Source: Deinococcales bacterium (lineage in GTDB: Bacteria > Deinococcota > Deinococci > Deinococcales > JAAFIG01). From it: a DNA stretch of 64,000 nt. Shown piece after piece: positions 1 to 64,000 of the stretch. How positions within the stretch are numbered: the first letter of the stretch is position 1; each line of letters begins with the position of its first letter. Below the pieces are notes generated by a model that ran no database searches, was not told the origin of the DNA, and worked only from the letters and a program-made list of their open reading frames with translations. A program made the position numbers and the translations under genes. The stretch lies in contig JAYWGM010000101.1 in NCBI GenBank assembly GCA_043778225.1, positions 32,001-96,000 on the forward strand. Direction: 5' to 3'.

Positions 1-1
1 T

Positions 2-847
2 GTGGCGGGTGTACCAGAAATTATCTTGTGTACTCCACCCAATAAAGCTGGTTTTGTAGACCCAACAACCTTGGTGGCGGCGCTCGAGAGTGGCGTGACC
101 AAGGTTTTTGCGCTGGGTGGCGCGGTGGCGGTTGGGGCAATGGCATTTGGTACTACAACTGTGCCTCGAGTAGATAAAATTGGCGGTCCTGGCAACATTT
201 ATACTGTCCTAGCAATGCGACAGGTCTATGGGCAAGTTGGGATTATTTCGCTGCCCGGTCCAACTGAAACACTGGTGCTGGCAGACGACACCGCTAATCC
301 TGTTCATGTTGCCGCCGATTTACTGGCACAAGCCGAACACGTGGAGGCTGAGCCAGTGCTGATTGCCTTATCTAAGCACATTCTCAAAGCAACTTTGTTA
401 GAACTCGAGCAACAACTGGCGAGCCTACCCGAGCCAAACCAGACTTGGGCACGGAACGCTTGGCAACAGCGCGGCAAAATTATTCTCGAGTCAAATTTAG
501 AGACTGCCCTCGAGTTGGCGAATCATTATGCTCCCGAGCATTTGTGCTTACTGATTAAAAACCCGTGGGATGCTTTAGGGTTTGTCAAACACGCTGGCGG
601 GGTTTTTATTGGCGAGTACAGCATGGAAGCCCTTGGCGATTATTTGGCAGGACCTAGCCATGTGATGCCAACCATGGGTACAGCCCGGTTTAGTAGTCCC
701 GTCAATGTGCGCGATTTCCAAAAGATTATCAGTGTCGTGGCAGTCAATCGCCAGACCTTAGCGGCAACTGCCAAAGATGCAGCACGCTTGGCTCGAGCCG
801 AGGGTTTAGAAGCCCACGCCCGAGCCATTGAATCGCGCAGTCCATAA
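2..847 (+). CDS. hisD: Histidinol dehydrogenase (5' truncated by window edge)
   Basis: Motifs VDKIGGPGN, PGPTE, DLLAQAEH, YAPEHL, GDYLAGPSHVMPT, AEGLEAHA. Confidence 0.96.
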   Translation: MAGVPEIILCTPPNKAGFVDPTTLVAALESGVTKVFALGGAVAVGAMAFGTTTVPRVDKIGGPGNIYTVLAMRQVYGQVGIISLPGPTETLVLADDTANPVHVAADLLAQAEHVEAEPVLIALSKHILKATLLELEQQLASLPEPNQTWARNAWQQRGKIILESNLETALELANHYAPEHLCLLIKNPWDALGFVKHAGGVFIGEYSMEALGDYLAGPSHVMPTMGTARFSSPVNVRDFQKIISVVAVNRQTLAATAKDAARLARAEGLEAHARAIESRSP

Positions 848-934
848 AACGTGGCAAAGGTATGAATTGTCAGTTTAAGGCTACATTTGAGCCAAATCGC
901 TCACGGTTTTAGACATCGGCGTAGAATACAACCA

Positions 935-2137
935 ATGTGGCGTTGGCTTTTGGTCATAACAGCTTTGGTAATCTACTTGGTTTTTCGTCCGAGTAGCGCT
1001 CCATGGCTAATTTGGATTGCTTTTTTGGCTGGTTTATTCTGGTTTTTATACCGCTCAGCCCCAAAAATTCGAGTCCAGCGCCACCTCGAGACCCCCCAAA
1101 CATTTACCAAAGAAGCTGTGGCGGTGCGCCTAGAGGTGCAAAGCTCGAGTTGGCTACCGGTGCTTTTTAGCCTCTCGGAAAACGTACCTCTGACCCTGAT
1201 TCCAGACCGACAAGTGGCGCTAAGTGGTTTATTTTGGGGAAACAGCAAACACATTCTCGAGTATCGGGTCTTGCCCAATATGCGTGGTGAATTTGTTTTT
1301 TCAGCGCTCAGTCTCGATTGGAGCGACCCACTTGGCTTATTTTTAAGGTACAGCAAAATCCATGCCGATACCACAACCCTATTGGTCTATCCGGGACTGC
1401 ATCCGCTTGAATTACCCGATTTACGGCGTCCACTTTTAGCCGATGGTCCAAAAGCCAAGTTTTTTGGTCTCGAGGATGCGCTCTCCTTGCGTGGGGTGCG
1501 TGATTATGTGGCGGGTGACGAATTGCGCCGTATTCATTGGAAACAAACCGCCCGCTTTGGCACAGACAACGGGCGTTATCAGCGCCTTGTGGTGCGCGAG
1601 TACGAACGGGTGGCTGCCACTGGGGTTCATGTTCACCTCGATGTGTCGAGTCGTGGAAGAATTGGCGAGATTTTCTTAGAAAGTGCCACCCGTTTGGCTG
1701 CCAGTTTACTCAAAAGCGCCAACCAACAAAACTTGCGGGTCAGTGTCTCGAGCGCCTTAGCCAACACCGAAAGCGGCTCGAGTTTTCAGGCTTTAGAATG
1801 GGCTTTTGCTTTTTTAGCAAGGCTTAAACTTGAGCCAGATGCACCACTGACCGTACCATTACCCGAAGCAGGGGCAAACCTCATTTTAATCACCGAACGC
1901 GCCCCAAGCGATTTGATCACTGGAGCAATTCATGCCCGAGCTAGAGCCGCCCGAGTGACCGTGATTGCTCTGCCAGAAGGCTTTTATCTCGAGCCGGGCG
2001 AGTCGGGTAGGGCTGTACACCATGCGCCACCCGACGAAATCCGCGAACTCAACCGCAAAGCGGGGGTTCTCGAGGAGGCTGGCGTACAGGTTGTGGTCTT
2101 GCGCGGCGACGAAAGCATCCTAAAACTTGTCTCTTAG
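935..2137 (+). CDS. DUF58-domain membrane protein
   Basis: Two N-terminal TM segments, then DPLGLF, VRDYVAGDELRRIHWKQTAR and LVVREYE. ATG at 935 is preceded by TAGAAT. Confidence 0.88.
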   Translation: MWRWLLVITALVIYLVFRPSSAPWLIWIAFLAGLFWFLYRSAPKIRVQRHLETPQTFTKEAVAVRLEVQSSSWLPVLFSLSENVPLTLIPDRQVALSGLFWGNSKHILEYRVLPNMRGEFVFSALSLDWSDPLGLFLRYSKIHADTTTLLVYPGLHPLELPDLRRPLLADGPKAKFFGLEDALSLRGVRDYVAGDELRRIHWKQTARFGTDNGRYQRLVVREYERVAATGVHVHLDVSSRGRIGEIFLESATRLAASLLKSANQQNLRVSVSSALANTESGSSFQALEWAFAFLARLKLEPDAPLTVPLPEAGANLILITERAPSDLITGAIHARARAARVTVIALPEGFYLEPGESGRAVHHAPPDEIRELNRKAGVLEEAGVQVVVLRGDESILKLVS

Positions 2138-2151
2138 GGTAGTCTAAGACC

Positions 2152-2988
2152 ATGAATGGTAAAACAGTCGTGGTTACGGGTGCAAGCAATGGTATTGGGG
2201 CAGTTACCGCCCTCGAATTGGCACGGATGGGCGCTCGAGTGCTGCTTGTGGTTCGCAACGAAAGCAAGGGAAAGGCGGTACTCGAGCAGATTAAAACCCA
2301 AACAGGGCAAAGCGCCGAGCTATTTTTAGCCGATTTATCACTTATCAAAGAAACCCGCCGTGTCTCCGAAGAAATCAGCCGCGCTGCCCCAAGCATAGAT
2401 GTGTTGGTTAATAACGCTGGTGGTATTTTTACCGAACGGCTCGAGACCAAAGAGGGCTTAGAGATGACTTTTGCGCTCAATCATATGGCATATTTTGCCC
2501 TAACCACGCTCTTACTACCAAACCTGAAAGCGGCTGGTAACGCCCGCGTGGTCAGTGTCTCGAGCAACGCCCACACGATGGCGCGAATCCGTTGGGACGA
2601 CCTCCAAGCCAAACAAAAATTTAATGGCACAACTGCCTATGGCAATTCTAAACTGATGAATTTACTCTTTAGCAACGAACTCTCGCGGCAACTTGAGGGG
2701 ACTGGCATGACCAGCAACGCGCTTCATCCGGGTGTGGTCTCGACCGGTTTTGCTCAGAACGCGACTGGCGCTTGGAAATGGTTTTTTAGCCTTGCCAAAC
2801 CATTTTTAATCACCCCAGAAAAAGGCGCAGAGACCAGTATTTACTTAGCCTCGAGCCTCGAAATCGAAAGTGCCACCGCGATGTACTGGGATAAAAAACG
2901 CCCTGTTCAACCCAGCGCCGCCGCACTCGACCAGACCAGTCAAAAGCACCTTTGGCTCGAGTCAGAAAAAATCATGGCAAGCCTGTAA
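2152..2988 (+). CDS. SDR family oxidoreductase (retinol-dehydrogenase-like)
   Basis: TGASNGIG, NNAG, YGNSK (YxxxK), HPGVV. Confidence 0.92.
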   Translation: MNGKTVVVTGASNGIGAVTALELARMGARVLLVVRNESKGKAVLEQIKTQTGQSAELFLADLSLIKETRRVSEEISRAAPSIDVLVNNAGGIFTERLETKEGLEMTFALNHMAYFALTTLLLPNLKAAGNARVVSVSSNAHTMARIRWDDLQAKQKFNGTTAYGNSKLMNLLFSNELSRQLEGTGMTSNALHPGVVSTGFAQNATGAWKWFFSLAKPFLITPEKGAETSIYLASSLEIESATAMYWDKKRPVQPSAAALDQTSQKHLWLESEKIMASL

Positions 2989-3052
2989 ATTTGTGATATG
3001 AAAATTTTGCACACGACAACCCAGACGTGTATTTTGACTGATTAACCGACTA

Positions 3053-3169
3053 AGCGACCCTGCCCGTGAGCGACCACGCCCGTCAGCGACCCAGCCCGTA
3101 AGGTGCATCTTTAGGGTCAAGACAGGTGCGCGTTTGTGGTCAAGAGAGGTGCGTGTTCAGGGTCAAGAT
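3053..3169. repeat. Compound tandem repeat: 3 x 16 bp followed by 3 x 23 bp
   Basis: AGCGACCnnGCCCGTn at 3053, 3069, 3085; AGGTGCnnnTTnnGGTCAAGAn-like units at 3101, 3124, 3147. Confidence 0.9.
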
Positions 3170-3241
3170 GGTCAAATAAGAGTGATTAAGTTAATTCGGT
3201 ATAAGGTGGTCAGTAAAACAAGCCCCGCTCCTCCCAGTAAC

Positions 3242-3312
3242 CTCATCGCTTGAGAGAACCGCTTTACTCGTCGCTTGAGAGAGCCGCTTTACTCGTCGCT
3301 CGAGAGAACCGC
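3242..3312. repeat. 25-bp tandem repeat (about 2.8 copies) of the lepA 3' end and stop codon
   Basis: CTCRTCGCTYGAGAGARCCGCTTTA units start at 3242, 3267, 3292; the last copy is lepA coding sequence. Confidence 0.92.
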
Positions 3313-5079
3313 CAAGAAGGCTTCTTGCGGCACTTCGACTGTACCGATTGACTTCATGCGTTTGCGTCCTTTTTTCTGCTTATTTAAGAGTTTCTTTTTA
3401 CGGCTAATATCGCCACCGTAACATTTTGCCAGCACATCCTTGCGGTAGGCTTTGACAGTTGAACGGGCAATGATTTTTGCGCCAATCGCCGCCTGAATTG
3501 GAATCGGAAACATTTGCCGCGGAATCACTTCTGCCATTTTTTCAACGATTTTTCTGCCCATAAATTCGCTCTTATCGCGGTGGCAAATAATCGCTAAGGC
3601 ATCCACAATTTCGTTGTTGACCAAAATGCCAACTTTGACCAAATCGTTTTCTTGATAGCCAATCTGTTCGTAATCCATGCTGGCATAACCTCGCGACAGG
3701 CTCTTCAAGCGGTCGTGAAAATCGTACAGCACTTCGCCAAACGGCACTTCATAGCGCAGTTCTACGCGCTTACCGACATAGACCAAATCTTTCATGTTGC
3801 CGCGCTTTTCGACCAACAACTGCATAGCACTGCCAACGTACTCTTCGGGCAGAATAACCGATAGCTTAATGTATGGCTCTTCGATTCTTTCGATGCGGTC
3901 GGCAGTTGGCAAATGGGCTGGGTTCTGCATTTCAAAAATTGTGCCATCGGTTTTGGTGACACGGTAAATCACACTTGGCGCGGTGGCAATTAAATCCAAG
4001 TCAAATTCGCGCTCGAGCCTTTCTTGCACCACTTCGGCATGAAGTAAACCCAAGAATCCACAGCGAAAACCAAAGCCCAGCGCCTCGGAGGTTTCGGGTT
4101 CAAAATGCAGCGCCGCATCGTTGAGTTGTAGTTTCTCGAGCGCGTCGCGCATTCGTGGGTAATCAGCCGTCTCGGTTGGGTACAAACCACTAAAAACCAC
4201 AGGCTGGGATGGCTTAAAGCCCGGAAAAGGCGAGGCTGTGACTCGAGTTGCGCCAGTCACGGTATCGCCAACTTGGGCATCGTGGATGTCTTTGATGCTG
4301 GCGGTAAACCAGCCAACCTCGCCAGCGCTCAACGAACCAATTTTCTCGAGTGCGGGGCGAAAAACCCCGACTTCATCCACGATACATTCTTTTTCGGTGT
4401 TCCAGAATTTCACACGGTCGCCGGGCGTGATGCTGCCCTCGAGAACCCGAATAAACGGAATCACGCCCTGATAACTGGTGTAGACACTATCAAAAACCAA
4501 GGCTTTAAGCGGTGCGGCAGGGTCGCCAGATGGGGCTGGAATCCGCGCCACAATTGCCTCGAGAATTTCAACCACACCCTCGCCCGTTTTACCACTGGCA
4601 AAGAGCGCATTTTCGGCTGGAATACCAATCACTTGCTCGAGTTCCATTGCCGCTTCAACTGGCATGGCGCTGGGTAAATCAATTTTATTGACGACTGGCA
4701 CAATTAAAAGGTCGCTCTCGACCGCCAAATAGGCGTTGACAATCGTTTGTGCCTCGACTCCTTGGCTGGCATCCACCAAAAGCAGCACGCCTTCGCAGGC
4801 AGCCAAACTGCGCGAGACTTCGTAGTTAAAATCGACATGACCGGGGGTGTCGATCAGGTGAAAAATATAGCTCTGCCCGTCTTTTGCGACATAATCTAAA
4901 CGCACTGGGGTTGCCTTAATCGTGATGCCACGCTCACGCTCGAGGTCGAGGGTATCGAGGGTTTGTTCGCGGCGGTCTCGGTCGGTCATTGCCCCACAGA
5001 CATCAAGAATCCTGTCCGCAAGGGTACTCTTCCCATGGTCTACATGGGCAATAATAGAAAAATTACGGATGTTGCTCAC
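3289..5079 (-). CDS. lepA: Elongation factor 4 (LepA)
   Basis: [48 protein letters not shown]. Confidence 0.99.
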
Positions 5080-5138
5080 AATGCTTTTGAGTCTAGCAAA
5101 CTAAGATGGGGTGGAATGTCTTTAGACACCAAAAAGCA

Positions 5139-5209
5139 GGACAGACACGAGGGTCTGTCCCTAGAGTAAGGGGCGACCCAGCCTGACAGGTGTATCTTTG
5201 GGGTCAAGA
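5139..5209. repeat. REP-like hairpin plus a 37-bp element also present at 3086-3122
   Basis: GGACAGAC-loop-GTCTGTCC stem; 5173-5209 matches 3086-3122 at 32/37 nt. Confidence 0.75.
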
Positions 5210-5350
5210 ACTGTGTTCGCCTGTGACAAACGACGACTTTATAAACACGCTCTGAGAATTTTGCTACAAAACTGGTAGCGATTCGCCAATTGTCGGTTTC
5301 GGGCGATTGGTATGGTCATGGGCTATTCCTAAATTACTTGCTCGAGTCAA

Positions 5351-5379
5351 TCTCGGGGTGCAAAACTTGCACCCCGAGA
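5351..5379 (-). terminator. Hairpin downstream of the delta-60 lipoprotein gene (terminator or REP-like)
   Basis: Perfect 13-bp inverted repeat TCTCGGGGTGCAA / TTGCACCCCGAGA. Confidence 0.55.
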
Positions 5380-5389
5380 CGAACAAAGA

Positions 5390-7597
5390 TTAGGGTTTGA
5401 ATTTAGCCACAACTGTAAATGGCGCATTAAGTGTATTGTTCCCAAAGCCAGTGCCAAATGCCATGGCACTGCTGTCTGGTAAACCAACCACACCTGTAAA
5501 AACCGAATCAAAGCTGAGGCTGTTACTTAGGTTGGTATACCCGAGCAGCATTTTGCCACCGACCCCAAAGGTAGGGTCTAAGCTACCATCTTGGTTGAGC
5601 CGCACAGCCGCAAAGTCGTTGGTGTTGGCTGCGCCGACCATCATGATTTTGTTGTTTGCCAGAACCGTGATGGCTCGAGGAAGGTGCAGGTTTGCATTGA
5701 AGCTCACGTCTATGCGTCCGTCGGTGTCAAAACTGAGGTCGAGGCTACCATCGGCTGCCAAACGAACCACACTGTACAATTCGGTGGTGACATCACGAAT
5801 CAGCAAAAGCAATCTGCCTTGAGCATCCAAAGTTACACGGCTGCGGGCGTTAATTGAACTTAAAATCAGCCCTGCATTGCTGATTGGTCGGCTTTGATAG
5901 CTTGCATCCACCGTGCCATCTTGCAGGATACGAGTGATATTGATCGCTGGGGTTACACCAGGATTTGAATCTTTAATGACAATAAAGCGCCCTAACGAAT
6001 CGGTTAAAGCAATGGCTGAGTCTGTGGAAAGCACACCCGGAATCGTAATTGCTTTGCGTCCATCACCATCAAAGTCTGGGTCTAAGTTGCCACCGGGGGT
6101 TAAGCGAATCAATTCGTTTTGGGTGATAAACAAGAAGCGACCCAATTCAACTTGGGCAAAGGTTAAGACATCGCCCACGCCTGCACCAATCACACCACTG
6201 CTCAGTTGGGTTGCACCATTTGTACCAAAACTCGAGTCCAAAGTACCATTTGGGTTCAAACGGATAATTTGCCGATTGTCGTGAACAAAGATTTTATTGT
6301 CGGCTTGGAGTACAAATTGGCTTGGACTCACAAACCCTAGTGCCGTGGGAGGATTAAAAGTGCTGTCGAGCGTCCCATCGGCGTTAAGGCGTGCGATGCC
6401 AAAAGTGCCAGCCGTGACCAGTATTTTGCCATCTGGTTGCCTTAGATTAAAACGACCATTGATGTTCGGGGTGGTCTTAAAACCAGCCAATGGCAGATTG
6501 GTGAAACTCGAGTCCAAGGCGCTGTCACCAAGGTTGGTGGCTTTAGGTTGTTCAAAACGACTCAGCACGCTGGTTTCAACCAGAAGGGTTTGTACAATTC
6601 CACCGCCAGTGCCTTTAATCGTAAAGTTTTGTGCGCCAGAAGGGGTATTCAAACCCGCAGTCATAAACATATTGGTATTTGTACCGTTTTCGACCCGCAT
6701 ATCTTGTGGTACGCCCTGAGCGCTAATCACCACAGCAGCCGTAAAACCAGCTTTGCGTTCGACATTGACTGTAAAATTACTGCGAACTTCTTGTAAAATT
6801 GGCGTTTCTATGGCAGTGGTACTGAGCCTAAAGCCCAAGGTGCTGGCTGGCAGAACTGTTAATTGCACCACGGTGCTTCTGGAAATTCCGTTTGCCACAC
6901 CGACCATTCTCATGGCATAGACTCCGGGCAGGGTGTTATTGGCAAGGCTTAATGTGACCAGCGAAGTATTCTGATTGGGCGGATTGACTGTCGGCACAGG
7001 GTTCTTATTAAAAACAGCACTGACTCCAAGCGGTAAATTCTCGAGCGTTAATTGGACATTGCCACTAAAGGCTGGGTCTATTTCTTTGACGTTAATGCCA
7101 AATTTGGCGGTAAAACCGGGTTCGGCACTGAACACATTGGGGGTTGCAGTCAGGGTGTAGACCAAACCTGTGAGGGCTGGAACAACGACGTTGATATTGG
7201 TACTGACGGTGATGGCTGCGGCTTGGGCTTTAAGGTTTTTTCCGGATATGCCATCAATCGCAACACCAAGCACTTTTAAGGTGTATGTACCGGGGGCAAC
7301 ATTTTTACCAACTTTAAGGCGCACACCACAGTCGCCGTTGCTCGAGTCGCGGGTCCATTCTTGGGTAAAACCAGTCGGTAAGTTCTCGAAAGTCATCTGT
7401 ACAAGGTCAGTAAAGCCAGCCTCTCGCTCGAGCGCCACAAAACTGGTGGCTTCGCCGCCGACTGGAATCTCGAGGCTGATTTCGGCGGGTTTGAGCTTAA
7501 AGGTGGCGGCTGGTGGCGGAATGGGTGTAGGGATGTTGCAAGCCACAATCAAGAGTCCAAAGGCAAGCAAGCCACTGATTTGATGTCCTAATTTCAT
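5390..7597 (-). CDS. Surface lipoprotein with Ig-like repeats and delta-60 (beta-propeller) repeats
   Basis: AAGGAG RBS, lipobox LIVAC, three beta-rich Ig-like modules, repeated QPDGKILV / RLNADGTLDSTF / LDPTFG. Confidence 0.85.
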   Translation of the reverse strand: MKLGHQISGLLAFGLLIVACNIPTPIPPPAATFKLKPAEISLEIPVGGEATSFVALEREAGFTDLVQMTFENLPTGFTQEWTRDSSNGDCGVRLKVGKNVAPGTYTLKVLGVAIDGISGKNLKAQAAAITVSTNINVVVPALTGLVYTLTATPNVFSAEPGFTAKFGINVKEIDPAFSGNVQLTLENLPLGVSAVFNKNPVPTVNPPNQNTSLVTLSLANNTLPGVYAMRMVGVANGISRSTVVQLTVLPASTLGFRLSTTAIETPILQEVRSNFTVNVERKAGFTAAVVISAQGVPQDMRVENGTNTNMFMTAGLNTPSGAQNFTIKGTGGGIVQTLLVETSVLSRFEQPKATNLGDSALDSSFTNLPLAGFKTTPNINGRFNLRQPDGKILVTAGTFGIARLNADGTLDSTFNPPTALGFVSPSQFVLQADNKIFVHDNRQIIRLNPNGTLDSSFGTNGATQLSSGVIGAGVGDVLTFAQVELGRFLFITQNELIRLTPGGNLDPDFDGDGRKAITIPGVLSTDSAIALTDSLGRFIVIKDSNPGVTPAINITRILQDGTVDASYQSRPISNAGLILSSINARSRVTLDAQGRLLLLIRDVTTELYSVVRLAADGSLDLSFDTDGRIDVSFNANLHLPRAITVLANNKIMMVGAANTNDFAAVRLNQDGSLDPTFGVGGKMLLGYTNLSNSLSFDSVFTGVVGLPDSSAMAFGTGFGNNTLNAPFTVVAKFKP

Positions 7598-7647
7598 GAT
7601 TTTCTCCTTAAAAAACGCGAGGGCTAAAGAACGAACTGCCAAATTTT

Positions 7648-7866
7648 TTACAAAACCTCCTGTCGAAACCAAAGGCGAAATGGACTGTGGGATTGCCGAA
7701 CAAGCCACTCGGCAATCAACTGCCAAGCAACAAGTTCGGCACGTGGCTCGAGACCAGACCGAGGTATAACTCGAGCGATGCGCTCGAATTTGACAGCCGT
7801 CCGTAGTCTCGAGGTACGAGAAGGACTTATCTGAGGCTGCACTGGTTTGACCGATTCGAGTACCAT
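7648..7866 (-). CDS. Possible small protein (72 aa) between the regulator and the lipoprotein
   Basis: ATG ORF filling the gap, co-oriented with its neighbours; no recognisable family. Confidence 0.3.
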   Translation of the reverse strand: MVLESVKPVQPQISPSRTSRLRTAVKFERIARVIPRSGLEPRAELVAWQLIAEWLVRQSHSPFRLWFRQEVL

Positions 7867-7900
7867 GCCAATAGCATCTGGTAATCAGACTAACGGCTGA

Positions 7901-10900
7901 CTAACGGCTGGTTATGGCTCGAGTTTCAAGTGGGCTTAACTGCACCCCGACCTCATGAAAACGCACTTGGGCTTGGCTATATAACTGTTCTGCCCCAAGC
8001 GCATCCCCAGAGGCTAACAAGGCATCTCTGGCTAACATCACGGCATCGAGTTCATACGGTTCTGCCTCGAGCCAAATCAGGGCTAATCGCGCGGCTTCAT
8101 CAGGATTTTTGATGATTGCATTTTCGATATAGGCAGTCAAAGCCTGATAAATTCGGTTGCGTGCCATCGAATCCTGCCCACCAGCGAAATCTGCCAGCCA
8201 TGCACCACGCCACAAAGTAGAATCGGCGGTCTGTAAAAAAGTTTCGGCATCGGTACGAACCTCATCCCCAAGTGCATAACCCGTGCTGGTACGCACAATC
8301 ACATTCTGCCCAAGATGGCTGCGTAAACGATAAATCAGTTGTTGTAAGGCAGCAATGGCGGCGCTTTCCTCAAAATTTAGATAGAGTAAATCCAGTAACT
8401 CGAGTTGACTGATTTCGCCTTGTCCGCGCAAGCGCAATTCGGACAGTAAAGCCAACAATTCACGTCCCTTGGCAGCTTTATAATTTATGGGTAAGCCGTC
8501 GCGTTCAAATTGTAACGAACCGAGATTGGCAATTCTAAAACTGGTTTGCAGAGGTGCTTTTTGTCGCTGCTCGAGGTCTGGCATAAAGCGGTACAGCACA
8601 AACAATAAACCACCCAGTTCTTGGGTTTTTAAGCGCTGCTCGAGGTCAAGGGCTAACGTGCGGTCTTGGGTCATACGAACCAACTCAAGTTCGATGAAAT
8701 CTTTTTCTTCTGTAAACTGCGGCGCGTTCTGAGCTTCTGATAAGGCTTTTACAGCCGCATCTCGAGAATTCTGTCGCTCGAGAATAAAGGCTTGTTGCCA
8801 CGGCGTAAAACCCGTCTCGAGTTGAATTTCTTGGGCATACTTTTTGGCTATCTCGAGATGACCAAACCGCGCCTCGAGTTCAATAAGTTTTAACTTTGCT
8901 TCTTTATAAATATCGGAAGTAGCAGCAGTTATTCGTAAAATTTCACGGGCATATTTTATGGCGAGTAGCTCATCCAAAGCGGCTGCCCGTTGGCTGTAGA
9001 GCATCATCAGGTGGGCGTAAAGCATTGGCGCAAAAACAGCTTGAGTGACCCGTACAGTTTGTAAATACTCAAGGAAATACCGTTCGGCTAATTCAAACTG
9101 ACCTAGCCAACGCAAAGCTGCGGCTAAGTTAAGTTCGGCTGCCATGCTTTCACCGAGGTTATATTCAAGCGTTAATTTGATACTCTTTTGAGCAGCCACA
9201 ACAGCCTCTTGGTATTGCTTTGTCCAAAGGTAGCAACTGCTTAAATTCGCCTGCAAGGTTGCAAATTGTCTTAATTCGTTGATGTCAGCTTTTGCGATTT
9301 TCACTTGTGGCTCGAGCAAAGCAATACCGCTTTTTATAGCCATAACCGCTTTTGGATACTGCCGCTCGGTTTTAAGTAGATTTGCCATAGAGTTTAAGAT
9401 AACCGCTTGTGCCATGAACGAAAGAGAGGGTAAGGCTTTGGCGACTTCAAGCCAATACCAACTTCTTTTGGTATTCCCTAGGTTGGCATAGGCTTCTGCA
9501 ACGGTTCTGTACAGGTTAAAACTGGCACTGGCATGAATTTCAGGATGGTTTTCCCAAAGCTGGGTAAGATATTGAAAGCCCACGCTATCTTTTTTGGCAA
9601 ACCAGACAAGAATTTCTTGGTAGATTTTCTGGCAATTTTGCTCGGCTGTTAAGTGATTTGGCAATAAAGTTAAGGTGCGTTTTCCGTCCTCAAACAATCC
9701 AAAAGCCGCTAACCAATTGGCTTTTTTGAGCAAAACTGGTACTTCTAGTAAAGGGGCTTCTATTGCCACATCTAAGAGTTGAAGTGCCGCTTTTGGGTCA
9801 TGATTGACCAAAACCAAAGCCAATTCAAACGCCATTTTCGGACGTTCGGGACTATTTATGAACTCGAGTAATTGTACTTTTAAGGACAATGCCTGAGGCA
9901 CTTCTTTGTTCTGCTCGAGTTCAGCAATGGCTTTTTCAAGCAGTGCCTTGGCGTGTAGCGGTTCGAGTTTGGCGAACTCGAGCAATGCCGCCGCCATGAC
10001 TGGAGGCGCAACTGGCAATAATTTTCGGGCTGCCAACTGCAAAAGCTGTTTTTGGGTGTGTCGAAAAACTTCCGAGAATAACGGGTGGGCAATGCTAAAC
10101 TGCGAATCCAAAACCCCATGATTTTGCAAGGTCAGCCGCGCCGCTTCAAAAGGCTGATTTGGTAATTGACTGGCGGGTTGCCATAACTCGAACGAATCGG
10201 CAATTAAAATTCGTAAGCCAAAAACACCAGAAAGTACCGTGTCGGTCACAATTGGTTCTAACATATTCTCAATTAATGCCTCGAGACTGCTCGGCATGGT
10301 GAGCGCAGTCGGTTCTCGCCAATGCCAGTCTTTACCATCGCTCCAAACTGAACCTTGACGCATCAAGAGTTTTAGAAACTCGAGTAAAAAGAGCGGATTT
10401 CCACTGGCTCGAGGTAAAATCCAATCAAGCGTAGCCTTTGGTAAGGCTGCTCCGAGTTTAGTGGCGAGTAAGGCTTGACTGGCATCGGAACTCAACACCT
10501 CGAGCGGTAAAGCCTCGAATTCGGAAGGCGGCAAACCTCGGCTGGTTGCCAAAATCCCCACGCCTCGAGTTGTTTTTATGGCTTTAGCTACGCTATTCCA
10601 AAAGATTTGTTGCTCGAGGCTGGCTTCGTGAATATCCTCGAGATGCAGCACAAATGGCGCAAGGCTCACAAGCCATGCCGCCACGGCTTCGGCAGCAGCC
10701 GTTAATTTTATTTCGTTGCGCTGCAAACGTTGCAAGGTTGTTTGGACATGACCAGCCACTCGTCCAACTCGAGGTAGACGCAAAAAGAACTGGTCAGAAT
10801 TGGCGATCGCATGAAGGCTGACACTTTTGATTGGCAAGGCTTTTAGCACCAACTGGGCAGTATGGGTTTTACCAATGCCCGCATGACCAACCAGACAAAG

Positions 10901-10960
10901 CACCAAACCAAAACGTCGGGAAGCCAGTTTGGAAAATTTTTGCTCGAGCAAAGCAATCAT
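7901..10960 (-). CDS. STAND/AAA ATPase-TPR protein with C-terminal winged-helix/BTAD (SARP-like) activator region
   Basis: Walker A GHAGIGKT, Walker B LHLEDIH, SGNPLFL, TPR-like helices; C-terminal KGRELLALL...LQQLIYRLR...GYAL...LWRGAWL...EPYE. Confidence 0.8.
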   Translation of the reverse strand: MIALLEQKFSKLASRRFGLVLCLVGHAGIGKTHTAQLVLKALPIKSVSLHAIANSDQFFLRLPRVGRVAGHVQTTLQRLQRNEIKLTAAAEAVAAWLVSLAPFVLHLEDIHEASLEQQIFWNSVAKAIKTTRGVGILATSRGLPPSEFEALPLEVLSSDASQALLATKLGAALPKATLDWILPRASGNPLFLLEFLKLLMRQGSVWSDGKDWHWREPTALTMPSSLEALIENMLEPIVTDTVLSGVFGLRILIADSFELWQPASQLPNQPFEAARLTLQNHGVLDSQFSIAHPLFSEVFRHTQKQLLQLAARKLLPVAPPVMAAALLEFAKLEPLHAKALLEKAIAELEQNKEVPQALSLKVQLLEFINSPERPKMAFELALVLVNHDPKAALQLLDVAIEAPLLEVPVLLKKANWLAAFGLFEDGKRTLTLLPNHLTAEQNCQKIYQEILVWFAKKDSVGFQYLTQLWENHPEIHASASFNLYRTVAEAYANLGNTKRSWYWLEVAKALPSLSFMAQAVILNSMANLLKTERQYPKAVMAIKSGIALLEPQVKIAKADINELRQFATLQANLSSCYLWTKQYQEAVVAAQKSIKLTLEYNLGESMAAELNLAAALRWLGQFELAERYFLEYLQTVRVTQAVFAPMLYAHLMMLYSQRAAALDELLAIKYAREILRITAATSDIYKEAKLKLIELEARFGHLEIAKKYAQEIQLETGFTPWQQAFILERQNSRDAAVKALSEAQNAPQFTEEKDFIELELVRMTQDRTLALDLEQRLKTQELGGLLFVLYRFMPDLEQRQKAPLQTSFRIANLGSLQFERDGLPINYKAAKGRELLALLSELRLRGQGEISQLELLDLLYLNFEESAAIAALQQLIYRLRSHLGQNVIVRTSTGYALGDEVRTDAETFLQTADSTLWRGAWLADFAGGQDSMARNRIYQALTAYIENAIIKNPDEAARLALIWLEAEPYELDAVMLARDALLASGDALGAEQLYSQAQVRFHEVGVQLSPLETRAITSR

Positions 10961-11043
10961 AATTAACTCTACACCGCAATTTTCTTTGGATGTTTTAGGC
11001 TGTGTTCAGCTTGACTTCAATTTGAAATGGCAAATTAAAAGCC

Positions 11044-12204
11044 ATGAAGAAGTTTTTTATCGGTTTTTCGGTGGCGGCAGTCTCGAGTCTGACCTTGGCA
11101 CAAGCCCCACAAGCAGCCAATGCCAAAGGATTAAAACTGACCCTAAAAACATCCGAGCCATTTATTCAAAAAGGTCAGCTAAAGCTCGAGATTATCCAAA
11201 AAAGTTTTTTACTCGAGCCAAAAGAATTATCAGCCAACAATAAAATAACTGCCAAGCTGAGCCAAAAACTCGAGTCTATTTTTAAGGGCATTAACCGCGT
11301 TGGCAAGGATGCTCGTTTTGAAAACGAAAAAGGTTCTTGGGTCGCCCGTCAGCGCAGCGCTTGGCAAGTCAACCAAGCACAAACTCGAGAAAATATCCTT
11401 AAAGCCATTGAATCGGGTGCAGCCACGGCTGAAATTAGCTTGGATGTGACCACCCCAAAACGCAATGTTCGTAATTGGGCAGAGTCTGGAATCACCACAC
11501 TGTTCGCCAAAGGTAGCTCGAGCTTCAAGGGTTCGCCAAGTTTTCGGGTCAAGAACATTATTGTCGCGGCTTCAAAACTCGATAACGATTATCTCGAGGA
11601 AAGCCAAGAACTGGATTTTAACGATTCGATTGGCGCAATCAATAAAGCCACAGGATTTGTCGAAGGGTTTGTGATTGTCGACGGCACGCTCGAAAAAGAG
11701 GATGGTGGCGGGATTTGTCAGGTCAGTACGACTTTATTTCGAGCCGCTTACAATGGTGGCTTACCGATAACCGAGCGCCATGAGCATTCGCACCGTGTTT
11801 CGTACTACGACCCAGTTGGTTTTGAAGCCACGGTTTATGCACCAAGTAAAAACCTTAAATTTAAGAACGATTCAGGTGGCACATTGCTGATTCAAGCCGA
11901 ATGGAACGAAAAAGCCCAAACGCTTGGCTTCTTCTTTTTCGGTCGCGCCCCCAACCGTCAGGTGAGTGTTTCTGCGCCAGTCATCAGCGATTTCAAAGCC
12001 GCAGCCGCGCCGAGTTTTAGTGCCGACCCCAAGATGCGGCTGGGTGCATCACGCCAAATTGACAGCCCAATGCAGGGCATGACCAGCCTGATTATCCGCA
12101 CAATTCGCAAAGATGGCAAGGTGAGTAAAGACACCCTAAAAAGTGTCTATCAACCTTGGGGTGCGGTTTATGCTGTCCATCCAAACGATCAAAGGCTGCG
12201 CTAA
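11044..12204 (+). CDS. VanW family secreted protein
   Basis: Signal peptide; GGGICQVSTTLFRAA, ERHEHS, GFEATVY, LKFKND. Confidence 0.92.
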   Translation: MKKFFIGFSVAAVSSLTLAQAPQAANAKGLKLTLKTSEPFIQKGQLKLEIIQKSFLLEPKELSANNKITAKLSQKLESIFKGINRVGKDARFENEKGSWVARQRSAWQVNQAQTRENILKAIESGAATAEISLDVTTPKRNVRNWAESGITTLFAKGSSSFKGSPSFRVKNIIVAASKLDNDYLEESQELDFNDSIGAINKATGFVEGFVIVDGTLEKEDGGGICQVSTTLFRAAYNGGLPITERHEHSHRVSYYDPVGFEATVYAPSKNLKFKNDSGGTLLIQAEWNEKAQTLGFFFFGRAPNRQVSVSAPVISDFKAAAAPSFSADPKMRLGASRQIDSPMQGMTSLIIRTIRKDGKVSKDTLKSVYQPWGAVYAVHPNDQRLR

Positions 12205-12545
12205 TAAAAACCAAATACAGGCTACCTGTGCAATAAGGTTACTCGTGACAGTTCGGACTCGAGATTTGTGGTGGTTTATCGCCAAAAGTTTAGAAGAACA
12301 AGGCGAATTTGACATTCCATGTTTGGACATCGTTTTAAGTATCTCCCCGCAATGTTTTAGGTGTTTTTCCTAAAACATTTTGCGACTAGAAGGAGTAAGG
12401 ACAGCGTATCTACCGCCGAAGTGACAGATTTGCCGTATTTTGAAAAATCTAAAACAAAGGCGGTAGATACTTAACACTCGAGCAAATCTACACAGGCATC
12501 GCATTCTAAGTTTTGTCTCATGCCTTACCAGTTAAACTTTAAGCA

Positions 12546-13955
12546 ATGACCAAGCAAATTACGATTCTGCACACCAACGATATTCACGGACGTACCGAGG
12601 GGCTGGCTCGAGTGGCAACACTGGTGGAAGAAACTCGAGAGAAAACCAATCATCCTGTGTTGTACTTTGACGCTGGTGACATCGAAGAAACCAATACACG
12701 ACTCTCGAGTTTAACCAAGGGCGTGGCAATGCACCGTTTACTCAGTGCAGCAGGTTGTAATGCTGCTGCCGTTGGCAATGGCGGGCTACTGCGCTACTCC
12801 CAAAGTATTCTCGAGCAGTACGCCAAAACCGCGAGTTACCCGCTTTTTCTTGCTAATCTGGTCATGGCAGATGGCTCGAGTATTGCGGGTGTGCAGCCAA
12901 GTGGAATACTCGAGGTGAACGGTGTCAAGCTCGGGATTATTGGACTAACCGACCCGTTTGACGCATACACAAGTTTTTTTGGACTGACTGAACTCGAGAT
13001 TATTCCGCTCGCCAGGAAACTATCCGATGAATTGCGTTCTCAAGGTGCAGATTTAATTATTGTCCTTTCGCATTTGGGTTGGCAACATGGCGAACCTCAT
13101 GCCGAGAGATTCAATGACCAGCAACTTGCAAACGCTTTACAAAACGAAATTGATTTGATTATCGGCGCTCATACACATCATCTACTCGAGAACGGGCAAC
13201 GCATCGGGCGGGTTTGGGTGGCGCAAACAGGCAATTATGCTGAGCATCTGGGACGAATCGAACTCGAGCAAACAAACATGGGTTGGGAAGTCAAATCTTG
13301 CAGCACCCAAGCGATTCTCGAGAGTGTAAAACCTGCTGCTATCATTCTCGAGGAAATCGCAAAAATCGAAGCCGAACTCGAGACTTGGTTAGCCGAACCG
13401 CTCTGCACCCTCGAGTCTGATTTAACCCACGCTCCAAGTGCCGAATGTGCCGCAGGGAATTTACTCGCCGATGCCCTGCGCGATTACTGGAATGCCGACA
13501 TTGGCGTTTGCCTTGGCTTAATCGGCTTTAGCAGCCAAATAAAAGCAGGTATTGTGACTCGAGGCGATGTTTTTGAACGTGTGACCAGTGCCGCTAACCC
13601 GGGAATCACGACCATGTTTGGCTGGCAAATCCTCGAGATGCTTTCCCTTGGTTTGGACACTGAAGAAGCCGCCGAGAAACCCAAGCATCACCGAGGAGCA
13701 ATGCGCGGAATGCTGCACCTCTCGAACATGAAACGCAAGAATGAACAATGGTTTGTTGGCAATACAGCTCTGAGTTTTGATCAAATGTACACCGTTGCCA
13801 GCAGTGATGCAGAAGTTAATTTCAGCACAAGTTTAGTCCCAAAAGATTGGAAACTCGAGGTTCAGTATCATAGCGACATCATTATGCGTGAAGTTCTCGA
13901 GAAATACATGGTCAAGCACAAGCAAATTCAACCTCGAATTAGTCAGGTTGCTTGA
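12546..13955 (+). CDS. Bifunctional metallophosphatase/5'-nucleotidase
   Basis: ILHTNDIHG, DAGD, LSHLG, GAHTH, C-terminal nucleotidase domain; the canonical GNHE reads GNGG here. Confidence 0.88.
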   Translation: MTKQITILHTNDIHGRTEGLARVATLVEETREKTNHPVLYFDAGDIEETNTRLSSLTKGVAMHRLLSAAGCNAAAVGNGGLLRYSQSILEQYAKTASYPLFLANLVMADGSSIAGVQPSGILEVNGVKLGIIGLTDPFDAYTSFFGLTELEIIPLARKLSDELRSQGADLIIVLSHLGWQHGEPHAERFNDQQLANALQNEIDLIIGAHTHHLLENGQRIGRVWVAQTGNYAEHLGRIELEQTNMGWEVKSCSTQAILESVKPAAIILEEIAKIEAELETWLAEPLCTLESDLTHAPSAECAAGNLLADALRDYWNADIGVCLGLIGFSSQIKAGIVTRGDVFERVTSAANPGITTMFGWQILEMLSLGLDTEEAAEKPKHHRGAMRGMLHLSNMKRKNEQWFVGNTALSFDQMYTVASSDAEVNFSTSLVPKDWKLEVQYHSDIIMREVLEKYMVKHKQIQPRISQVA

Positions 13956-14044
13956 ATAATGTTTGTTCAACTTTTCGGAAAAGATTATATTTGGTTTCCG
14001 ACCACCACTTGCTTTAGCCTTGACCGATTTTGCGCTTTCCTAAG

Positions 14045-14668
14045 TCAAAACAAAGTCGTTTGTGGAATCTCGAGTTGGCTGTCGGTTTTGTCTGGCAGCG
14101 CCTCGAGTGCAGCCTTAACCGCCTTAATATCCTGCCAAGTCAGCCATTTGGGTCCACCAACGGTTCGCACCGCATTGCGTAATAAATAAGCTGGGTGAAA
14201 CATCGGCAGTAAAGGTATCGGGGTACTGAGTTTTTTGAATTCTGTCCACTGTCCACGGGTTTTGGTAATGCCTTGGCTAGTCTCAAGCGCCCATTGGGTT
14301 GGTACATTGCCGAGGGTCACTAAAATTTGTGGGCGTATTAACTTAATTTGCTCGAGTAGCCAATGGTCGCAACTGGCAATTTCTTCGGGTTCTGGGTTGC
14401 GGTTTTGTGGTGGGCGGCACTTGACCACGTTGGCGATGTAAATATCGGCTCGGTTCATGCCAACCGCCCCGAGAATTTGCTCGAGCAGTTGCCCAGCTTG
14501 TCCAACAAATGGTTTGCCGGTACGGTCTTCTTCTTGCCCAGGTCCTTCGCCAATCATCATCAGACGGGCATCGGGGTCTCCCTGCCCAAAAACCACATTT
14601 TGGCGGGTGCTGGCAAGTTTACAAGTGGTGCAAGTGCTGCACATTTGCCCAAGTTGCTCGAGGTTCAT
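14045..14668 (-). CDS. Uracil-DNA glycosylase, family 4
   Basis: CxxCxL Fe-S motif, GEGPG, PFVGQAG, NVVKCRPP, FHPAYLLR; ATGA overlap with the upstream gene. Confidence 0.94.
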   Translation of the reverse strand: MNLEQLGQMCSTCTTCKLASTRQNVVFGQGDPDARLMMIGEGPGQEEDRTGKPFVGQAGQLLEQILGAVGMNRADIYIANVVKCRPPQNRNPEPEEIASCDHWLLEQIKLIRPQILVTLGNVPTQWALETSQGITKTRGQWTEFKKLSTPIPLLPMFHPAYLLRNAVRTVGGPKWLTWQDIKAVKAALEALPDKTDSQLEIPQTTLF

Positions 14669-15393
14669 TGGCTGACCTGCACAATTTCGATGTTCCAAAG
14701 TCCGATTTTTTTTGCGGCTCGGATGGCTTTTTTGCCTTGCCCAGCCCGAATTGCGCCCATAAAGTCTGGATTTTGAGAAAGTGCTGTTAAAACCCAAAAA
14801 TCGCCCCAAACCTCGAGACCCCAAGCACTTTTCATGCTGCGGCTGGCAACTTCCCAGATATTTTGTCCCATGTCCTCGAGTGCCGCAATATAGTGCGTTT
14901 GCCCATCGGTGGCTGGGTTGGCTTTGACTTGGCGGCGGTAAGCAGCTTGTTCTTGGCGGTTCATTTGCTCGAGTGTGCCAACTTTACAGTAATGGTTGCT
15001 GAGGGCGCTAAAGGTATCGCGGCAACGGGCTGGGCGGGCTTCGTAGGCGGTACACGCCCCGGTGCTTTGGTCTAAAAGTGGGCAATAGCCGATTTTCTCG
15101 CGGTGCTGCTGAAAATACTGATTCCAACTGGTGGCGCGGTTGGCATTTTGAATGATTTCTTTGGCGCGTATATCCATGCTTTTTTGTTGCTCGAGCGAGA
15201 GTTTTTGGGCGGTCAAGAGGGCTTCGGGCAGGCTGACACGAATTGGAAAATTACAGCAATTCATACAGCCAGCGTGGCAATGAACTTTGCCGCCTTGACG
15301 GGTAAAGTCTGTCATCCATGTGCTGGCTTGCTGTCCATACAAGGCATAGGCTCGAGCCACCGCATTGATGATTGGCTGGTCTGGATTGGGCAT
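14665..15393 (-). CDS. YkgJ family cysteine-cluster protein
   Basis: CHAGCMNCC and CPLL..GACTAYEARPARCR. Confidence 0.88.
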   Translation of the reverse strand: MPNPDQPIINAVARAYALYGQQASTWMTDFTRQGGKVHCHAGCMNCCNFPIRVSLPEALLTAQKLSLEQQKSMDIRAKEIIQNANRATSWNQYFQQHREKIGYCPLLDQSTGACTAYEARPARCRDTFSALSNHYCKVGTLEQMNRQEQAAYRRQVKANPATDGQTHYIAALEDMGQNIWEVASRSMKSAWGLEVWGDFWVLTALSQNPDFMGAIRAGQGKKAIRAAKKIGLWNIEIVQVSQ

Positions 15394-15524
15394 TGCCTAG
15401 TTTATCAGAGCCAGTCTTCATAGCCCAAGCCCAGCAGTTTTATTCCTCATTACGATGCCCAGCACGTGGTACTCATTTTTGCAGTTGTGATAGACAATGC
15501 CAAGGTGTGCTACACTGCGCCACA

Positions 15525-15839
15525 ATGACTGGTCTGAGCAAATTAAAAACCATTCGTCCATTGCGGACTTTTGTACCACAGTTGCTTTTAACCTTGGTTT
15601 TAGCGGCTGGCTTGGTGCAATTGACCATCTGGACAGGTGCAACTTTGTATCGTCATTTGGATGCTGCCCAAGCCTCAAACCTAGAACTGCAAAAAATCAG
15701 TGCCTTAAAACTCGAGCTTAAATTGCTGACCGAGCGTGCTAAACAAGCCCGTGAGGATAAACTCTACCTCGAGCGCTTGGCGCGTAAACAGGGTTTTGTG
15801 CGGCGTGGCGAAACCGTGATTGTGCCTCGGGTCAAATGA
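15525..15839 (+). CDS. Septum formation initiator (FtsB/DivIC-like)
   Basis: Single TM segment, coiled coil, YLERLARKQGFVRRGE. Confidence 0.8.
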   Translation: MTGLSKLKTIRPLRTFVPQLLLTLVLAAGLVQLTIWTGATLYRHLDAAQASNLELQKISALKLELKLLTERAKQAREDKLYLERLARKQGFVRRGETVIVPRVK

Positions 15840-16051
15840 ACCAAGTCGGGGTGCTTGCATTGCTCGAGGTGGTCTCGGGTCTTGAAGTCAGTGTTGGGCA
15901 AATCTGCGGCGGGCGGGTGGCAGCTGTCTGGTTAGGCGATTGCCTCGAGCTTGTGTCGTGTACCCTCGAGCCATTTGAATTATCCGATGCGGTTTTGTGT
16001 CGGACTCGAGCCTTGCAGTTTGTGGCTGAGATTCAAGCAATTCTTGATTAA
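15836..16051 (+). CDS. Hypothetical small protein
   Basis: ATGA overlap with the FtsB-like gene; no family recognised. Confidence 0.4.
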   Translation: MNQVGVLALLEVVSGLEVSVGQICGGRVAAVWLGDCLELVSCTLEPFELSDAVLCRTRALQFVAEIQAILD

Positions 16052-16174
16052 ACGGGCGTTTGTGTCTGGACAACTTGTGATAAATAGTGCAAGCTATTGG
16101 CACTGAGGGCGGATGCCTTCTGCCAAGGCGTTAAACTCTTGGTTAAGCGCCACTCGAGGCTTTAAGGATAAATT

Positions 16175-18391
16175 ATGTTCAAGAAAATAGCTGATTTGGT
16201 TGCCACTCGCCCTGTTTGGATACTTGGATTCTGGGCAATTGTGCTGCTGCTTTGTATCTTGCCAGCTTCCTTGACGGGTAAAAATCTGGTTGGCAATGCC
16301 AGTGCTTTACCGGGCAGCGAAGCCGAACGGGTCAATCAAATTATCGAAAATGAATTTAAGCTCGAGCGCGTAGATACGACACTGGTTGTGACCGAAAGCA
16401 CTCCACAAGCCGATAACGCAGCTTTCCTCGAGCAGTACAAGTTGCTGGTGACTAAGCTCGAGGCAATCGAAGGCGTAAACAGCGTCACGCGCTTTGATGC
16501 CGACAGCCCCTTAAAACTGACGGGCGAAGTTGGTGGCAAACTGATTCGTGCCACAATTCTCAGCACCCGTCTGACCGAACCCAACCCAGTTCTCGAGGCG
16601 ATTCGCAAAACTGCACTTGAAGCCAACCTGCCAGAAACCAAGGTTTTTGTAACGGGTGCAAGTGCAATCACCAAAGATTTTCTTGAGAAATCCGAAGAGG
16701 ACACCAAGAACAGCGAATTGGCAGCCTTACCTTTAATTGCACTGGTTTTGGTTTTTGCCTTTGGCGCACTGGTGGCGGCGGGTATTCCAATTTTGGTCGG
16801 CGTGGTTTCGATTACCATCACCATGGCGGCTGTTTACGGTATCACCCAGTTTATTGAAGTCTCGAGTTTTGCCCAAGCAGTTGTTACCATGCTCGGCTTG
16901 GGGGCTGGGATAGATTACGCGCTTTTGATGGTCAATCGTTTCCGCGAAGAATTAGCCCACGGACACGCCCCGCGAGTTGCCGCCGCCAACACCACCCGCA
17001 CCGCCGGACGAGCCGTTGGCTTTAGCGGTTTAACGGTGGCGATTGCCATGGCTGCCCTTTTAATTCCCAACCTGACTTTTGTTCGCAGCATGGGAATAGC
17101 GGGTGTACTGGTGGTTTTAATGACGGTGCTGGTCAGCACCACGGCTGTACCAGCCTTGCTGGCTTTAATTGGCGACCGCGTCAACAGTCCACGCAAACTA
17201 CAATTTAAGCTGACCTCGAGCGGTAAGGGCAGTTTTTTCTGGGCAAATGTCGCCGAAAAGGTCATGCAGCGACCAATTCCTTGGGTGATGGGCGTGGTCG
17301 CGTTTCTGCTTTTGGTTGCCAGTCCAGCCCTGAATATGCAGCTTGGTTATACGGGTGCATTTGGGCTCTCTTCGAGCGTTGAATCACGGCGTGGTTTAGA
17401 ACTGATTCGCCCACTTGAACTCGGTGGCAGTTTAGACCAATTTGAAATCATTCTCGAGACCGATAATTTCCGTGAAGCCCGCAATAAATGGCGTGCTTTG
17501 GATGCCGACATTGCCAAATGGGATGAAGTTCGCTTGGTGATTTCACCGTTCCTGACTTCTCGAGCCGATTTTTCGACCGATACTGGTGGCAATAGCTTAG
17601 CCGCCCTGACCAACCTGACCGAGCGCAGCATCTCCAAAGACCGCAAATACTTACGCCTTTCGGTGATTCCAAAAGATGCGGTTCGTCCTACCGAAATTCC
17701 AGCTTGGCTCGAGAAACTACGCATCGCTGGCAAAAATGCTGGTTTTGACAAAGTGCTGTTGGGTGGCGCTCCAGTTGGCAGCCAAGAATTTACCAATGCG
17801 CTGGTCAGCGCCATGCCAATTGCGATTATTGCGGTTTTTATCGCCACCTTTATCCTTTTAGCCATCGCGTTTAGAAGCATTGTGATTCCGATTAAAAGCA
17901 TCATCATGAATACCCTGACTGTGGCTGCCAGCTATGGCGTGATTACCTTGGTTTTCCAAAATGGTTTCTTGGCGGATTTTTTCAAGATTCCGACCGACAT
18001 TGGCGCAATAGACTCGAGCCTGCCGTTGGTGATGTTTGCCGTTACTTTTGGGCTGAGCATGGACTACGAAATTTTTCTGCTCTCGAGGGTTCAAGAGGCA
18101 CACTTGGCTGGCATGAACACCCACGATGCGGTCAAAAGTGCGGTGCAAAGTACGGCTGGCGTGATTACCAGTGCGGCACTGATTATGCTGATTGTCTTTG
18201 GTGCGTTTGTCTCTGGCGAGGTGGTTGCCAATAAAACGATTGGGCTTGGCTTGGCGGTGGCGGTCTTTTTAGATGCGACGCTGGTGCGCTTGGTGCTTGT
18301 TCCCGCCGTGATGATGCTGGCTGGCGAATGGAACTGGTGGCTGCCTAAGCGCCTTGCTAAGGTCATGCCCAAGCTCAGTCTCGAGCATTAA
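16175..18391 (+). CDS. MMPL family (RND) transporter
   Basis: GLGAGIDYALLMVNRFREEL and FGLSMDYEIFLLSRVQE; two TM repeats. Confidence 0.95.
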   Translation: MFKKIADLVATRPVWILGFWAIVLLLCILPASLTGKNLVGNASALPGSEAERVNQIIENEFKLERVDTTLVVTESTPQADNAAFLEQYKLLVTKLEAIEGVNSVTRFDADSPLKLTGEVGGKLIRATILSTRLTEPNPVLEAIRKTALEANLPETKVFVTGASAITKDFLEKSEEDTKNSELAALPLIALVLVFAFGALVAAGIPILVGVVSITITMAAVYGITQFIEVSSFAQAVVTMLGLGAGIDYALLMVNRFREELAHGHAPRVAAANTTRTAGRAVGFSGLTVAIAMAALLIPNLTFVRSMGIAGVLVVLMTVLVSTTAVPALLALIGDRVNSPRKLQFKLTSSGKGSFFWANVAEKVMQRPIPWVMGVVAFLLLVASPALNMQLGYTGAFGLSSSVESRRGLELIRPLELGGSLDQFEIILETDNFREARNKWRALDADIAKWDEVRLVISPFLTSRADFSTDTGGNSLAALTNLTERSISKDRKYLRLSVIPKDAVRPTEIPAWLEKLRIAGKNAGFDKVLLGGAPVGSQEFTNALVSAMPIAIIAVFIATFILLAIAFRSIVIPIKSIIMNTLTVAASYGVITLVFQNGFLADFFKIPTDIGAIDSSLPLVMFAVTFGLSMDYEIFLLSRVQEAHLAGMNTHDAVKSAVQSTAGVITSAALIMLIVFGAFVSGEVVANKTIGLGLAVAVFLDATLVRLVLVPAVMMLAGEWNWWLPKRLAKVMPKLSLEH

Positions 18392-18446
18392 AAACTGTAG
18401 GCAACACCCCTTGTTATACCTGATTGGTTTTCATAATATATGAAGC

Positions 18447-18532
18447 GGTCAACGGGAGTGCCGTCCTTAGAACACGGCTGAGAAATATCCCCTGAACCTG
18501 ACGCGGTTAATACCGCCGTAGGGAGCGTGACC
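18447..18532 (+). ncRNA. TPP riboswitch
   Basis: GGGAGTGCC...GGCTGAGAAATATCCCCTGAACCTGA...GTTAATACC..CGTAGGGA, upstream of a thiamine-binding protein gene. Confidence 0.93.
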
Positions 18533-18591
18533 AGACACCCGAGGAGACTCGAGGTCTGACGCTTCCTCTTTCGCTCGAAAGGGGATTTTTT

Positions 18592-19614
18592 ATGCAAAAA
18601 GCAGTTTGTTTTGGTGTCGTAGCGCTCTTGGCTGGTTTCTCGAGCGCCCAACAAAGAACCGTAACGGTTATCACTCACGATTCATTTAATCTTTCTAAAG
18701 AAGTTGTGCAAGCCTTTGAACAAAGAGAAAAGATCAAAATTGCTTTTATCAAAGGTGGCGATGCTGGCGCAATGACCAACCGTTTAGTTTTAACCAAAGA
18801 AAGCCCGATTGCCGATGTGGTCTACGGGATTGATAACACTTTATTGGCTCGAGCCTTAAAGGCAGACATCCTCGAGGTTTACCGCCCTCAAGCGGCTGCT
18901 TTGCTCGAGAAAAACACGCTGCTGGATTCAAAATGGCGCATCAGCCCAGTGGATTATGGTTATGTTGCGCTGAATTATGATTTGGCGTGGTTTGAAAAAA
19001 ATAAACTGGCATTGCCAAAAACCCTTGAGGATTTGACCAAACCCGCCTATAAAGGGCTGCTGGTGCTGCAAAACCCTGCCACCTCGAGTCCGGGCTTGGC
19101 GTTTTTATTAGGCACAATCAAGCACTTTGGCGAACAGGGCGCATTTAATTTTTGGGCAGCCCTACAAAAAAACGACCTCAAAGTCACCTCGGGCTGGGAA
19201 GTCGCGTACTACACCGATTTTAGCCGCAATGGTGGCTCGAGACCAATCGTGGTTTCGTATGCCTCGAGTCCAGCCGCCGAAGTTTTTTATGGCGACGGAA
19301 AAACCGCCACCACGGCTAATTTACTGCTGCTCGGCTCAAGCTTTTTGCAAATTGAAGGGGTAGCGATGCTGAAAGGCGCTAAAAACCCCGACCTTGCCAA
19401 AAAATTTATAGACTTTATGCTCGAGCCAGCCACCCAAACCGATATTCCAAGCCAGATGTGGGTGTATCCAAGTCGGCGCGGTATTACCCTGCCAGAGGTC
19501 TTTCAGTTTGCCCAAAAACCGCTACAAATCTCGAGCCTATCGCCAAGTACGATTGCCGCCAACGAAAAACGCTGGGTGCAGCGCTGGACAGAAGTTGTGC
19601 TGCAAAAGCGCTAA
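18592..19614 (+). CDS. thiB: Thiamine ABC transporter substrate-binding protein
   Basis: THDSF, ADVVYGIDN, NPATSSPGLAFL, VVSYASSPAAE; TPP riboswitch upstream. Confidence 0.92.
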   Translation: MQKAVCFGVVALLAGFSSAQQRTVTVITHDSFNLSKEVVQAFEQREKIKIAFIKGGDAGAMTNRLVLTKESPIADVVYGIDNTLLARALKADILEVYRPQAAALLEKNTLLDSKWRISPVDYGYVALNYDLAWFEKNKLALPKTLEDLTKPAYKGLLVLQNPATSSPGLAFLLGTIKHFGEQGAFNFWAALQKNDLKVTSGWEVAYYTDFSRNGGSRPIVVSYASSPAAEVFYGDGKTATTANLLLLGSSFLQIEGVAMLKGAKNPDLAKKFIDFMLEPATQTDIPSQMWVYPSRRGITLPEVFQFAQKPLQISSLSPSTIAANEKRWVQRWTEVVLQKR

Positions 19615-19632
19615 GTTTGCTATGCTGCCCTT

Positions 19633-20085
19633 ATGACTACCCTGGCTGAGATTCGCCAAGCCACCCTTGCCGACCTCGAGATTCTTGTGCCGCTTTTTGA
19701 TGCTTACCGCCAATTCTATAAACAAACCCCAGATTTGGCGGGCGCTCGAGCTTACTTACAAGCCCGTCTTGAGCGCCAAGAAGCCACTGTTTTTCTTGCC
19801 CAAAAGGATGGGCTAGTTTTGGCATTTGCGCTTTTATACGACACCTTCTCGAGTGTTCCGATGCAGCACTTGACAATTCTTAACGACCTCTACACCGTCC
19901 CCGAAGCTCGAGGTATGGGCTTGGCTTCGGCTTTAGTCGAGGCGGCTCGAGTTTATGCCCAGAGCCAAAAATCGGTTTTTTTGCGCTTGCGAACGGCTCA
20001 GGATAATTTTATTGCTCAAAGTCTCTACGAGCGGCTTGGCTTTGTCAAAGACGAAGTGTATCTGACTTATAACCTAAAGCCGTAA
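19633..20085 (+). CDS. GNAT family N-acetyltransferase
   Basis: LFDAYRQFY, LNDLYT..ARGMG, AQSLYERLGF. Confidence 0.9.
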   Translation: MTTLAEIRQATLADLEILVPLFDAYRQFYKQTPDLAGARAYLQARLERQEATVFLAQKDGLVLAFALLYDTFSSVPMQHLTILNDLYTVPEARGMGLASALVEAARVYAQSQKSVFLRLRTAQDNFIAQSLYERLGFVKDEVYLTYNLKP

Positions 20086-20086
20086 A

Positions 20087-21229
20087 TCACAATGCCCCAA
20101 TACGTCGGACTGCTTCGGCGATTTGCTCGAGGCTACAGGCATAGGAAAGGCGCACTTTGCCAAATGCCCGAAAATCTGTACCGGGAACAACCGCCACTTT
20201 GGCTTCTTCGAGAATGATTTTGGCTGCCTCGGCTTCGTCCGAATGTATGCGGGTCGTGTCTGCCAGCACATAAAACGCGCCATCTGGGGTCGGGGTCGGG
20301 CAACCAATCGCGTTTAAGCCAGCCACAATCGCATTGCGCCGTTCTAAAAAGGCGGCTCGAGCCATTTCTATGTATGCCTTGGTGTCGTTGAGGGCGGCGA
20401 TCGTTGCCCACTGGGCGATGCTGTTGGCGCTGCTGGTGGTTTGCCCCTGAATCGCATCCATGGCTTTGATAATATGGGCTGGTGCGGCGGCAAAACCAAT
20501 CCGCCAACCCGTCATGCTGTAGGCTTTAGAAGCCCCGTTAATCGTAATCACCCGTTCTGGATTCAATCTGCCAGCGCTGATGGGCAACGCACCCGTATAG
20601 GTGATGTGTTCGTACATTTCGTCGGTCATGACCCAAAGGTCGTGTTTTTCGGCAATTTCCATGATGCCAGCTATTGTTTGGTCCGAATAAACCACCCCAG
20701 ATGGATTGCTTGGGCTGTTCAAAATAATCATTTTGGTTTTAGCGGTCACGGCGTTCTCGAGCGCCGAGAGTTCTAACTGATAGCCATGAGCAGCTTCGGT
20801 GTCCACAAAAACAGGAATTCCACCAAACATCTGAACTTGCTCGGGGTAGGTGACCCAAAATGGCGCGGGGATAATCACTTCGTCGCCAGGGTTAATCAGG
20901 GCAAAACAGGCATTGTACAACGCCTGTTTGCCGCCGCTCGTAACTTGAATTTGCCCAATGCCATACTCGAGTTTATTTTCGCGCTTAAATTTGGCAGCAA
21001 TCGCTTCGCGCAGTTCTGGTACACCCAGACTTGGGGTGTACTTGGTTTTGCCACGCGCCAAGGCTTCTCGAGCCGCATCTTTGATGTGTTCGGGGGTGTC
21101 AAAATCGGGTTCGCCAACCGACATCGAAATGATGTCTATGCCCGAGCGTTTTAATTCCATGGCTCGAGCCGTCACGGCAACCGTACTCGAGGGTTTGAGT
21201 TTGCTGCTGGCAACAGAAAGTGGCTTCAT
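20087..21229 (-). CDS. aspC: Aspartate aminotransferase (class I PLP)
   Basis: VGEPDFDTP, GGKQAL, NSPSNPSG, DEMY, SKAYSMTGWRIG. Confidence 0.9.
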   Translation of the reverse strand: MKPLSVASSKLKPSSTVAVTARAMELKRSGIDIISMSVGEPDFDTPEHIKDAAREALARGKTKYTPSLGVPELREAIAAKFKRENKLEYGIGQIQVTSGGKQALYNACFALINPGDEVIIPAPFWVTYPEQVQMFGGIPVFVDTEAAHGYQLELSALENAVTAKTKMIILNSPSNPSGVVYSDQTIAGIMEIAEKHDLWVMTDEMYEHITYTGALPISAGRLNPERVITINGASKAYSMTGWRIGFAAAPAHIIKAMDAIQGQTTSSANSIAQWATIAALNDTKAYIEMARAAFLERRNAIVAGLNAIGCPTPTPDGAFYVLADTTRIHSDEAEAAKIILEEAKVAVVPGTDFRAFGKVRLSYACSLEQIAEAVRRIGAL

Positions 21230-21273
21230 GCTGGTCAATATACCTTGGGAGGAGATGGTGATTTGGCTATTTT

Positions 21274-22050
21274 TTAGAAATCCTCCCAAGCAATCTGGCT
21301 GATTCCAAACCTTGGCACAGCCACTCGAGTCCCGCCAAGCGCAAAGACTTCTTGGCTAAAAACTTGGCTCGAGCTTTGGCTATGCAGTTCAGGCAGCAGT
21401 TTATCGATGCCACTGCCAATCGCGCTCTGGCTTTGGTGTGCCAGAATGGCTTGGCGTTTTGACTCCAGAACTGCCGTGCAATCGATGCTTAAAAATGGGT
21501 CTGAAAGTGCAAATTCGGCACTGTCAAAACTGCCAAAGCCAGCCTGGTTAAAGCGCTCGAGCATTGCAACCGTTGGCATGATGTACAACAACTGCTTGGG
21601 GGCTTGGCTCGAGAAAAATGCCGCACTGGCAATTCGGTGCGTAGCAATGTGGTCTGGGTGTCCATAAAACCCGCGTGGGTCAAAGGTCAGCAGCACATCT
21701 GGCTGCGTTTGGGCAATCACGGCTGCCACTTCTCGAGCCACGGCAAATATATCGGCATCCACCAAACGATTTGATAATTGGCTGGGGCGACGAAAACCGC
21801 TGTCGTGGTACTCGAGAAAACGCGGTGCTTGTGTGCCTAGAATCTGGCAGGCTTTTTCTAACTCGAGTTGGCGCAGTTGGGCAATGGTGCGTCCAGCCAG
21901 CAGTTGTGGGGCAACATGACCCGCCTCGCCTCGAGTTAGGCACAGCAGGTCTATGTGAACCCCTTGGGCTGCCAGCCGTGCCAGTGTGCCGCCACAGCAA
22001 AAACTTTCATCGTCTGGATGTGCAAAAACAGCAAGTAGTCTGGGCATCAT
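21274..22050 (-). CDS. PIG-L/MshB family deacetylase
   Basis: AHPDDE, TRGEAG, GHPDH, AHQSQ. Confidence 0.92.
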   Translation of the reverse strand: MMPRLLAVFAHPDDESFCCGGTLARLAAQGVHIDLLCLTRGEAGHVAPQLLAGRTIAQLRQLELEKACQILGTQAPRFLEYHDSGFRRPSQLSNRLVDADIFAVAREVAAVIAQTQPDVLLTFDPRGFYGHPDHIATHRIASAAFFSSQAPKQLLYIMPTVAMLERFNQAGFGSFDSAEFALSDPFLSIDCTAVLESKRQAILAHQSQSAIGSGIDKLLPELHSQSSSQVFSQEVFALGGTRVAVPRFGISQIAWEDF

Positions 22051-22121
22051 GCAATCATAGCCCAAGGCGACGTATAATCTTAGAACGAGCAACACAAAAA
22101 CAAAAGCTCGCTGGAGGCGGT

Positions 22122-23393
22122 ATGAAAAAGAGATATGCAGTTGGTGTGGTGGCATTAGGCGCGGCATTAGCAATGGGAGTCAGCGCTCAGGGCAGCAAAA
22201 CCCCTGTTTTGTACTGGCAATATCAATTTGACAGCAAAGTCAATTTTGTCAACGAATTGATGGCAGAATTTAATAAAGCCAACCCAGACATCGAAGTCAA
22301 ACAAGAAAACTTTCCGTATGCCGATTACATCGCTAAAGTCAAAAGCGCGGTCGGGGCTGGACAAGGACCAGATGTGGTCAACCTGTTTTACGGCTGGATT
22401 CCAGATTGGGTGGCTGGCGGTTATTTGCAAGCCCTACCGACATCGGCATTTAGTGCCAAAGCCCTCGAGGAAAGCGTTGGACCACTGGCAAAAGCTGGCA
22501 AAGTCAACAACCAATACTGGGCAGTGCCAACCGCCGTGCGTACCCTAGCAATTTTTTACAACAAGGATTTATTTAAGGCAGCCGGTATCACAAAAACGCC
22601 GCGCACCTGGGCAGAATTTGAAGCGGCTGGCAAGAAAATCCAAAAGACCGAAAATGGCAAAACCACAATTGCTGGTATTGCGATTCAGCCTGAAGGTCAA
22701 GACCACCATCTGTTCCGCGAAGTCCTGAGCCGTCAATGGGGCGGTAAGCCATACACGGGCGACTTTAAGCAAATTACGTACAACAGCAGCGCTGGTCTCG
22801 AGGCGTTCAAATGGTACACTGGTCTGATTGAACGTGGTGCAGCCACTCGAGGTCTCGATATGCTGCCCGGTTCGGGCAATGCGTACCGCGATACTTTTAT
22901 TTCTGGCAAAGCGGGCATGATTGTCGACGGTTCGTTTGCGATTGGGGCAATCCGCAGTGGCGCAAAGTTTGATTGGGGCGTATTTGAACTGCCAACCAAA
23001 GAACTTGGTGGCGTGCGGGCAAACTTTGGTTCGTACTGGGTGCATGGCGTAACCCCCAATGCCAAAGGTGCAAAACTTGAAGCCAGCACCAAATGGCTTA
23101 AATTTCTGACTTCCGACCCCGTCCAGCGCCGTTGGTTACAAAAAATTGGCGAAATCCCAGCCAGTGCTACTTTGGCAAGCGATAAAGCCTTGCGTAACGA
23201 CCCCGTGTTTGGACCATTTGTGGCAAGTTTGCCGTTTGCTCGAGCCACCTATTTTGTGGACGAAGCCGGTCAACGCAAAGCCATGTCGGACGCGATGAAT
23301 AGCGTTTGGCTGACCAAAGCTGCACCAAGCGAAGCACTGAAAGCCTCGGCAAGTGGCGAACAAAAACTGCTCGATATGTTCTTCAAGAAGTAA
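22122..23393 (+). CDS. Sugar ABC transporter substrate-binding protein (orphan)
   Basis: GGAGG RBS, signal peptide, GPDVV, IFYNKDLFKAAG, TWAEF. Confidence 0.92.
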   Translation: MKKRYAVGVVALGAALAMGVSAQGSKTPVLYWQYQFDSKVNFVNELMAEFNKANPDIEVKQENFPYADYIAKVKSAVGAGQGPDVVNLFYGWIPDWVAGGYLQALPTSAFSAKALEESVGPLAKAGKVNNQYWAVPTAVRTLAIFYNKDLFKAAGITKTPRTWAEFEAAGKKIQKTENGKTTIAGIAIQPEGQDHHLFREVLSRQWGGKPYTGDFKQITYNSSAGLEAFKWYTGLIERGAATRGLDMLPGSGNAYRDTFISGKAGMIVDGSFAIGAIRSGAKFDWGVFELPTKELGGVRANFGSYWVHGVTPNAKGAKLEASTKWLKFLTSDPVQRRWLQKIGEIPASATLASDKALRNDPVFGPFVASLPFARATYFVDEAGQRKAMSDAMNSVWLTKAAPSEALKASASGEQKLLDMFFKK

Positions 23394-23407
23394 ATTTAAG
23401 GGGTCAG

Positions 23408-23436
23408 TAAAGGCGAGCCTAGCTCGCCTTTATTTT
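23408..23436 (+). terminator. Intrinsic terminator
   Basis: TAAAGGCGAGC-CTA-GCTCGCCTTTA followed by TTTT. Confidence 0.75.
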
Positions 23437-23571
23437 GCTCGAGCCAAGAAAAAATACCCACTTGAGCTTCAGCTTGGTGGTGTAAACTTGAGTCATAACC
23501 GAATCTGTGGGCTGTAGCTTGCACTGGTTAAACTAAGCCGCGAGTTGCGGAAAAAAATCAAAGGAGAAATC

Positions 23572-24174
23572 ATGAAATACGAATTACCAGCCCTGACCTA
23601 TGCCCCCGAAGCCCTCGAGCCACACATTGACACCGCCACGATGCAGATTCATCATGGTAAGCACCACCAAGCCTATGTCAATAACTTAAACGCTGCCCTC
23701 GAGAAGCACCCAGAACTGACCATGCCACTCGAGGAAATGCTGCACGACCTCTCCAAAGTACCAGAAGACATTCGCGGCGCGGTTCGCAACAACGGCGGCG
23801 GACATTACAACCACGCCTTTTTCTGGACACTGATGACCCCCGGTGGCTCGAGTACCCCGGTTGGCGATTTGGCGGCGGCAATTACCCAAATGGGTGGCTT
23901 AGATACCCTAAAAGAAAAAGTCAATGCGGCTGGCACAACCCGTTTTGGCTCAGGCTGGGCATGGTTGGTGGTCAAAAATGGAGCGCTTGAAGTGGTCAGC
24001 ACCGCCAATCAGGACACCCCACTCGAGTTAGGTGCAAAACCAGTCTTGGGTGTGGATGTCTGGGAACACGCTTATTACCTCAAATACCAAAACTTGCGCC
24101 CTAAGTACCTCGAGTCTTGGTGGAATGTCGTTAATTGGGATGTTGCCGAAAAGAATTACCACGCAGCAAAATAG
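23572..24174 (+). CDS. sodA: Superoxide dismutase [Mn]
   Basis: [37 protein letters not shown]. Confidence 0.96.
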
Positions 24175-24179
24175 TTTTA

Positions 24180-24234
24180 TCACCTCATAGCCTGTAGGAA
24201 TGTTCACCTCATAGCCTGTAGGGATGTCACCTCA
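24180..24234. repeat. 23-24 bp tandem repeat (about 2.3 copies) just after the sodA stop
   Basis: TCACCTCATAGCCTGTAGGRATG at 24180 and 24204, partial copy at 24227. Confidence 0.88.
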
Positions 24235-24269
24235 CTTGTTGGGGTGATTTTTTCTTGGTAACGTCTGCC

Positions 24270-24893
24270 ATGCCTCAAGTGCTGATTGTTGTTGCCACAC
24301 CACTCGAAGCCAAGCGCTTGCCAGAATTGCCAAACTCGAGGGTTGTGGTTTCGGGAATTGGCGCAGTCAACGCTGCCCTGACGACCTATGCTGCCCTGCT
24401 CGAGCAACCCGCCGATTTGGTTTTGTCGGTTGGGATTGCTGGAGCGTACCCAAATTCGGGTTTGGCACTGACCGATTGCATTGTCTCAAGCCAAATGGTC
24501 TACGCTGGGCTTGGGGTGCAAAATGGGTCTCGAGTAGATGCCCTAACCTTCCCAATTGCCCCAGATATTTTCCAGATTTTACCCGCTTGGCAGGGCGCAC
24601 AAGCCTTATCCAGCGCGGCGGGGTTGCCGTGTGGCACAATTGCCACGCTCGAGACCGTGACCACCGACATGGCTCGAGCCGAGGCTATTGAAAAACAATT
24701 TGAAGCTCGAGCCGAAGCCATGGAAGGGGCTGGGGTTGCCCAAGCTGGACTGCGTTTGGCTGTACCAGCCCTCGAGCTACGCAGTATCAGCAACATGGTG
24801 ACAGATAGGCAAAACTGGCAACTACAAGCCGCCCTCGAGCGCTTAGGGACAACACTCGAGGGCAATTGGGACACGTTGCTTGATTTACTTTAA
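24270..24893 (+). CDS. mqnB: Futalosine hydrolase
   Basis: VATPLEA, SGIGAVNAA, GIAGAY, EAMEGAGVA, ELRSISN. Confidence 0.85.
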   Translation: MPQVLIVVATPLEAKRLPELPNSRVVVSGIGAVNAALTTYAALLEQPADLVLSVGIAGAYPNSGLALTDCIVSSQMVYAGLGVQNGSRVDALTFPIAPDIFQILPAWQGAQALSSAAGLPCGTIATLETVTTDMARAEAIEKQFEARAEAMEGAGVAQAGLRLAVPALELRSISNMVTDRQNWQLQAALERLGTTLEGNWDTLLDLL

Positions 24894-25363
24894 GCCACAA
24901 TCACGGCGTTGGCATGAGCATGACGATGCTCGAGTTCGCTGGGGGTGGCTTCGCGGATGCCGACAACCTTGACCCAAAACTCGAGTGAATTACCCGCCAA
25001 GGGGTGATTAAAGTCCACCAAGGCTTCTTCGCCTTCGATTTCCAAGACCACAAAACTGACCGCTTCGCCGTCTTCGTTTTCGCCCGTATAATGCCCACCA
25101 ATTTCGAGTTCGTCGTCAAAACTGTCTATCGGAATGGTCTGAATCATCTCTTCATCAAAGACCCCGTAGCCTTCGTCTGGTTCGATATAAATTGTTTTTT
25201 CTTCGCCCAGTTTCATACCTGCCAACGCCTTCTCGAGTCCAACGATGATGTTGCCATAACCATGCAAGTAAAGCAGTGGCTCGCCTTCGGATTCGTCCAC
25301 AATTTCTTCTTCGACCCGCAGCCGATACTCGAGGCTGACCACATCATCTTTTTGAATTGACAT
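24890..25363 (-). CDS. slyD: FKBP-type peptidyl-prolyl isomerase SlyD
   Basis: PLLYLHG, GLEKAL, VDFNHPLAG, REAT..EL.HRHAH. Confidence 0.93.
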   Translation of the reverse strand: MSIQKDDVVSLEYRLRVEEEIVDESEGEPLLYLHGYGNIIVGLEKALAGMKLGEEKTIYIEPDEGYGVFDEEMIQTIPIDSFDDELEIGGHYTGENEDGEAVSFVVLEIEGEEALVDFNHPLAGNSLEFWVKVVGIREATPSELEHRHAHANAVIVA

Positions 25364-25373
25364 AAAAAACTCC

Positions 25374-25823
25374 TTAGCGGCTCGAGGCTCGAATCAACTC
25401 TAAAATGCTCCAGAGTGGTCGTTCTGCCTCAAAGCCAATATCTACACCGTACACCGAAAAGGCACGATTGCGAATGGCGCTTACGTCCCCAAATTCCTCG
25501 AGCGTGGTCGCATCGTTCAAAAATACGTTGTCGTAATCTAAGTGCAGCACCTTGGCAAAAAAATCTCGAGCCAAGGCTGCCTGAGCATCAACTCGAGATG
25601 TACTCGAGAACATTTCTTCGGGGGCTTCGCCGGGAATCGGCAGAGGTTTACCAACCGCCGCATGATAAATCAGCCGTTCATCGTATAAACGTTGTAATTC
25701 TTGCAGCGCCTCGTTTTGGGTTTGACCTGTGGCAATGAGGGCGTAAAACTCGAGCAAGGAGGCTTCCCAGACGTTCCAGTCGTCGCGGTGGGCTATTTTT
25801 AGGGTGTAATCGTTGAGCATCAT
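25374..25823 (-). CDS. Hypothetical protein with a HicB-like N-terminal fold
   Basis: ATGQTQNEAL..L and GKPLPIP resemble the HicB partial RNase-H fold; C-terminal half unrecognised. Confidence 0.5.
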   Translation of the reverse strand: MMLNDYTLKIAHRDDWNVWEASLLEFYALIATGQTQNEALQELQRLYDERLIYHAAVGKPLPIPGEAPEEMFSSTSRVDAQAALARDFFAKVLHLDYDNVFLNDATTLEEFGDVSAIRNRAFSVYGVDIGFEAERPLWSILELIRASSR

Positions 25824-25831
25824 GGCGAGCT

Positions 25832-26077
25832 TTAAGAATCTTGAATGCGATCGAGAAAATCTGGTTCTCGAGAAGGAATTCGAGATAAAACACCTGTAAA
25901 TGCTGTTTCACTTGCTCGAATGGCGCGTTGTAGTAAATAATCTTCGGTCATTAAACTACTGACTTTTTCAGTCACCGCACTGACAATCAATTGGTTCATA
26001 CTGATGTTTTCTTGGTCAGCCAAGGCTTTTAAGTTTTTTTGCAAAGAATTTGGTAAACGAATGGTCATCGCGCTCAT
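25832..26077 (-). CDS. Ribbon-helix-helix antitoxin
   Basis: MTIRLPNSL..LKALA..ENISMNQLI..AVTEKVS; ATGA overlap with the PIN toxin gene. Confidence 0.85.
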   Translation of the reverse strand: MSAMTIRLPNSLQKNLKALADQENISMNQLIVSAVTEKVSSLMTEDYLLQRAIRASETAFTGVLSRIPSREPDFLDRIQDS

Positions 26078-26490
26078 AAAGAACCCCCTAATGTTTTTAG
26101 AAAATCGCTCGGTGTGACTGCTTTAATCCCGAGTTGTTCACAGCCCTTAAAATCACGTAAATTATGTGTGACAATACATTTTGCAGCACTATTAAAAGCC
26201 ACTTCAAGAACCATGTTATCTTTTGGGTCGGATAAAAAAGGTCGCCATAAATAATCAATAGGTTGGTGTTTAGCTTTCAGGACTATAAAATCAAGCAAGA
26301 CCTGAATATCTCCAGCAGACAAAGAGTGCAGACCTTTGCGGGAAAGTACATCTTCGTACTCGAGAATCAGCGCAATAGAAATAATCGGCTGGAACGAATC
26401 GGCTTTAACATGGCGTAAAAGTTGATAGGAAGCCCCTAAGGATGAGCGCACCGCAGAGACCAGAACATTTGTATCGAGAACCGCCTGCAC
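26074..26490 (-). CDS. PIN-domain toxin (type II TA)
   Basis: VLDTNVLVSA, LEYEDV, DPKDNMVLE, IVTHNLRDF. Confidence 0.92.
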   Translation of the reverse strand: MQAVLDTNVLVSAVRSSLGASYQLLRHVKADSFQPIISIALILEYEDVLSRKGLHSLSAGDIQVLLDFIVLKAKHQPIDYLWRPFLSDPKDNMVLEVAFNSAAKCIVTHNLRDFKGCEQLGIKAVTPSDFLKTLGGSL

Positions 26491-26540
26491 CCATCAACGG
26501 TATCATATTTATAACCGCTTTTCAATAGACAAGTGTAGCC

Positions 26541-27494
26541 CTAAACGCACAACTCGAGAATCAGACGCTCTAAGGTCAGCCGTGGCTCGAGTCCACTTTT
26601 CATGCCAGCATCGGCTTCGAGCAGCAGCTTTTGTTCTTGGCGCACACTACTTTCTTTGTAGCGCCGCACGGCTTCGAGGGCTTTCTGGGCGCGAAATTCA
26701 TGCACCGCTAAGGTCTTGGCGGCTTCTTTGGGGCTAACCACGCCATCGCGGGCTTTCAGGGCATAAGCTCGAGCCAGCAGCCCATAATGCCCTTGGAGTG
26801 CGCCAAGCAGCTTAAAAGGGTCTTCGCCGGTGTTCAAAAGCCGCTCGAGGTGTTCCCAAGCCTCTTTGGGCTTTCGCGCCACCAGTGCATCCGTGACCAC
26901 AAACATCGTGGTCGGTTGGACGGCATTGACCACTTTGGCAACCGTGACCACATCGAGTTTAACTTCGATTAACGCCAATTTCTCGAGTTCACTGGCAAGA
27001 ATCGCTAATTCGTCTGGAAAAGTATCGGCTAATAATTTTGGCACGTCTTTCTCGAGCGGCAATTTCATTTTTTTAGCGCGGTCAGCCACCCAAGCAATCA
27101 GTCCGCCTTTGGTTGGAGTCGGCAGCGCTATCAGTTCAAAACCGAGTTTTTCATAGTGTTTGGCGCGAGCTTCTTGGGCTTTTTTCTTTCGCATCACTTC
27201 ACTGCTCGATTCCGAACTTGTCCAGTTTTCGCTGTCCAAAAGCACGGCAATCGCCTCTGGGGCGGTTGCCAGCAAATCGGCAATCGGTTTGTAGTCTTTG
27301 GTACTCGAGACATCTAAGACCACATTGGCAACCCCAAATAGTCCGCCCTGTAAATGCGGCGAGACCATAGCTTGGGTCAATTCTTCGTCCAGCCATGGCA
27401 CATCTCGAGGCGACAAGCCCCGTTTTATCAGGTAGGCTCGCGCCGCTTCGTGAATCAAAAACGCATTGCCAACCAGTGCCAGTGCCACAAGCAC
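26541..27494 (-). CDS. holA: DNA polymerase III delta subunit
   Basis: ASELEKLAL, LLNTGEDPFKLLGAL, LLEADAGMKSG...LERLIL. Confidence 0.85.
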   Translation of the reverse strand: MLVALALVGNAFLIHEAARAYLIKRGLSPRDVPWLDEELTQAMVSPHLQGGLFGVANVVLDVSSTKDYKPIADLLATAPEAIAVLLDSENWTSSESSSEVMRKKKAQEARAKHYEKLGFELIALPTPTKGGLIAWVADRAKKMKLPLEKDVPKLLADTFPDELAILASELEKLALIEVKLDVVTVAKVVNAVQPTTMFVVTDALVARKPKEAWEHLERLLNTGEDPFKLLGALQGHYGLLARAYALKARDGVVSPKEAAKTLAVHEFRAQKALEAVRRYKESSVRQEQKLLLEADAGMKSGLEPRLTLERLILELCV

Positions 27495-27544
27495 AGCTTA
27501 TCATTTTGTTGGCAGACCAAGACGCAATTTGTTAGTATCCCAAT

Positions 27545-28243
27545 ATGCAATTTGTTAAGGCAGTACCGCCTTTGCAGTGGATTTTTATTGTGCTTGGTTG
27601 GGCTTTACTTGTGGCTGGTGTGGTTGCCAACCAAGTGACCCTGCTGACCTTGGGGACAATTACCGCCGATTTCTTAGCGGTTTACTTACTGTATCTGATT
27701 TCGACCCGCACCCCAAAAGCCTGGCAACAGACCATTTTTGGTTTTGTGATTGGGATGCTGGTGATTGGCTTATCCGACTTGGCAGTGCTGGCTGGCTTAG
27801 ACAGCCTCGAGCCGCCTTTGAGTCTGTTGGGGGCGCTGCTTTTTTTGCTTGCCAGTCTGGCTTTACCGATGCTGCTTGAGCGCCAAGGGATGTACAAAAA
27901 AGGTTTTGCCTTACAAATTGTTTTGATTGCGGCAGCCGTTGCCATCCTTGTTTCGGCACTGCTGACGATTTTATTCCAGCCACCGATGCTCCGCATTGCT
28001 TACCAGACCACAGGCTTATTTCTCTCGAGCTTATTTATCATGCAGAGCCAAGATTTTGCGGGTGGCGCAATTGGGCGGGTTTTGCGGATGCTTTCGATTG
28101 CTTTTGCGGTCTCGAGTTTTTCGCAAGTGGCTTTTGCGGTCATCCCAAGTTTAGCGGTGCTGCCAATCATTCCAGACCTTGCGCGTCAGGCTTTCTGGAT
28201 GGCTGGCACAACTTTATTGGCATTTGTACCCAGCCGAAAATGA
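27545..28243 (+). CDS. Hypothetical integral membrane protein
   Basis: About 8 hydrophobic segments; ATGA overlap with mobA. Confidence 0.7.
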   Translation: MQFVKAVPPLQWIFIVLGWALLVAGVVANQVTLLTLGTITADFLAVYLLYLISTRTPKAWQQTIFGFVIGMLVIGLSDLAVLAGLDSLEPPLSLLGALLFLLASLALPMLLERQGMYKKGFALQIVLIAAAVAILVSALLTILFQPPMLRIAYQTTGLFLSSLFIMQSQDFAGGAIGRVLRMLSIAFAVSSFSQVAFAVIPSLAVLPIIPDLARQAFWMAGTTLLAFVPSRK

Positions 28244-28779
28244 AGCTCTCTGGGGCGGTCTTGGCGGGTGGGCGTTCGAGCCGTTTTGGCACAGACAAAG
28301 CCCAGTTTATATGGCATCAAAAAACCTTGCTCGAGTGGGCGTTGGGTAGTTTTATAGGCTTAGAAGACGTGATGGTGATTGGCGGCTCGAGTGCCACGAT
28401 TCCCGACCCAGAGCCATTTCTTGGGGCGCTCCATGGTGTAAAAAGCGCCCTCGAGAATGCAGTTTACCCTCGGGTCGCCATCATGGCGTGTGATATGCCC
28501 AACCTCAGCCCCGCCTATTGGCGGTTTCTCGAGTCAGATAAAGCCGATATTGTGATTCCCCAAAATAAAAACGGGCAACTCGAGCCACTGGCGGCAATTT
28601 ACTCAAGGGCGTGTTTGGGGCTGGTGCAAAACGCAATTACTCGAGGCGACTTAAAACTTTCGGGCTGGTGGCAAGCCCAGACCGAATTCAGCGTTCGGGT
28701 TGTAACATGGCAAGAACTCGAACCATTTTTCCCGAGCGATATTTTTTTGAATGCCAATTATCTCGAGGATTTATCGTGA
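28240..28779 (+). CDS. mobA: Molybdenum cofactor guanylyltransferase
   Basis: LAGGRSSRFGTDKA, ACDMP, EPLAAIY. Confidence 0.92.
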   Translation: MKLSGAVLAGGRSSRFGTDKAQFIWHQKTLLEWALGSFIGLEDVMVIGGSSATIPDPEPFLGALHGVKSALENAVYPRVAIMACDMPNLSPAYWRFLESDKADIVIPQNKNGQLEPLAAIYSRACLGLVQNAITRGDLKLSGWWQAQTEFSVRVVTWQELEPFFPSDIFLNANYLEDLS

Positions 28780-30899
28780 CCCGCCTAATCATGATTTTTA
28801 TTTGCTTTTTCTTGAGTGCTGCCCGAGCCGAAACGCTCGAAACCCAAGACACCGCCCAATTATGGCAAGCTGCCCAAGCCGTGATGCTCGAGGTGGCTGG
28901 TCAAAAAATACCAGAAAACCCCGAGCCAGATGGTTTACGTGGCATTGTGGCATGGTTGCTCGAGCAGGTGGCTCGACCGCCGCCAGCTTGGTTTTTGGGC
29001 GGCGTTATTCAGGCTCAGGCGGGTTTAACTTTGCCCGATACTCGAGCAGCAGCGCGACGCATGGCGTGGCTACAAGCTAGGCAATTCCCAAGTTTAGCCG
29101 ATTTGAACCTGTCGGTTAGTAGCAACGCTTTTGAGTCTCGAGCCGAGTTTGGCAGGGCTTTTGCTGAGTATTTAATCCAGCGTTGTGGGCTAAATAAACT
29201 TAAAACCATCCTGAAGTTTTTTTATGCCAATTGGAGTTTATCCGATGCTTTCTTCGAGGTGCTGGGCGTTCGGCTTGAGCAATTATTTGAGGATTGGCGG
29301 GTTCTCGAGGTTAATCGTGCCACCCAACAAGCTGACCAACTCGAGGCAACTGGCTTACCGACTGGTGAGGTGGTGGCACAGGATTTGGGTACAACCGTTT
29401 GGCTTTCGGATACGGATTTCATCACTGTTCAAAGCACTGGCTTGTACCGTGGGCAAATCAATCAACCCAAGCTCGAGTTGCTGGCTCGTTTACCATCCGT
29501 ACCATCGCGCCTGAGTTTGGCGACCGATGGTGCTTTAATTTACTCGAGACCTCGAGCTTACGGCACAATTTCTGGCGAAGTCTTTCGGTTTTTGAATGGT
29601 CAAGAACAACAACTGACCATTGGCGCAAATTCCACCGAGGCTGTGGCAGATGGTGCGTGTGTTATCTATGCTAAAGCCGCCTCGAGCTTATGGCATTGGT
29701 GCAACGGTCTGGAAAAATTGCTTTGGACTGCCCCAAAAGGCTGGCGCATTGGGCATTTGGCGGCTCGAGAAAACAAAATTGCCATGACCGTGGTTCGTGG
29801 CACTTTTTGGGATATTGCAGTGCTGCAAAATGGCGTTCTCGAGTTGCAAACCTCAGATTTAGCCCACGATGAAACACCGATTTGGCTCGATTCAACAACC
29901 CTACTTTACTCGAGTGACCGCCTTGGCACACCGCAACTTTGGCGCATTCGGCTGGGCGAAAAAGCCAGCCAACAAGTCACCGCCATTCTGGGTGGTGCAT
30001 TTGACCCCAAGCTGCTGCCAAACGGGTTGTACAGTTTCTCGAGCTTTGCAGGACTTGGTACAGAAACCCGCTTGGTCAGTCTCGAGAACGGTCTTGCTGT
30101 CGCGCTTGAGTTTTCGCAAACCCAAATTCCCAATAGCCCAGTCCCAAGCCCCTCAAGCCTGCTGCCAGATATTGGTATTGGTTTCTCGAGCGGGATTGGA
30201 TTAGAAGCTAAAGGCAACAATGGTGTTTTGGCATATCGTCTGGCTGGCGGTTACGACTTATTTGGTGTGGCTGGTTTTGGCGCGGATTTTTCCTTGCGTT
30301 TTGCGCCATTCCAAGGCTGGCAATTGACCGCCAACGGCAGCAGCAATCAGGCTCGAGGCTATGGCATTTTGGCTCGAGTGACATGGTCTGGGACTGGCGA
30401 AATTTTTACGCAAAGGGTCGGCGTGGTGTTTTCGCCGTTTATCACGCTCGATAATGGTCTACCAATTGTTTGGTTTGATTTTGGGCTGGGGGCTGGCTCG
30501 AGCGACGCTTGGGGCTACATCACCCAAAACTGGCAACTTTCTACCCGAATCAACAGCCAAGCCCAATACAGCCTTGGTCTAGGTCTGGCTGATTCTCTGG
30601 CAGGCGCGACCTTCGAGACCAGTTTGGGCGCTTCTGGCACATTGGGGGCTGCGCCAGTCTTGTCAGCACGTTTGGCGGCTCGAGCCTCCTTGCCTATCTT
30701 TTGGCGCTTTGGTGATGGTGTGCTGAGTTTTGAGCGCTTGACGTTCTACACTTCTGGTTCACTCTCGAGTCGAGAAGTGGCTTTTTGGTTGCAAATTCTG
30801 CTGGATGGCGTACTGAATTACAACACGGTTTTTACACTTGGACTCGAGCTTGGTTACTCGAGTCGCGGCGCATGGGTCTTTGGGCTTGTCTGGCGCTAA
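28776..30899 (+). CDS. Secreted protein with TolB/PD40-like propeller and beta-barrel-like C terminus
   Basis: GTGA overlap start, signal peptide, PIWLD..LLYSSDRLGTPQLW, amphipathic beta-strands ending WVFGLVWR. Confidence 0.6.
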   Translation: MTRLIMIFICFFLSAARAETLETQDTAQLWQAAQAVMLEVAGQKIPENPEPDGLRGIVAWLLEQVARPPPAWFLGGVIQAQAGLTLPDTRAAARRMAWLQARQFPSLADLNLSVSSNAFESRAEFGRAFAEYLIQRCGLNKLKTILKFFYANWSLSDAFFEVLGVRLEQLFEDWRVLEVNRATQQADQLEATGLPTGEVVAQDLGTTVWLSDTDFITVQSTGLYRGQINQPKLELLARLPSVPSRLSLATDGALIYSRPRAYGTISGEVFRFLNGQEQQLTIGANSTEAVADGACVIYAKAASSLWHWCNGLEKLLWTAPKGWRIGHLAARENKIAMTVVRGTFWDIAVLQNGVLELQTSDLAHDETPIWLDSTTLLYSSDRLGTPQLWRIRLGEKASQQVTAILGGAFDPKLLPNGLYSFSSFAGLGTETRLVSLENGLAVALEFSQTQIPNSPVPSPSSLLPDIGIGFSSGIGLEAKGNNGVLAYRLAGGYDLFGVAGFGADFSLRFAPFQGWQLTANGSSNQARGYGILARVTWSGTGEIFTQRVGVVFSPFITLDNGLPIVWFDFGLGAGSSDAWGYITQNWQLSTRINSQAQYSLGLGLADSLAGATFETSLGASGTLGAAPVLSARLAARASLPIFWRFGDGVLSFERLTFYTSGSLSSREVAFWLQILLDGVLNYNTVFTLGLELGYSSRGAWVFGLVWR

Positions 30900-32398
30900 C
30901 GCTGCCCGATTTGTAAAATCCCAAGGCACATCTCATCCACTGTACCTTCGCCCCAAACGGTGTAGCGCGGTTTGACCCGAGTACCACCAATTTCGGGTTG
31001 AACTTCGGGTGCATTATCGTATTGGCAGGTCACCCGCACTTGGTCGCCGTTTTGTAGGTCTATCGGCTTCTCGAGCCAGTAACTGCTCTGCCAATGGAAA
31101 TCCCAACGTGGAATCTCGAGGATCGTTTGACTTTTGTTTTCGCGGACTAGCTCGAGTTTAATCGCTTGCCCAAGCAAGTGCATATGTCCAAGCATCCCGT
31201 AAATAGCCAGCTTGGCATCTGGGGCTAAACGCATCGGGAAAGTGCATTTGTTAATCACTTTTCCAGCCGAACCAGAAGTAAATTGCTCGAGGCTGCTGCC
31301 GCAGAAATTAACAAAAACTGGATTTTTGAACAATGCCGAAGTCCCATCGCCCATGCGGGAGGCTCGAGCATAGGCAGCATCGCGGTGGCATGGGTCGGCT
31401 GGGTCGGTTGGGTATGCGCCAAGGCATGGAATTTCGACTGGTGCAAGGATAATCCCCGAGTTCAGACGTTTGATTGGGGCTTCTTTGGGGGCAAAGTACA
31501 ATTCGGCTTTGCTTTGGTCAGAACCTTTACCACCAAGTAAATTGTAATGCAGTTGCAAAACCAGCACATCGCCGGGATTGATTTGTGTGCCAGTACCTTG
31601 GGGGTAATCAACGCTGCCCTGTCCGGGTGCCCAAACGCCAACAATGTTGGGCGTGCCAAGGTTATTGCCCGGTCCACCAAAACATGGGTAGCCAAGTCGT
31701 CCATCGGTGGCTTTGTTCTCGAGTTGTACTGCACTTTCGGCTTTGGTCTTGTCTATTTGAAAAATAACCACATGATGCACAATTTTTTTGTTGGCTGGCA
31801 CGATGTTATAGGCATTCATAAAACGCGATTCGGACAATTTAGGGTCAAAAATAAAGCAGCGATATTCGTCGGTCAGGCTGGCATCGGGCAGAAACTCCGA
31901 TTTTGGGCTTAAAACCATGTCGGGTTGGCGTTTTTGGCTGCTCGAGACGGCTTGGGTTGCCACAACTTTACCAAGCGGCGCACCCGCCCACGCCCAATTG
32001 GCAATAATTGCAATTTCATCGGGGCTAAGGCGTTTATCATGCCACAAGGCTGGGGTTGAACCACCCGCCGTGACTGGCGGCATATATTTACTCTGTACGG
32101 CTTTTTGGATGGTGCGTGCCATCGGGGTCACTTGGGCGGCGGTCTCGAGGGCAAAAGGTCCAATGTTGCCAGCGCTGTGGCAACCAACACAACTGCGATC
32201 CAAAATTGGTTTGACGTGTTCGTAATACTTAGGGATATACGACAACAACGGCGGCTGGGCTTGCTGCATCAGCACGGGCTTACCATGCCCGTGCTTAGAG
32301 CGGGTTTCGGATGCGCCATTGTTCTGGGTTGCACCCCAAACCACGCCGCTTGCAATCAGGGTTGCGACCAAGCCCAACGACCAAATTCTCGAGTTCAT
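30896..32398 (-). CDS. Copper type II ascorbate-dependent monooxygenase-like protein with c-type heme motif
   Basis: Signal peptide, CVGCH, DEYRCF, VHHVV, QLHY, HMHLLG, WDFHWQ, DEMC. Confidence 0.85.
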   Translation of the reverse strand: MNSRIWSLGLVATLIASGVVWGATQNNGASETRSKHGHGKPVLMQQAQPPLLSYIPKYYEHVKPILDRSCVGCHSAGNIGPFALETAAQVTPMARTIQKAVQSKYMPPVTAGGSTPALWHDKRLSPDEIAIIANWAWAGAPLGKVVATQAVSSSQKRQPDMVLSPKSEFLPDASLTDEYRCFIFDPKLSESRFMNAYNIVPANKKIVHHVVIFQIDKTKAESAVQLENKATDGRLGYPCFGGPGNNLGTPNIVGVWAPGQGSVDYPQGTGTQINPGDVLVLQLHYNLLGGKGSDQSKAELYFAPKEAPIKRLNSGIILAPVEIPCLGAYPTDPADPCHRDAAYARASRMGDGTSALFKNPVFVNFCGSSLEQFTSGSAGKVINKCTFPMRLAPDAKLAIYGMLGHMHLLGQAIKLELVRENKSQTILEIPRWDFHWQSSYWLEKPIDLQNGDQVRVTCQYDNAPEVQPEIGGTRVKPRYTVWGEGTVDEMCLGILQIGQR

Positions 32399-32459
32399 GC
32401 CCAAAGTATAGGGACTGGTTGTCAGGGCAATATGAAACCCGAGCCACAGTTGATGAGCT

Positions 32460-33050
32460 TTAGGCAGCTCGAGCCGCTTTGATAAAGGCTTTTATTTTGG
32501 CGGTGTCCTTGATTCCGGGGGCGCTTTCTACGCCACTGGCAACATCCACGCCCCACGGGCGGAGTTGCTGGACTGCCAAACCAACATTTTCTGGGGTTAA
32601 GCCGCCCGCCAGCAACCAACGCCGATTTTGTAGGCTCGAGGTGTCCATGCTTGCCCAATCAAAAACTGCTCCAGAACCAGCCTCGAGACCATCAAGAATC
32701 AGGGTTTGGGCTGGTGGAATAACCATTCCAGCTTGATACCCAACCGCTCGAATGACTGGAAAATGCGCCTCGAGACTTGCTACAAAATCATCAGTTTCGT
32801 GTCCGTGTAATTGCACCGCGCTGAGTTGCACCAGCCGAGCCGTGTGCAAAATTTCCTCGAGTGAAACATTTCTAAAAACGCCAATTCTCGAGACCAGCCC
32901 ACTGACTTGGCTCGAGATTCGCGCCGCGTTGACTGGCAAAATATAACGCTTAGAACTTGGTACAAAATTAAAAGCGATCGCATCCGCGCCGGCTTCTTCG
33001 CACACTAAGGCATCCTCGAGTCGGGTGATGCCACATATTTTAATTCGCAT
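32460..33050 (-). CDS. trpF: Phosphoribosylanthranilate isomerase
   Basis: IKICGIT, VQLHG, GSGAVFDW, LAGGL.PENV, GVDVASGVE. Confidence 0.96.
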   Translation of the reverse strand: MRIKICGITRLEDALVCEEAGADAIAFNFVPSSKRYILPVNAARISSQVSGLVSRIGVFRNVSLEEILHTARLVQLSAVQLHGHETDDFVASLEAHFPVIRAVGYQAGMVIPPAQTLILDGLEAGSGAVFDWASMDTSSLQNRRWLLAGGLTPENVGLAVQQLRPWGVDVASGVESAPGIKDTAKIKAFIKAARAA

Positions 33051-33060
33051 GGGTTTTAGT

Positions 33061-34299
33061 CTACCGTTTCATTTGTTGCAGTGGCGAATTCCTGATTGCC
33101 CACAAGGCTGGGAGTAGCGCAAACACCAAGGCGACTGGAATGACAATTGCCACCCGCAAAATATCCTCGAGTTTTGGCGACATTCTGGGCAAGGTCACAG
33201 CCGTCTGAAGCTCGAGCCATTGTTGGGCAAGGCTGGTTGCCAAGTAAGCCAAGGCTAAACCCAACAGCACCCCAAGCAGGGTAATAACCAGTGCCTCGAG
33301 AAAGACCAAGACCACAACTTGGCTTTTGCTTGCCCCAATAGCGCGTAAAACTGCCAAGTTGCGCTGCATGGTTTGACTGGCACTGAGGGTGTTAATCGCA
33401 ATCGTTAAAATTGCCAAAAATAAAGCCAACCAAATAATCAGGGTATAGGCTTCTTGCCCTTGCCCCATAAAACTAAACAATTGCCCAATCACTTGACCGG
33501 GAAAAACCCCCTGTGCCAATTGCCCTTGATTCAGTTCGTTTGCCAGTTGGTAGACATAGCCAAGTCGGGTGGGTGTCCAAAGAATTGCCGTGACCTCTTT
33601 GTCGCCTTCAGTGTGTTCGCCTTGGTGGTCTTGGTCTAGGGCGGTTGTTTCCAATGCCTCTTCTTCTTCGTGCAAATGCCAGACCGCCTCGAGTGGCACA
33701 AAAATCCCTCGGTCGCCAGCCGCACCGCTTGGCTCGAGAATACCAACCACCTTAAATTTATCGTCGTGTTCCTCTGGTTCAAGGGTCGGCGTTACACCAT
33801 GCTGGCTTTTGAAGGTATCGCCAATGTTTAAGCCACTGATTTTAGCAGCCTGTGCGCCAAGCACCGCATCGAATTCATCCTCAAAAACTGTCCCTCGAGC
33901 CAAACGGTACAACGCGGCTTGGGTCTGGGAAGGTCGTAGCTCAAAGAAATCTTTGTTTGTACCCAAAATAGGAAAGCCGTTGTAATTGTCGCCAAAGGCA
34001 AGTGGAATGGCTTTCTTGGTGCGTGGGTCTTGCTGAAGTTTTTCAAAAATGCTGTACGGGATATTGCCAAGTGGTGCTTCTTGTAAAAAAATCGTATTTA
34101 AGACCGCTTGGCTTTGACTGCCTTTGGCGGTAATCAATAAATCAAAACTGTTGGCAGCCCGAATTACACCCTCACGGAAGCTCGAGAGCAGCAACGGCAC
34201 AGCCAAACCCATCAGCGCCGCGACGGCAATTGCCAGCACCGTCAGGCTATTGGCGGCGGCTCGAGTCCGCAGATTGCGCCAAAGCAGCCAGCCTGTCAT
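33061..34299 (-). CDS. ABC transporter permease (MacB/FtsX family) with His/acidic loops
   Basis: AKGSQSQAVLN, PLAFGDNY, LAVLRAIGA; EEHDD and HQGEH loops. Confidence 0.88.
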   Translation of the reverse strand: MTGWLLWRNLRTRAAANSLTVLAIAVAALMGLAVPLLLSSFREGVIRAANSFDLLITAKGSQSQAVLNTIFLQEAPLGNIPYSIFEKLQQDPRTKKAIPLAFGDNYNGFPILGTNKDFFELRPSQTQAALYRLARGTVFEDEFDAVLGAQAAKISGLNIGDTFKSQHGVTPTLEPEEHDDKFKVVGILEPSGAAGDRGIFVPLEAVWHLHEEEEALETTALDQDHQGEHTEGDKEVTAILWTPTRLGYVYQLANELNQGQLAQGVFPGQVIGQLFSFMGQGQEAYTLIIWLALFLAILTIAINTLSASQTMQRNLAVLRAIGASKSQVVVLVFLEALVITLLGVLLGLALAYLATSLAQQWLELQTAVTLPRMSPKLEDILRVAIVIPVALVFALLPALWAIRNSPLQQMKR

Positions 34300-34976
34300 G
34301 CTTTGACCCCACATTCTATTTTGTTCTCGATGGCAGCCATCACCACAGGATCATGGGTCGCAACAATCAGGGCTGTGCCTTGTTCGGCACAAATTTCACG
34401 CAGCAATGCTAATGCAAGCTGACTGCGACTTGCATCCAAATGGGCGGTTGGTTCATCGGCTAAAATCAGTTGCGGTTGCCCCGCCAAGGCTCGAGCCAAC
34501 GCCACGCGCTGCCGTTCGCCTGTGGATAGCTGGGTTGGTTTTGCCCAAAAGCGCGGCATTTGCACCCGCTCGAGCAAGGCTTTGGCTTGGCTTTGGGCTG
34601 CACCAAGTTTTGAACCCGTTAGACCAAAAGCCGCCATCACATTCTCGAGGGCGCTGTAGCCTTCGAGCAGATAAAAATCTTGGAATAAAATCGCCACTTT
34701 TTTACGGCGGTGCAATTCGAGTTGGGTCTGGTTGGCTTGCTCGAGGTTTGTGCCAGCCACCAAGGCTTGCCCAACCACAGGCACTAAGCCCGCCAGTGCG
34801 TGCAAGGCAGTGCTTTTTCCACTGCCAGAAGCCCCAACCAGCGCCAGTTCTTGCCCTGCACCAAGTTGAATATCTGGTAGTGCCACGCGGTAATCGCTCG
34901 AGTACGCCACAGAGGCGTTGGCAAGGCTGACCATTGGCACACTGGCAACCTTATTATTTAATTTCGCTGTATTCAT
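34296..34976 (-). CDS. ABC transporter ATP-binding protein
   Basis: GASGSGKST, LSTGERQRV, ADEPT, ATHD. Start uncertain (34976 or 34934). Confidence 0.92.
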   Translation of the reverse strand: MNTAKLNNKVASVPMVSLANASVAYSSDYRVALPDIQLGAGQELALVGASGSGKSTALHALAGLVPVVGQALVAGTNLEQANQTQLELHRRKKVAILFQDFYLLEGYSALENVMAAFGLTGSKLGAAQSQAKALLERVQMPRFWAKPTQLSTGERQRVALARALAGQPQLILADEPTAHLDASRSQLALALLREICAEQGTALIVATHDPVVMAAIENKIECGVKA

Positions 34977-35382
34977 CGGCATAAATCCTGACCAAGCTGA
35001 CAAAACCAGTCTCGGGGTCTTCCTTTGTACCAACCTCGAGCCGCCCGCGAATTCGGACTGGATAAGGGCTGGCAGTCACTTCTTTGCCTTTGGGCAAATA
35101 GACCAGCACAATATCGGCTGCCCAATCGGCGGCACTCGAGCAAAAAGGACAAGTTGCCATTGGGGCTTTGGTCAGCACAAAAAAGTCAAGGCGTGGACGA
35201 AGCGGCGGTGCCATATAGCCTTTCATTTCGATACGTTTACCGTTTAACTGCATGGTTTTACTCGAGAATTCCATACCGCGAATCGAAGTATTGTAGAGTT
35301 CGTTAAAGGTCATGGGTTGGGCGGTAGGCTGGGCAAATGCCACACCAAAAAACATCAGCATAGACAAAAAAAGGCGTTTCAT
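34954..35382 (-). CDS. Secreted OB-fold protein (DUF3299-like)
   Basis: Signal peptide, LNGKRIEMKGYMAP, FVLT..P...CPFC. Confidence 0.65.
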   Translation of the reverse strand: MKRLFLSMLMFFGVAFAQPTAQPMTFNELYNTSIRGMEFSSKTMQLNGKRIEMKGYMAPPLRPRLDFFVLTKAPMATCPFCSSAADWAADIVLVYLPKGKEVTASPYPVRIRGRLEVGTKEDPETGFVSLVRIYADEYSEIK

Positions 35383-35393
35383 GCAGTTTAGTT

Positions 35394-35410
35394 TGTCAGA
35401 CAATCGTCAG
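35394..35410 (-). promoter_or_regulatory. Pho-box-like 11-bp-spaced direct repeat
   Basis: CTGACGATTGTCTGACA (minus strand); 16/17 identical to 37277-37293. Confidence 0.6.
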
Positions 35411-35425
35411 CTTTTTGTCTGGCAT

Positions 35426-35457
35426 AAAAAACCCTCCCCAAAACTGGGGAGGGTTTT
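35426..35457 (-). terminator. Intrinsic terminator after the alkaline phosphatase gene
   Basis: AAAACCCTCCCCA / TGGGGAGGGTTTT stem with a T-run on the minus strand. Confidence 0.8.
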
Positions 35458-35486
35458 CGAGAAGGTATCTTTTGCTTAGGCGAAAA

Positions 35487-37244
35487 TTACTTGGCTTCGC
35501 GCAGTGGGTCTACACCAAGGGCTTTGACGATGCCAAAGAAAACTTCGGTGTTGTCAATGCTGCCCTTAAAGTGTTGGCTGCCAGGACCCCACGCAAAGAG
35601 TGGAATTGGGTCAACGCTGTGCGGACCACTGTTTCCACCAATGTTACCACCAGTTAAAACGCCACCAGCATTGGCTGGGTTTGGAACAAGGGTTGTGCCT
35701 TGGGCAGCCACCGCAACAAATGGTTTGTCGCCGACCAAGAAATTAGCAAAGTGGGCTGGGGCTGCGCCGTAACCAATGGCTAAACCAATATCGGTTCGTG
35801 CCAATGGCAAACCATTGTTGTCTCGAGCATTGTGGTAGGTCGGAAAGCCGTATTGTTCGTACAAACCAACACCAGCAGCTGTACCTGTGGGGCTACCTGC
35901 ACCCGCAGCTGTGTTGTATGTACCAAAGGTGCTGTTGGTGTGGGCGTGGTCGGCAGTCGTTAGAATCAGGGTGTCATTGCGCTTTTTTGCCCATTCTTTG
36001 GCTTTGCCAACCGCAACATCCATTTCGATGGCATCCCAAGTGGCGCGTTGCCAATCGAGGGCGTGTTGCAAGACATCGGAGTTGCTGCCTTCAACCACAA
36101 GCATAAATCCATTTGGGTGCAGTGCCTCGAGACTTTCGATGGCTTTGTTGGTCATGTTCCAGAGCAAAGGTTGGTCGTTAAATGCACCAAGCACGTCTGG
36201 GTTCTTAAATTGGGCGCGGTCAAGGTAGGCGTTCATCCAAGCCAACTGAAACAGACCAAGCACTTTACCCGGTTTGGTTGCCTCGAGTTCTTTGGCAGTG
36301 CTGGCAAATTGGTAGCCGGCTTTTTGGAACTCACCAATCATGTCGCGCTCGTTTTTACGGCGTGAACCTTTTGTGGCTTTAGGAATAAAGTCTTGGCTAC
36401 CGCCACCCATAATCACACTTGGACGAGCGCCAGAATCGAACATTTGTTCGACAATTTCGCTGTAGTTGCCACGGCGACGGGTATGGGCTAACCAACCGGC
36501 TGGGGTAGCATCCGACAAGTAGCTGGTGGTGACCAAACCAAAGCCATAATCGCGGGTGCGCTTGAGGATTTCAAAAAGGTGTTCTTGCTTAGGGTCATCA
36601 AATTGGTCAGCAGTGTTATCTGGGTAAGAACCCAAACCGTTGTTGCTGGCTTTATGACCAGTGCTGAAAGCACTGGCGCTGTTGGCGCTGTCGGTCACTA
36701 ATCCATCTAAACCACTGGTGTGAACAGTGGCAACGCTATCGGCTTTTTCCATGTTCAGAAAGTCGCGTGGTTTGCCATTTTCGATGCCGTGCATGACGAT
36801 ACGAGCCGCCGTCACGGTATTCCAGCCCATGCCGTCGCCAACAAAAACAATCACATTTTTAGGGCGCTTACCCGATGCCATGCCGCGCACCGATTCGTAG
36901 TTGGCTTGGCGTACAAAAACACCCGAGTCGTCTACACCACGGGCGATAACCTCGACTTTACCAGTGGTTTTAAGCATCACATCGCGCACCATAAAGTTTT
37001 GAACTCCGGCTGCACCCGCCGACATCTCGAGTTTCTTACCAAAAACTTGCTCTGCATTGCGTCCGTTGACCGTGATTGCCACTTCACGGGCTGTGCCTTT
37101 TAATTCCGACAACTCGACCCGAAAATCAAACTTTGCGCCAGCCAAAAACTTTGCACCTTGCACCGGCAGAATCGTGACCTTTGCGGCTTCAACGCCACTG
37201 GCGAGCAGGGCTGTTCCAAGAATTCCAAAAACTATTTTTTTCAT
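35487..37244 (-). CDS. Alkaline phosphatase (PhoA family) with extra N-terminal domain
   Basis: Signal peptide, NVIVFVGDGMG, TDSANSASA, DATPA, TADHAH, IDNTEVF. Confidence 0.93.
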   Translation of the reverse strand: MKKIVFGILGTALLASGVEAAKVTILPVQGAKFLAGAKFDFRVELSELKGTAREVAITVNGRNAEQVFGKKLEMSAGAAGVQNFMVRDVMLKTTGKVEVIARGVDDSGVFVRQANYESVRGMASGKRPKNVIVFVGDGMGWNTVTAARIVMHGIENGKPRDFLNMEKADSVATVHTSGLDGLVTDSANSASAFSTGHKASNNGLGSYPDNTADQFDDPKQEHLFEILKRTRDYGFGLVTTSYLSDATPAGWLAHTRRRGNYSEIVEQMFDSGARPSVIMGGGSQDFIPKATKGSRRKNERDMIGEFQKAGYQFASTAKELEATKPGKVLGLFQLAWMNAYLDRAQFKNPDVLGAFNDQPLLWNMTNKAIESLEALHPNGFMLVVEGSNSDVLQHALDWQRATWDAIEMDVAVGKAKEWAKKRNDTLILTTADHAHTNSTFGTYNTAAGAGSPTGTAAGVGLYEQYGFPTYHNARDNNGLPLARTDIGLAIGYGAAPAHFANFLVGDKPFVAVAAQGTTLVPNPANAGGVLTGGNIGGNSGPHSVDPIPLFAWGPGSQHFKGSIDNTEVFFGIVKALGVDPLREAK

Positions 37245-37276
37245 GTTGCCTCCGAGCGCTGAGCCTAAGCGCACGA

Positions 37277-37432
37277 TGTCAGGCAATCGTCAGGAAACCA
37301 CGTTATAGACAGCTTAGTTTAATGATAATGAAAAACTATTATCATTAAAAACAAGCTCGAGACTCAAGAAAGCAACAATAGACCTGAAACTCGGCTGACA
37401 ATTGCGCTGTCTAATGATAAAGGATTCTCAAT
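37277..37432. promoter_or_regulatory. Divergent promoter region with Pho-box-like repeats and Fur-family-like palindromes
   Basis: CTGAC-N6-CTGAC(A) at 37277-37293 (minus) and a variant at 37384-37400 (plus); perfect 12-bp IR at 37318-37349; AATGAWAAA-NN-ATTMTCAWT at 37327 and 37413. Confidence 0.6.
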
Positions 37433-37451
37433 TGTGACACAAGGAGCATTT

Positions 37452-39416
37452 ATGAAACTGATGTTGGATACTCAAGATTTCGACACCTCGGGCAATCGTA
37501 CTGGCGCAACCTGTCACTGGAAATGCGGCGACGCTTGCGCCACCCCAGTGCTGAACCAATCCGAAAATATCTACAGCCGCGACATCATCGAACAAGCCAT
37601 TGACCGCCGCAGCATCTTAAAAGGTGGCTTTGCTTCGCTGATGATGCTGTCCGGAGCCTCGAGCCTGCTGCCAGCCGCCGCCCAAGGTGGCAATCTGGGT
37701 TTTAGCCCAATTAAGTTGTCCACCGAAGACCGCACCATTTTGCCGCAGGGTTACGAAGCCAATGTCGTGATTCGTTGGGGCGACCCAATCAGCCGTGGTG
37801 CAAAGCGTTTTGATGTGAACAATTTCGATGCCAAAACCCAAGAAAATAGCTTTGGTTACAACTGCGATTATGTCTCATTTTTGCCCTTGCCGGGCTACCA
37901 GACCAAGCGCTCAAACCAAGCCCTTTTGTGGACCAACCACGAGTACACCAATCCAGAACTGATGTTCCGTGGTTATGCGGCTGGCAAAGCGACCAAAGAA
38001 CAAGTGGATGTTGAATTGGCAGCCCACGGTGGCACAGTGGTTCAGGTTTTCCGCGATACTTCGGGCAACATCGAATACCTGCCAGTCTCGAGGTACAACC
38101 GCCGTATTACCGCCAATACCCCAATGGAAATTACGGGTCCTGCGGCTGGACATCCCTTGTTGCAAACCCGTGCCGACCCAACTGGCAAGCGTGTTTTGGG
38201 AATGCTCAATAACTGCGCTGGTGGTACAACCCCGTGGGGAACTATTTTAACTGCCGAAGAAAACTTTAACCAATACTTTGCTTACAACAACAACGTCAAG
38301 GATGCCTCCATCAAAGCCTTACACGCCCGTTATGGTGTGACGGGCGGCGCATCTGGGCGCGTTTGGGAAAATCATTACGAGCGCTTTAACTTAGAAGCCA
38401 ACCCGAACGAGCCATTTCGCTTTGGCTATATTGTCGAGATTGACCCTTACGACCCAAACATGACCCCAAAAAAGCGCACTGCTTTGGGGCGCTTTAAGCA
38501 CGAAGGCGCAGAATCCAGCCTTGCCAATGATGGTCGTGTGGTGATGTACTCGGGCGACGACGAACGCTTTGACTATATGTACAAGTTTGTCACCAAGGGT
38601 AAATTTAATCCCACCAACCGCGCTGCTAATCTGGATTTGCTCGACGAGGGTACGCTTTATGTGGCTCGAGTCAACGCTGACGGTACAGGCGAATGGATGC
38701 CGCTCGTCGTGGGCAATGGCAAACTGACTGCCGAGAATGGTTTTGCAACCCAAGCCGACATCTGCATTAAAACCCGCCAAGCGGCTGATTTACTTGGTGC
38801 GACCAAAATGGATAGACCAGAAGATTTCGAGCGCAACCCTGTGACTGGCGCGGTTTACTGCGTGCTGACCAATAACTCCAACCGCACTGCTGCCCAGATT
38901 GATGCTGCCAATCCTCGAGCCAGCAACCGCGATGGTCATATCATCGAGCTTCTCGAAGACGGCAACGATGCCGCCGCCACCAAATTTAAGTGGAGCATCT
39001 TTTTGGTTTGCGGTAATCCAAGCGACCCAACCACCTTTTTTGCTGGTTTCCCCAAAGACAAGGTTTCGCCAGTCGGCACACCGGATAACATTTCCTTTGA
39101 CAACAAAGGCAATATGTGGATTGCCACCGACGGTATGGAAAACAGCAACGTTAAAGCCCACGACGGCGTTTTTGCAGTCCCTACCACAGGCGCAAACCGT
39201 GGTCAGGTTCAACAATTTATGAGTACCGTCAAGGGTGCAGAAGTCTGCGGACCGATTTTTACCCCAGACAACCGCAATTTCTTTGCTGCAATTCAACACC
39301 CCGGCGAAGGCGGCACTGTCGATAAGCCAGTCTCCTTATTCCCAGACGGCGTTGGTGTACCACGTCCAAGTGTGATGTCGATCAAGAAAACCGATGGCGG
39401 TATCATCGGTACATAA
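37452..39416 (+). CDS. phoX: PhoX family alkaline phosphatase (Tat-exported)
   Basis: DRRSILKG Tat motif, NHEY, NCAGGTTPWGT.LT.EEN, LGRFKHE, MDRPED, PDN, IQHPG. Confidence 0.95.
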   Translation: MKLMLDTQDFDTSGNRTGATCHWKCGDACATPVLNQSENIYSRDIIEQAIDRRSILKGGFASLMMLSGASSLLPAAAQGGNLGFSPIKLSTEDRTILPQGYEANVVIRWGDPISRGAKRFDVNNFDAKTQENSFGYNCDYVSFLPLPGYQTKRSNQALLWTNHEYTNPELMFRGYAAGKATKEQVDVELAAHGGTVVQVFRDTSGNIEYLPVSRYNRRITANTPMEITGPAAGHPLLQTRADPTGKRVLGMLNNCAGGTTPWGTILTAEENFNQYFAYNNNVKDASIKALHARYGVTGGASGRVWENHYERFNLEANPNEPFRFGYIVEIDPYDPNMTPKKRTALGRFKHEGAESSLANDGRVVMYSGDDERFDYMYKFVTKGKFNPTNRAANLDLLDEGTLYVARVNADGTGEWMPLVVGNGKLTAENGFATQADICIKTRQAADLLGATKMDRPEDFERNPVTGAVYCVLTNNSNRTAAQIDAANPRASNRDGHIIELLEDGNDAAATKFKWSIFLVCGNPSDPTTFFAGFPKDKVSPVGTPDNISFDNKGNMWIATDGMENSNVKAHDGVFAVPTTGANRGQVQQFMSTVKGAEVCGPIFTPDNRNFFAAIQHPGEGGTVDKPVSLFPDGVGVPRPSVMSIKKTDGGIIGT

Positions 39417-39420
39417 ACAT

Positions 39421-39458
39421 AAAAAACTCGAGGCTGCGATACTAGCCTCGAGTTTTTT
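39421..39458. terminator. Bidirectional intrinsic terminator with CTCGAG in both arms
   Basis: AAAAAACTCGAGGCT-loop-AGCCTCGAGTTTTTT between convergent phoX and mdh. Confidence 0.85.
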
Positions 39459-39463
39459 CATTT

Positions 39464-39489
39464 GTAGGGGAGACCCTTGTGGTCTCCCT
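39464..39489 (+). repeat. GTAG-type REP-like element
   Basis: GTAGGGG-AGACC-CTTGT-GGTCT-CCCT. Confidence 0.7.
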
Positions 39490-39511
39490 GTTCTTATCTA
39501 ACGGACGTTAT

Positions 39512-40489
39512 TTAGAGTAGCCCTAGTTCTTGCACGGCTTGGCGTTCTTCCTCGAGTTCTGCCGCCGTGGCATCCATTTTTGCACGGCTAAAATCGTTAA
39601 TCTCGAGTCCTTGAATGATGCTGTATGCCCCATCTTTACAAGTCACTGGAAAGCTGTAAATTAAGCCTTCGGGGATGCCATAACTGCCATCGGATGGAAT
39701 GCCCATACTTGTCCAAGCCGAACCCAATGCCCAATCGTGCATATGGTCTATGGCGGCATTGGCAGCACTGGCAGCGCTCGATAAACCACGGGCTTCGATA
39801 ATGGCAGCGCCGCGCTTAGCCACCGTTGGAATAAACGTAGCCTCGAGCCACGCTTGGTCGTTGACCAATTCGGCGGCATTTTTGCCAGCCACCGTGGCAT
39901 GGAAAATATCTGGGTATTGGGTACTCGAGTGATTGCCCCAGATGGTTAGTTTTTCGATGCTCGAGACTGGCGAATTGGTTTTAGCAGCCAGTTGCGACAG
40001 CGCCCGATTGTGGTCTAAACGGGTCATGGCAGTAAATTGCTTTGGGTCGAGTTTTGGCGCGTGGCTTTGGGCAATTAAAGCATTGGTGTTGGCTGGATTA
40101 CCGACCACCAGCACTTTTACGTCTCGAGCCGCAACTTCGGACAGGGCATGACCTTGGGGCTTAAAAATACCGCCATTGGCTGCCAACAGGTCGCCGCGTT
40201 CCATGCCTTGTTTGCGTGGCATTGCACCAACCAACAGTGCGTAGTTCACATCGGCGAAAGCAACCATGGGGTCGTCGGATGCCACCATGCCGTAAAGCAG
40301 TGGAAAAGCACAATCCTCGAGTTCCATCATCACGCCCTGCAAGGCTTTTAAGGCGGGGGTAATCTCGAGCAAGTGCAAAATAACCGGCTGGTCTTTGCCA
40401 AGCATTTCGCCACTGGCAATCCGAAAAAGTAAACTATAGCCAATTTGACCAGCCGCACCAGTAATCGCAACACGAACAGGAGCTTTCAT
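39512..40489 (-). CDS. mdh: Malate dehydrogenase
   Basis: [52 protein letters not shown]. Confidence 0.98.
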
Positions 40490-40677
40490 AAATTCCTCCA
40501 AAAGCGCTCGAGTCTGCTCGAGTCGCCAACAGTAACGCCTCATCATAATCTGTTCGGTGCAGCAAATGCCCTTCCTCAGCTTGGCTTCAATTACTGACCA
40601 GACCAGTTTCAAGTCGTTTGGATAATCTTCTGGCATCGGTTGGAAAGAACCTACTCGAGTTACAAAGGAGAAAAATC

Positions 40678-41163
40678 ATGAAAAAACTATTGACTCAGGT
40701 ACTGCTCGCAACATTAGGCTTAACCCTTGTGACCACCCAAGCCCAACAAAGTACAGTTAGTGCTGAGGAGTATTACAACACGGCTCGCACCTTGGCAGCC
40801 CAAGCAGAAATTGCTTACCCAGTGCCTTTTATTGATTTGCCACTCTGGAATGATGCGGTCAATAATGCTGCTGCCGCCGTTGACCTCGAGCCGACACAGT
40901 TACCTTATTTGCGTTACCTTGGCGAATTATTTACCACAACCCAATGGTGGTCTGAAGGCTACGATGTTTGGAAATTGTACGAAGCCAAAGGCGCATTGGA
41001 CTCAGAAGCCCTAAGCTGGGCAGCCAGAACAGGTGCGAAAATGGGCTACTTGCGTTTACAACGCAACCTCAAACAAGAAGCAATTCCTTACCTGATGGAT
41101 TCGTTGCGCTGGAAAGACGATCCCGTTGTTCGCGCCATGTTGAAACGCGCTCAAGTTAAATAA
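40678..41163 (+). CDS. Hypothetical secreted helical (TPR-like) protein
   Basis: AAGGAG RBS, signal peptide, helical composition. Confidence 0.7.
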   Translation: MKKLLTQVLLATLGLTLVTTQAQQSTVSAEEYYNTARTLAAQAEIAYPVPFIDLPLWNDAVNNAAAAVDLEPTQLPYLRYLGELFTTTQWWSEGYDVWKLYEAKGALDSEALSWAARTGAKMGYLRLQRNLKQEAIPYLMDSLRWKDDPVVRAMLKRAQVK

Positions 41164-41225
41164 GCACTCATGGCTCGAGATTTACCCTCATCCTCCTGAG
41201 GGTAATTTTTATGTCTGTGTGCGAA

Positions 41226-41294
41226 GTGGAGTGATACATAGACACGACCTGTGGAGTAATACATAGACACGACCTGTGGAGTAATACATAGACA
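41226..41294. repeat. 25-bp tandem repeat (about 2.8 copies), intergenic
   Basis: GTGGAGTRATACATAGACACGACCT at 41226 and 41251, partial copy at 41276. Confidence 0.92.
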
Positions 41295-41322
41295 AAATTC
41301 AATTTCTGTGAAAAGGTAACGG

Positions 41323-42909
41323 ATGCAAAGTAGATTTATTTGGGTGGTTGCGGTATTGCTTTTGGCAATGACAGCACTGGCAGCAAAAACAGGCGATACA
41401 AAATGGTCGCTGGTTAGTGCGGCTTCAAATTCGCCAACCGTCGGCTCGGACGGCACAATTTACTTTGGTGGCAACGACCAAAACTTTTATGCGGTTTCGG
41501 CAAATGGTCTGGTCAAATGGAAATTTTTGGTCGGTGGAATTGTTAAATCAAGCGCTGCAATTGGCAACGATGGCACAATTTACTTTGGTTCGTACAACAA
41601 GTCTTTTTATGCCCTAAACCCAAACGGGACACTGAAATGGACTTTTGCTTCGGGCGGCGATATTTACTCGAGTCCAGCTTTAGCCCAAGATGGCACAATT
41701 TACTTTGGTAACAGCAAAGGTTCTTTTTTTGCCTTAAATCCAAGTGGGCAGCCAAAATGGGAATTCAGAATCGGGCAGTCTATTTTTTCATCACCCGCAA
41801 TTGGTTCAGATGGCACAATTTATATTGGCGCACACGATAAAGCCCTGCACGCGCTTAACCCCGATGGCACAGAGCGCTGGAAATTTCCAACCGGCAGCTT
41901 TTTATTTTCCTCGCCCGCGATTGGCAGCGATGGCACGATTTACATTGGCTCGAGCGATTCTTTTTTATATGCGGTTTTGCCCGACGGTACAGAGCGCTGG
42001 AAGTACAAAACTGGTTTTTATGTCCTCTCGAGTCCAGTGATTGCTGCCGATGGCACAATTTATGTCGGTTCGCACGACAAAAAACTTCATGCGATTAACG
42101 CTGATGGCAGCCCAGCTTGGACTTTTCAAGCCGATGGTTATATTTCGTCTGTGCCAGCTTTGGCGGCTGATGGCACAATTTACTTTGGTTCTTTTGATAA
42201 CTATTTTTATGCCGTCGGCGCAACTGGGCAGTTACTTTGGAAGAAGAACTTGGGTAAACGAATAGATGCCTCGCCAGTGATTGCCAAAGATGGCACAGTC
42301 TATATTTCGGATTTGGCGGGTACTGTCTATGCGCTACAAGGCTCGGCGGGTTGGGCAATTGCACCTTGGGGACGTTTTAAGGGCAGTAACCTTGGGCTAG
42401 GACGGGCGTTAAGCCCTACCCAACTCGAGGCACTGTTGGCACTCGAGACCACACCGAGCCAGACCGCCACACCGGTCGTCATCGCCCCAGTGCCAGTCTC
42501 GAGACCCGCAACTCCACCAGTCTCGAGTAACCCTATAGTCCCAGTCTCGAGCCAAGTGAACACCAGTTCGTTGGCAGCCAAAGCAATTTTGGTGGATGGC
42601 ACAATTATGTTGCCAGTCCGCGAATTGGCGGCTTTGGTTGGCGCACAAGTGACCCGTTTTGAAGCTGGCACTGCCACGATTCAACGGCGCTCTGCCAGCA
42701 TCAGTTTAACCCTTGGCAAAGCTGGAACTGGCTATCGTGCGCCGATTTTATACACTGGCAAAATGTATGTCCCTTTACGAGCCTTAAATGGTTTAGCTGG
42801 GGTCAGCATTGCGTGGGATGCGACCGCAAAAAGTGTGCTGGTTTCGGTCGAAGGTCTGGTGACACAGATTAAATTAGATTTGGCAAAATTACCAAAAGTT
42901 AAACCATAA
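41323..42909 (+). CDS. PQQ-like beta-propeller protein with Pro-rich linker and C-terminal stalk (copper amine oxidase N-terminal-like) domain
   Basis: Eight SSPAIG.DGTIY.GS repeats; DGTIMLPVRELA, MYVPLRAL, IAWDA. Confidence 0.88.
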   Translation: MQSRFIWVVAVLLLAMTALAAKTGDTKWSLVSAASNSPTVGSDGTIYFGGNDQNFYAVSANGLVKWKFLVGGIVKSSAAIGNDGTIYFGSYNKSFYALNPNGTLKWTFASGGDIYSSPALAQDGTIYFGNSKGSFFALNPSGQPKWEFRIGQSIFSSPAIGSDGTIYIGAHDKALHALNPDGTERWKFPTGSFLFSSPAIGSDGTIYIGSSDSFLYAVLPDGTERWKYKTGFYVLSSPVIAADGTIYVGSHDKKLHAINADGSPAWTFQADGYISSVPALAADGTIYFGSFDNYFYAVGATGQLLWKKNLGKRIDASPVIAKDGTVYISDLAGTVYALQGSAGWAIAPWGRFKGSNLGLGRALSPTQLEALLALETTPSQTATPVVIAPVPVSRPATPPVSSNPIVPVSSQVNTSSLAAKAILVDGTIMLPVRELAALVGAQVTRFEAGTATIQRRSASISLTLGKAGTGYRAPILYTGKMYVPLRALNGLAGVSIAWDATAKSVLVSVEGLVTQIKLDLAKLPKVKP

Positions 42910-42935
42910 ACCTCGAGTCCAAATCATTGATTTTT

Positions 42936-42961
42936 GTAGGGGTGATGCTTGTCATCACCCT
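42936..42961 (+). repeat. GTAG-type REP-like element
   Basis: GTAGGGG-TGATG-CTTGT-CATCA-CCCT. Confidence 0.7.
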
Positions 42962-43175
42962 GCTTTCAGCGACAGAAATTATTTATGCAAAAGGTCTAAT
43001 CTCGAGTCATTCAGCTAAAATTCAGCTTTGGTTTAAGTTAAGTTGCACCCACCAAGTTTAGAGTGGTTCTCGAGGATATTCAGGGCTTTGGCGCTGGCTT
43101 GACTTCGGGAGCGTTTTTTAACTCGAGTTAGGATTTTTTTCTTGGCTCGAGTCAAAAAACGGGTAAAGGTGCAAC

Positions 43176-43787
43176 ATGAAAACTTCAGAACAACGTATTT
43201 CGACCACTTTATTAAAAAGCCGCTATATTGTTTTGTTAGCGGTTGGCACGTTGTATTTGCTGTCCATGACTTTATTCGGTTATGCGACCATTAAAACGGC
43301 GGTGATGTTGCCGGGTTTGCTGGCAAAATTTACCTCGAGCAGTTCTAAATCTTTAATGCTTTTTGCGGTCGAAACCGCTGATTTATTTTTGGTGGCGGTG
43401 GTTTTATTTGTGACTGCCGCAGGGTTGTATGCGCTTTTTATGGGTAGACAAGCCAAAGCCGGCGATGCGGCGGTCACCCGTTGGCTCGAGGTCGAAACAC
43501 TGGACGACTTAAAACAAAACTTGATTGGCGTGGTTGTGGTGGCAATGGCGGTGCTGTTTTTAGGGGTTTTTATCCGCGATGACCCAGACCATAATTTACT
43601 CGAGATTGGCGGTGGAGTTGGGGCGGTGATTGCGGCTTTGGGTTGGTATGTCTCACAAAAATCCAGAGCCAAGGAATCGGATGCCAAGGTCAGCGAAATT
43701 AAAGTCAGCGAGACCAAAGTTAGCCAAGAAGAAAGCCAAGCGGCGGCAGAAACACTGGTTAAATTCAGCGAATCGCTGAAACCATAA
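43176..43787 (+). CDS. YqhA (UPF0114) family membrane protein
   Basis: SRYIVLLAV, D.FLVAVVL, GLYALF, WLEVETLDDLKQNL. Confidence 0.85.
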   Translation: MKTSEQRISTTLLKSRYIVLLAVGTLYLLSMTLFGYATIKTAVMLPGLLAKFTSSSSKSLMLFAVETADLFLVAVVLFVTAAGLYALFMGRQAKAGDAAVTRWLEVETLDDLKQNLIGVVVVAMAVLFLGVFIRDDPDHNLLEIGGGVGAVIAALGWYVSQKSRAKESDAKVSEIKVSETKVSQEESQAAAETLVKFSESLKP

Positions 43788-43853
43788 AAATGTAAAGACT
43801 TGCTTATATTTCAAAGAAGTGTAGAGTACGACTATGAACTTTATCGGAAATTT

Positions 43854-44216
43854 GTGAGTCAATACCGCGTTCTGGTGATTGACGATGAACCAAGAATGCG
43901 TAGCCTGATGCAGCGTGGGCTTGGTTTGGCTGGATTTCAGGTACAGACGGCTGACAATGGTGAGCTAGGTTTATTGGCAGTGACCCAAAACCCGCCAGAT
44001 GTAGTGCTGCTCGACCTGATGATGCCGGGGGTATTCGATGGATTTGCGACCCTCGAGCAACTCTTAAAACTCGAGCCACGCCCAAAAGTAATTGTTGTCT
44101 CGGGCAGAGACGAACTCGAGGACAGACAAAGGGCAAAGGTGGCGGATGGTTTTTTGGTCAAACCTGTGGCATTTGATTTTTTGGTGGAAACGATTCATAA
44201 AGTTATTCGGGCGTAA
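43854..44216 (+). CDS. Single-domain response regulator
   Basis: VLVIDDE, LLDLMMP, VSG, LVKP; no output domain. Confidence 0.88.
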   Translation: MSQYRVLVIDDEPRMRSLMQRGLGLAGFQVQTADNGELGLLAVTQNPPDVVLLDLMMPGVFDGFATLEQLLKLEPRPKVIVVSGRDELEDRQRAKVADGFLVKPVAFDFLVETIHKVIRA

Positions 44217-44227
44217 GAAGGAGTACC

Positions 44228-47200
44228 GTGATAAAGCCCAAACCAAAAGAATTACCTGTCGTGGTTGGCATCGGCGCTTCGGCTGGCGGTCTCGAGGCAT
44301 TCTCGAAACTCTTAAAGGCGCTTAAACCAGACACGGGCATGGCTTTTGTTTTGCTGCAACACCTCGAGCGCAGTCACGATAGCTTGCTGAGCGAATTATT
44401 GGCACGCACCACCAGCATGAAGGTTATCGAAATTATAGATGGCATCAGCCTTTTCGCCAATTGTGTTTATGTCATTCCACCCAATGTTAGCGTGGTCATG
44501 AAGCGCGGTGTTTTACGGCTTTTGCCGCGTCCTGCGGGGCGAGAATTACACCAGCCCATCAATGAATTTTTTAGTTCGCTGTCTCAGGCACGGCTGCATC
44601 AGGCAATTGGTGTGGTCTTGTCCGGCACAGCTTCGGATGGCACAGTTGGCTTAGAAGCGATTAAAGCCGCCGGCGGAATCACTTTTGCCCAGCGTCCAGA
44701 GTCGGCACGTTCGCCAGCCATGCCGCGCAGTGCCATCAAAGCTGGTGTGGTGGATTTTGTGCTGTCGCCCGAAGAGATTGCCGCCAAGTTGGTCAGTTTA
44801 GCCCAAGACCCATACTTAGGAAAAGCCAACAAGCGTCAGGCTCGAGCCAAACCAAGTGCGGCAGCCAGCAGCGATGATGGCTTTGAAGCGATTTTACATT
44901 TACTCCAAGATGCCAAAGACGTGGATTTTTCTTTGTACCGCTCAACCACAATTGGGCGGCGAATAAGGCGGCGGATGCTGCTCGATTCGATGACTTCAAC
45001 CACACGCTATATCGAACATCTACGCAGTCAGCCAGCCGCGCTCGAGTTGCTGTATCAAGATTTGCTGATTGGTGTGACCAGTTTTTTTCGTGATGCCCAT
45101 GTTTTTGAATGCCTACAAAAAACAGTTTTCCCCGAACTGCTTAAAGACCGTGCCGCCGATGATGTGCTGCGAATCTGGGTCAGTGGTTGCTCGACCGGAC
45201 AAGAAGCCTATTCTTTGGGGATGGCGTACTTGGAATGTATGGCACTTGCCAAAGTCAATATCCCACTGCAAATTTTTGCCACCGACTTAAACGCCCCAAT
45301 GCTCGAGAAAGCCCGTGCGGGTTGGTACTCGGCTGCCAGCATGGAGAATGTTTCGCCCGAGCGCCGCAAACGTTTTTTTAGCGAAGAAAAAGATGGTTGG
45401 CGCATCAGCGAAGCGGTGCGTGAAAAAATAATCTTTTCAAAACAAAATGTTTTTGCCGACCCGCCTTTTTCGCGTATGGACTTGGTTACTTGCCGAAATT
45501 TACTGATTTACCTCGAGCCAGCCCTGCAAAGCCGTGTCATTCCAACCCTGCACTATGCCTTAAAACCGCAGGGTGTCTTGCTGCTTGGCGCTTCGGAAAC
45601 GGTTGGGCGCTTTGAGGATTTATTTGGCGTGCTTGACCAGTCTTGCCGGTTTTATAGTAAGCGCTTGGTCAGCAGCCGAATTCCAAAACTCGAGGGGCGA
45701 ATTGTCAAATCGGTGGTCAGTAAACAAGAACCCACCGCCTCGGTGGTCAGTGCCAGTACAGTACAAACAGGGCGCGAGGTAGACCATTTGCTGCTTTTGC
45801 GCTATGCCCCAAGCAGTGTCGTGGTCAACGATGCGCTCGAGGTGGTGCAGTTTCGTGGCTCGACCAGTCAATTTTTAGAAGCCCCGAGCGGTAAAGCCAC
45901 TTTTAATTTGCTCAAGATGGCACGTGAAGGCTTAATGTTGCCATTGCGGCGTTTGACCGACCAAGCCCGCCAAGAAAATCGGGTCGTGCGCCTCGAGCAT
46001 CTGCGCTATTCGTACAACGGTGCAGTGGTTGCGATCAATCTCGAGGTTCAGCCCTTAAAACAACCCGGTTGTCTGTTGGTGCTGTTCGAGGTCTTGCCAG
46101 AATTACCAGCCGCCCAGCCGACTGCCGAGCCACAAACCCAGACCCGCCAACTCGAGGACTTGAACCGCGAATTATTAGAGTCCCGCGAATATGTGCGCTT
46201 TATCCAGCGCCAAAACGAAGACGAAAACGAACAGTTCCAAGCTGCCAATGCCGAAATGCAATCCTCGGGCGAAGAATTACAAAGCCTCAACGAAGAACTC
46301 GAGACCGCCAAAGAAGAACTCGAGTCCACCAACGAAGAAATCCAAACCTTAAACCAAGAACTGACGGTGCGGAACGCCGAATTGTTGCGCTTAAATACGG
46401 TCTTGACCAATTTCCAAAGCAGTGCCGAATTGGCAATTGTGGCGGTCAGCTTGGACTTAGAAGTGCAACGTTTTACCCCACAAGCCGAACGTACTTTGGG
46501 TTTACGCAACACTGACCTTGGGCAGCCGATTGGTCGGCTGAGCCATTTATTAAATTTACCCGATTTAGAAGAACTTGTTTTGACGGTTATTACTCAAGAA
46601 AAACCAACCGACTGCGAAGTTCGTGACCGCGATGGGCGCTGGTTTTTATTGCGGATTCGTCCCTATTACACCCCCGAAAATGATATTGACGGCGCGGTGC
46701 TGGTCTTGTTCGAGATGGATGCCCTAAAAAGAGCCGAACTCGAGCGAGAACGGCTACAACAACAAACCGAAGTTGTTTTTGAAAGCCTTGCCGATGGCTT
46801 ACTTGCCCTCAGTCACGATTGGATGATTACCTATATCAATGCCAACGGCGCACGTTTGGCGAATCGGTCAAAAGAGACCATGCTGGGTCGTAATTATTGG
46901 TCAATTTTTCCAGAAGTGATTGACACCGTTTTTGAGACTGGCTACAGAAAAGCCATGACTGAACGGGTGACGGTAGACCTCGAGGCGTATTATCCTGCGC
47001 TGGCTGCCCAATTTGAGGTTCGGGCTGTGCCAGTCGAGACTGGAATCACGGTTTTTTTTCGCGATGTCACCACACGGCACGAAACCGAAATCTTGGTTGC
47101 CGAAACCAAAGAAAAACTGCGCGTGCTTGCCGAAAGCCAACAGCGTTTTTTAGCCGATGCCGCCCACGAGTTACGCGCTCCGTTGGCGGTCATTCAGGGC

Positions 47201-47806
47201 AACCTTGAGGTGCTTGAACGCTTCCCCGAGATGCCAGCCCCAGACCGTTTAGAAGCCATCAGCGACAGCGCCCGCGAAGCCACACGCCTCGCCCAACTGG
47301 CAAATGATTTACTGGCACTGGCTCGAGGTGACGCTGGCGACGGTCTGCGGCTTGAGCCACTTGAATTAGCGGCACTGGTTTCAGAAACCCTCCTAGGTGC
47401 AACTTATCTGGATATTCAAAACCAACTCGAGTTGGGTACAATCGAGTCGGCTTTGGTTTTAGGCGATGCCAATAAACTTAAACAACTGGTGCTGATTCTG
47501 CTCGATAACGCCATGAAATACTCGCCAGAAGGTGGAAAAGTCAGCCTGAGTTTGCAGCACCAAACCAGCCATGCCGAATTAAGAGTCTCGGACAGTGGTC
47601 AGGGTATTGACGAAGCAGACCTCGAGCGGGTTTTTGAACGTTTTTACCGCACCGATACCTCGCGTTCACGCCAGACCGGCGGCACGGGATTAGGTTTACC
47701 GATTGCCCGTTGGATTAGCGAGCAGCACCACGCTAAACTCTGGCTCGAGAGTCAGGTTGGCGTTGGCACAACTGCCGTGTTGCGTTTACCGCTCATGCCA
47801 GAATAA
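44228..47806 (+). CDS. CheB/CheR fusion with PAS domains and histidine kinase
   Basis: GIGASAGGLEA, VLSGTASDG, VTSFFRD, GCSTGQEAYS, CRNLLIY, EELETAKEELESTNEE, AHELRAPL, DNAMKY, GTGLGL. Confidence 0.95.
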   Translation: MIKPKPKELPVVVGIGASAGGLEAFSKLLKALKPDTGMAFVLLQHLERSHDSLLSELLARTTSMKVIEIIDGISLFANCVYVIPPNVSVVMKRGVLRLLPRPAGRELHQPINEFFSSLSQARLHQAIGVVLSGTASDGTVGLEAIKAAGGITFAQRPESARSPAMPRSAIKAGVVDFVLSPEEIAAKLVSLAQDPYLGKANKRQARAKPSAAASSDDGFEAILHLLQDAKDVDFSLYRSTTIGRRIRRRMLLDSMTSTTRYIEHLRSQPAALELLYQDLLIGVTSFFRDAHVFECLQKTVFPELLKDRAADDVLRIWVSGCSTGQEAYSLGMAYLECMALAKVNIPLQIFATDLNAPMLEKARAGWYSAASMENVSPERRKRFFSEEKDGWRISEAVREKIIFSKQNVFADPPFSRMDLVTCRNLLIYLEPALQSRVIPTLHYALKPQGVLLLGASETVGRFEDLFGVLDQSCRFYSKRLVSSRIPKLEGRIVKSVVSKQEPTASVVSASTVQTGREVDHLLLLRYAPSSVVVNDALEVVQFRGSTSQFLEAPSGKATFNLLKMAREGLMLPLRRLTDQARQENRVVRLEHLRYSYNGAVVAINLEVQPLKQPGCLLVLFEVLPELPAAQPTAEPQTQTRQLEDLNRELLESREYVRFIQRQNEDENEQFQAANAEMQSSGEELQSLNEELETAKEELESTNEEIQTLNQELTVRNAELLRLNTVLTNFQSSAELAIVAVSLDLEVQRFTPQAERTLGLRNTDLGQPIGRLSHLLNLPDLEELVLTVITQEKPTDCEVRDRDGRWFLLRIRPYYTPENDIDGAVLVLFEMDALKRAELERERLQQQTEVVFESLADGLLALSHDWMITYINANGARLANRSKETMLGRNYWSIFPEVIDTVFETGYRKAMTERVTVDLEAYYPALAAQFEVRAVPVETGITVFFRDVTTRHETEILVAETKEKLRVLAESQQRFLADAAHELRAPLAVIQGNLEVLERFPEMPAPDRLEAISDSAREATRLAQLANDLLALARGDAGDGLRLEPLELAALVSETLLGATYLDIQNQLELGTIESALVLGDANKLKQLVLILLDNAMKYSPEGGKVSLSLQHQTSHAELRVSDSGQGIDEADLERVFERFYRTDTSRSRQTGGTGLGLPIARWISEQHHAKLWLESQVGVGTTAVLRLPLMPE

Positions 47807-48167
47807 TTTTGCTGGGCAAAAAAAACTTTAATTTCTCGAGCAGCAAAAGAAACTCTACAGGTTTATGGAAATAGTCATTTGCACCCAGCACCAGTCCATC
47901 TTCGGGCGCACCATCTCGACCAGTCATAAACAGAATCGGAATTAAGCTACCAGCCTTGCGGATTTGCCGCAAGGCTTCTGGACCATCCATGCCAGGCATC
48001 ATCCAATCAAGAATAATCAAGTCTGGCTGAGCCGTTCGGGTCATTTCGACGGCGGCGGCTCCAGAATCTGCCTCGAGAACACCGTACCCTTCTAGGCTCA
48101 ATCCGCGCCGCAAAAAGCTACGAATCCGTGGTTCATCATCGGCAACCAGAATACGAAACTCAGGCAA
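47793..48167 (-). CDS. Single-domain response regulator
   Basis: ILVADDE, ILDWMMP, MTG, GANDYFHKP. Confidence 0.88.
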   Translation of the reverse strand: MPEFRILVADDEPRIRSFLRRGLSLEGYGVLEADSGAAAVEMTRTAQPDLIILDWMMPGMDGPEALRQIRKAGSLIPILFMTGRDGAPEDGLVLGANDYFHKPVEFLLLLEKLKFFLPSKIILA

Positions 48168-48261
48168 GAGCGCAACAACTTTTTTCGGTGGAACAGTATC
48201 TCATACCACAAAGTCTATCACCACCAACTGATTCTAAGCTGAGGCGAACCTTGGATTTTGT

Positions 48262-48373
48262 CCTCCCCTGCGAAGCAGTAGGGGAGGTGGCGAGCGAAGC
48301 GCGTCGGAGGGGTCTTGCACAGCGTCTACCTGTTGCAAACCCATCCGTCACTCGTTGCACTCGCGCCACCTCC
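48262..48373. repeat. GC-rich REP/REPIN-like imperfect inverted repeat
   Basis: CCTCCCCTGCGAAGCAGTAGGGGAGG hairpin; GGAGGTGGCG...CGGAGGGGT pairs with ACCCATCCG...CGCCACCTCC. Confidence 0.6.
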
Positions 48374-48564
48374 ACCTACCTTCTTGCTCACAAGACAGCA
48401 CCTTCTTGACCACATACGCGCACCTATCAGGCGTGGTCGCTATCGGGCTGTTCGCGCTAACGGCAGGGGAGGACTTTTTGCGTTGCACACGAATTTCTTG
48501 ATTAAGTCACAGGCAATGAAGGCAAACCTTGGACAGCCTTTGTTTTTTGTTTTACAATACTGCC

Positions 48565-49182
48565 ATGACAGCCATACTCGAGCCACCAAAATCTGTAGAA
48601 GCACCCCTCGAGTCAATGCCACTCCTCGAGTCAATACGTTTCTCGCCGCTCGAGTTGATGCGTTTTTCGGGTGAACGTTACGACGAGCTTTGGAGACTGG
48701 GCTTAATCACCTCCGATGACCGTGTGGAATTACTCAATGGTCAGATTGTGAGGAAACCAGAAATGAACCCACCGCATTTATATACTTTATCCGACCTTCA
48801 CACCCGAATTTTGTTTCAATTCTACAACCGCGCTGTGGTACTGAATCAAAGCACAATTTTCTTACCCCAAGATGGCAGACCAGACCCAGACATTGCGCTC
48901 CTAAAACTTGGCACACCAAGAGACCGCTTGCCGTTGCCCGAAGACATTGATTTGATTATCGAAGTTTCTGACAGCACTGTAGCTCGAGACCGCGAAACCA
49001 AACTGGCACTCTATGCCCGAGACAACATTATAGAATACTGGATTGTCAATCTGGCACAGCGCCAACTCGAGGTTTACCGCCAGCCCGACGGCTTGCGCTA
49101 TGGCAGCAGTTTTACAGTTAAAGATGGCAGCCCAACCGCTTGTTTGGCATTTCCAAACGATTTGATTGCTTGGGCAGTGTGA
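48565..49182 (+). CDS. Uma2 family endonuclease-fold protein
   Basis: RVELLNGQI, PDPDIAL, LIIEVSDS, K..LYA...I.EYWIVNL. Confidence 0.93.
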   Translation: MTAILEPPKSVEAPLESMPLLESIRFSPLELMRFSGERYDELWRLGLITSDDRVELLNGQIVRKPEMNPPHLYTLSDLHTRILFQFYNRAVVLNQSTIFLPQDGRPDPDIALLKLGTPRDRLPLPEDIDLIIEVSDSTVARDRETKLALYARDNIIEYWIVNLAQRQLEVYRQPDGLRYGSSFTVKDGSPTACLAFPNDLIAWAV

Positions 49183-50069
49183 AGGTCATTACCCTGAACG
49201 TCAATGGAATCCGCAGCGCCAACCAAAAGGGTTTACTCGAGTGGTTGGCGCTGCAAAATGCCGACCTTGTGCTGCTCCAAGAAGTCCGAGCGCTCGAGCA
49301 TCAACGACCAATTTTAGCGGGCTTGGAGCATTACCATGCTTATTGGTTTGAAGCACAAAAAGCTGGCTACAGTGGCGTTGGAATTTTAAGTAAACAGATT
49401 CCAAAAACAGTCCAGTACGGTTTTGGTTCAGCCGAATTTGATGCCGAAGGGCGGGTCTTGCGGCTCGAGTTTGAGGACTTAAATGTGGTCAGTGCCTATT
49501 TTCCAAGTGGCTCGAGCAGCCCGGAGCGCCAAGCTGCCAAGTACCGTTTTTTAGCCGAATTCGAGCCGTGGTTGCTTGGTTTACAAGGCGAAGTTTTGTT
49601 GGGCGGCGACCTGAACATTGCCCATCAAGCAATAGACCTTAAAAATTGGCACGGTAATATCGGCAACAGTGGTTTTTTACCCGAAGAACGGGCTTGGTTT
49701 TCTAAGCTACTCGAGGCTGGTTTTGCCGATGTTTTTAGAAACCACGTCGGGCAAACCGAGCATTATTCGTGGTGGTCTAACCGTGGTGGCGCTCGAAGAA
49801 ACAATGTCGGTTGGCGCATAGATTACCAGTTGTGTACGGCTGGTTTGGCGGCTCGAGTCGAGCGGGCGAGCATTTACCGCGCAGATTTTTTTTCTGACCA
49901 CGCCCCAGTCATTCTCGAGTACACAAAATCTGCGCTCGAGAATTTACGGGCTTTGATTCAAGTCGGAGTGGATGATTTCCAAGCAGGGCGGGTTACAAGT
50001 TATGATTCTCGTCAAGAAGCCGTGGCTGATATTCGAGCCTTGGCGCTTTCAAAACAAAATCGCCCATAA
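49179..50069 (+). CDS. xth: Exodeoxyribonuclease III with an extra C-terminal tail
   Basis: NVNGIRS, LQEV, GYSGV, AEGR, GDLNIAH, SGFLPEER, GWRIDY, SDHAP; GTGA overlap with the Uma2 gene. Confidence 0.95.
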   Translation: MKVITLNVNGIRSANQKGLLEWLALQNADLVLLQEVRALEHQRPILAGLEHYHAYWFEAQKAGYSGVGILSKQIPKTVQYGFGSAEFDAEGRVLRLEFEDLNVVSAYFPSGSSSPERQAAKYRFLAEFEPWLLGLQGEVLLGGDLNIAHQAIDLKNWHGNIGNSGFLPEERAWFSKLLEAGFADVFRNHVGQTEHYSWWSNRGGARRNNVGWRIDYQLCTAGLAARVERASIYRADFFSDHAPVILEYTKSALENLRALIQVGVDDFQAGRVTSYDSRQEAVADIRALALSKQNRP

Positions 50070-50090
50070 GTTCTTGATAGACTGCTTTGT

Positions 50091-50861
50091 ATGGAATACA
50101 TCATCAAAGATTTACACAAGGCTTTTGAAATGGATGGACTCGAGGAAGTCCAACAAAGCGCTTGGGGTTACGACGACCGCGACCTGACACCGGGCGGTTT
50201 ATTTACAGTTCATGCCCACATGGGCGGAATTGTTTGCGCCGCCTTTGCGGTTGGTTCAGATATTCCAGTCGGTTTTGCCTACAGCTTTCCAGCGCTTTAC
50301 AAAAATAAAATGGTACAGCATTCGCATATGCTGGCGCTGCGCCCAGAACACCGTGCCAGTGGTTTGGCGGTGCGCCTCAAACAGCACCAACGAACTCGAG
50401 CCATAGCATTGGGCTACGACCTGATGACTTGGACTTTTGACCCAGCCTTAACCAAAAATGCACGGCTGAACTTGGGTAAACTTGGCGCTCGAGCCGTTTC
50501 CTACCACGAGGACTGGTATGCGATTAAAGGCGGAATTTATGCTGGGCTACCCGCTGACCGTTTTTTTGCCGAATGGGATTTAACCACAACCTTTGCGGAG
50601 CGCTCTAAGACTGCTCCGAGTGGCGAAATTGCGCTTGAAGCCAACGGTACTGGAGCAGGAAAACCAAGGCTTGATTTGACAGGCGTGGTTTTAATAGAAA
50701 GCCCACGGGACATTGACGCGCTTAAAGCCTCCAATCTCGAGGCGGCTCAAACGTGGCGCACCGCCCATCGTCTGGTTTTTCCGCATTATTTTGAGCGTGG
50801 TTATCTGGTCACGGATTTACACGACACTGGGACACAGACTTTTTATCGGCTCGAGCCGTAG
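50091..50861 (+). CDS. GNAT family acetyltransferase
   Basis: HSHMLAL..EHR..GL..RLK, WTFDP...NARLNL.KLGA. Confidence 0.85.
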   Translation: MEYIIKDLHKAFEMDGLEEVQQSAWGYDDRDLTPGGLFTVHAHMGGIVCAAFAVGSDIPVGFAYSFPALYKNKMVQHSHMLALRPEHRASGLAVRLKQHQRTRAIALGYDLMTWTFDPALTKNARLNLGKLGARAVSYHEDWYAIKGGIYAGLPADRFFAEWDLTTTFAERSKTAPSGEIALEANGTGAGKPRLDLTGVVLIESPRDIDALKASNLEAAQTWRTAHRLVFPHYFERGYLVTDLHDTGTQTFYRLEP

Positions 50862-50864
50862 TTT

Positions 50865-50931
50865 GCGCTGGCTGAGTTTGGCTGCCTCTAGCGCTGGCTG
50901 AGTTTGGCTGCCCTCTAGCGCTGGCTGAGTT
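50865..50931. repeat. 26-27 bp tandem repeat (about 2.5 copies) spanning a stop codon
   Basis: GCGCTGGCTGAGTTTGGCTGCC(C)TCTA at 50865 and 50891, partial copy at 50918. Confidence 0.9.
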
Positions 50932-52360
50932 CGATAATCCAATCAACACTTGGGTTAGCTCGAGCCGCTAAAACATCCAAATGGGTCATGCTGGGTAAAT
51001 TTCGGACATCTATGCTTTGCTGCATTTTTTTCTCGAGTGGCTGATAAGCATTTGATTCGGTCACAATACCGCGCCCACCACGAATTGCCATGACTGGGAT
51101 TTTGGTGCTGCCAATGTGTTGGACTCGCAAGAATTGCCGCGCCCAAGTTGGTGACTCGAGACCAACCGCGCCTATATCTAAACTGAGTCGGGCTGGGAAA
51201 TACCATTCCTGAAAATCGCTTTGCGGGTTGTAAAAACGTGTTGCAAAATCGATCGGGTCGGTCAATTCGGTTGGGTCGGTCTGGCTAGGGATTTCCCACT
51301 CGACCCGTTTTGCACCGTCTGCCACGCCCGTCACCTCGAGTGCAAAACCGCCAACAAACCACGATAAGACATTGATACCGACTTTGGCTTGGCTGGCACG
51401 TCCGGCAGTAATCGCAAAGGCACTGATTAAGGCATATTGGTCATCACCAGAAATCATGGCAGCGGCAAGGTTGCTGGCAGGATACGGCACAACCCCGCCG
51501 GGGCTATCGCCGTTGGGGTCAAAACGCGCCAAAAGCGCGGCTGCACCAAGTTTAGCCAGCCCAGACGGGTCAAAACCAAAGGCACTAAAATACGGCACAT
51601 CTGTACCCGCCTCGAGACCAAGCTGACCCGCGCCACGAATCCCAAAAGGTCCAACCACCCCAGCTTGGTAATCGGCTTGACTTGTGCCGTTTTCGGAGGT
51701 GGTACGCCCAGCCACACCATCGAGCAGCAGGAGCGAATCAATATCTTTGTAGCCGGGTGTGCCGTTAAAATCCCATCCTGCGTACAATGAAACCATGACT
51801 GCGCCAAGGCTATGACCTCCCAGCACGACTTTCTGCCCGTAGGTTCGCGCCAACTGCACCACCCGTCGTAAATCCTCGAGATGCACCTGTAACCCCCAAA
51901 AGCCCATAAATTTTAAGTCTTTCGGGTCTCGAGCCTGAAAACCATTGGGCGCAAAATGGTACTGCCATGCCAGCCTTGGGTTGCGCTTGGTTAGGGCTTC
52001 TTGCAAACGGCTGTGGTCTTCGAGTTGATTGCTGCGGCGGTCGATTGCCCAGACCTCGAGACTTGGGTCTTTGGCGACCATGCTTCGCGCCAAACGGTCA
52101 AAATTGGCTGCACCACCCAAAAAGCCGGGCATCAGTACCACCACGGCTCGAGCTTTGCTGGTTTTGGGCAAGCTATAGCGCACAAAAAAAGCCTTGTCAA
52201 ATTCGTTTGGGGTGTTGGGTTCGTCAAAGCCAGTTATGGTCATGCGCTGGGCTTCTATTACCTCGAGACTTTTTGGCTCTGGGATTTGGGCAGATAGTGG
52301 TTGTATGGCTGGCGCACAGGCTGCCAAAGCCAACAAAGTCAGGAGCAAAAAGCGTTTCAT
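50915..52360 (-). CDS. Alpha/beta hydrolase lipoprotein
   Basis: Lipobox LAAC, PGFLGG, GHSLG nucleophile elbow, THLD. Confidence 0.85.
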   Translation of the reverse strand: MKRFLLLTLLALAACAPAIQPLSAQIPEPKSLEVIEAQRMTITGFDEPNTPNEFDKAFFVRYSLPKTSKARAVVVLMPGFLGGAANFDRLARSMVAKDPSLEVWAIDRRSNQLEDHSRLQEALTKRNPRLAWQYHFAPNGFQARDPKDLKFMGFWGLQVHLEDLRRVVQLARTYGQKVVLGGHSLGAVMVSLYAGWDFNGTPGYKDIDSLLLLDGVAGRTTSENGTSQADYQAGVVGPFGIRGAGQLGLEAGTDVPYFSAFGFDPSGLAKLGAAALLARFDPNGDSPGGVVPYPASNLAAAMISGDDQYALISAFAITAGRASQAKVGINVLSWFVGGFALEVTGVADGAKRVEWEIPSQTDPTELTDPIDFATRFYNPQSDFQEWYFPARLSLDIGAVGLESPTWARQFLRVQHIGSTKIPVMAIRGGRGIVTESNAYQPLEKKMQQSIDVRNLPSMTHLDVLAARANPSVDWIIELSQR

Positions 52361-52531
52361 GGTCTCGAGTTTACGGGTTTTATCTGAATTCAAATTGAAG
52401 TTGGGTCACACTCAATCTTTGTTGCTCCTTAGCATCTTAGAATTCAAATACAATTAAGTATCATTGCGCCTTGTATCCAGAAAACGTAGAATCGCGGCTC
52501 GAGTTCAAATTTGAACTTTCCGGAGGTACTC

Positions 52532-53779
52532 ATGGCATTAACCGCATCAAAAACCCAAGACATCATTCGCACCGAAACCCAATACGATTCTGGTGTCTAC
52601 AACAAACATAGCATTGTTCTCGAGCGCGGCTTAGGCGCAAAAGTCTGGGATACCGACGGACGCGAGTACATTGATTGCGTGGTCGGAATTAGTGTGGCGA
52701 ACCTTGGTCATAGCCACCCCGAAATTGTCAAAGCAATTCAAGAACAAGCGGCGAAACTGATGGTCTGCCCACAGACCTACCCAAACGACCAACGTTCTGA
52801 GTTTTACGCCGAACTGGTCAGCATTTTGCCCAGCAACCTCACCAGAATTTTCCCGTGTAACAGTGGCGCAGAGGCGATGGAAGCTGCCCTAAAGTTTGCT
52901 CGAGTTGCCACAGGGCGCGAGAAATTTGTTGCCATGAAACGTGGTTTTTCGGGGCGCACGATGGGCGCTTTAAGCCTGACCTACGAACCCAAGTACCGCG
53001 AGCCATTTGGTGGCTTGGTTCACGAGACCAGCTTTGTGGCATTTAACGACCTCGAGCAACTCGAAGCTGCGATAGACGACCAGACAGCCGCCGTGATTAT
53101 CGAGCCAGTCCAAGGCGAAGGCGGAGTTCGCCCAGCCACCCCAGAATTTTTGCGTTTGGCTCGAGCCTTGACCAAAAAGCACGGCGCACTGTTGGTCTTT
53201 GACGAGATTCAATCTGGTTTTTGCCGCACCGGTAAATGGTGGGGGCATCAACACGCTTGCGAACCCGACTGCAACGGCACGTGTGCTTTAAGTAGTGGTT
53301 GTGTGGTGCAACCCGACATCATGACCCTTGCTAAAGCCATCGGCAGTGGTATTCCGCTTGGCGCAATGACCATGACTGCCGAAGTCGCCGACAAAATGCC
53401 CAAAGGCGGACATGGCACAACTTTTGGCGGTAATCCACTCGCCATGGCGGCTGGAATTGCCACGATTAAATACATGAAAAAGCACGACATGGCAGCCCAG
53501 TGTAGCGAATTAGGCGCATACTTTGTTGAAAAATTGCAAGCCATTCAAAGTAAAAAAATTAAAGAAATCCGCGCTAAAGGCTTACTGATTGGGGTAGAAC
53601 TTAAAGAACACAGTGCGCCGTATCTCGAGGCACTCGAGCGCGATCATGCCATTTTGGCATACAGTGCCACGCCTACTGTAATGCGTTTTTTGCCGCCCTT
53701 GGTGATTACCAAAGCCGAAATAGACCAAGTGGTGGCGGCGACCGCACGGGTGCTGCAAGAAGTCAATCCAAAGGGCTAA
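52532..53779 (+). CDS. lysJ: [LysW]-aminoadipate semialdehyde transaminase (class III aminotransferase)
   Basis: [42 protein letters not shown]; lysK nearby. Confidence 0.85.
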
Positions 53780-53825
53780 ACTCGAGGTCACGACAATCAT
53801 TAACAAGTGTTAGTATGGCGCTGCA

Positions 53826-54743
53826 ATGCTTAGGCAAACACTTCAAGAACAATTCACCCGCCTGATTTGGTGGGTGATGTTTGTTGGCGTTGGGGTCAGC
53901 ACTTTTTCTTATGGGGTGCTTAAACCAGAGAAAAATTTTTACGAGAGTGGTTTACTGCGTGTTTTGCTGGTGCTGGTTTTGGTCTGTATTTGCCGCTTGG
54001 CATTCTGGCATAAACCGTTGTTTGGGGCGGGTTTATTTTTACTTCTGGTCAATTTATCCACGCCTTTTTTAATCAACGGCGGTGTTTTTGATAATCCTTT
54101 TTCGGTGCTCTCTATCTCGAGTTTACCGACGCTATTTTTAAGTATTGTATGGGGTTGGCGCGGTGGATTGCTGGCACTGATGGCATTACTGTCGGTACTT
54201 TTTACCAAATCCAGCAGCGACCTCGAGACAGTTGTGCTTGGCTGGGTGATCATTATCGCCACGGCTTTTTCGGGCAGCCTGATTCACCATCTGATGACCA
54301 ATGTAGACCAAACCCGCACTCGGCTCGAGCAGATGGCAATGAGCGACCCACTGACCAAACTGGGCAACCGTTTTGCCCTCGAAGCCGATTTTACCAAACT
54401 GCTGGGCTTAGGTTACTTATGTATGTGGGATGTCAACGGCTTAAAACGGGTCAATGACGAAAAAGGGCATCATGCTGGCGATGCCTATTTGCTGGCATTT
54501 GTCAAAGCCTATCAAAGCCAATGCCCAGACCGCTTATACCGAGTTGGTGGCGACGAATTTGTTAGTTTTCATAGCGACACAACCGATGTTGCCGAAGTGT
54601 ACGCCAAGGTTCGCCATAAATTTAGCGATGTTTCGGCGGGTTGGGCAGCCTTGCAAAACCGAGACTTGGATGCGGTGCTGCGCCAAGCTGACCGCACAAT
54701 GTACCTCGAGAAAGGTAAACGCATTGCCAGTACCTTTGTGTAA
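53826..54743 (+). CDS. Membrane diguanylate cyclase (GGDEF)
   Basis: TM region, DPLTKLGNR, D.NGLK.VND..GH..GD, RVGGDEF. Confidence 0.9.
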   Translation: MLRQTLQEQFTRLIWWVMFVGVGVSTFSYGVLKPEKNFYESGLLRVLLVLVLVCICRLAFWHKPLFGAGLFLLLVNLSTPFLINGGVFDNPFSVLSISSLPTLFLSIVWGWRGGLLALMALLSVLFTKSSSDLETVVLGWVIIIATAFSGSLIHHLMTNVDQTRTRLEQMAMSDPLTKLGNRFALEADFTKLLGLGYLCMWDVNGLKRVNDEKGHHAGDAYLLAFVKAYQSQCPDRLYRVGGDEFVSFHSDTTDVAEVYAKVRHKFSDVSAGWAALQNRDLDAVLRQADRTMYLEKGKRIASTFV

Positions 54744-54781
54744 GTGTTACCAGTATCCGTGGGTAAGGTAAACTAAAACCC

Positions 54782-55885
54782 GTGACCGATTTCTACTCGA
54801 GCCAAGACCAAGAATTTATTGCCCTGTTGCGCGAAGCGGTGCAGATTCAGAGCCACAGCACCCAAGAAGCCGATGTCTGCCGTTTTCTGGTGCGCTGGAT
54901 GCACAAACGCGGCTTTCGTGCCGAAATGGACGGGGCGGGCAATGCAGTAGGCGCACGTGGCACTGGCACAAAAGAAGTTGTCTTGTTGGGGCATATTGAC
55001 ACCGTACCGGGCGATATTGAAGTGCGAATCGAAAACAACCAAGCAGGCAAGCTCGAGTTGTGGGGGCGTGGCAGTGTCGATGCCAAAGGACCATTTTGTA
55101 CCTTTGTGGCTGCCGTGAGTTTGTTGTCTCCAGCCGCACTCGAGAAAGCCAAGTTTATTTGTGTGGGCGCGGTCGAAGAAGAAGCCCCTTCCTCTAAAGG
55201 CGCACACCATGCGATTAGTAAATACACTCCAGCCTACTGCATTATTGGCGAACCAAGTGGCTTTGATACGGTCACGCTTGGCTACAAAGGCAGGCTGATT
55301 ATCCGCGCTCGGCTCGAGAAAGACAATTTCCATAGTGCTGGCGCGGACAGCACCGCTCCCGAGGAGATGCTGCGTTTTTTTCAGGCACTCGAGACATGGG
55401 CAGCCGTTTTTAATCAAGACCAACGGCTTTTTGACAGCGTGCAAGTGGCGCTGCAAGCCATCTCGAGCAGCAACGATGGTTTGCGCCAAGGCTGCGAAGC
55501 AACGATTGGTTTTCGTTTGCCACCGCGTTTAAGCCCCGACGAGGCAATGCGCCAACTTGAAGCGGTGCGGCTTGGGCAAAATGTACAAGGACTCAGAATC
55601 AGTTACACTGGGCGCGAAGAACCATACCGAGGTGCAAAAGATACCCCTTTAACCCGAGCTTTTCGGGTGGCGATGCGTGCCAGAGGTATTACCCCACAAC
55701 TGACCTTAAAGACTGGCACTGCCGATATGAATGTGGTTGCACCACTTTGGGATTGTCCAATTCTGGCTTATGGACCCGGCGACAGCACCCTCGACCACAC
55801 CCCAACCGAGCGGCTCGAGATAGACGAATACCTGACGGCTATTTTGGTATTGCGCGATGCTCTGGAGCGGCTGGTTGCAAATTGA
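54782..55885 (+). CDS. lysK: [LysW]-lysine hydrolase
   Basis: [49 protein letters not shown]. Confidence 0.92.
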
Positions 55886-58800
55886 GGTTTTGACTGCGTG
55901 GTAAAAATACCGATTCGATGTGGGTATACGAAAGGCTTGCCAGGCTGTAACTCGCCAGCCATACAAAAGCACAAATGGCTGCCCAATGCCAAGGGTCTTG
56001 GATGCCACCATATCTGAAATCAGAGTTGTGCAGTAAGCGCACCAACTCGAGAATCAGGTAATGCCAAATATAAATCCCAAAGGATAATTTGGCGGTATAG
56101 CGACTGAATGGATTATCAAGAATTTTTGGCAAGCGTACCGAAAAAGCAGCGCTAAATAAAAGCAGCCCAATTAAACTTGGGAAGATCGGAAAAGCATACG
56201 GCTGGCTTCCAAGACTCCAAGCAAATTCTGGGCTATAGCGGGTTGCCCAGACCCATGCAGCAATCAAAACCATGCTGGCGATTGCCAGATAATCGAAGGT
56301 TCTCGAGCGCGGTCGCTGCTGACGTAAACAGATTGCCCCAGCACACAGCACCCCGATAATATAGTGCGAAAACCAGCCAAGCGGGTTGTAATTGGGCATC
56401 CAGAATTTAGCGCCACCAATTAAGCCATATTGCCAGCCACGTTGGTCATTGTCTGGGACAAGATGATTGAGAATCCAAAAATGCGCCAGAAGCGTCAACA
56501 GTAAAACCGCAATCCAGTAGGCAAAGGCAAGGGTTGGGCTGCTGTTGGCGGCTTTGGTCTGAAAAGTTTTGCGAATTGTTTTGGTGGTGACAATTTGTGT
56601 ATCGCCTCTGGTGATGGTGCGCTTATGGGTGATTTGCCAAATTGGGCGGACTCGAGCAATCGCAAACAAGCCAAGCATAAAAAGTGGCATCAGGGCATAG
56701 CAAACCACTTCAAAACCAATGCTCCAAAGTGGACCATTTAATTCGGTTGGAAAAAAAGTCACGTAGTGAAAAGCACTGCTAAAAGTCAAACCAGAGACCA
56801 AACGCAACCACATTTGTTCGCCAGGCTCGAGGCTGCGGGCAACCAAAAAGCTGACAATCAGGGCGACATAAAACCCAGGGGCAATCCTTAAAAAACGGCG
56901 TTTGGCATACTCGAGTAGGCTTGGTGCAGCTTGAGCCGTATAATAGCGTTTCCAAAAAGGCAAAGACAAAAGCATTCCAGACAGCACAAAAAAAGCACTG
57001 ACCCCATAGCCACCAGCCATTAAAAATTGCTTAATCTCGAGTAACCATTTGGGAATGTTCTCGGGGCTTAAACGCTGCCCCAAATGACTCCAGACCACCG
57101 CTAGGCAAGCCACAGTTCGCACAAAATCTGCGCCATCCAAAAGACGGGCGCTACCAGACTCGAGTATTGTTGTTTTGAAATCAAACAGTTTTCGTTCGGC
57201 AACCAAACCAAAACCTCGAGCCAGTTGCGGTGCGAAAAACAATAAAATCAGAATGCTCGGGAGGGTGCTGATGGCACTGGCAAGTAAAAAACCTTGGCTG
57301 TTACTCAAAAATCCCAGCACTTGGGGAATGACTCGGGTCATTTCGCTCCGCAGCATTAAGGTTGCCACATCGAGTTGATTCCAAGTGCTGATAAAAGTCA
57401 GGACAGCAATCGTTATTAAGACTGGAGTCATTAAAGGAACGGCAATTCGGGTGTAAATGGTTTGGTTGCTTGCGCCGTCCACCCGCGCTGCTTCGATTAG
57501 GGATTTTGGAATGGCGTGTAAGCAAAATTGGCGCACCAGAAAAACACCAATCGCACTGTATGAAGCTGGCAACCAAATGGTTCTGGGGGTGTCGATCCAA
57601 TCCAAAAGCCGCATTTGCATCAGGTGCGGAATGGCGCTGGACAAAGCTGGAAAGACCATGGCAATCAAAACCACCAAAAACAATTGACGTTTATAGGGAA
57701 ACTCGAGCGCCGCAAAAGCAAATCCTGCCAAGCTGCTGGTCAGCACCGCCCCAAAGGCAGCGAGGCTCGAGATATAGAGGCTGTTCCAGAGGTTGCGCCA
57801 AAACATCGGCATATCGCGTTGTAATGCCTCGTAATTACTGCCTAAGTCTTGCCCAAAAGCTAAACTCAGCCCTGAATTATTCTGGCTCGAGCCAAATAAA
57901 CTGTTCAAAAAATCGCGCCAGAAGCCAACGCCATCGCGCATGGCTGCCAAGTCAAGATTAAAATTGCGGCTGGATGGCAACTCAAAACTCGAGCCATTTT
58001 GGGTGGTCTGAAAAAAAAGCGCAATCAGTGGGAAAACACTGAGCAACACAACAAAGACCATGAATAGTTTAATCAAAATAACATTGATGCGCGGCAAATT
58101 GAGCGGAGCATGGTCAGACTCGAGGCTGGCAGGGCTTTCTAAGCCAGTAAAGTTGCGCCCAAAAGCAAAATACGCCATGCCGACCAACAGCATCAGCACC
58201 AATAAAAATACCCATGTCTGGGCGGCTGCCATCGAAAAATTGGTGTAATGAAAAGCAGTCCCAAAAATAAACCCAGGCAGTTTTGCACTTTCAAAATTTG
58301 AGTAATCTGCCCGCCAAGCATTGGCTTGTAGGCGTTGGACAATGCTGATACTGACCGCCACAAAAATCATCGGTCGCATCAAAGGAAAAGCGAGGCTGCC
58401 AAGTTGCCGCCAAAAACCTGCTCCATCCAATTGGGCTGCCTCGAGCATACTGCGTGGCACACTGGACAACGCCATCAGGTAAAGCAAAATATTCCAGCCA
58501 AAACCAATCCAGATTGCCGAAAAAATCTGCAAACCCGAAGCTGGTATTTGCAAACCGACCAGACCAAGCAAGTCGTTTAAGGGATTACTAAACAACAAAA
58601 AAAAGAAACTCAGCCCACTCGAGACCGCCACTGGGGCGACCAGCATCGGCACAAGCAGCAAACCACCCAGCGAAGCCAACGCTCGGCGCAAAACCAAATG
58701 GATTGCAAACGCCGCAGGAATGGCAATGGCGTGCTGTAAAACCAAAGCTGGTAAAGCCTCGAGTAAAGAGCGCAGCAACGCCAACCAAAAAGCTGGGTCG

Positions 58801-59015
58801 GTAAAAACAAAGCCATAAAAACGCAAGCCACGAAAGTAAAATTCGCCTGTGCCTTGAATTGGATCCCACAAAAAAACCGAAATAAAGAAGGTAAACAGCA
58901 AACTAAAAATTCCAAAACCAATAAAAAGCACAAAAAAAGGCAGCACAAAAAAAGTACCGCTCGAGATTTTCGCTCGAGCCAAGGGTTTTGTAGCCGTGGG
59001 CAGGGTTTGAATCAT
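55839..59015 (-). CDS. Fusion of two carbohydrate ABC permeases and an acyltransferase-3 domain
   Basis: Two EAA loops ([18 protein letters not shown]); AT3 motifs [35 protein letters not shown]...Y, SFGIYIWH. Confidence 0.85.
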
Positions 59016-59986
59016 GGTTGTAGGATTTTGGCAAAAAACGTGAGTTTCTCGAGTCCCTGAATACTTTGCCCACCTTCGTGATTGTTGTACGGATAGACCC
59101 GAATTTCTTTTTGCCCTGCATGGTGGTTATAGGCGGCGTAAACCGTACTTGGTGGGCAGATGTCGTCCATCAGTCCAACGCTGTAGAGGGCGGGTATGTT
59201 GGTGCGCTTGGCAAAATTAATTCCATCAAAATAACTCAGGGTGGTAAAAACTTGCTCGAGTTGGTCGCGGTGAATTTTTAAGTAGGCACTGATTTCACCG
59301 TAAGGATGAGTCGCCACGATTTCGGTTGCCCGACGGTAATGGCATAAAAACGGCACATCTGGAGCAAGTGCTTGGACTGACTCGAGCGCCGCCGCCGCAA
59401 TCGCCATACCACCGCCTTGACTGCCGCCAGTCACGGCAATGCGGCTTGGGTCAATCATGCTTAAATGCTTGGCAGTTTCGATGGCTCGCACCGCATCGGC
59501 AAAAACCCGACGGTAATAATAGGTGCTTTGGTGGGTGATGCCCTTGGTCATAAAGCCGGGATAATGCCCGTTCTGGGAGGCAACGTCTTCAAGGTCTGGG
59601 GTGTCGCCAGAACTCCAATTGCTGCCTTGTCCTCGAGTGTCCATAAACAGGTGGGCATAGCCAGCACTGGCAAAAAACAGCAAATCGTGGGCTTGGTTAC
59701 GCCCGCCGCCATAGCCATTAAATTCAACAATGCAGGGTATTTTTTCGGGTCGGTGACGTGGCAAACTGAGCCAGGCTTTAATCGGTTGCCCGTTGTATCC
59801 CGAAAAAGTCAGGTCGTAACTTTCGATTGTCTGCATTGGGGTGGCATAAGGTAGGCATTGGATTTTTAGATCGTGGGATCGAGTTTCTAAAAGCGTGTTT
59901 TCCCAAAAAGCGTCAAAATCGCTTGGCTCGAGAACATCAGGGCGATACTGCTCGAGTTGGCTCAGGGGTAAGTCAAATAATGGCAT
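59012..59986 (-). CDS. Acetylxylan esterase / cephalosporin-C deacetylase (CE7)
   Basis: MPLFDLPL, DFDAFW, DTRGQG, GGSQGGG, D..CPPST, HEGG. Confidence 0.95.
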   Translation of the reverse strand: MPLFDLPLSQLEQYRPDVLEPSDFDAFWENTLLETRSHDLKIQCLPYATPMQTIESYDLTFSGYNGQPIKAWLSLPRHRPEKIPCIVEFNGYGGGRNQAHDLLFFASAGYAHLFMDTRGQGSNWSSGDTPDLEDVASQNGHYPGFMTKGITHQSTYYYRRVFADAVRAIETAKHLSMIDPSRIAVTGGSQGGGMAIAAAALESVQALAPDVPFLCHYRRATEIVATHPYGEISAYLKIHRDQLEQVFTTLSYFDGINFAKRTNIPALYSVGLMDDICPPSTVYAAYNHHAGQKEIRVYPYNNHEGGQSIQGLEKLTFFAKILQP

Positions 59987-60017
59987 GATTGGTCATCTCC
60001 TGTAGGCAGTGTAGCCG

Positions 60018-62501
60018 TTAATCATCGGCTGCCACCAGTCTAGGACTCAGGTCAACGGTGTGTTGACCGCCCAGCCAACGAAGCTCGAGTAAATCCACAA
60101 TACTTGGGAACTCGAGTATCTGCGGGTCGTTGGGCATTAAATCGAGCATATTGTCAGAAATCTGGTCAGTCTCGAGCCAGACGGCTTTGACGGGCTTATC
60201 GGTACTGATTTTTAGGCGATGTTGGTCAAGGCGTTCAATTGAAATTTTGGCATTGGGAAATTGAAATTTAACATAAGGTTCTGGGAAAAAACTGTCTCGA
60301 GCAATCACTTTATTATTTTGCAGTAGGCGCACTTGAATAATTTGTGGCTCGAGCATAGGCGCTACCGTCCCCAACTCGGTGCTGGCATTGGCTGGCAGTT
60401 GCACAGGGCGGCTGGTGGTTTCTATGGCTTGACCTTGCAAATCAAAAACACGAATCTCTAAGGTGGCTTGGCAACCCAATAAACTGGTGTTACTGCCCCA
60501 AATTGCTCCATCTGACCAGAGGTTAATGGTAATCGCTTCTAAGGCGCGTTTGACCGTGTAATAGGCTGGTTTACAGCGCTGGCTCGAGTCTATAATTGCC
60601 CAACTGCTGACTTGCCAGCAATCGTTGAGTTGCCAAACCAATGCCCCACCACAGGCTCGAGTCCCCACATTTCCCCAAGCCCGCCGCCAAATTCGGTAGG
60701 CTGCATTTAAGGCTTCGGACTGCACAATTTGGGTTGCAAAGACAAAATCTTCTAACTTGTCCAGGTCAGAACGGATGTCGGAGGCGTATTTCTCGAGCCG
60801 CATCATCCCTTCTCCAGCCTTGATGTGGTGCAAAAAACTTGGACTGTGGGGTTGCCACGCCTCTTTGGGAATGACTTCGCGCAGGGTCTCAAGTCGGGGG
60901 GCTGCACCCATGCCAAACTCGGAGATAAAACGTCCGCCCAGACGTGCATATTCGCGGTATGGCGCGGCATCCCGTCCCCAGACTTCCCAGGTGTGGCGGT
61001 CGCCAATTGTCTGGTCGTCGGGGTCTTGCCCAAAGTATGGACTGCCAGCTTGATAATAGACATCTGGGCAAAACTCGAGCAGCGCTTTTGGTAAAATTTG
61101 TTCGTAAATTACTCGAGCGCCAAAGCCAGAATTGGCATCGGGGGCTGCCGCCATATTGTATAGCCCTAAGCCGTTGGCAAGTGGATAATCCTCGTTGTTG
61201 CCTGTCCAAATAATGATGCTCGGATGACTCCGCAAGCGCTTAACTTGATAAACCGCTTCTTCTTGGACACTTTCGAGAAAAGCTGGATGGGACGGATAAA
61301 TCCCGCAGCCAAACATAAAATCTTGCCAGACCAAAATACCCATTTGGTCGCAGAGGTCATAAAAAACTTTGTTTTCGTAAATCCCACCGCCCCAAATTCG
61401 CAGCATCGTCATGTTGGCATTTTTGGTGGCTTCGATTCGTGCCTTGTAACGTTCACCCGTGACTCGAGCCAACATCAGATCGTCGGGAATCCAATTTGCA
61501 CCATTGGTAAACATTGCTATGCCATTGATTTCAAAATAAAAACTTGTCCCGACTTGGTTTTCAATCGCTTCTTTGACGACCCGAACCTGACGAATCCCAA
61601 AAGTCTGTTCTTGGCTGTCTAAACATATCCCAGCCTGCTCGAGTGAAACCCGCAAGCGGTACAAAGGTTGCGTGCCAAGCGTATGTGGATACCAAAGTTC
61701 GGGTTGTAAAATCCAAAAGCGGTGTTTGAGCTTGCTACCAGCCGCCATGATGTGCTGCTCGAGCGCAATTCCATTGGGGTCGCAGAGGGTCAGCACCACT
61801 CTGGCTTCTTGGTACTGCCCGTGTAATTGCAAGTCAATGTCTATGGTACTTGTTTCGAGTGTTGCTTCGAGCTTAGGCTGAATATGGACTTCGGCAATTC
61901 GGGCATTGTACTGCTCGAGCCGAATTTCTTGCCAAATACCACTGTCCACCAATTTTGGACCCCAATCCCAAGAGTAGTGGTATTGGGCTTTACGCACGTG
62001 TAAGCGGCTTGGGTCGCCATTCCAGAGTGGTCGTGCGCCGCCATGGGCTTGCATTCGCTTTAAGCCCTCGAACCAAGCGCTCTTAAAATGAATCTCGAGG
62101 CGGTTTTTGGCTTTGAGTTGCACCGTAATTCGCTGCCCCAAAAACATATTTTCTGACTCGAGAATTAAATCGCCATTGAGGTAAACATCGGCAAAAGTGT
62201 CCAAGCCATCAAAACACAATTGGTTCTGCAAAAAACCCAGTTCGGCACTAAACTCGAGGCAATACAACCAGTCGCGCTCAGACACCCACTGCACCAGATT
62301 TTCGTTTTGGTCAAAATATGGGTCGGGGATTAAGCCATGCTCGAGTAAATTCTGATAGGTACTGCTTGGAACTTGGCAACTCAGCCAGCCATTGGGGTTA
62401 GCAAAATCTTCGAGCATCGAATGGCTGTTTTGGCGTTCCCGAAATAACCAGCCACTTGTTAAGGGTTGCTTTTGCAGCAACTCGAGTTTTGATATGGGCA
62501 T
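60018..62501 (-). CDS. Beta-mannosidase (GH2)
   Basis: RKAQYHYSWDWGP, GANWIP, RIWGGG.YE, WQDFMF, WTGNNE, FISEFG, WQLNDCW. Confidence 0.95.
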   Translation of the reverse strand: MPISKLELLQKQPLTSGWLFRERQNSHSMLEDFANPNGWLSCQVPSSTYQNLLEHGLIPDPYFDQNENLVQWVSERDWLYCLEFSAELGFLQNQLCFDGLDTFADVYLNGDLILESENMFLGQRITVQLKAKNRLEIHFKSAWFEGLKRMQAHGGARPLWNGDPSRLHVRKAQYHYSWDWGPKLVDSGIWQEIRLEQYNARIAEVHIQPKLEATLETSTIDIDLQLHGQYQEARVVLTLCDPNGIALEQHIMAAGSKLKHRFWILQPELWYPHTLGTQPLYRLRVSLEQAGICLDSQEQTFGIRQVRVVKEAIENQVGTSFYFEINGIAMFTNGANWIPDDLMLARVTGERYKARIEATKNANMTMLRIWGGGIYENKVFYDLCDQMGILVWQDFMFGCGIYPSHPAFLESVQEEAVYQVKRLRSHPSIIIWTGNNEDYPLANGLGLYNMAAAPDANSGFGARVIYEQILPKALLEFCPDVYYQAGSPYFGQDPDDQTIGDRHTWEVWGRDAAPYREYARLGGRFISEFGMGAAPRLETLREVIPKEAWQPHSPSFLHHIKAGEGMMRLEKYASDIRSDLDKLEDFVFATQIVQSEALNAAYRIWRRAWGNVGTRACGGALVWQLNDCWQVSSWAIIDSSQRCKPAYYTVKRALEAITINLWSDGAIWGSNTSLLGCQATLEIRVFDLQGQAIETTSRPVQLPANASTELGTVAPMLEPQIIQVRLLQNNKVIARDSFFPEPYVKFQFPNAKISIERLDQHRLKISTDKPVKAVWLETDQISDNMLDLMPNDPQILEFPSIVDLLELRWLGGQHTVDLSPRLVAADD

Positions 62502-62509
62502 AAAAACCT

Positions 62510-62562
62510 CTTTGTTTAGTAAAATTTATCAATACGGTAACATCTCGAGTCTGTACTGTCAA
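62510..62562 (-). promoter_or_regulatory. Sigma70-type promoter and putative operator of the mannosidase operon
   Basis: TTGACA-17-TACCGT followed by AATTTTACTAAACAAAG (minus strand). Confidence 0.7.
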
Positions 62563-62701
62563 CGCAAGCATGGGCTGTTAAGGTATTTGATGCCGTCATA
62601 AACAGTCTAAAACGCCACAAAAAGGAATCTGGCGAACAAGCCTTGAGCTTGCTTTACATTTGTATTTATCTAAAAAGTCTGCTAAGATTCGCCGCGTGAC
62701 C

Positions 62702-63688
62702 ATGACCCTCAGCCGAAAAGTCACCATCCGTGAAGTTGCACAACACGCCAATGTCTCGATCGGTACAGTCTCGAGAGCCTTAAAGAACCAAAACGGGCTT
62801 TCGGACGATACTCGAGAAGAGATTTTGCGGGCGGCTCAAACACTTGGTTATGACACCGGAAATCTGCGCCAGACGCGCATTAAACGGCTTGGCTTTTTCA
62901 CTTGGCGAATGCCCGATTTACTGGTCAATCCTTTTTACTCGCCAGTCCTGCATGGGGTCGAAGATGCCTGTAGTGAACAAGAAATTGTGCTTTCCTATAC
63001 GGCTTTTAGACCGAGCGATAAAGTCTTAGAAATCATTCGCCGCCACGAAGTAGATGCGCTTTTGTGTGTTTCGTATTTTCAACCTAAATTGCTCGAGAAA
63101 ATTGCTTCGCTTGGGGTTCAAGTGCTGCTGGTCGATCATTTCCACCCAAGTTTAACCAGCGTCAATATTGACAACATCGGTGGTGCAAAAAAAGCCGTGC
63201 AGCATTTACTCGAGCTTGGCAGAAAACGCATTGCTTATGTCAATGGAATGAACCACCATTCGATTGTCGAACGCGCCCGAGGCTTTCGCCAAGCCCTATT
63301 TGAAGCGGGAATGCCCGCCGACCCAAGTCTCGAGGTCAACACCGACCCACATTTTGATATTGCCGAAGTCCAAAAAGCCACCGAGCAGCTATTGGCACTG
63401 GCTGTACCACCCGATGCGATTTTTGTCTTTAATGATAAATCTGCGCTGGTGGTACAACGGGTCTGTATTGAAGCAGGTTTTCGTGTGCCACAAGACATAG
63501 CAATTGTTGGCTTTGACGACATTGATGCGGCTTCACACGCTCGCCCAAGTTTAAGCACGGTTCGCGTCAGCAAAGAAGAATTGGGGCGCAGAGCCGTACA
63601 AATGCTGGTCAACCGCGAAGAAAACAGTTTGGTTGTTCCGGTTGAACTGATTGTGCGCGGTAGCAGTTTAGCTAAAAAACAAAAATAA
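62702..63688 (+). CDS. LacI family transcriptional regulator
   Basis: TIREVAQHANVSIGTVSRAL, NPFY, VPQDIAIVGFDD, PSLSTV. Confidence 0.96.
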   Translation: MTLSRKVTIREVAQHANVSIGTVSRALKNQNGLSDDTREEILRAAQTLGYDTGNLRQTRIKRLGFFTWRMPDLLVNPFYSPVLHGVEDACSEQEIVLSYTAFRPSDKVLEIIRRHEVDALLCVSYFQPKLLEKIASLGVQVLLVDHFHPSLTSVNIDNIGGAKKAVQHLLELGRKRIAYVNGMNHHSIVERARGFRQALFEAGMPADPSLEVNTDPHFDIAEVQKATEQLLALAVPPDAIFVFNDKSALVVQRVCIEAGFRVPQDIAIVGFDDIDAASHARPSLSTVRVSKEELGRRAVQMLVNREENSLVVPVELIVRGSSLAKKQK

Positions 63689-63742
63689 TTGCGTTTTGTT
63701 TATCAAACACCTGCCTAAAAATAGTGGGTAAGCGTCTTATTT

Positions 63743-63777
63743 TATAGAAAAATGCTTTCTAAAAGCATTTTTCTATA
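63743..63777. terminator. Perfect 16-bp AT-rich inverted repeat (terminator or protein-binding site)
   Basis: TATAGAAAAATGCTTT-CTA-AAAGCATTTTTCTATA. Confidence 0.5.
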
Positions 63778-63791
63778 CCTTTAAGACCCTC

Positions 63792-63847
63792 TTGACAGAC
63801 GCAACAGACTGTATTACCATATGTCTGTTCAATTTTACTAAACAAAG
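63792..63847 (+). promoter_or_regulatory. Sigma70-type promoter and putative operator
   Basis: TTGACA-17-TACCAT, then the same 17-mer AATTTTACTAAACAAAG at 63831-63847. Confidence 0.75.
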
Positions 63848-63915
63848 TAGAACGCTTCGAGAAAAACTCGAGCGGCTGGCAACGTCCAGTTCTCGAGCGT
63901 TACAGAGGAGAGGTC

Positions 63916-64000
63916 ATGAAGAATTTGCGGTTATTGGCAGCATTTGGCATCGGTGCGCTGGCGGTTGGGGCAATGTTTGCTTCGGCGCAGACAGGTCGTA
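63916..64000 (+). CDS. Secreted protein, probably a sugar-binding protein (3' truncated by window edge)
   Basis: GAGGAG RBS and signal peptide MKNLRLLAAFGIGALAVGAMFASAQ; identity inferred from context only. Confidence 0.55.
   Translation, partial: MKNLRLLAAFGIGALAVGAMFASAQTGR

Follow-up and report, generated by a model that had tools for sequence, protein, structure and literature searches.

Why does a single six-base palindrome recur about every 160 bases in the genome of an uncultured Deinococcales bacterium? The window, by which we mean the whole 64,000-base stretch that was analysed, contains 418 copies of CTCGAG (6.5/kb), where 15.6 are expected from base composition, 7.8 from dinucleotides and 26.9 from trinucleotides. 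An order-4 Markov model expects 365 copies, a figure that carries little information because its 5-mers stem mostly from the hexamer itself. A sequence-only reading had counted about 20 copies by hand in bases 1-3000 and had judged the density to stay high throughout. The exact count in those bases is 20, and each of the sixteen 4-kb bins holds 15 to 39 copies. Across the genome, CTCGAG is the top hexamer, with 24,877 copies (6.2/kb, or 6,174 per Mb), 27 times the number expected from base composition and 15 times that from an order-2 Markov model. All 107 contigs are rich in it (4.0-10.6/kb), as are 19 of 19 genomes of the same uncultured Deinococcales family (4.3-6.8/kb). The flanks of the sites in the window show a mild preference for G before and C after, and no further consensus. 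The best matches of lepA, a taxonomic marker, were uncultured Deinococcales metagenome-assembled genomes (81-96%) and Deinococcus antarcticus (75%), which places the host in the Deinococcales; a search of the assembly for a 16S gene returned none.

Features of the window discussed in the text
Feature	Position	Strand	Remarks
CTCGAG, 418 dispersed copies	1..64000	.	all three frames and intergenic (frame and intergenic counts are genome-wide)
CTCGAG, 20 copies	83..2961	.	starts 83, 165, 404, 485, 509, 792, 1085, 1144, 1256, 1469, 1747, 1777, 1988, 2069, 2234, 2281, 2440, 2559, 2850, 2956
Richest 4-kb bin, 39 copies	28001..32000	.	
Poorest 4-kb bin, 15 copies	36001..40000	.	spans two alkaline phosphatase genes
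25-bp tandem repeat, three copies	3247..3310	+	lepA 3' end; CTTGAG at 3249 and 3274, CTCGAG at 3299; read by eye
lepA	3289..5079	-	taxonomic marker

Can codon, codon-pair or amino-acid bias, a general richness in TCGA, or an assembly or cloning artefact account for this abundance? The simple longest-ORF gene calls on which our frame and intergenic counts are based place 21,643 sites in 3,086 genes of at least 150 aa, distributed over the three frames as 12,802/4,340/4,501. Thus, 59% of coding sites lie in the Leu-Glu frame, as a coding bias would predict, and in high-GC relatives of family f4 the count of CTCGAG is within about two-fold of that of CTCGAC. However, synonymous-codon shuffles (n = 3) retained only 2,190-2,344 sites, so that the observed coding count is about 9-fold higher, and codon-order shuffles (n = 2) retained 973-999; a dicodon-preserving shuffle would by construction keep the frame-0 sites. 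The other two frames and the intergenic DNA are equally enriched (6.0/kb intergenic versus 6.2/kb genic), which bears out the original observation that the sites lie in all frames and between genes beyond what codon bias can produce. The proposal that TCGA frequency might explain the excess failed: the window has 599 TCGA, of which 418 sit inside CTCGAG, the genome has 36,442, of which 24,877 do so, and the remaining 15 xTCGAy words, with 34-1,452 copies each in the genome, are not raised. We therefore reject the TCGA and codon explanations on xTCGAy counts, synonymous shuffles and intergenic density. As to artefacts, the excess extends to every contig and every family genome, and two public runs of one study, one of them possibly the source, yield contigs that match the window without differences over long pieces; the differences listed in a within-species variant look-up of these runs were traced to divergent contigs. 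Taken as a group, these explanations are exceedingly improbable, and the hyper-abundance of CTCGAG is confirmed as real.

The consequences reach into the proteins. Leu-Glu is the most over-represented dipeptide of the genome (O/E 2.33; Glu-Leu, 0.96), and 12,802 of 18,458 Leu-Glu pairs are encoded by CTC GAG, compared to about 2% predicted by codon use elsewhere. Core genes carry the word too, with 62 sites in 16 kb of the ribosomal-protein operon (2.1 after shuffling), 7 in the 1.9 kb of dnaK and 12 in the 3.5 kb of rpoB. In this family, CTCGAG skews protein sequence and codon statistics, and it flags foreign DNA.

We then asked how the sites turn over between close relatives. In alignments of 68 kb and 36 kb with coding positions matched, 568 of 628 CTCGAG (90%) were conserved between G003 and G005, against 73% of all hexamers, and 344 of 379 (91%) between G003 and G001, against 66%; these figures count both directions, and G003 is common to both comparisons. 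Codon-matched losses between G003 and G005 numbered 57 versus 179.5 expected for synonymous and 23 versus 61.5 for non-synonymous changes, so that loss is 3-4 times rarer than in the matched background, for transitions and transversions alike. Differences from a variant to the site were in excess (synonymous, 39 versus 10.1; non-synonymous, 16 versus 2.0; transversions, 9 versus 1.1), although such two-genome gains are loss events viewed from the opposite side and assume equilibrium. Once changes were polarised, two branches together showed the loss of 15 among 152 ancestral sites, where a hand estimate from the background gives about 45, and 5 gains. Of these gains, only 3 arose among 48 one-off ancestors, against about 1.3 expected by hand, which is not significant. 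Gains thus look 4-8 times raised, yet this is unconfirmed on polarisation. We infer that gains must be accelerated too, unless the lineage is decaying, because a 3- to 4-fold lower loss alone cannot hold a 27-fold excess. The bases flanking the sites had no added protection between relatives, and four-fold-site divergence was flat with distance, with no sign of lowered mutation near the sites. These data show that the whole hexamer is favoured as DNA irrespective of frame.

What, then, favours it? The sequence-only reading had proposed a search for an orphan methyltransferase of CTCGAG or TCGA and for co-distributed genes. Searches with four Pfam families (PF01555, PF00145, PF07669 and PF02086) revealed no methyltransferase common to at least three of five family genomes, and PF01555, searched across 62 genomes, was absent from G285 and from G013, a single-contig genome with 4.6 CTCGAG per kb. 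Nor did genes for other candidate enzymes follow the trait. TaqI_C occurs in 24 of 73 genomes and 7 of 7 g9 but in only 6 of 18 of the family; NucS has strong matches in the motif-poor f3 as well as in 12 of the 18 family genomes, and none in G000 or f5; RadC was found in 0 of 62 genomes and Vsr in 4 of 62. The mutational signature of Vsr repair is also lacking, since the precursors TTCGAG and CTTGAG are not depleted (O/E 1.4) and transversions are affected as well. A search for an XhoI-family endonuclease gene matched 0 of 5 genomes, but its control was silent as well (0 of 14). No effector gene for CTCGAG maintenance emerged from these searches, and for this family a methylation reading is unsupported.

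Across the Deinococcota, the standing of CTCGAG varies. All 17 Thermus-type genomes purge TCGA words yet retain CTCGAG, which survives in genomes with TaqI-type genes that purge other TCGA words; Meiothermus-type genomes are enriched, as is a plasmid of Allomeiothermus silvanus (88 copies in 41.7 kb versus 13.8 shuffled); and Deinococcus-type genomes avoid the word. One order alone spans about 0.01 to 6.8 sites per kb, a roughly 700-fold range among relatives. Accordingly, the earlier suggestion of a lineage-specific genome mark holds in that the mark is lineage-wide, HIP-like and carried at the level of DNA, but not in that it is confined to one lineage. Meiothermus-type genomes possess an orphan methyltransferase that the uncultured family lacks. 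This beta-class DPPF enzyme, which adjoins trpA in the three loci read, occurs in three motif-rich groups (24 of 26 g13, 4 of 4 g22 and 3 of 3 g24 genomes) but in only 1 of 32 g9. It is found in 0 of 19 genomes of the family, 0 of 95 of f3 (including the motif-rich G285) and 8 of 96 of f2, whose carriers are only weakly enriched, and its link to CTCGAG is that of a candidate.

These patterns bear on a methylation-directed repair ratchet, the Elhai model, in which a CTCGAG methyltransferase would mark the site-bearing strand and repair would keep new sites, the enzyme having been missed, replaced or recently lost in the family. Consistent with it are the distribution of the DPPF enzyme among motif-rich groups and g9, the excess of polarised losses over gains, as expected for a fading past force, and an orphan methyltransferase for CTCGAG described for Nocardia in the available text of PMC4752239. 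Adenine methylation at CTCGAG would, moreover, shield it from TaqI and match the Thermus-type pattern. Set against these, the DPPF enzyme is missing from the family and from f3; no methyltransferase of the four Pfam families recurred in three of the five genomes searched, and G013 is free of PF01555; the four-fold-site divergence is flat; and none of 11 genomes of the family carries Vsr. The model as set out in the accessible part of PMC4390886 depends on GmeC and levels off at around one site per kb, and it is inapplicable to CTCGAG because the six bases contain no GC dinucleotide. We consider the ratchet quite unlikely.

We also examined how the sites are spaced. Neighbouring sites 6-15 bp apart occur at 0.29-0.38 of expectation, and the occupancy of Leu-Glu by CTCGAG rises from about 0.3 when the next site is less than 12 bp away to 0.6 at 18-24 bp and 0.8 beyond 90 bp. 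A second CTCGAG within about 20 bp therefore adds much less, with partial redundancy to about 90 bp. In intergenic DNA, the short-range repulsion is weak, low only in the 6-12 bp bin (31 versus 51.6) with other bins at 1.0-1.5. Such footprint-scale redundancy fits a sequence-specific protein, present in abundance and covering about 20 bp, that would organise the nucleoid or mark DNA for break repair, each site bringing a small fitness gain under host-level selection. A protein of this kind predicts the identical conservation pattern, sites are retained in the ribosomal-protein operon, dnaK and rpoB, and for HIP1 Xu et al. favour selection and a role in chromosome structure (PMC5861425, available portion). 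However, the density range within one order is wide if the sites serve a core architectural need, no period in spacing was seen to about 590 bp (distances up to 600 bp examined), and our searches yielded no candidate protein. A bound architectural or repair protein thus seems rather unlikely.

The explanation toward which we lean, tentatively and at a little short of even confidence, is that CTCGAG is a highly iterated palindrome maintained by a site-recognising bias in recombination or transformation that lets site-bearing alleles win. A fixation bias acting on the six bases as DNA would keep the word in place. A putative protein would recognise CTCGAG, with no dedicated methyltransferase needed, during homologous exchange, whether by natural transformation or by gene conversion among the copies of the genome; the strand or fragment with the site would win through better uptake or processing, or through heteroduplex resolution over a short tract. 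Site alleles would thereby spread through drive, each site conferring little benefit or none, and would override codon and weak amino-acid preferences. Against this, DNA uptake in Thermus thermophilus and Deinococcus radiodurans is not known to show a sequence preference. By analogy, drive by CTCGAG may resemble HIP1-boosted integration, in which a homologous HIP1 site increased integration by as much as 7-fold and, if methylated, by over 100-fold (10.1101/2024.09.10.611283, available text). Our data do not tell drive from host-level selection, since losses would be reduced and gains increased under either. A role as recombination breakpoint is rejected: there is no excess of CTCGAG at repeat ends (51 of 509 versus 58.75 in the control) or at alignment breakpoints (3 of 17 and 5 of 33).

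Could such a bias be ancient? It is possible, if doubtful, that an old, methylation-independent system across the Deinococcota reads CTCGAG in DNA exchange or conversion and drives its fixation, being strongest in the uncultured family, moderate in Meiothermus-type genomes, hidden in Thermus-type genomes, where it would just offset the loss of TCGA to TaqI, and gone from Deinococcus. If true, highly iterated palindromes would be a convergent outcome of recombination bias and not a cyanobacterial speciality, and their cause could be dissected in T. thermophilus and Meiothermus. The Thermus-type sparing and the A. silvanus plasmid in any case move the question to cultured organisms, and the weaker trace in lab-grown related genera may make this HIP1 counterpart testable. 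HIP1 has, to our knowledge, gone without an explanation for about three decades. In the second phylum described here, the word is another one and denser, no cognate methylase was found in the family richest in it, and density varies roughly 700-fold among relatives; these are natural contrasts through which the cause may be sought.

How does CTCGAG compare with known systems? DUS of Neisseriaceae and USS of Pasteurellaceae are enriched in core genes, rare in foreign DNA and able to change proteins; they are non-palindromic, less dense than CTCGAG and read by known uptake proteins. CTCGAG likewise is a lineage-wide word, core-gene-enriched, scarce in foreign DNA and protein-altering, but it is a 6-bp palindrome without an extended flank consensus, shorter than the ~10 bp given for DUS and USS in the available part of PMC5861425, and its uptake role is only putative. 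CTCGAG is also the XhoI site and contains TCGA, the TaqI site. Sites of restriction-modification systems are avoided, whereas CTCGAG shows the opposite. The Nocardia methyltransferase (PMC4752239, available text) concerns the same six bases, but in Nocardia the copies are grouped next to dnaA and follow the enzyme; here they are spread over the whole genome, with no enzyme following them in the uncultured family.

The closest likeness is to HIP1 (GCGATCGC) and the alternate cyanobacterial HIPs (PMC4390886, PMC5861425 and PMC13756078), short genome-wide palindromes found in all frames and intergenic DNA far over Markov expectation and conserved beyond codons. HIP1 proper is excluded, with 2 copies in the window and a Deinococcales host. 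The class was defined by Elhai (2015; PMC4390886, available text) as a dominant over-represented short palindrome at 500-2500 or more per Mb; CTCGAG, at 6,174 per Mb, reaches this density, lies in all frames and in non-coding DNA beyond codon use and, as in Xu (2018), is conserved between genomes beyond codon constraint. A cognate methyltransferase, also expected of the class, did not appear in at least three of five family genomes for any of the four Pfam families (TaqI_C, 6 of 18), and some HIP1-rich genomes likewise have none (PMC4390886, same text). Chromosomal periodicity at 10-90 kb is a further mark of the class (Xu 2018). CTCGAG differs from HIP1 in phylum and sequence, in having six bases and no GC dinucleotide, in that no cognate methyltransferase was found in its family, in its redundancy at tens of bases and in its density, 4.3-6.8/kb versus 0.2-2.73/kb (PMC5861425, available text), the background of a 6-mer being higher than that of an 8-mer. 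The same text describes HIP1 abundance as restricted to cyanobacteria. Over-representation of CTCGAG in Deinococcota was not reported in the work we found, subscription papers lying mostly beyond the search, and the available text of PMC8112702 and of Nanomotif held nothing bearing on it. Our results support CTCGAG as a mark in Deinococcota that resembles HIPs, extends across the lineage and resides in the DNA.

Among viral contigs, at least 131 loci carried triple sites; of the 80 listed of at least 3 kb, none joined high density with the family's GC content and avoidance of GGCC and GATC, and the INPHARED phages included none that matched L170. The genome itself avoids many six-base palindromes (31 of 64 at or below 0.05 of expectation; GGCC at 0.01) and carries many methyltransferase genes, which together may reflect heavy DNA exchange. 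Most of the longest stretches without CTCGAG have low GC and look foreign, and restriction-modification genes lie in some of them.

The hexamer CTCGAG occurs 418 times in the window, against expectations of 15.6, 7.8 and 26.9 copies from mono-, di- and trinucleotide content, respectively. The sequence-only reading had hand-counted about 20 sites in bases 1-3000 and judged them dense throughout; we counted 20 there, and the window-wide excess bears out the rest. Across the assembly (G000; 4.03 Mb, 107 contigs, completeness 89%) there are 24,877 copies (6.2/kb), and every contig carries the word, at 4.0-10.6/kb. The iterated unit is exactly six bases. The 18 one-mismatch neighbors are few (145-1,381 each), xTCGAy words other than CTCGAG are few (34-1,452 each), and the flanks show no consensus. 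TCGA frequency, raised earlier as a possible full cause, fails as an explanation, since 68% of all TCGA falls inside CTCGAG. An order-4 Markov model returns an observed/expected ratio (O/E) of just 1.16 because its 5-mers come from the hexamer itself; the enrichment is real.

Can coding account for this excess? The 3,086 genes of G000 (simple longest-ORF calls) hold 21,643 sites, split 12,802/4,340/4,501 among frames, versus ∼2,300 expected from synonymous shuffles and ∼1,000 from codon-order shuffles. Density between genes is 6.0/kb. The excess is no coding effect, as had been argued from its presence in all three frames and between genes. CTC GAG encodes 69% of Leu-Glu pairs, compared to the ∼2% that codon usage at other positions predicts. 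No dipeptide is more over-represented than Leu-Glu (O/E 2.33; Glu-Leu, 0.96; Ser-Ser, 1.58); therefore, CTCGAG has altered proteins. In the ribosomal-protein operon, dnaK and rpoB, density drops to ∼3.4-3.9/kb, still ∼19-30 times the shuffled value. The longest of the 51 gaps of ≥1.1 kb between sites are mostly low-GC blocks, some with restriction-modification genes. Two huge ORFs (5,181 and 3,882 amino acids; contigs C93 and C34) contain long site-free stretches.

We then compared relatives within f1, the uncultured Deinococcales family of G000, using alignment hits of ≥87% identity and ≥300 bases (G003 versus G005, 68 kb at 93.7%; G003 versus G001, 36 kb at 91.9%). Sites were 90-91% conserved versus 73% (G005) and 66% (G001) for all hexamers, which placed CTCGAG third among the 559 common hexamers for G005 and top of the 79 for G001. 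Site losses were 0.26-0.37 of background once base change, codon position and synonymy were controlled for, and transversion losses were lower still (0.14-0.22). Variant-to-site differences exceeded background 3.7- to 3.9-fold (synonymous) and 6.5- to 7.9-fold (nonsynonymous), gains in this sense assuming equilibrium. Polarizing 32 kb with G001 as the outgroup showed that 15 of 152 sites had been lost and 5 had been gained, including 3 that arose from 48 one-off ancestors. Given the equilibrium assumption, the G003 genome common to both comparisons and these polarized counts, reduced loss is established directly and raised gain is what we infer. Divergence at fourfold-degenerate positions was independent of how far they lay from a site, so sites do not reduce the local mutation rate.

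Neighboring sites 6-15 bp apart occurred at 0.29-0.38 of expectation; pair density was 0.8-0.97 from ∼21 to 65 bp and flat further out. The periodicity check proposed earlier revealed no spacing period up to ∼590 bp. With amino acids fixed, the CTC GAG share of Leu-Glu rose from 0.3 (nearest site <12 bp) to 0.6 (∼20 bp) and 0.8 (>90 bp), and the other two frames agreed; intergenic sites were depleted in the 6-12 bp bin only. Sites mark neither repeat ends nor breakpoints. The data require a bias that acts per site on the whole hexamer, is redundant at short range and leaves the flanks unaffected.

LepA of G000 matches uncultured Deinococcales MAGs at 81-96% and Deinococcus antarcticus at 75%, and by sequence comparison the host belongs among uncultured Deinococcales. 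In our survey of 301 genomes from the order (G250, flagged as unpublished, counted in f2 totals only), all 19 f1 genomes carried 4.3-6.8 sites/kb. Densities were 1.4-3.5/kb in g13 (probably Meiothermus, from protein names), g22 and g24 (probably Calidithermus, likewise), 0.6-1.6/kb in g9, 0.01-0.27/kb in g7 (presumably Deinococcus; 86 species sampled) and a mixed 0.3-2.9/kb in families f2 and f4. The sole motif-rich genome among 95 from family f3 was G285 (genus g56; 3.6/kb; 58 sites versus 8.6 shuffled in the 20-kb stretch L333), a useful contrast for gene profiling in an otherwise poor family. Another f3 genome (G289, genus g33) had 37 CTCGAG versus ∼2,600 CTCGAC per strand, a ∼70-fold specific avoidance. 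An Allomeiothermus silvanus plasmid held 88 sites versus 13.8 shuffled, and a D. antarcticus locus held 0 versus 2.1. Viral contig L170 (GC 0.60) had 50 sites in 10 kb, 10 times the dinucleotide expectation; it matched no INPHARED phage.

Genus g9 is probably Thermus, judging from an M.TaqI orthologue adjoining TaqI endonuclease. All 17 genomes examined had few CTCGAC (5-62) and TTCGAG (12-326) per strand, and GTCGAC, of the same base composition as CTCGAG, had 0-30 copies in 23 genomes. CTCGAG, at 1,455-2,537 per genome, thus escapes a TCGA purge, making up 20 of 29 TCGA in one 20-kb stretch (L337, G022:C6) and 12 of 20 in a second. The reversed control GAGCTC was about as frequent (1,113-2,680), so CTCGAG sits near its neutral level, compatible with opposing forces in balance or with methylation simply exempting the word. 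On a T. thermophilus plasmid stretch, TCGA was not depleted (80 versus 84 shuffled), with 30 of these in CTCGAG versus 11.8 shuffled. Deinococcus-type genomes run opposite to Thermus-type on CTCGAG among TCGA words; one (G084) had 0 CTCGAG among 71 TCGA in 20 kb.

Is a cognate enzyme present? G000 has many methyltransferase genes, several adjoining nuclease-like genes, and 31 of 64 six-base palindromes are at or below 0.05 of expectation (avoided 20-fold or more); GGCC has 131 copies (O/E 0.01) and GATC an O/E of 0.13. GAGCTC has 0-25 copies in 16 of 19 f1 genomes. The orphan methyltransferase suggested by the sequence-only reading did not emerge: across four Pfam families, no methyltransferase group was common to at least three of five f1 genomes. 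This result counts against a methyl-directed repair ratchet, and CTCGAG is also at odds with the GmeC and 1-kb premises in the accessible part of Elhai's account (PMC4390886); we consider the ratchet improbable. Occurrence of TaqI_C, NucS, RadC or Vsr does not track CTCGAG richness. One lead, an orphan beta-class adenine methyltransferase (closest solved relative, M.RsrI; at least 7,914 family members), lies downstream of trpA in all three loci read and occurs in 31 of 33 g13/g22/g24, 1 of 32 g9, 0 of 19 f1 and 0 of 95 f3 genomes (E 1e-60). Its match to CTCGAG richness within family f5 may reflect just one evolutionary event.

Deinococcota and many cyanobacteria are polyploid. We tentatively favor drive during homologous exchange, in which site-bearing DNA would win and CTCGAG would be driven up, because it explains the uniform density, the overriding of coding preferences, the large variation between lineages and the presence of CTCGAG alongside extreme avoidance of restriction sites. 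Drive is also in line with HIP1, the cyanobacterial highly iterated palindrome, which, in the accessible portions of two reports, affects transformation experimentally (10.1101/2024.09.10.611283) and is linked to competence genes (PMC13756078). Selection for an architectural protein bound at CTCGAG predicts much the same as drive, and we regard it as rather unlikely; any further cause seems very improbable. CTCGAG behaves like the HIP class in abundance, frame and conservation, but differs in f1 by the missing cognate methyltransferase, as far as searched, and is a different word from HIP1 proper. Our literature search (subscription papers and two supplement sets lay outside its reach) found no report of CTCGAG over-representation in Deinococcota.

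Two sequencing runs from a single study, described as biofilm metagenome, contain the window DNA, and one of them may be its source. The spacer between the SDR gene and lepA had high summed contig depth in both, which suggests a multi-copy element. The ∼130-bp intergenic element recurs six or more times elsewhere in G000 and also occurs in G001, G003 and G005.

Coordinates of features in the window and in other stretches
Feature	Location	Remarks
Repeat-rich spacer	window 3050-3310	SDR gene to lepA; short tandem units
TPP riboswitch	window 18444-18542	upstream of thiamine ABC transporter substrate-binding gene
1,192-aa protein	window 44228-47806	CheB-like and sensor histidine kinase matches
Intergenic element, ∼130 bp	window 48250-48460	inverted-repeat character; without CTCGAG
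TaqI-type methyltransferase and endonuclease genes	L337:15898-17881 (G022:C6)	hold 7 of 9 non-CTCGAG TCGA of the 20-kb stretch
Orphan beta-class adenine methyltransferase	L431:1435-2295	between trpA and metallo-beta-lactamase-fold gene

Follow-up and report, generated by a model that had tools for sequence, protein, structure and literature searches.

A sugar-permease pair fused to an acyltransferase-3 domain, accessory to a complete β-glycan importer in a Deinococcales bacterium

Introduction

The closest described counterparts of the transport half of the protein analysed here are the CUT1 type I importers (MalFGK2, LpqY–SugABC and AlgM1M2SS), with which it shares two permease domains of the same fold, invariant EAA loops and inner aromatic residues. 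It differs from them in being a single chain with an acyltransferase-3 (AT3) domain attached and in having neither a solute-binding protein (SBP) nor an ATPase gene of its own; its gate is remodelled, the MalG tail is absent and it is extra to a complete importer. The AT3 half has the Pfam family (PF01757), the R-X10-H, DxxR, RxxR and SxxxY motifs and the fold of the AT3 proteins OafA/OafB, OatA, OpgC and TmaT and of the TmAT group with HGSNAT, but unlike the known AT3 proteins it has no SGNH domain, is joined to sugar permeases and lies in catabolic regulons instead of glycan-synthesis clusters. HGSNAT, which performs transmembrane acetylation within a glycan degradation pathway, has the TmAT fold and is the nearest solved fold to the fused AT3 domain; it is, however, a eukaryotic enzyme of glucosamine N-acetylation with 11–12% identity to that domain, and the genes annotated next to the fusions include none for glucosamine glycans.

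LacA and Maa are acetyltransferases linked to sugar uptake whose acetylated sugar reaches the medium. They resemble the fusion only by analogy in how they work, being soluble cytoplasmic enzymes of unrelated fold that are not joined to a transporter; LacA has a detoxifying role. In Corynebacterium, TmaT with CmpL/MmpL ties AT3 acetylation to the membrane passage of a sugar-bearing substrate that is later deacetylated, according to the available text of PMC8698533; unlike the fusion, this system comprises separate proteins, with an RND-type transporter, a lipid substrate and a biosynthetic pathway. According to the available text of a review, AT3 proteins join acyl groups from inside the cell to sugars outside the cytoplasm; the review names fusions with SGNH and alanine-racemase domains, the words 'ABC' and 'permease' being absent from its main text (PMC9558356). 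A search of titles and the starts of abstracts in the open literature found no paper on a permease–AT3 fusion, in keeping with the first-pass annotation of this DNA, which knew of no characterised importer permease fused to AT3; the two Pfam names came together only in a probiotic genome study, as far as its available text goes.

Gene and domain architecture

The window (the whole stretch of DNA analysed) comprises 64,000 nucleotides. The fusion gene (P0001) lies at 55839..59015 on the minus strand as a single stop-free open reading frame of 1058 residues, just as the first-pass annotation had read it, and the domain limits of our model fall ∼50 bases or less from its figures. A Pfam search matched Acyl_transf_3 to residues 628–1025 (106.8 bits against a cut-off of 31) and BPD_transp_1 to residues 429–600 (46.6 bits). 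Two BPD_transp_1 matches had been expected, but only one passes in the window protein, in which the first permease (residues 15–291) was revealed by its fold, on SugA, and not by Pfam. In the second fusion copy of the genome two BPD_transp_1 stretches pass.

Both junctions are covered by contigs from two of three sequencing runs with zero differing letters and zero gaps, although these contigs are possibly the source of the window DNA and so are not independent proof. Independent proof comes from the family: 61 of 63 matches carry both Pfam families and span 82–100% of the query, and the architecture is common to 60 other clusters at 38–88% identity. The per-domain dN/dS comparison that had been proposed gave purifying selection in each of the three domains (0.05–0.12). 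Values bearing on permease drift are 0.05–0.15 in the window's family and 0.10–0.22 in the orphan fusion copies, and either permease half is as constrained as canonical permeases; for the first permease domain the values against two relatives are 0.066–0.070. An assembly or frameshift artefact is ruled out by the family, the dN/dS values and the junction coverage, and pseudogene drift of the permeases by dN/dS. The fusion is therefore real: the contigs show no break at the junctions, it is neither private to this assembly nor degenerate, and AT3 is linked to such loci in relatives. No plasmid match was found, nor was any RNA data set listed that contains the fusion.

The same AT3 subfamily is joined to sugar permeases in four further domain orders in other phyla, making five orders in all (with F and G for the MalF-like and MalG-like domains, these include F-AT3, F-AT3-G, G-AT3 and AT3-G), and one AT3–MFS fusion was also found. 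An AU test rejects a single origin (p = 0.0005): bacteria that are not related acquired such fusions on several occasions, with at least three independent permease lineages fused to the one AT3 subfamily. The fused permeases descend from importers, in a LacI–SBP–F–G–GH81/GH10–GH1 clade. This recurrence makes it very improbable that independent functions were joined for co-expression only, as does the pTM of 0.80 for the predicted whole-chain model, which suggests a defined arrangement. A joining of that kind would fit the linker between G and AT3, which ranges from 18 to 73 residues among the fusions, the split copies (loci L040 and L128) and the occurrence both of AT3 alone and of F–G fusions without AT3; the latter, found in three genomes, have the same outer-side erosion that is described below.

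Permease domains

The MalF/SugA-like domain (residues 15–291; 58143..58973, minus strand) was assigned by its fold match to SugA and by our own HMM; its model superposes on SugA (8ja7_A) with a Z-score of 17.7 and an r.m.s.d. of 4.3 over 268 aligned residues. The MalG-like domain (residues 306–607; 57195..58100, minus strand) belongs to PF00528 and matches MalG (4ki0_G) with a Z-score of 20.3. Modelled as one unit, residues 32–601 match the single-chain permease FbpB (9j4r_A; Z-score 23.0, r.m.s.d. 4.0, 460 aligned). In EAA coupling loop 1 (58383..58442, minus strand) Glu192, Ala193, Gly198 and Pro211 are each present in 61/61 fusions, as are Glu508, Asp513 and Gly514 in loop 2 (57435..57494, minus strand); overall, EAA residues are kept in 54–61 of 61. 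The inner pocket is likewise kept, the equivalent of MalF Tyr383 being Trp or Phe in 59/61 and that of Tyr325 being Tyr or Phe in 55/61; the window protein itself has Met at the latter position. The fused permeases score under every NCBIfam permease cut-off, including those of the UgpE/MalG equivalogs, which carry the label 'glycerol-3-phosphate permease' (66.8 versus 297 bits and 57 versus 261 bits).

The outer side is remodelled. In the outward gate and last outer loop of F (58287..58346, minus strand) the LF.EPF motif is lost and a new Trp234 is found in 59/61 fusions. The gate helix plus last loop has 49–51 residues in 56/58 fusions versus 55–56 in 19/19 canonical sisters, a shortfall of 4–7 residues in those 56, and 38–46 residues in the betaproteobacterial forms. 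A loss of MalF Phe436 was considered and dropped because the alignment places Gly there in the canonical sisters as well; the lost Phe maps to Phe441, beside the gate residue Val442. The last outer loop of G has 42 residues in the window protein (five below the canonical length), in 5/6 AT3-G and in 4/4 G-AT3 forms, versus 47–50 in 15/15 sisters; over 58 fusions it ranges from 41 to 59 with a median of 46, so that shortening is not universal, and loop lengths are normal in spirochaete F domains and in the G domains of F-AT3-G forms. The first outer loop of G carries a low-confidence insertion of ∼37 residues (57846..57998, minus strand) that is found in the closest relatives only.

The free C-terminal MalG tail (GxTxGxVK), which docks on the ATPase dimer, is gone, and the linker to AT3 stands in its place; only Gly601 and a hydrophobic residue at 602 remain of the motif. 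Forms with AT3 before G retain a free tail-like end. Deletion of the AraQ tail made growth almost fivefold slower (available text of PMC5730181), and pumping by the fused pair may thus be impaired.

Acyltransferase-3 domain

The AT3 domain (residues 623–1035; 55911..57149, minus strand) was modelled with a pLDDT of 88.2. Only three of 48,161 chains gave a Z-score of at least 5 against it, namely two of HGSNAT (15.4, with an r.m.s.d. of 5.6 over 313 aligned residues, and 13.9) and GWT1 (10.9), all in line with the TmAT fold; a sequence search found no solved AT3 structure. Following the motif definitions in the available text of PMC9833829 and PMC12423673, the DxxR and R-X10-H motifs lie in helix 1 (57084..57128, minus strand; Asp630 in 58/61, Arg633 in 61/61 and His644 in 60/61), RxxR before helix 3 (56886..56897, minus strand; Arg707 in 61/61 and Arg710 in 60/61) and SxxxY in helix 9 (56070..56084, minus strand; Ser978 in 59/61 and Tyr982 in 54/61, with Phe in five). 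Most of the window's clade has a Thr/Arg-rich β-hairpin insertion (56538..56648, minus strand). The protein stops 23 residues past AT3 with no SGNH Pfam match, so a C-terminal SGNH domain is absent. A signature loop, RGW.YG..GGAK.W.P.YN (56385..56441, minus strand), is common to the fused and stand-alone members of the subfamily and is probably the acceptor-side loop.

Stand-alone members lie in sugar loci in only two of 55 well-flanked loci, and the ancestral acceptor of the subfamily may therefore differ. That these relatives, mainly outside sugar loci, have the same signature loop would suit a pair that does not transport but acts as a sensor or scaffold, binding sugar or the ATPase and so switching or positioning AT3; the acceptor would then be a periplasmic oligosaccharide or an envelope glycan, for example the cell's own β-glycans, shielded from co-induced glycanases. 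The missing MalG tail, the remodelled gate and the accessory status of every fused pair (see below) point the same way. Such a role would not account for the retention of the inner aromatics and both EAA loops under selection like that on canonical permeases, nor for the tail-like free end in AT3-before-G forms, and none of the genes annotated around the fusions is for an envelope glycan; we regard this role as rather unlikely.

Operon and regulation

The operon begins with a GH2 β-mannosidase gene (60018..62501, minus strand), the nearest solved relatives of which are β-mannosidases (5n6u, E 8e-144), followed by a CE7 acetyl esterase (59012..59986, minus strand; AXE1, 384.7 bits) and then the fusion. 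The first-pass annotation was right both in this placing of the fusion behind GH2 and in the translational coupling, the CE7 stop and the fusion start sharing an ATGA. Ahead of these genes lie an operator-like site, TTTTACTAAAC (62514..62524, minus strand), which is kept in 7/7 mannan-type loci, and a promoter-like site with an exact TTGACA and a weak −10 that the scanner did not call (62534..62562, minus strand). A divergent LacI-family repressor gene follows (62702..63688, plus strand), and beyond it is a canonical importer operon with a promoter-like site TTGACA-17-TACCAT (63792..63820, plus strand), a second copy of the operator (63833..63843, plus strand) and the start of an SBP gene (63916..64000, plus strand). 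The two operator matches in the window compare with 0.07 expected. The importer operon runs on past the window end and holds the SBP, its own MalF and MalG, GH5, GH1 and more.

As this complete importer has its own permeases, the fused pair is extra. Across the family, fused pairs adjoin, or share a LacI-type operator with, a complete β-glycan importer that has its own SBP and permeases, and the fused pair is accessory to the normal importer; that it is the sole importer of its regulon is ruled out by the co-existing canonical one. In genus g7 the canonical binding protein is present in all seven fusion carriers, and of 81 genomes with the importer 74 have no fusion. No extra SBP gene for the fused pair was found, although the co-regulated SBP, which has its own permeases, could be shared. 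Neighbours were labelled with 21 reference proteins and two permease HMMs, which distant sugar genes and SBPs can escape.

A second clade of fusions lies in xylan and β-1,3-glucan loci, several of them with GH81. Here TGAAAGCGCTTTCA-like sites (at most one mismatch) number three in the genome of the window, lying ahead of the genes for the fusion, LacI and SBP; such a site precedes the otherwise orphan fusion in 4/5 g7 genomes tested, with two to three sites per genome. Operators are absent before 57/59 non-fused AT3 genes, which is weak evidence as operators vary between taxa. The proposed link to β-glycan use thus stands, but it is not specific to mannan.

The first-pass annotation had proposed a cycle in which AT3 acetylates sugars outside to keep them from competitors, the fused pair imports them and CE7 deacetylates them inside. 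The direction of transfer is normal for AT3, the permeases are of importer descent, and the AT3-G module ends in a cellobiose-2-epimerase-like protein whose N terminus is a hydrophobic leader and which may be a second outside modifier. The CE7 link holds as ATGA coupling and as genome-wide enrichment (23/28 carriers versus 94/364 genomes of the phylum), and CE7 is commoner than expected in fusion-bearing g7 genomes (6/7 versus 16/74 other importer-bearing ones), although the seven carriers are perhaps two to three lineages with large genomes. It does not hold as a fixed neighbourhood: GH2 and the fusion flank CE7 in just 2/7 mannan-type loci and, with the short-flank locus L039 added, in three genomes, all of the window's genus; no CE7 match was found in two 94%-complete carrier genomes. 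With adjacency confined to one genus, the cycle is possible but unproven. The natural substrates carry acetyl already, and the acetylation of mannan and xylan is enough to account for CE7 with no acylation cycle; tagging right before import gains little, and high-affinity import without an SBP is hard to explain. We consider this cycle unlikely.

Mannan and xylan are O-acetylated polysaccharides, and the pair might instead import O-acetylated xylo- or manno-oligosaccharides that are poor substrates of the canonical importer, with AT3 reversed to pass the acetyl group to cytoplasmic CoA. A remodelled gate could admit substituted sugars, and carriers without CE7 exist. We know of no AT3 that runs backwards to CoA, however; transfer from ester to thioester is uphill by roughly 10 kJ/mol, and the β-1,3-glucan (GH81) substrates of several loci are not typically acetylated. 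Such salvage is quite unlikely.

Discussion

The fusion has a folded F and G pair with intact coupling loops, an AT3 domain with intact acyl-CoA motifs, the operator of the importer and no SBP of its own. We think it likely that AT3 adds acyl groups to, or takes them from, the oligosaccharides that the fused pair handles, in one direction or the other. The main reading, to which we give a probability of about 0.36, is an accessory permease that acylates sugars on exit, as an overflow valve resembling LacA/Maa. The fusion would be induced together with the normal β-oligosaccharide importer and would use the single MsmX-like ATPase gene of the genome (G000:C66:11533-12699), the genome having ∼30 permease pairs. 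Free of dependence on a binding protein, the pair would let out surplus or dead-end β-oligosaccharides such as branched remnants and transglycosylation products. The tethered AT3 would then take an acyl group (probably acetyl) from acyl-CoA in the cytoplasm and place it on the sugar at the outer face, and the acylated sugar would not be promptly retaken by the high-affinity importer; this would be the LacA/Maa logic placed in the membrane. The dead-end argument is weakened for galactomannan by a GH36 α-galactosidase in the genome; GH27 and GH67 were not found in this 89%-complete genome.

The accessory status, the shared operator and the repeated fusion support acylation on exit, as does the retention of the EAA loops and inner aromatics together with the eroded outer side; this anatomy fits the repurposed exporter that the first-pass annotation had also offered somewhat better than tagging on entry. 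In the available texts of the sources, TmaT acetylation promotes the export of trehalose lipids (PMC8698533), Maa-dependent acetyl-mannose builds up in the supernatant of E. coli (bioRxiv 10.64898/2026.02.23.707450) and a type I system that lost its binding protein is associated with an efflux-like role (bioRxiv 10.64898/2026.05.04.722672). Against exit, there is little precedent for an exporting pair of importer fold, and the co-occurrence of CE7 with the fusion suits an inward route. The replaced MalG tail, the Met at the Tyr325 position of the window protein, the uneven shortening of the loops, the like erosion in F–G fusions without AT3 and the rarity of stand-alone relatives in sugar loci also count against it.

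The available text of PMC9558356 treats the encounter of AT3-only enzymes with their acceptor as an open question. The role for which AT3 proteins are known is the decoration of surface glycans; the fusion carries a probable acceptor-delivery partner on the same chain, its regulon points to candidate substrates (manno-, xylo- and laminari-oligosaccharides) and culturable carriers exist, WP_350240670.1 and WP_412029859.1 being proteins of this type, so that the question becomes directly testable. The fusion also bears on whether importer-fold ABC pairs run free of an SBP or in reverse, and on whether saprophytes acylate hemicellulose fragments beyond deacetylating them. It points to an unstudied route of acylating sugars during membrane crossing. 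That these proteins form a convergent class of importer-derived ABC permeases, which lost the SBP, took up the one AT3 subfamily on three or more occasions and acylate oligosaccharides during transport, has in our view slightly less than an even chance. If so, they would serve either as an overflow valve or to build up a private store of chemically tagged sugar, and they would be a case of ABC transport coupled to group transfer and of a catabolic function of bacterial AT3 proteins.

Structure and conservation of the fusion protein

The first-pass annotation described one uninterrupted reading frame joining a MalF-like permease, a MalG-like permease and an acyltransferase-3 (AT3) domain, and the sequence bears this out: the gene at 55839–59015 on the minus strand encodes 1058 residues with no stops. 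Pfam places BPD_transp_1 at residues 429–600 and Acyl_transf_3 at residues 628–1025. The AlphaFold model (58 sequences as input) has a pLDDT of 82.2 and a pTM of 0.80; in fold comparisons with this model, residues 15–291 resemble SugA (Z = 17.7), residues 307–606 MalG (Z = 20.3) and residues 623–1035 HGSNAT (Z = 16.9), while residues 32–601 as one unit resemble the single-chain permease FbpB (Z = 23.0). The EAA loops and the AT3 motifs (the latter from PMC9833829 and PMC12423673) are near-invariant across the fusion family. The AT3 domain belongs to the AT3 acyltransferases on each feature that sequence and fold allow us to test. A convergent M20 peptidase gene (54782–55885), which we take to be LysK/ArgE-like, overlaps the 3′ end of the fusion by 47 bases (55839–55885); relatives have different genes on this side. 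In some fusions (P0024 and P0027), AT3 is followed at the C-terminal end by one more helix and by ∼110 residues that form a soluble domain.

Nor is the fusion private to this assembly, as both Pfam families occur in 61 of 63 whole-protein matches, over 82–100% of the query. The 60 relatives (38–88% identity) include a second copy in the same genome, as well as proteins assigned by name to Deinococcus and Meiothermus. Beyond the window's own genome, 15 of the family's 18 genomes match the AT3 part, in most cases within open frames of 1000–1150 residues, and ∼28 of the 364 genomes of the phylum carry the fusion, some copies being cut by contig ends. Seven pairwise comparisons within the family gave dN/dS values of 0.05–0.15 per domain, like those of canonical permeases (0.04–0.10), and orphan copies gave 0.10–0.22; several dS values exceed 1. 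Split copies of the F-G-AT3 gene (L040:1890–5015) and of an AT3-G gene (L128:9986–12051) may reflect sequencing error, decay or natural fission. A search of the open literature, by titles and the openings of abstracts, found no published description. The fusion is real, conserved and uncharacterised.

Gene neighbourhood and operator sites

The neighbours named in the first-pass annotation are present: upstream are a CE7 acetyl esterase gene, which overlaps the fusion at ATGA, and a GH2 β-mannosidase gene, beyond which lies a divergent LacI gene. The contig continues just past the window end with a full importer operon that has a binding protein, its own two permeases, GH5, GH1 and more; the nearest solved relatives of the GH5 are endoglucanases. 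The end of this mannan importer operon (positions 101760–104357 of contig C101; L022:17761–19998) encodes a Gfo/Idh/MocA oxidoreductase and a xylose-isomerase-like TIM barrel, which resemble, by analogy, oxidation–elimination pathways of glycoside breakdown. Elsewhere in the window, a 1192-residue frame (44228–47806, plus strand) resembles, by eye, a CheB–CheR–PAS–histidine kinase. The second fusion copy (contig C93) comes first in a locus of LacI, binding protein, F, G, GH81, GH1, GH43 and sugar kinase, in which a 1127-residue protein (L021:3557–6937) has GH81 at its C-terminus and an unannotated N-terminal half.

We gathered 33 fusion loci, 27 with at least 4 kb of flank. Glycosidase or xylose genes lie within 6 kb in 16 of these 27 (two identical in sequence) and were not found within that distance in the other 11; the background is 3.5% of random places in the window's genome. 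Mannan genes accompany the window's clade, and xylan or β-glucan genes the other. Of the 111 genomes of genus g7 (probably Deinococcus), 81 encode the canonical binding protein; seven carry the fusion, and each of these is among the 81. The fusion is an accessory to the canonical importer, not its replacement. The window's genome has one MsmX-like ATPase, which the two systems would share.

Two copies of TTTTACTAAAC occur in the window (0.07 expected), ahead of GH2 and ahead of the binding protein. The motif is on the transcript that runs into the fusion gene in 7/7 mannan-type loci and ahead of the binding protein in all six that include that gene. The operator-like word of the second clade is TGAAAGCGCTTTCA, with three sites (≤1 mismatch) in the window's genome, all at the C93 locus. 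The g7 fusion often sits amid housekeeping genes; a TGAAAGCGCTTTCA-type operator nevertheless lies directly upstream in four of five genomes tested, which have 2–3 sites each, the others being ahead of the binding-protein operon, LacI or glycosidase genes. Some fusion copies have no visible operator. LacI is the probable binder of these putative sites. Word bias in this genome is extreme: CTCGAG occurs 24 878 times versus ∼984 expected from length alone, GATC 2062 times versus ∼15 700, and CTGCAG 13 times.

Repeated fusion of one AT3 subfamily

A profile of the AT3 subfamily and further searching recovered other fused forms: F-AT3-G (Rhizobacter), F-AT3 (Uliginosibacterium), AT3-G accompanied by F as its own gene (Brevinematales and Deltaproteobacteria) and G-AT3. 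The subfamily is also joined once to an MFS carrier (P0062, AT3-MFS). Further fusions of the subfamily or a neighbouring AT3 group are VanZ-AT3-PHP and VanZ-Wzy-AT3 (P0318, P0322–P0325, P0328, P0331, P0335) and AT3-DUF2141 (P0200). At ten metagenome loci, which represent about four distinct sequences, and at one split copy, the gene after AT3-G encodes a cellobiose-2-epimerase-like protein with a hydrophobic N-terminal leader; the three-gene module with permease F is seen at L109, L113, L123, L126 and L128–L134. No binding protein was detected within 6 kb of these modules.

In a tree built from 51 MalG-type domains, of which 32 are canonical and 19 belong to fused or F-G proteins, the fused domains split into separate lineages, and the Deinococcota and betaproteobacterial forms descend from the same β-glycan permease clade, so that at least three fusion origins are indicated. 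A single grouping of the fused domains was rejected (AU p = 0.0005), in a quick tree with long branches and for a group named after the FastTree result had been seen. Set beside this recurrence, mere co-expression of the joined functions is improbable and ranks last among the readings. That the subfamily has a general role in sugar use is made less likely by its stand-alone members: just two of their 55 well-flanked loci have glycosidase or xylose genes nearby. Two stand-alone genes (L155:9941–11173 and one at L148) carry a TGAGAGCGCT(T/C)TCA operator; the L155 gene stands in divergent orientation to a cellobiose-type SBP-F-G-GH1-LacI operon and has its operator in common with that importer.

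The permease pair and the proposed mechanism

CUT1 importers are the ancestors of the permease pair, but the pair fails two of their features, and we therefore do not file the fusion as an importer. Of the positions invariant in the canonical sisters, fused F retains 51/101 and fused G 60/109. The coupling loops are kept, as is Trp174, equivalent by alignment to Tyr383 of MalF; position 124 (the Tyr325 equivalent) is mostly aromatic. At the outward gate, where Val442 is a gate residue of MalF (PMC8134467), the LF.EPF stretch has gone, and the pair has also lost parts of its outer loops; shortened outer loops recur in other fused lineages, with exceptions. The free MalG tail, important for ATPase coupling according to PMC5730181, is missing. 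A non-transporting sensor or scaffold would suit this loss but not the kept coupling loops; it ranks second and seems rather unlikely. Three genomes of genus g22 hold an orphan F-G fusion with similar outer erosion (L078:5258–7162, L079:9071–10924 and L080:9065–10903), the sister of the F-G-AT3 clade; no AT3 of the subfamily was found in these three genomes.

The first-pass annotation also linked CE7 to the fusion in an inward cycle of acetylation and deacetylation. The two are direct neighbours in the window's genus, and in no other. Of the 28 carriers, 23 have CE7, as do 94 of the phylum's 364 genomes; among importer-bearing g7 genomes, a hand count gave 6/7 with the fusion versus 16/74 without (Fisher p = 0.001). 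As kin are not independent and carriers have large genomes, this lends weak support to the inward cycle, and a diet of acetylated hemicellulose predicts it equally well. Tagging on entry is third in rank and unlikely, and acetyl salvage is less probable still.

AT3 proteins usually attach an acyl group of cytoplasmic origin to an extracytoplasmic sugar (PMC9558356). A tethered permease with its inner pocket kept and its outer docking face lost would most simply supply AT3 with sugar from the inside. We therefore rank acylation on exit first, tentatively, with a probability of roughly 0.36; the acyl donor would be cytoplasmic. The fusion would then act independently of a binding protein, the loss of which is tied to an efflux-like role in a type I system in bioRxiv 10.64898/2026.05.04.722672. 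Without being a member of either group, the fusion would work like TmaT with CmpL (PMC8698533) or like LacA and Maa (for Maa, bioRxiv 10.64898/2026.02.23.707450), perhaps acylating a sugar as it leaves the cell.
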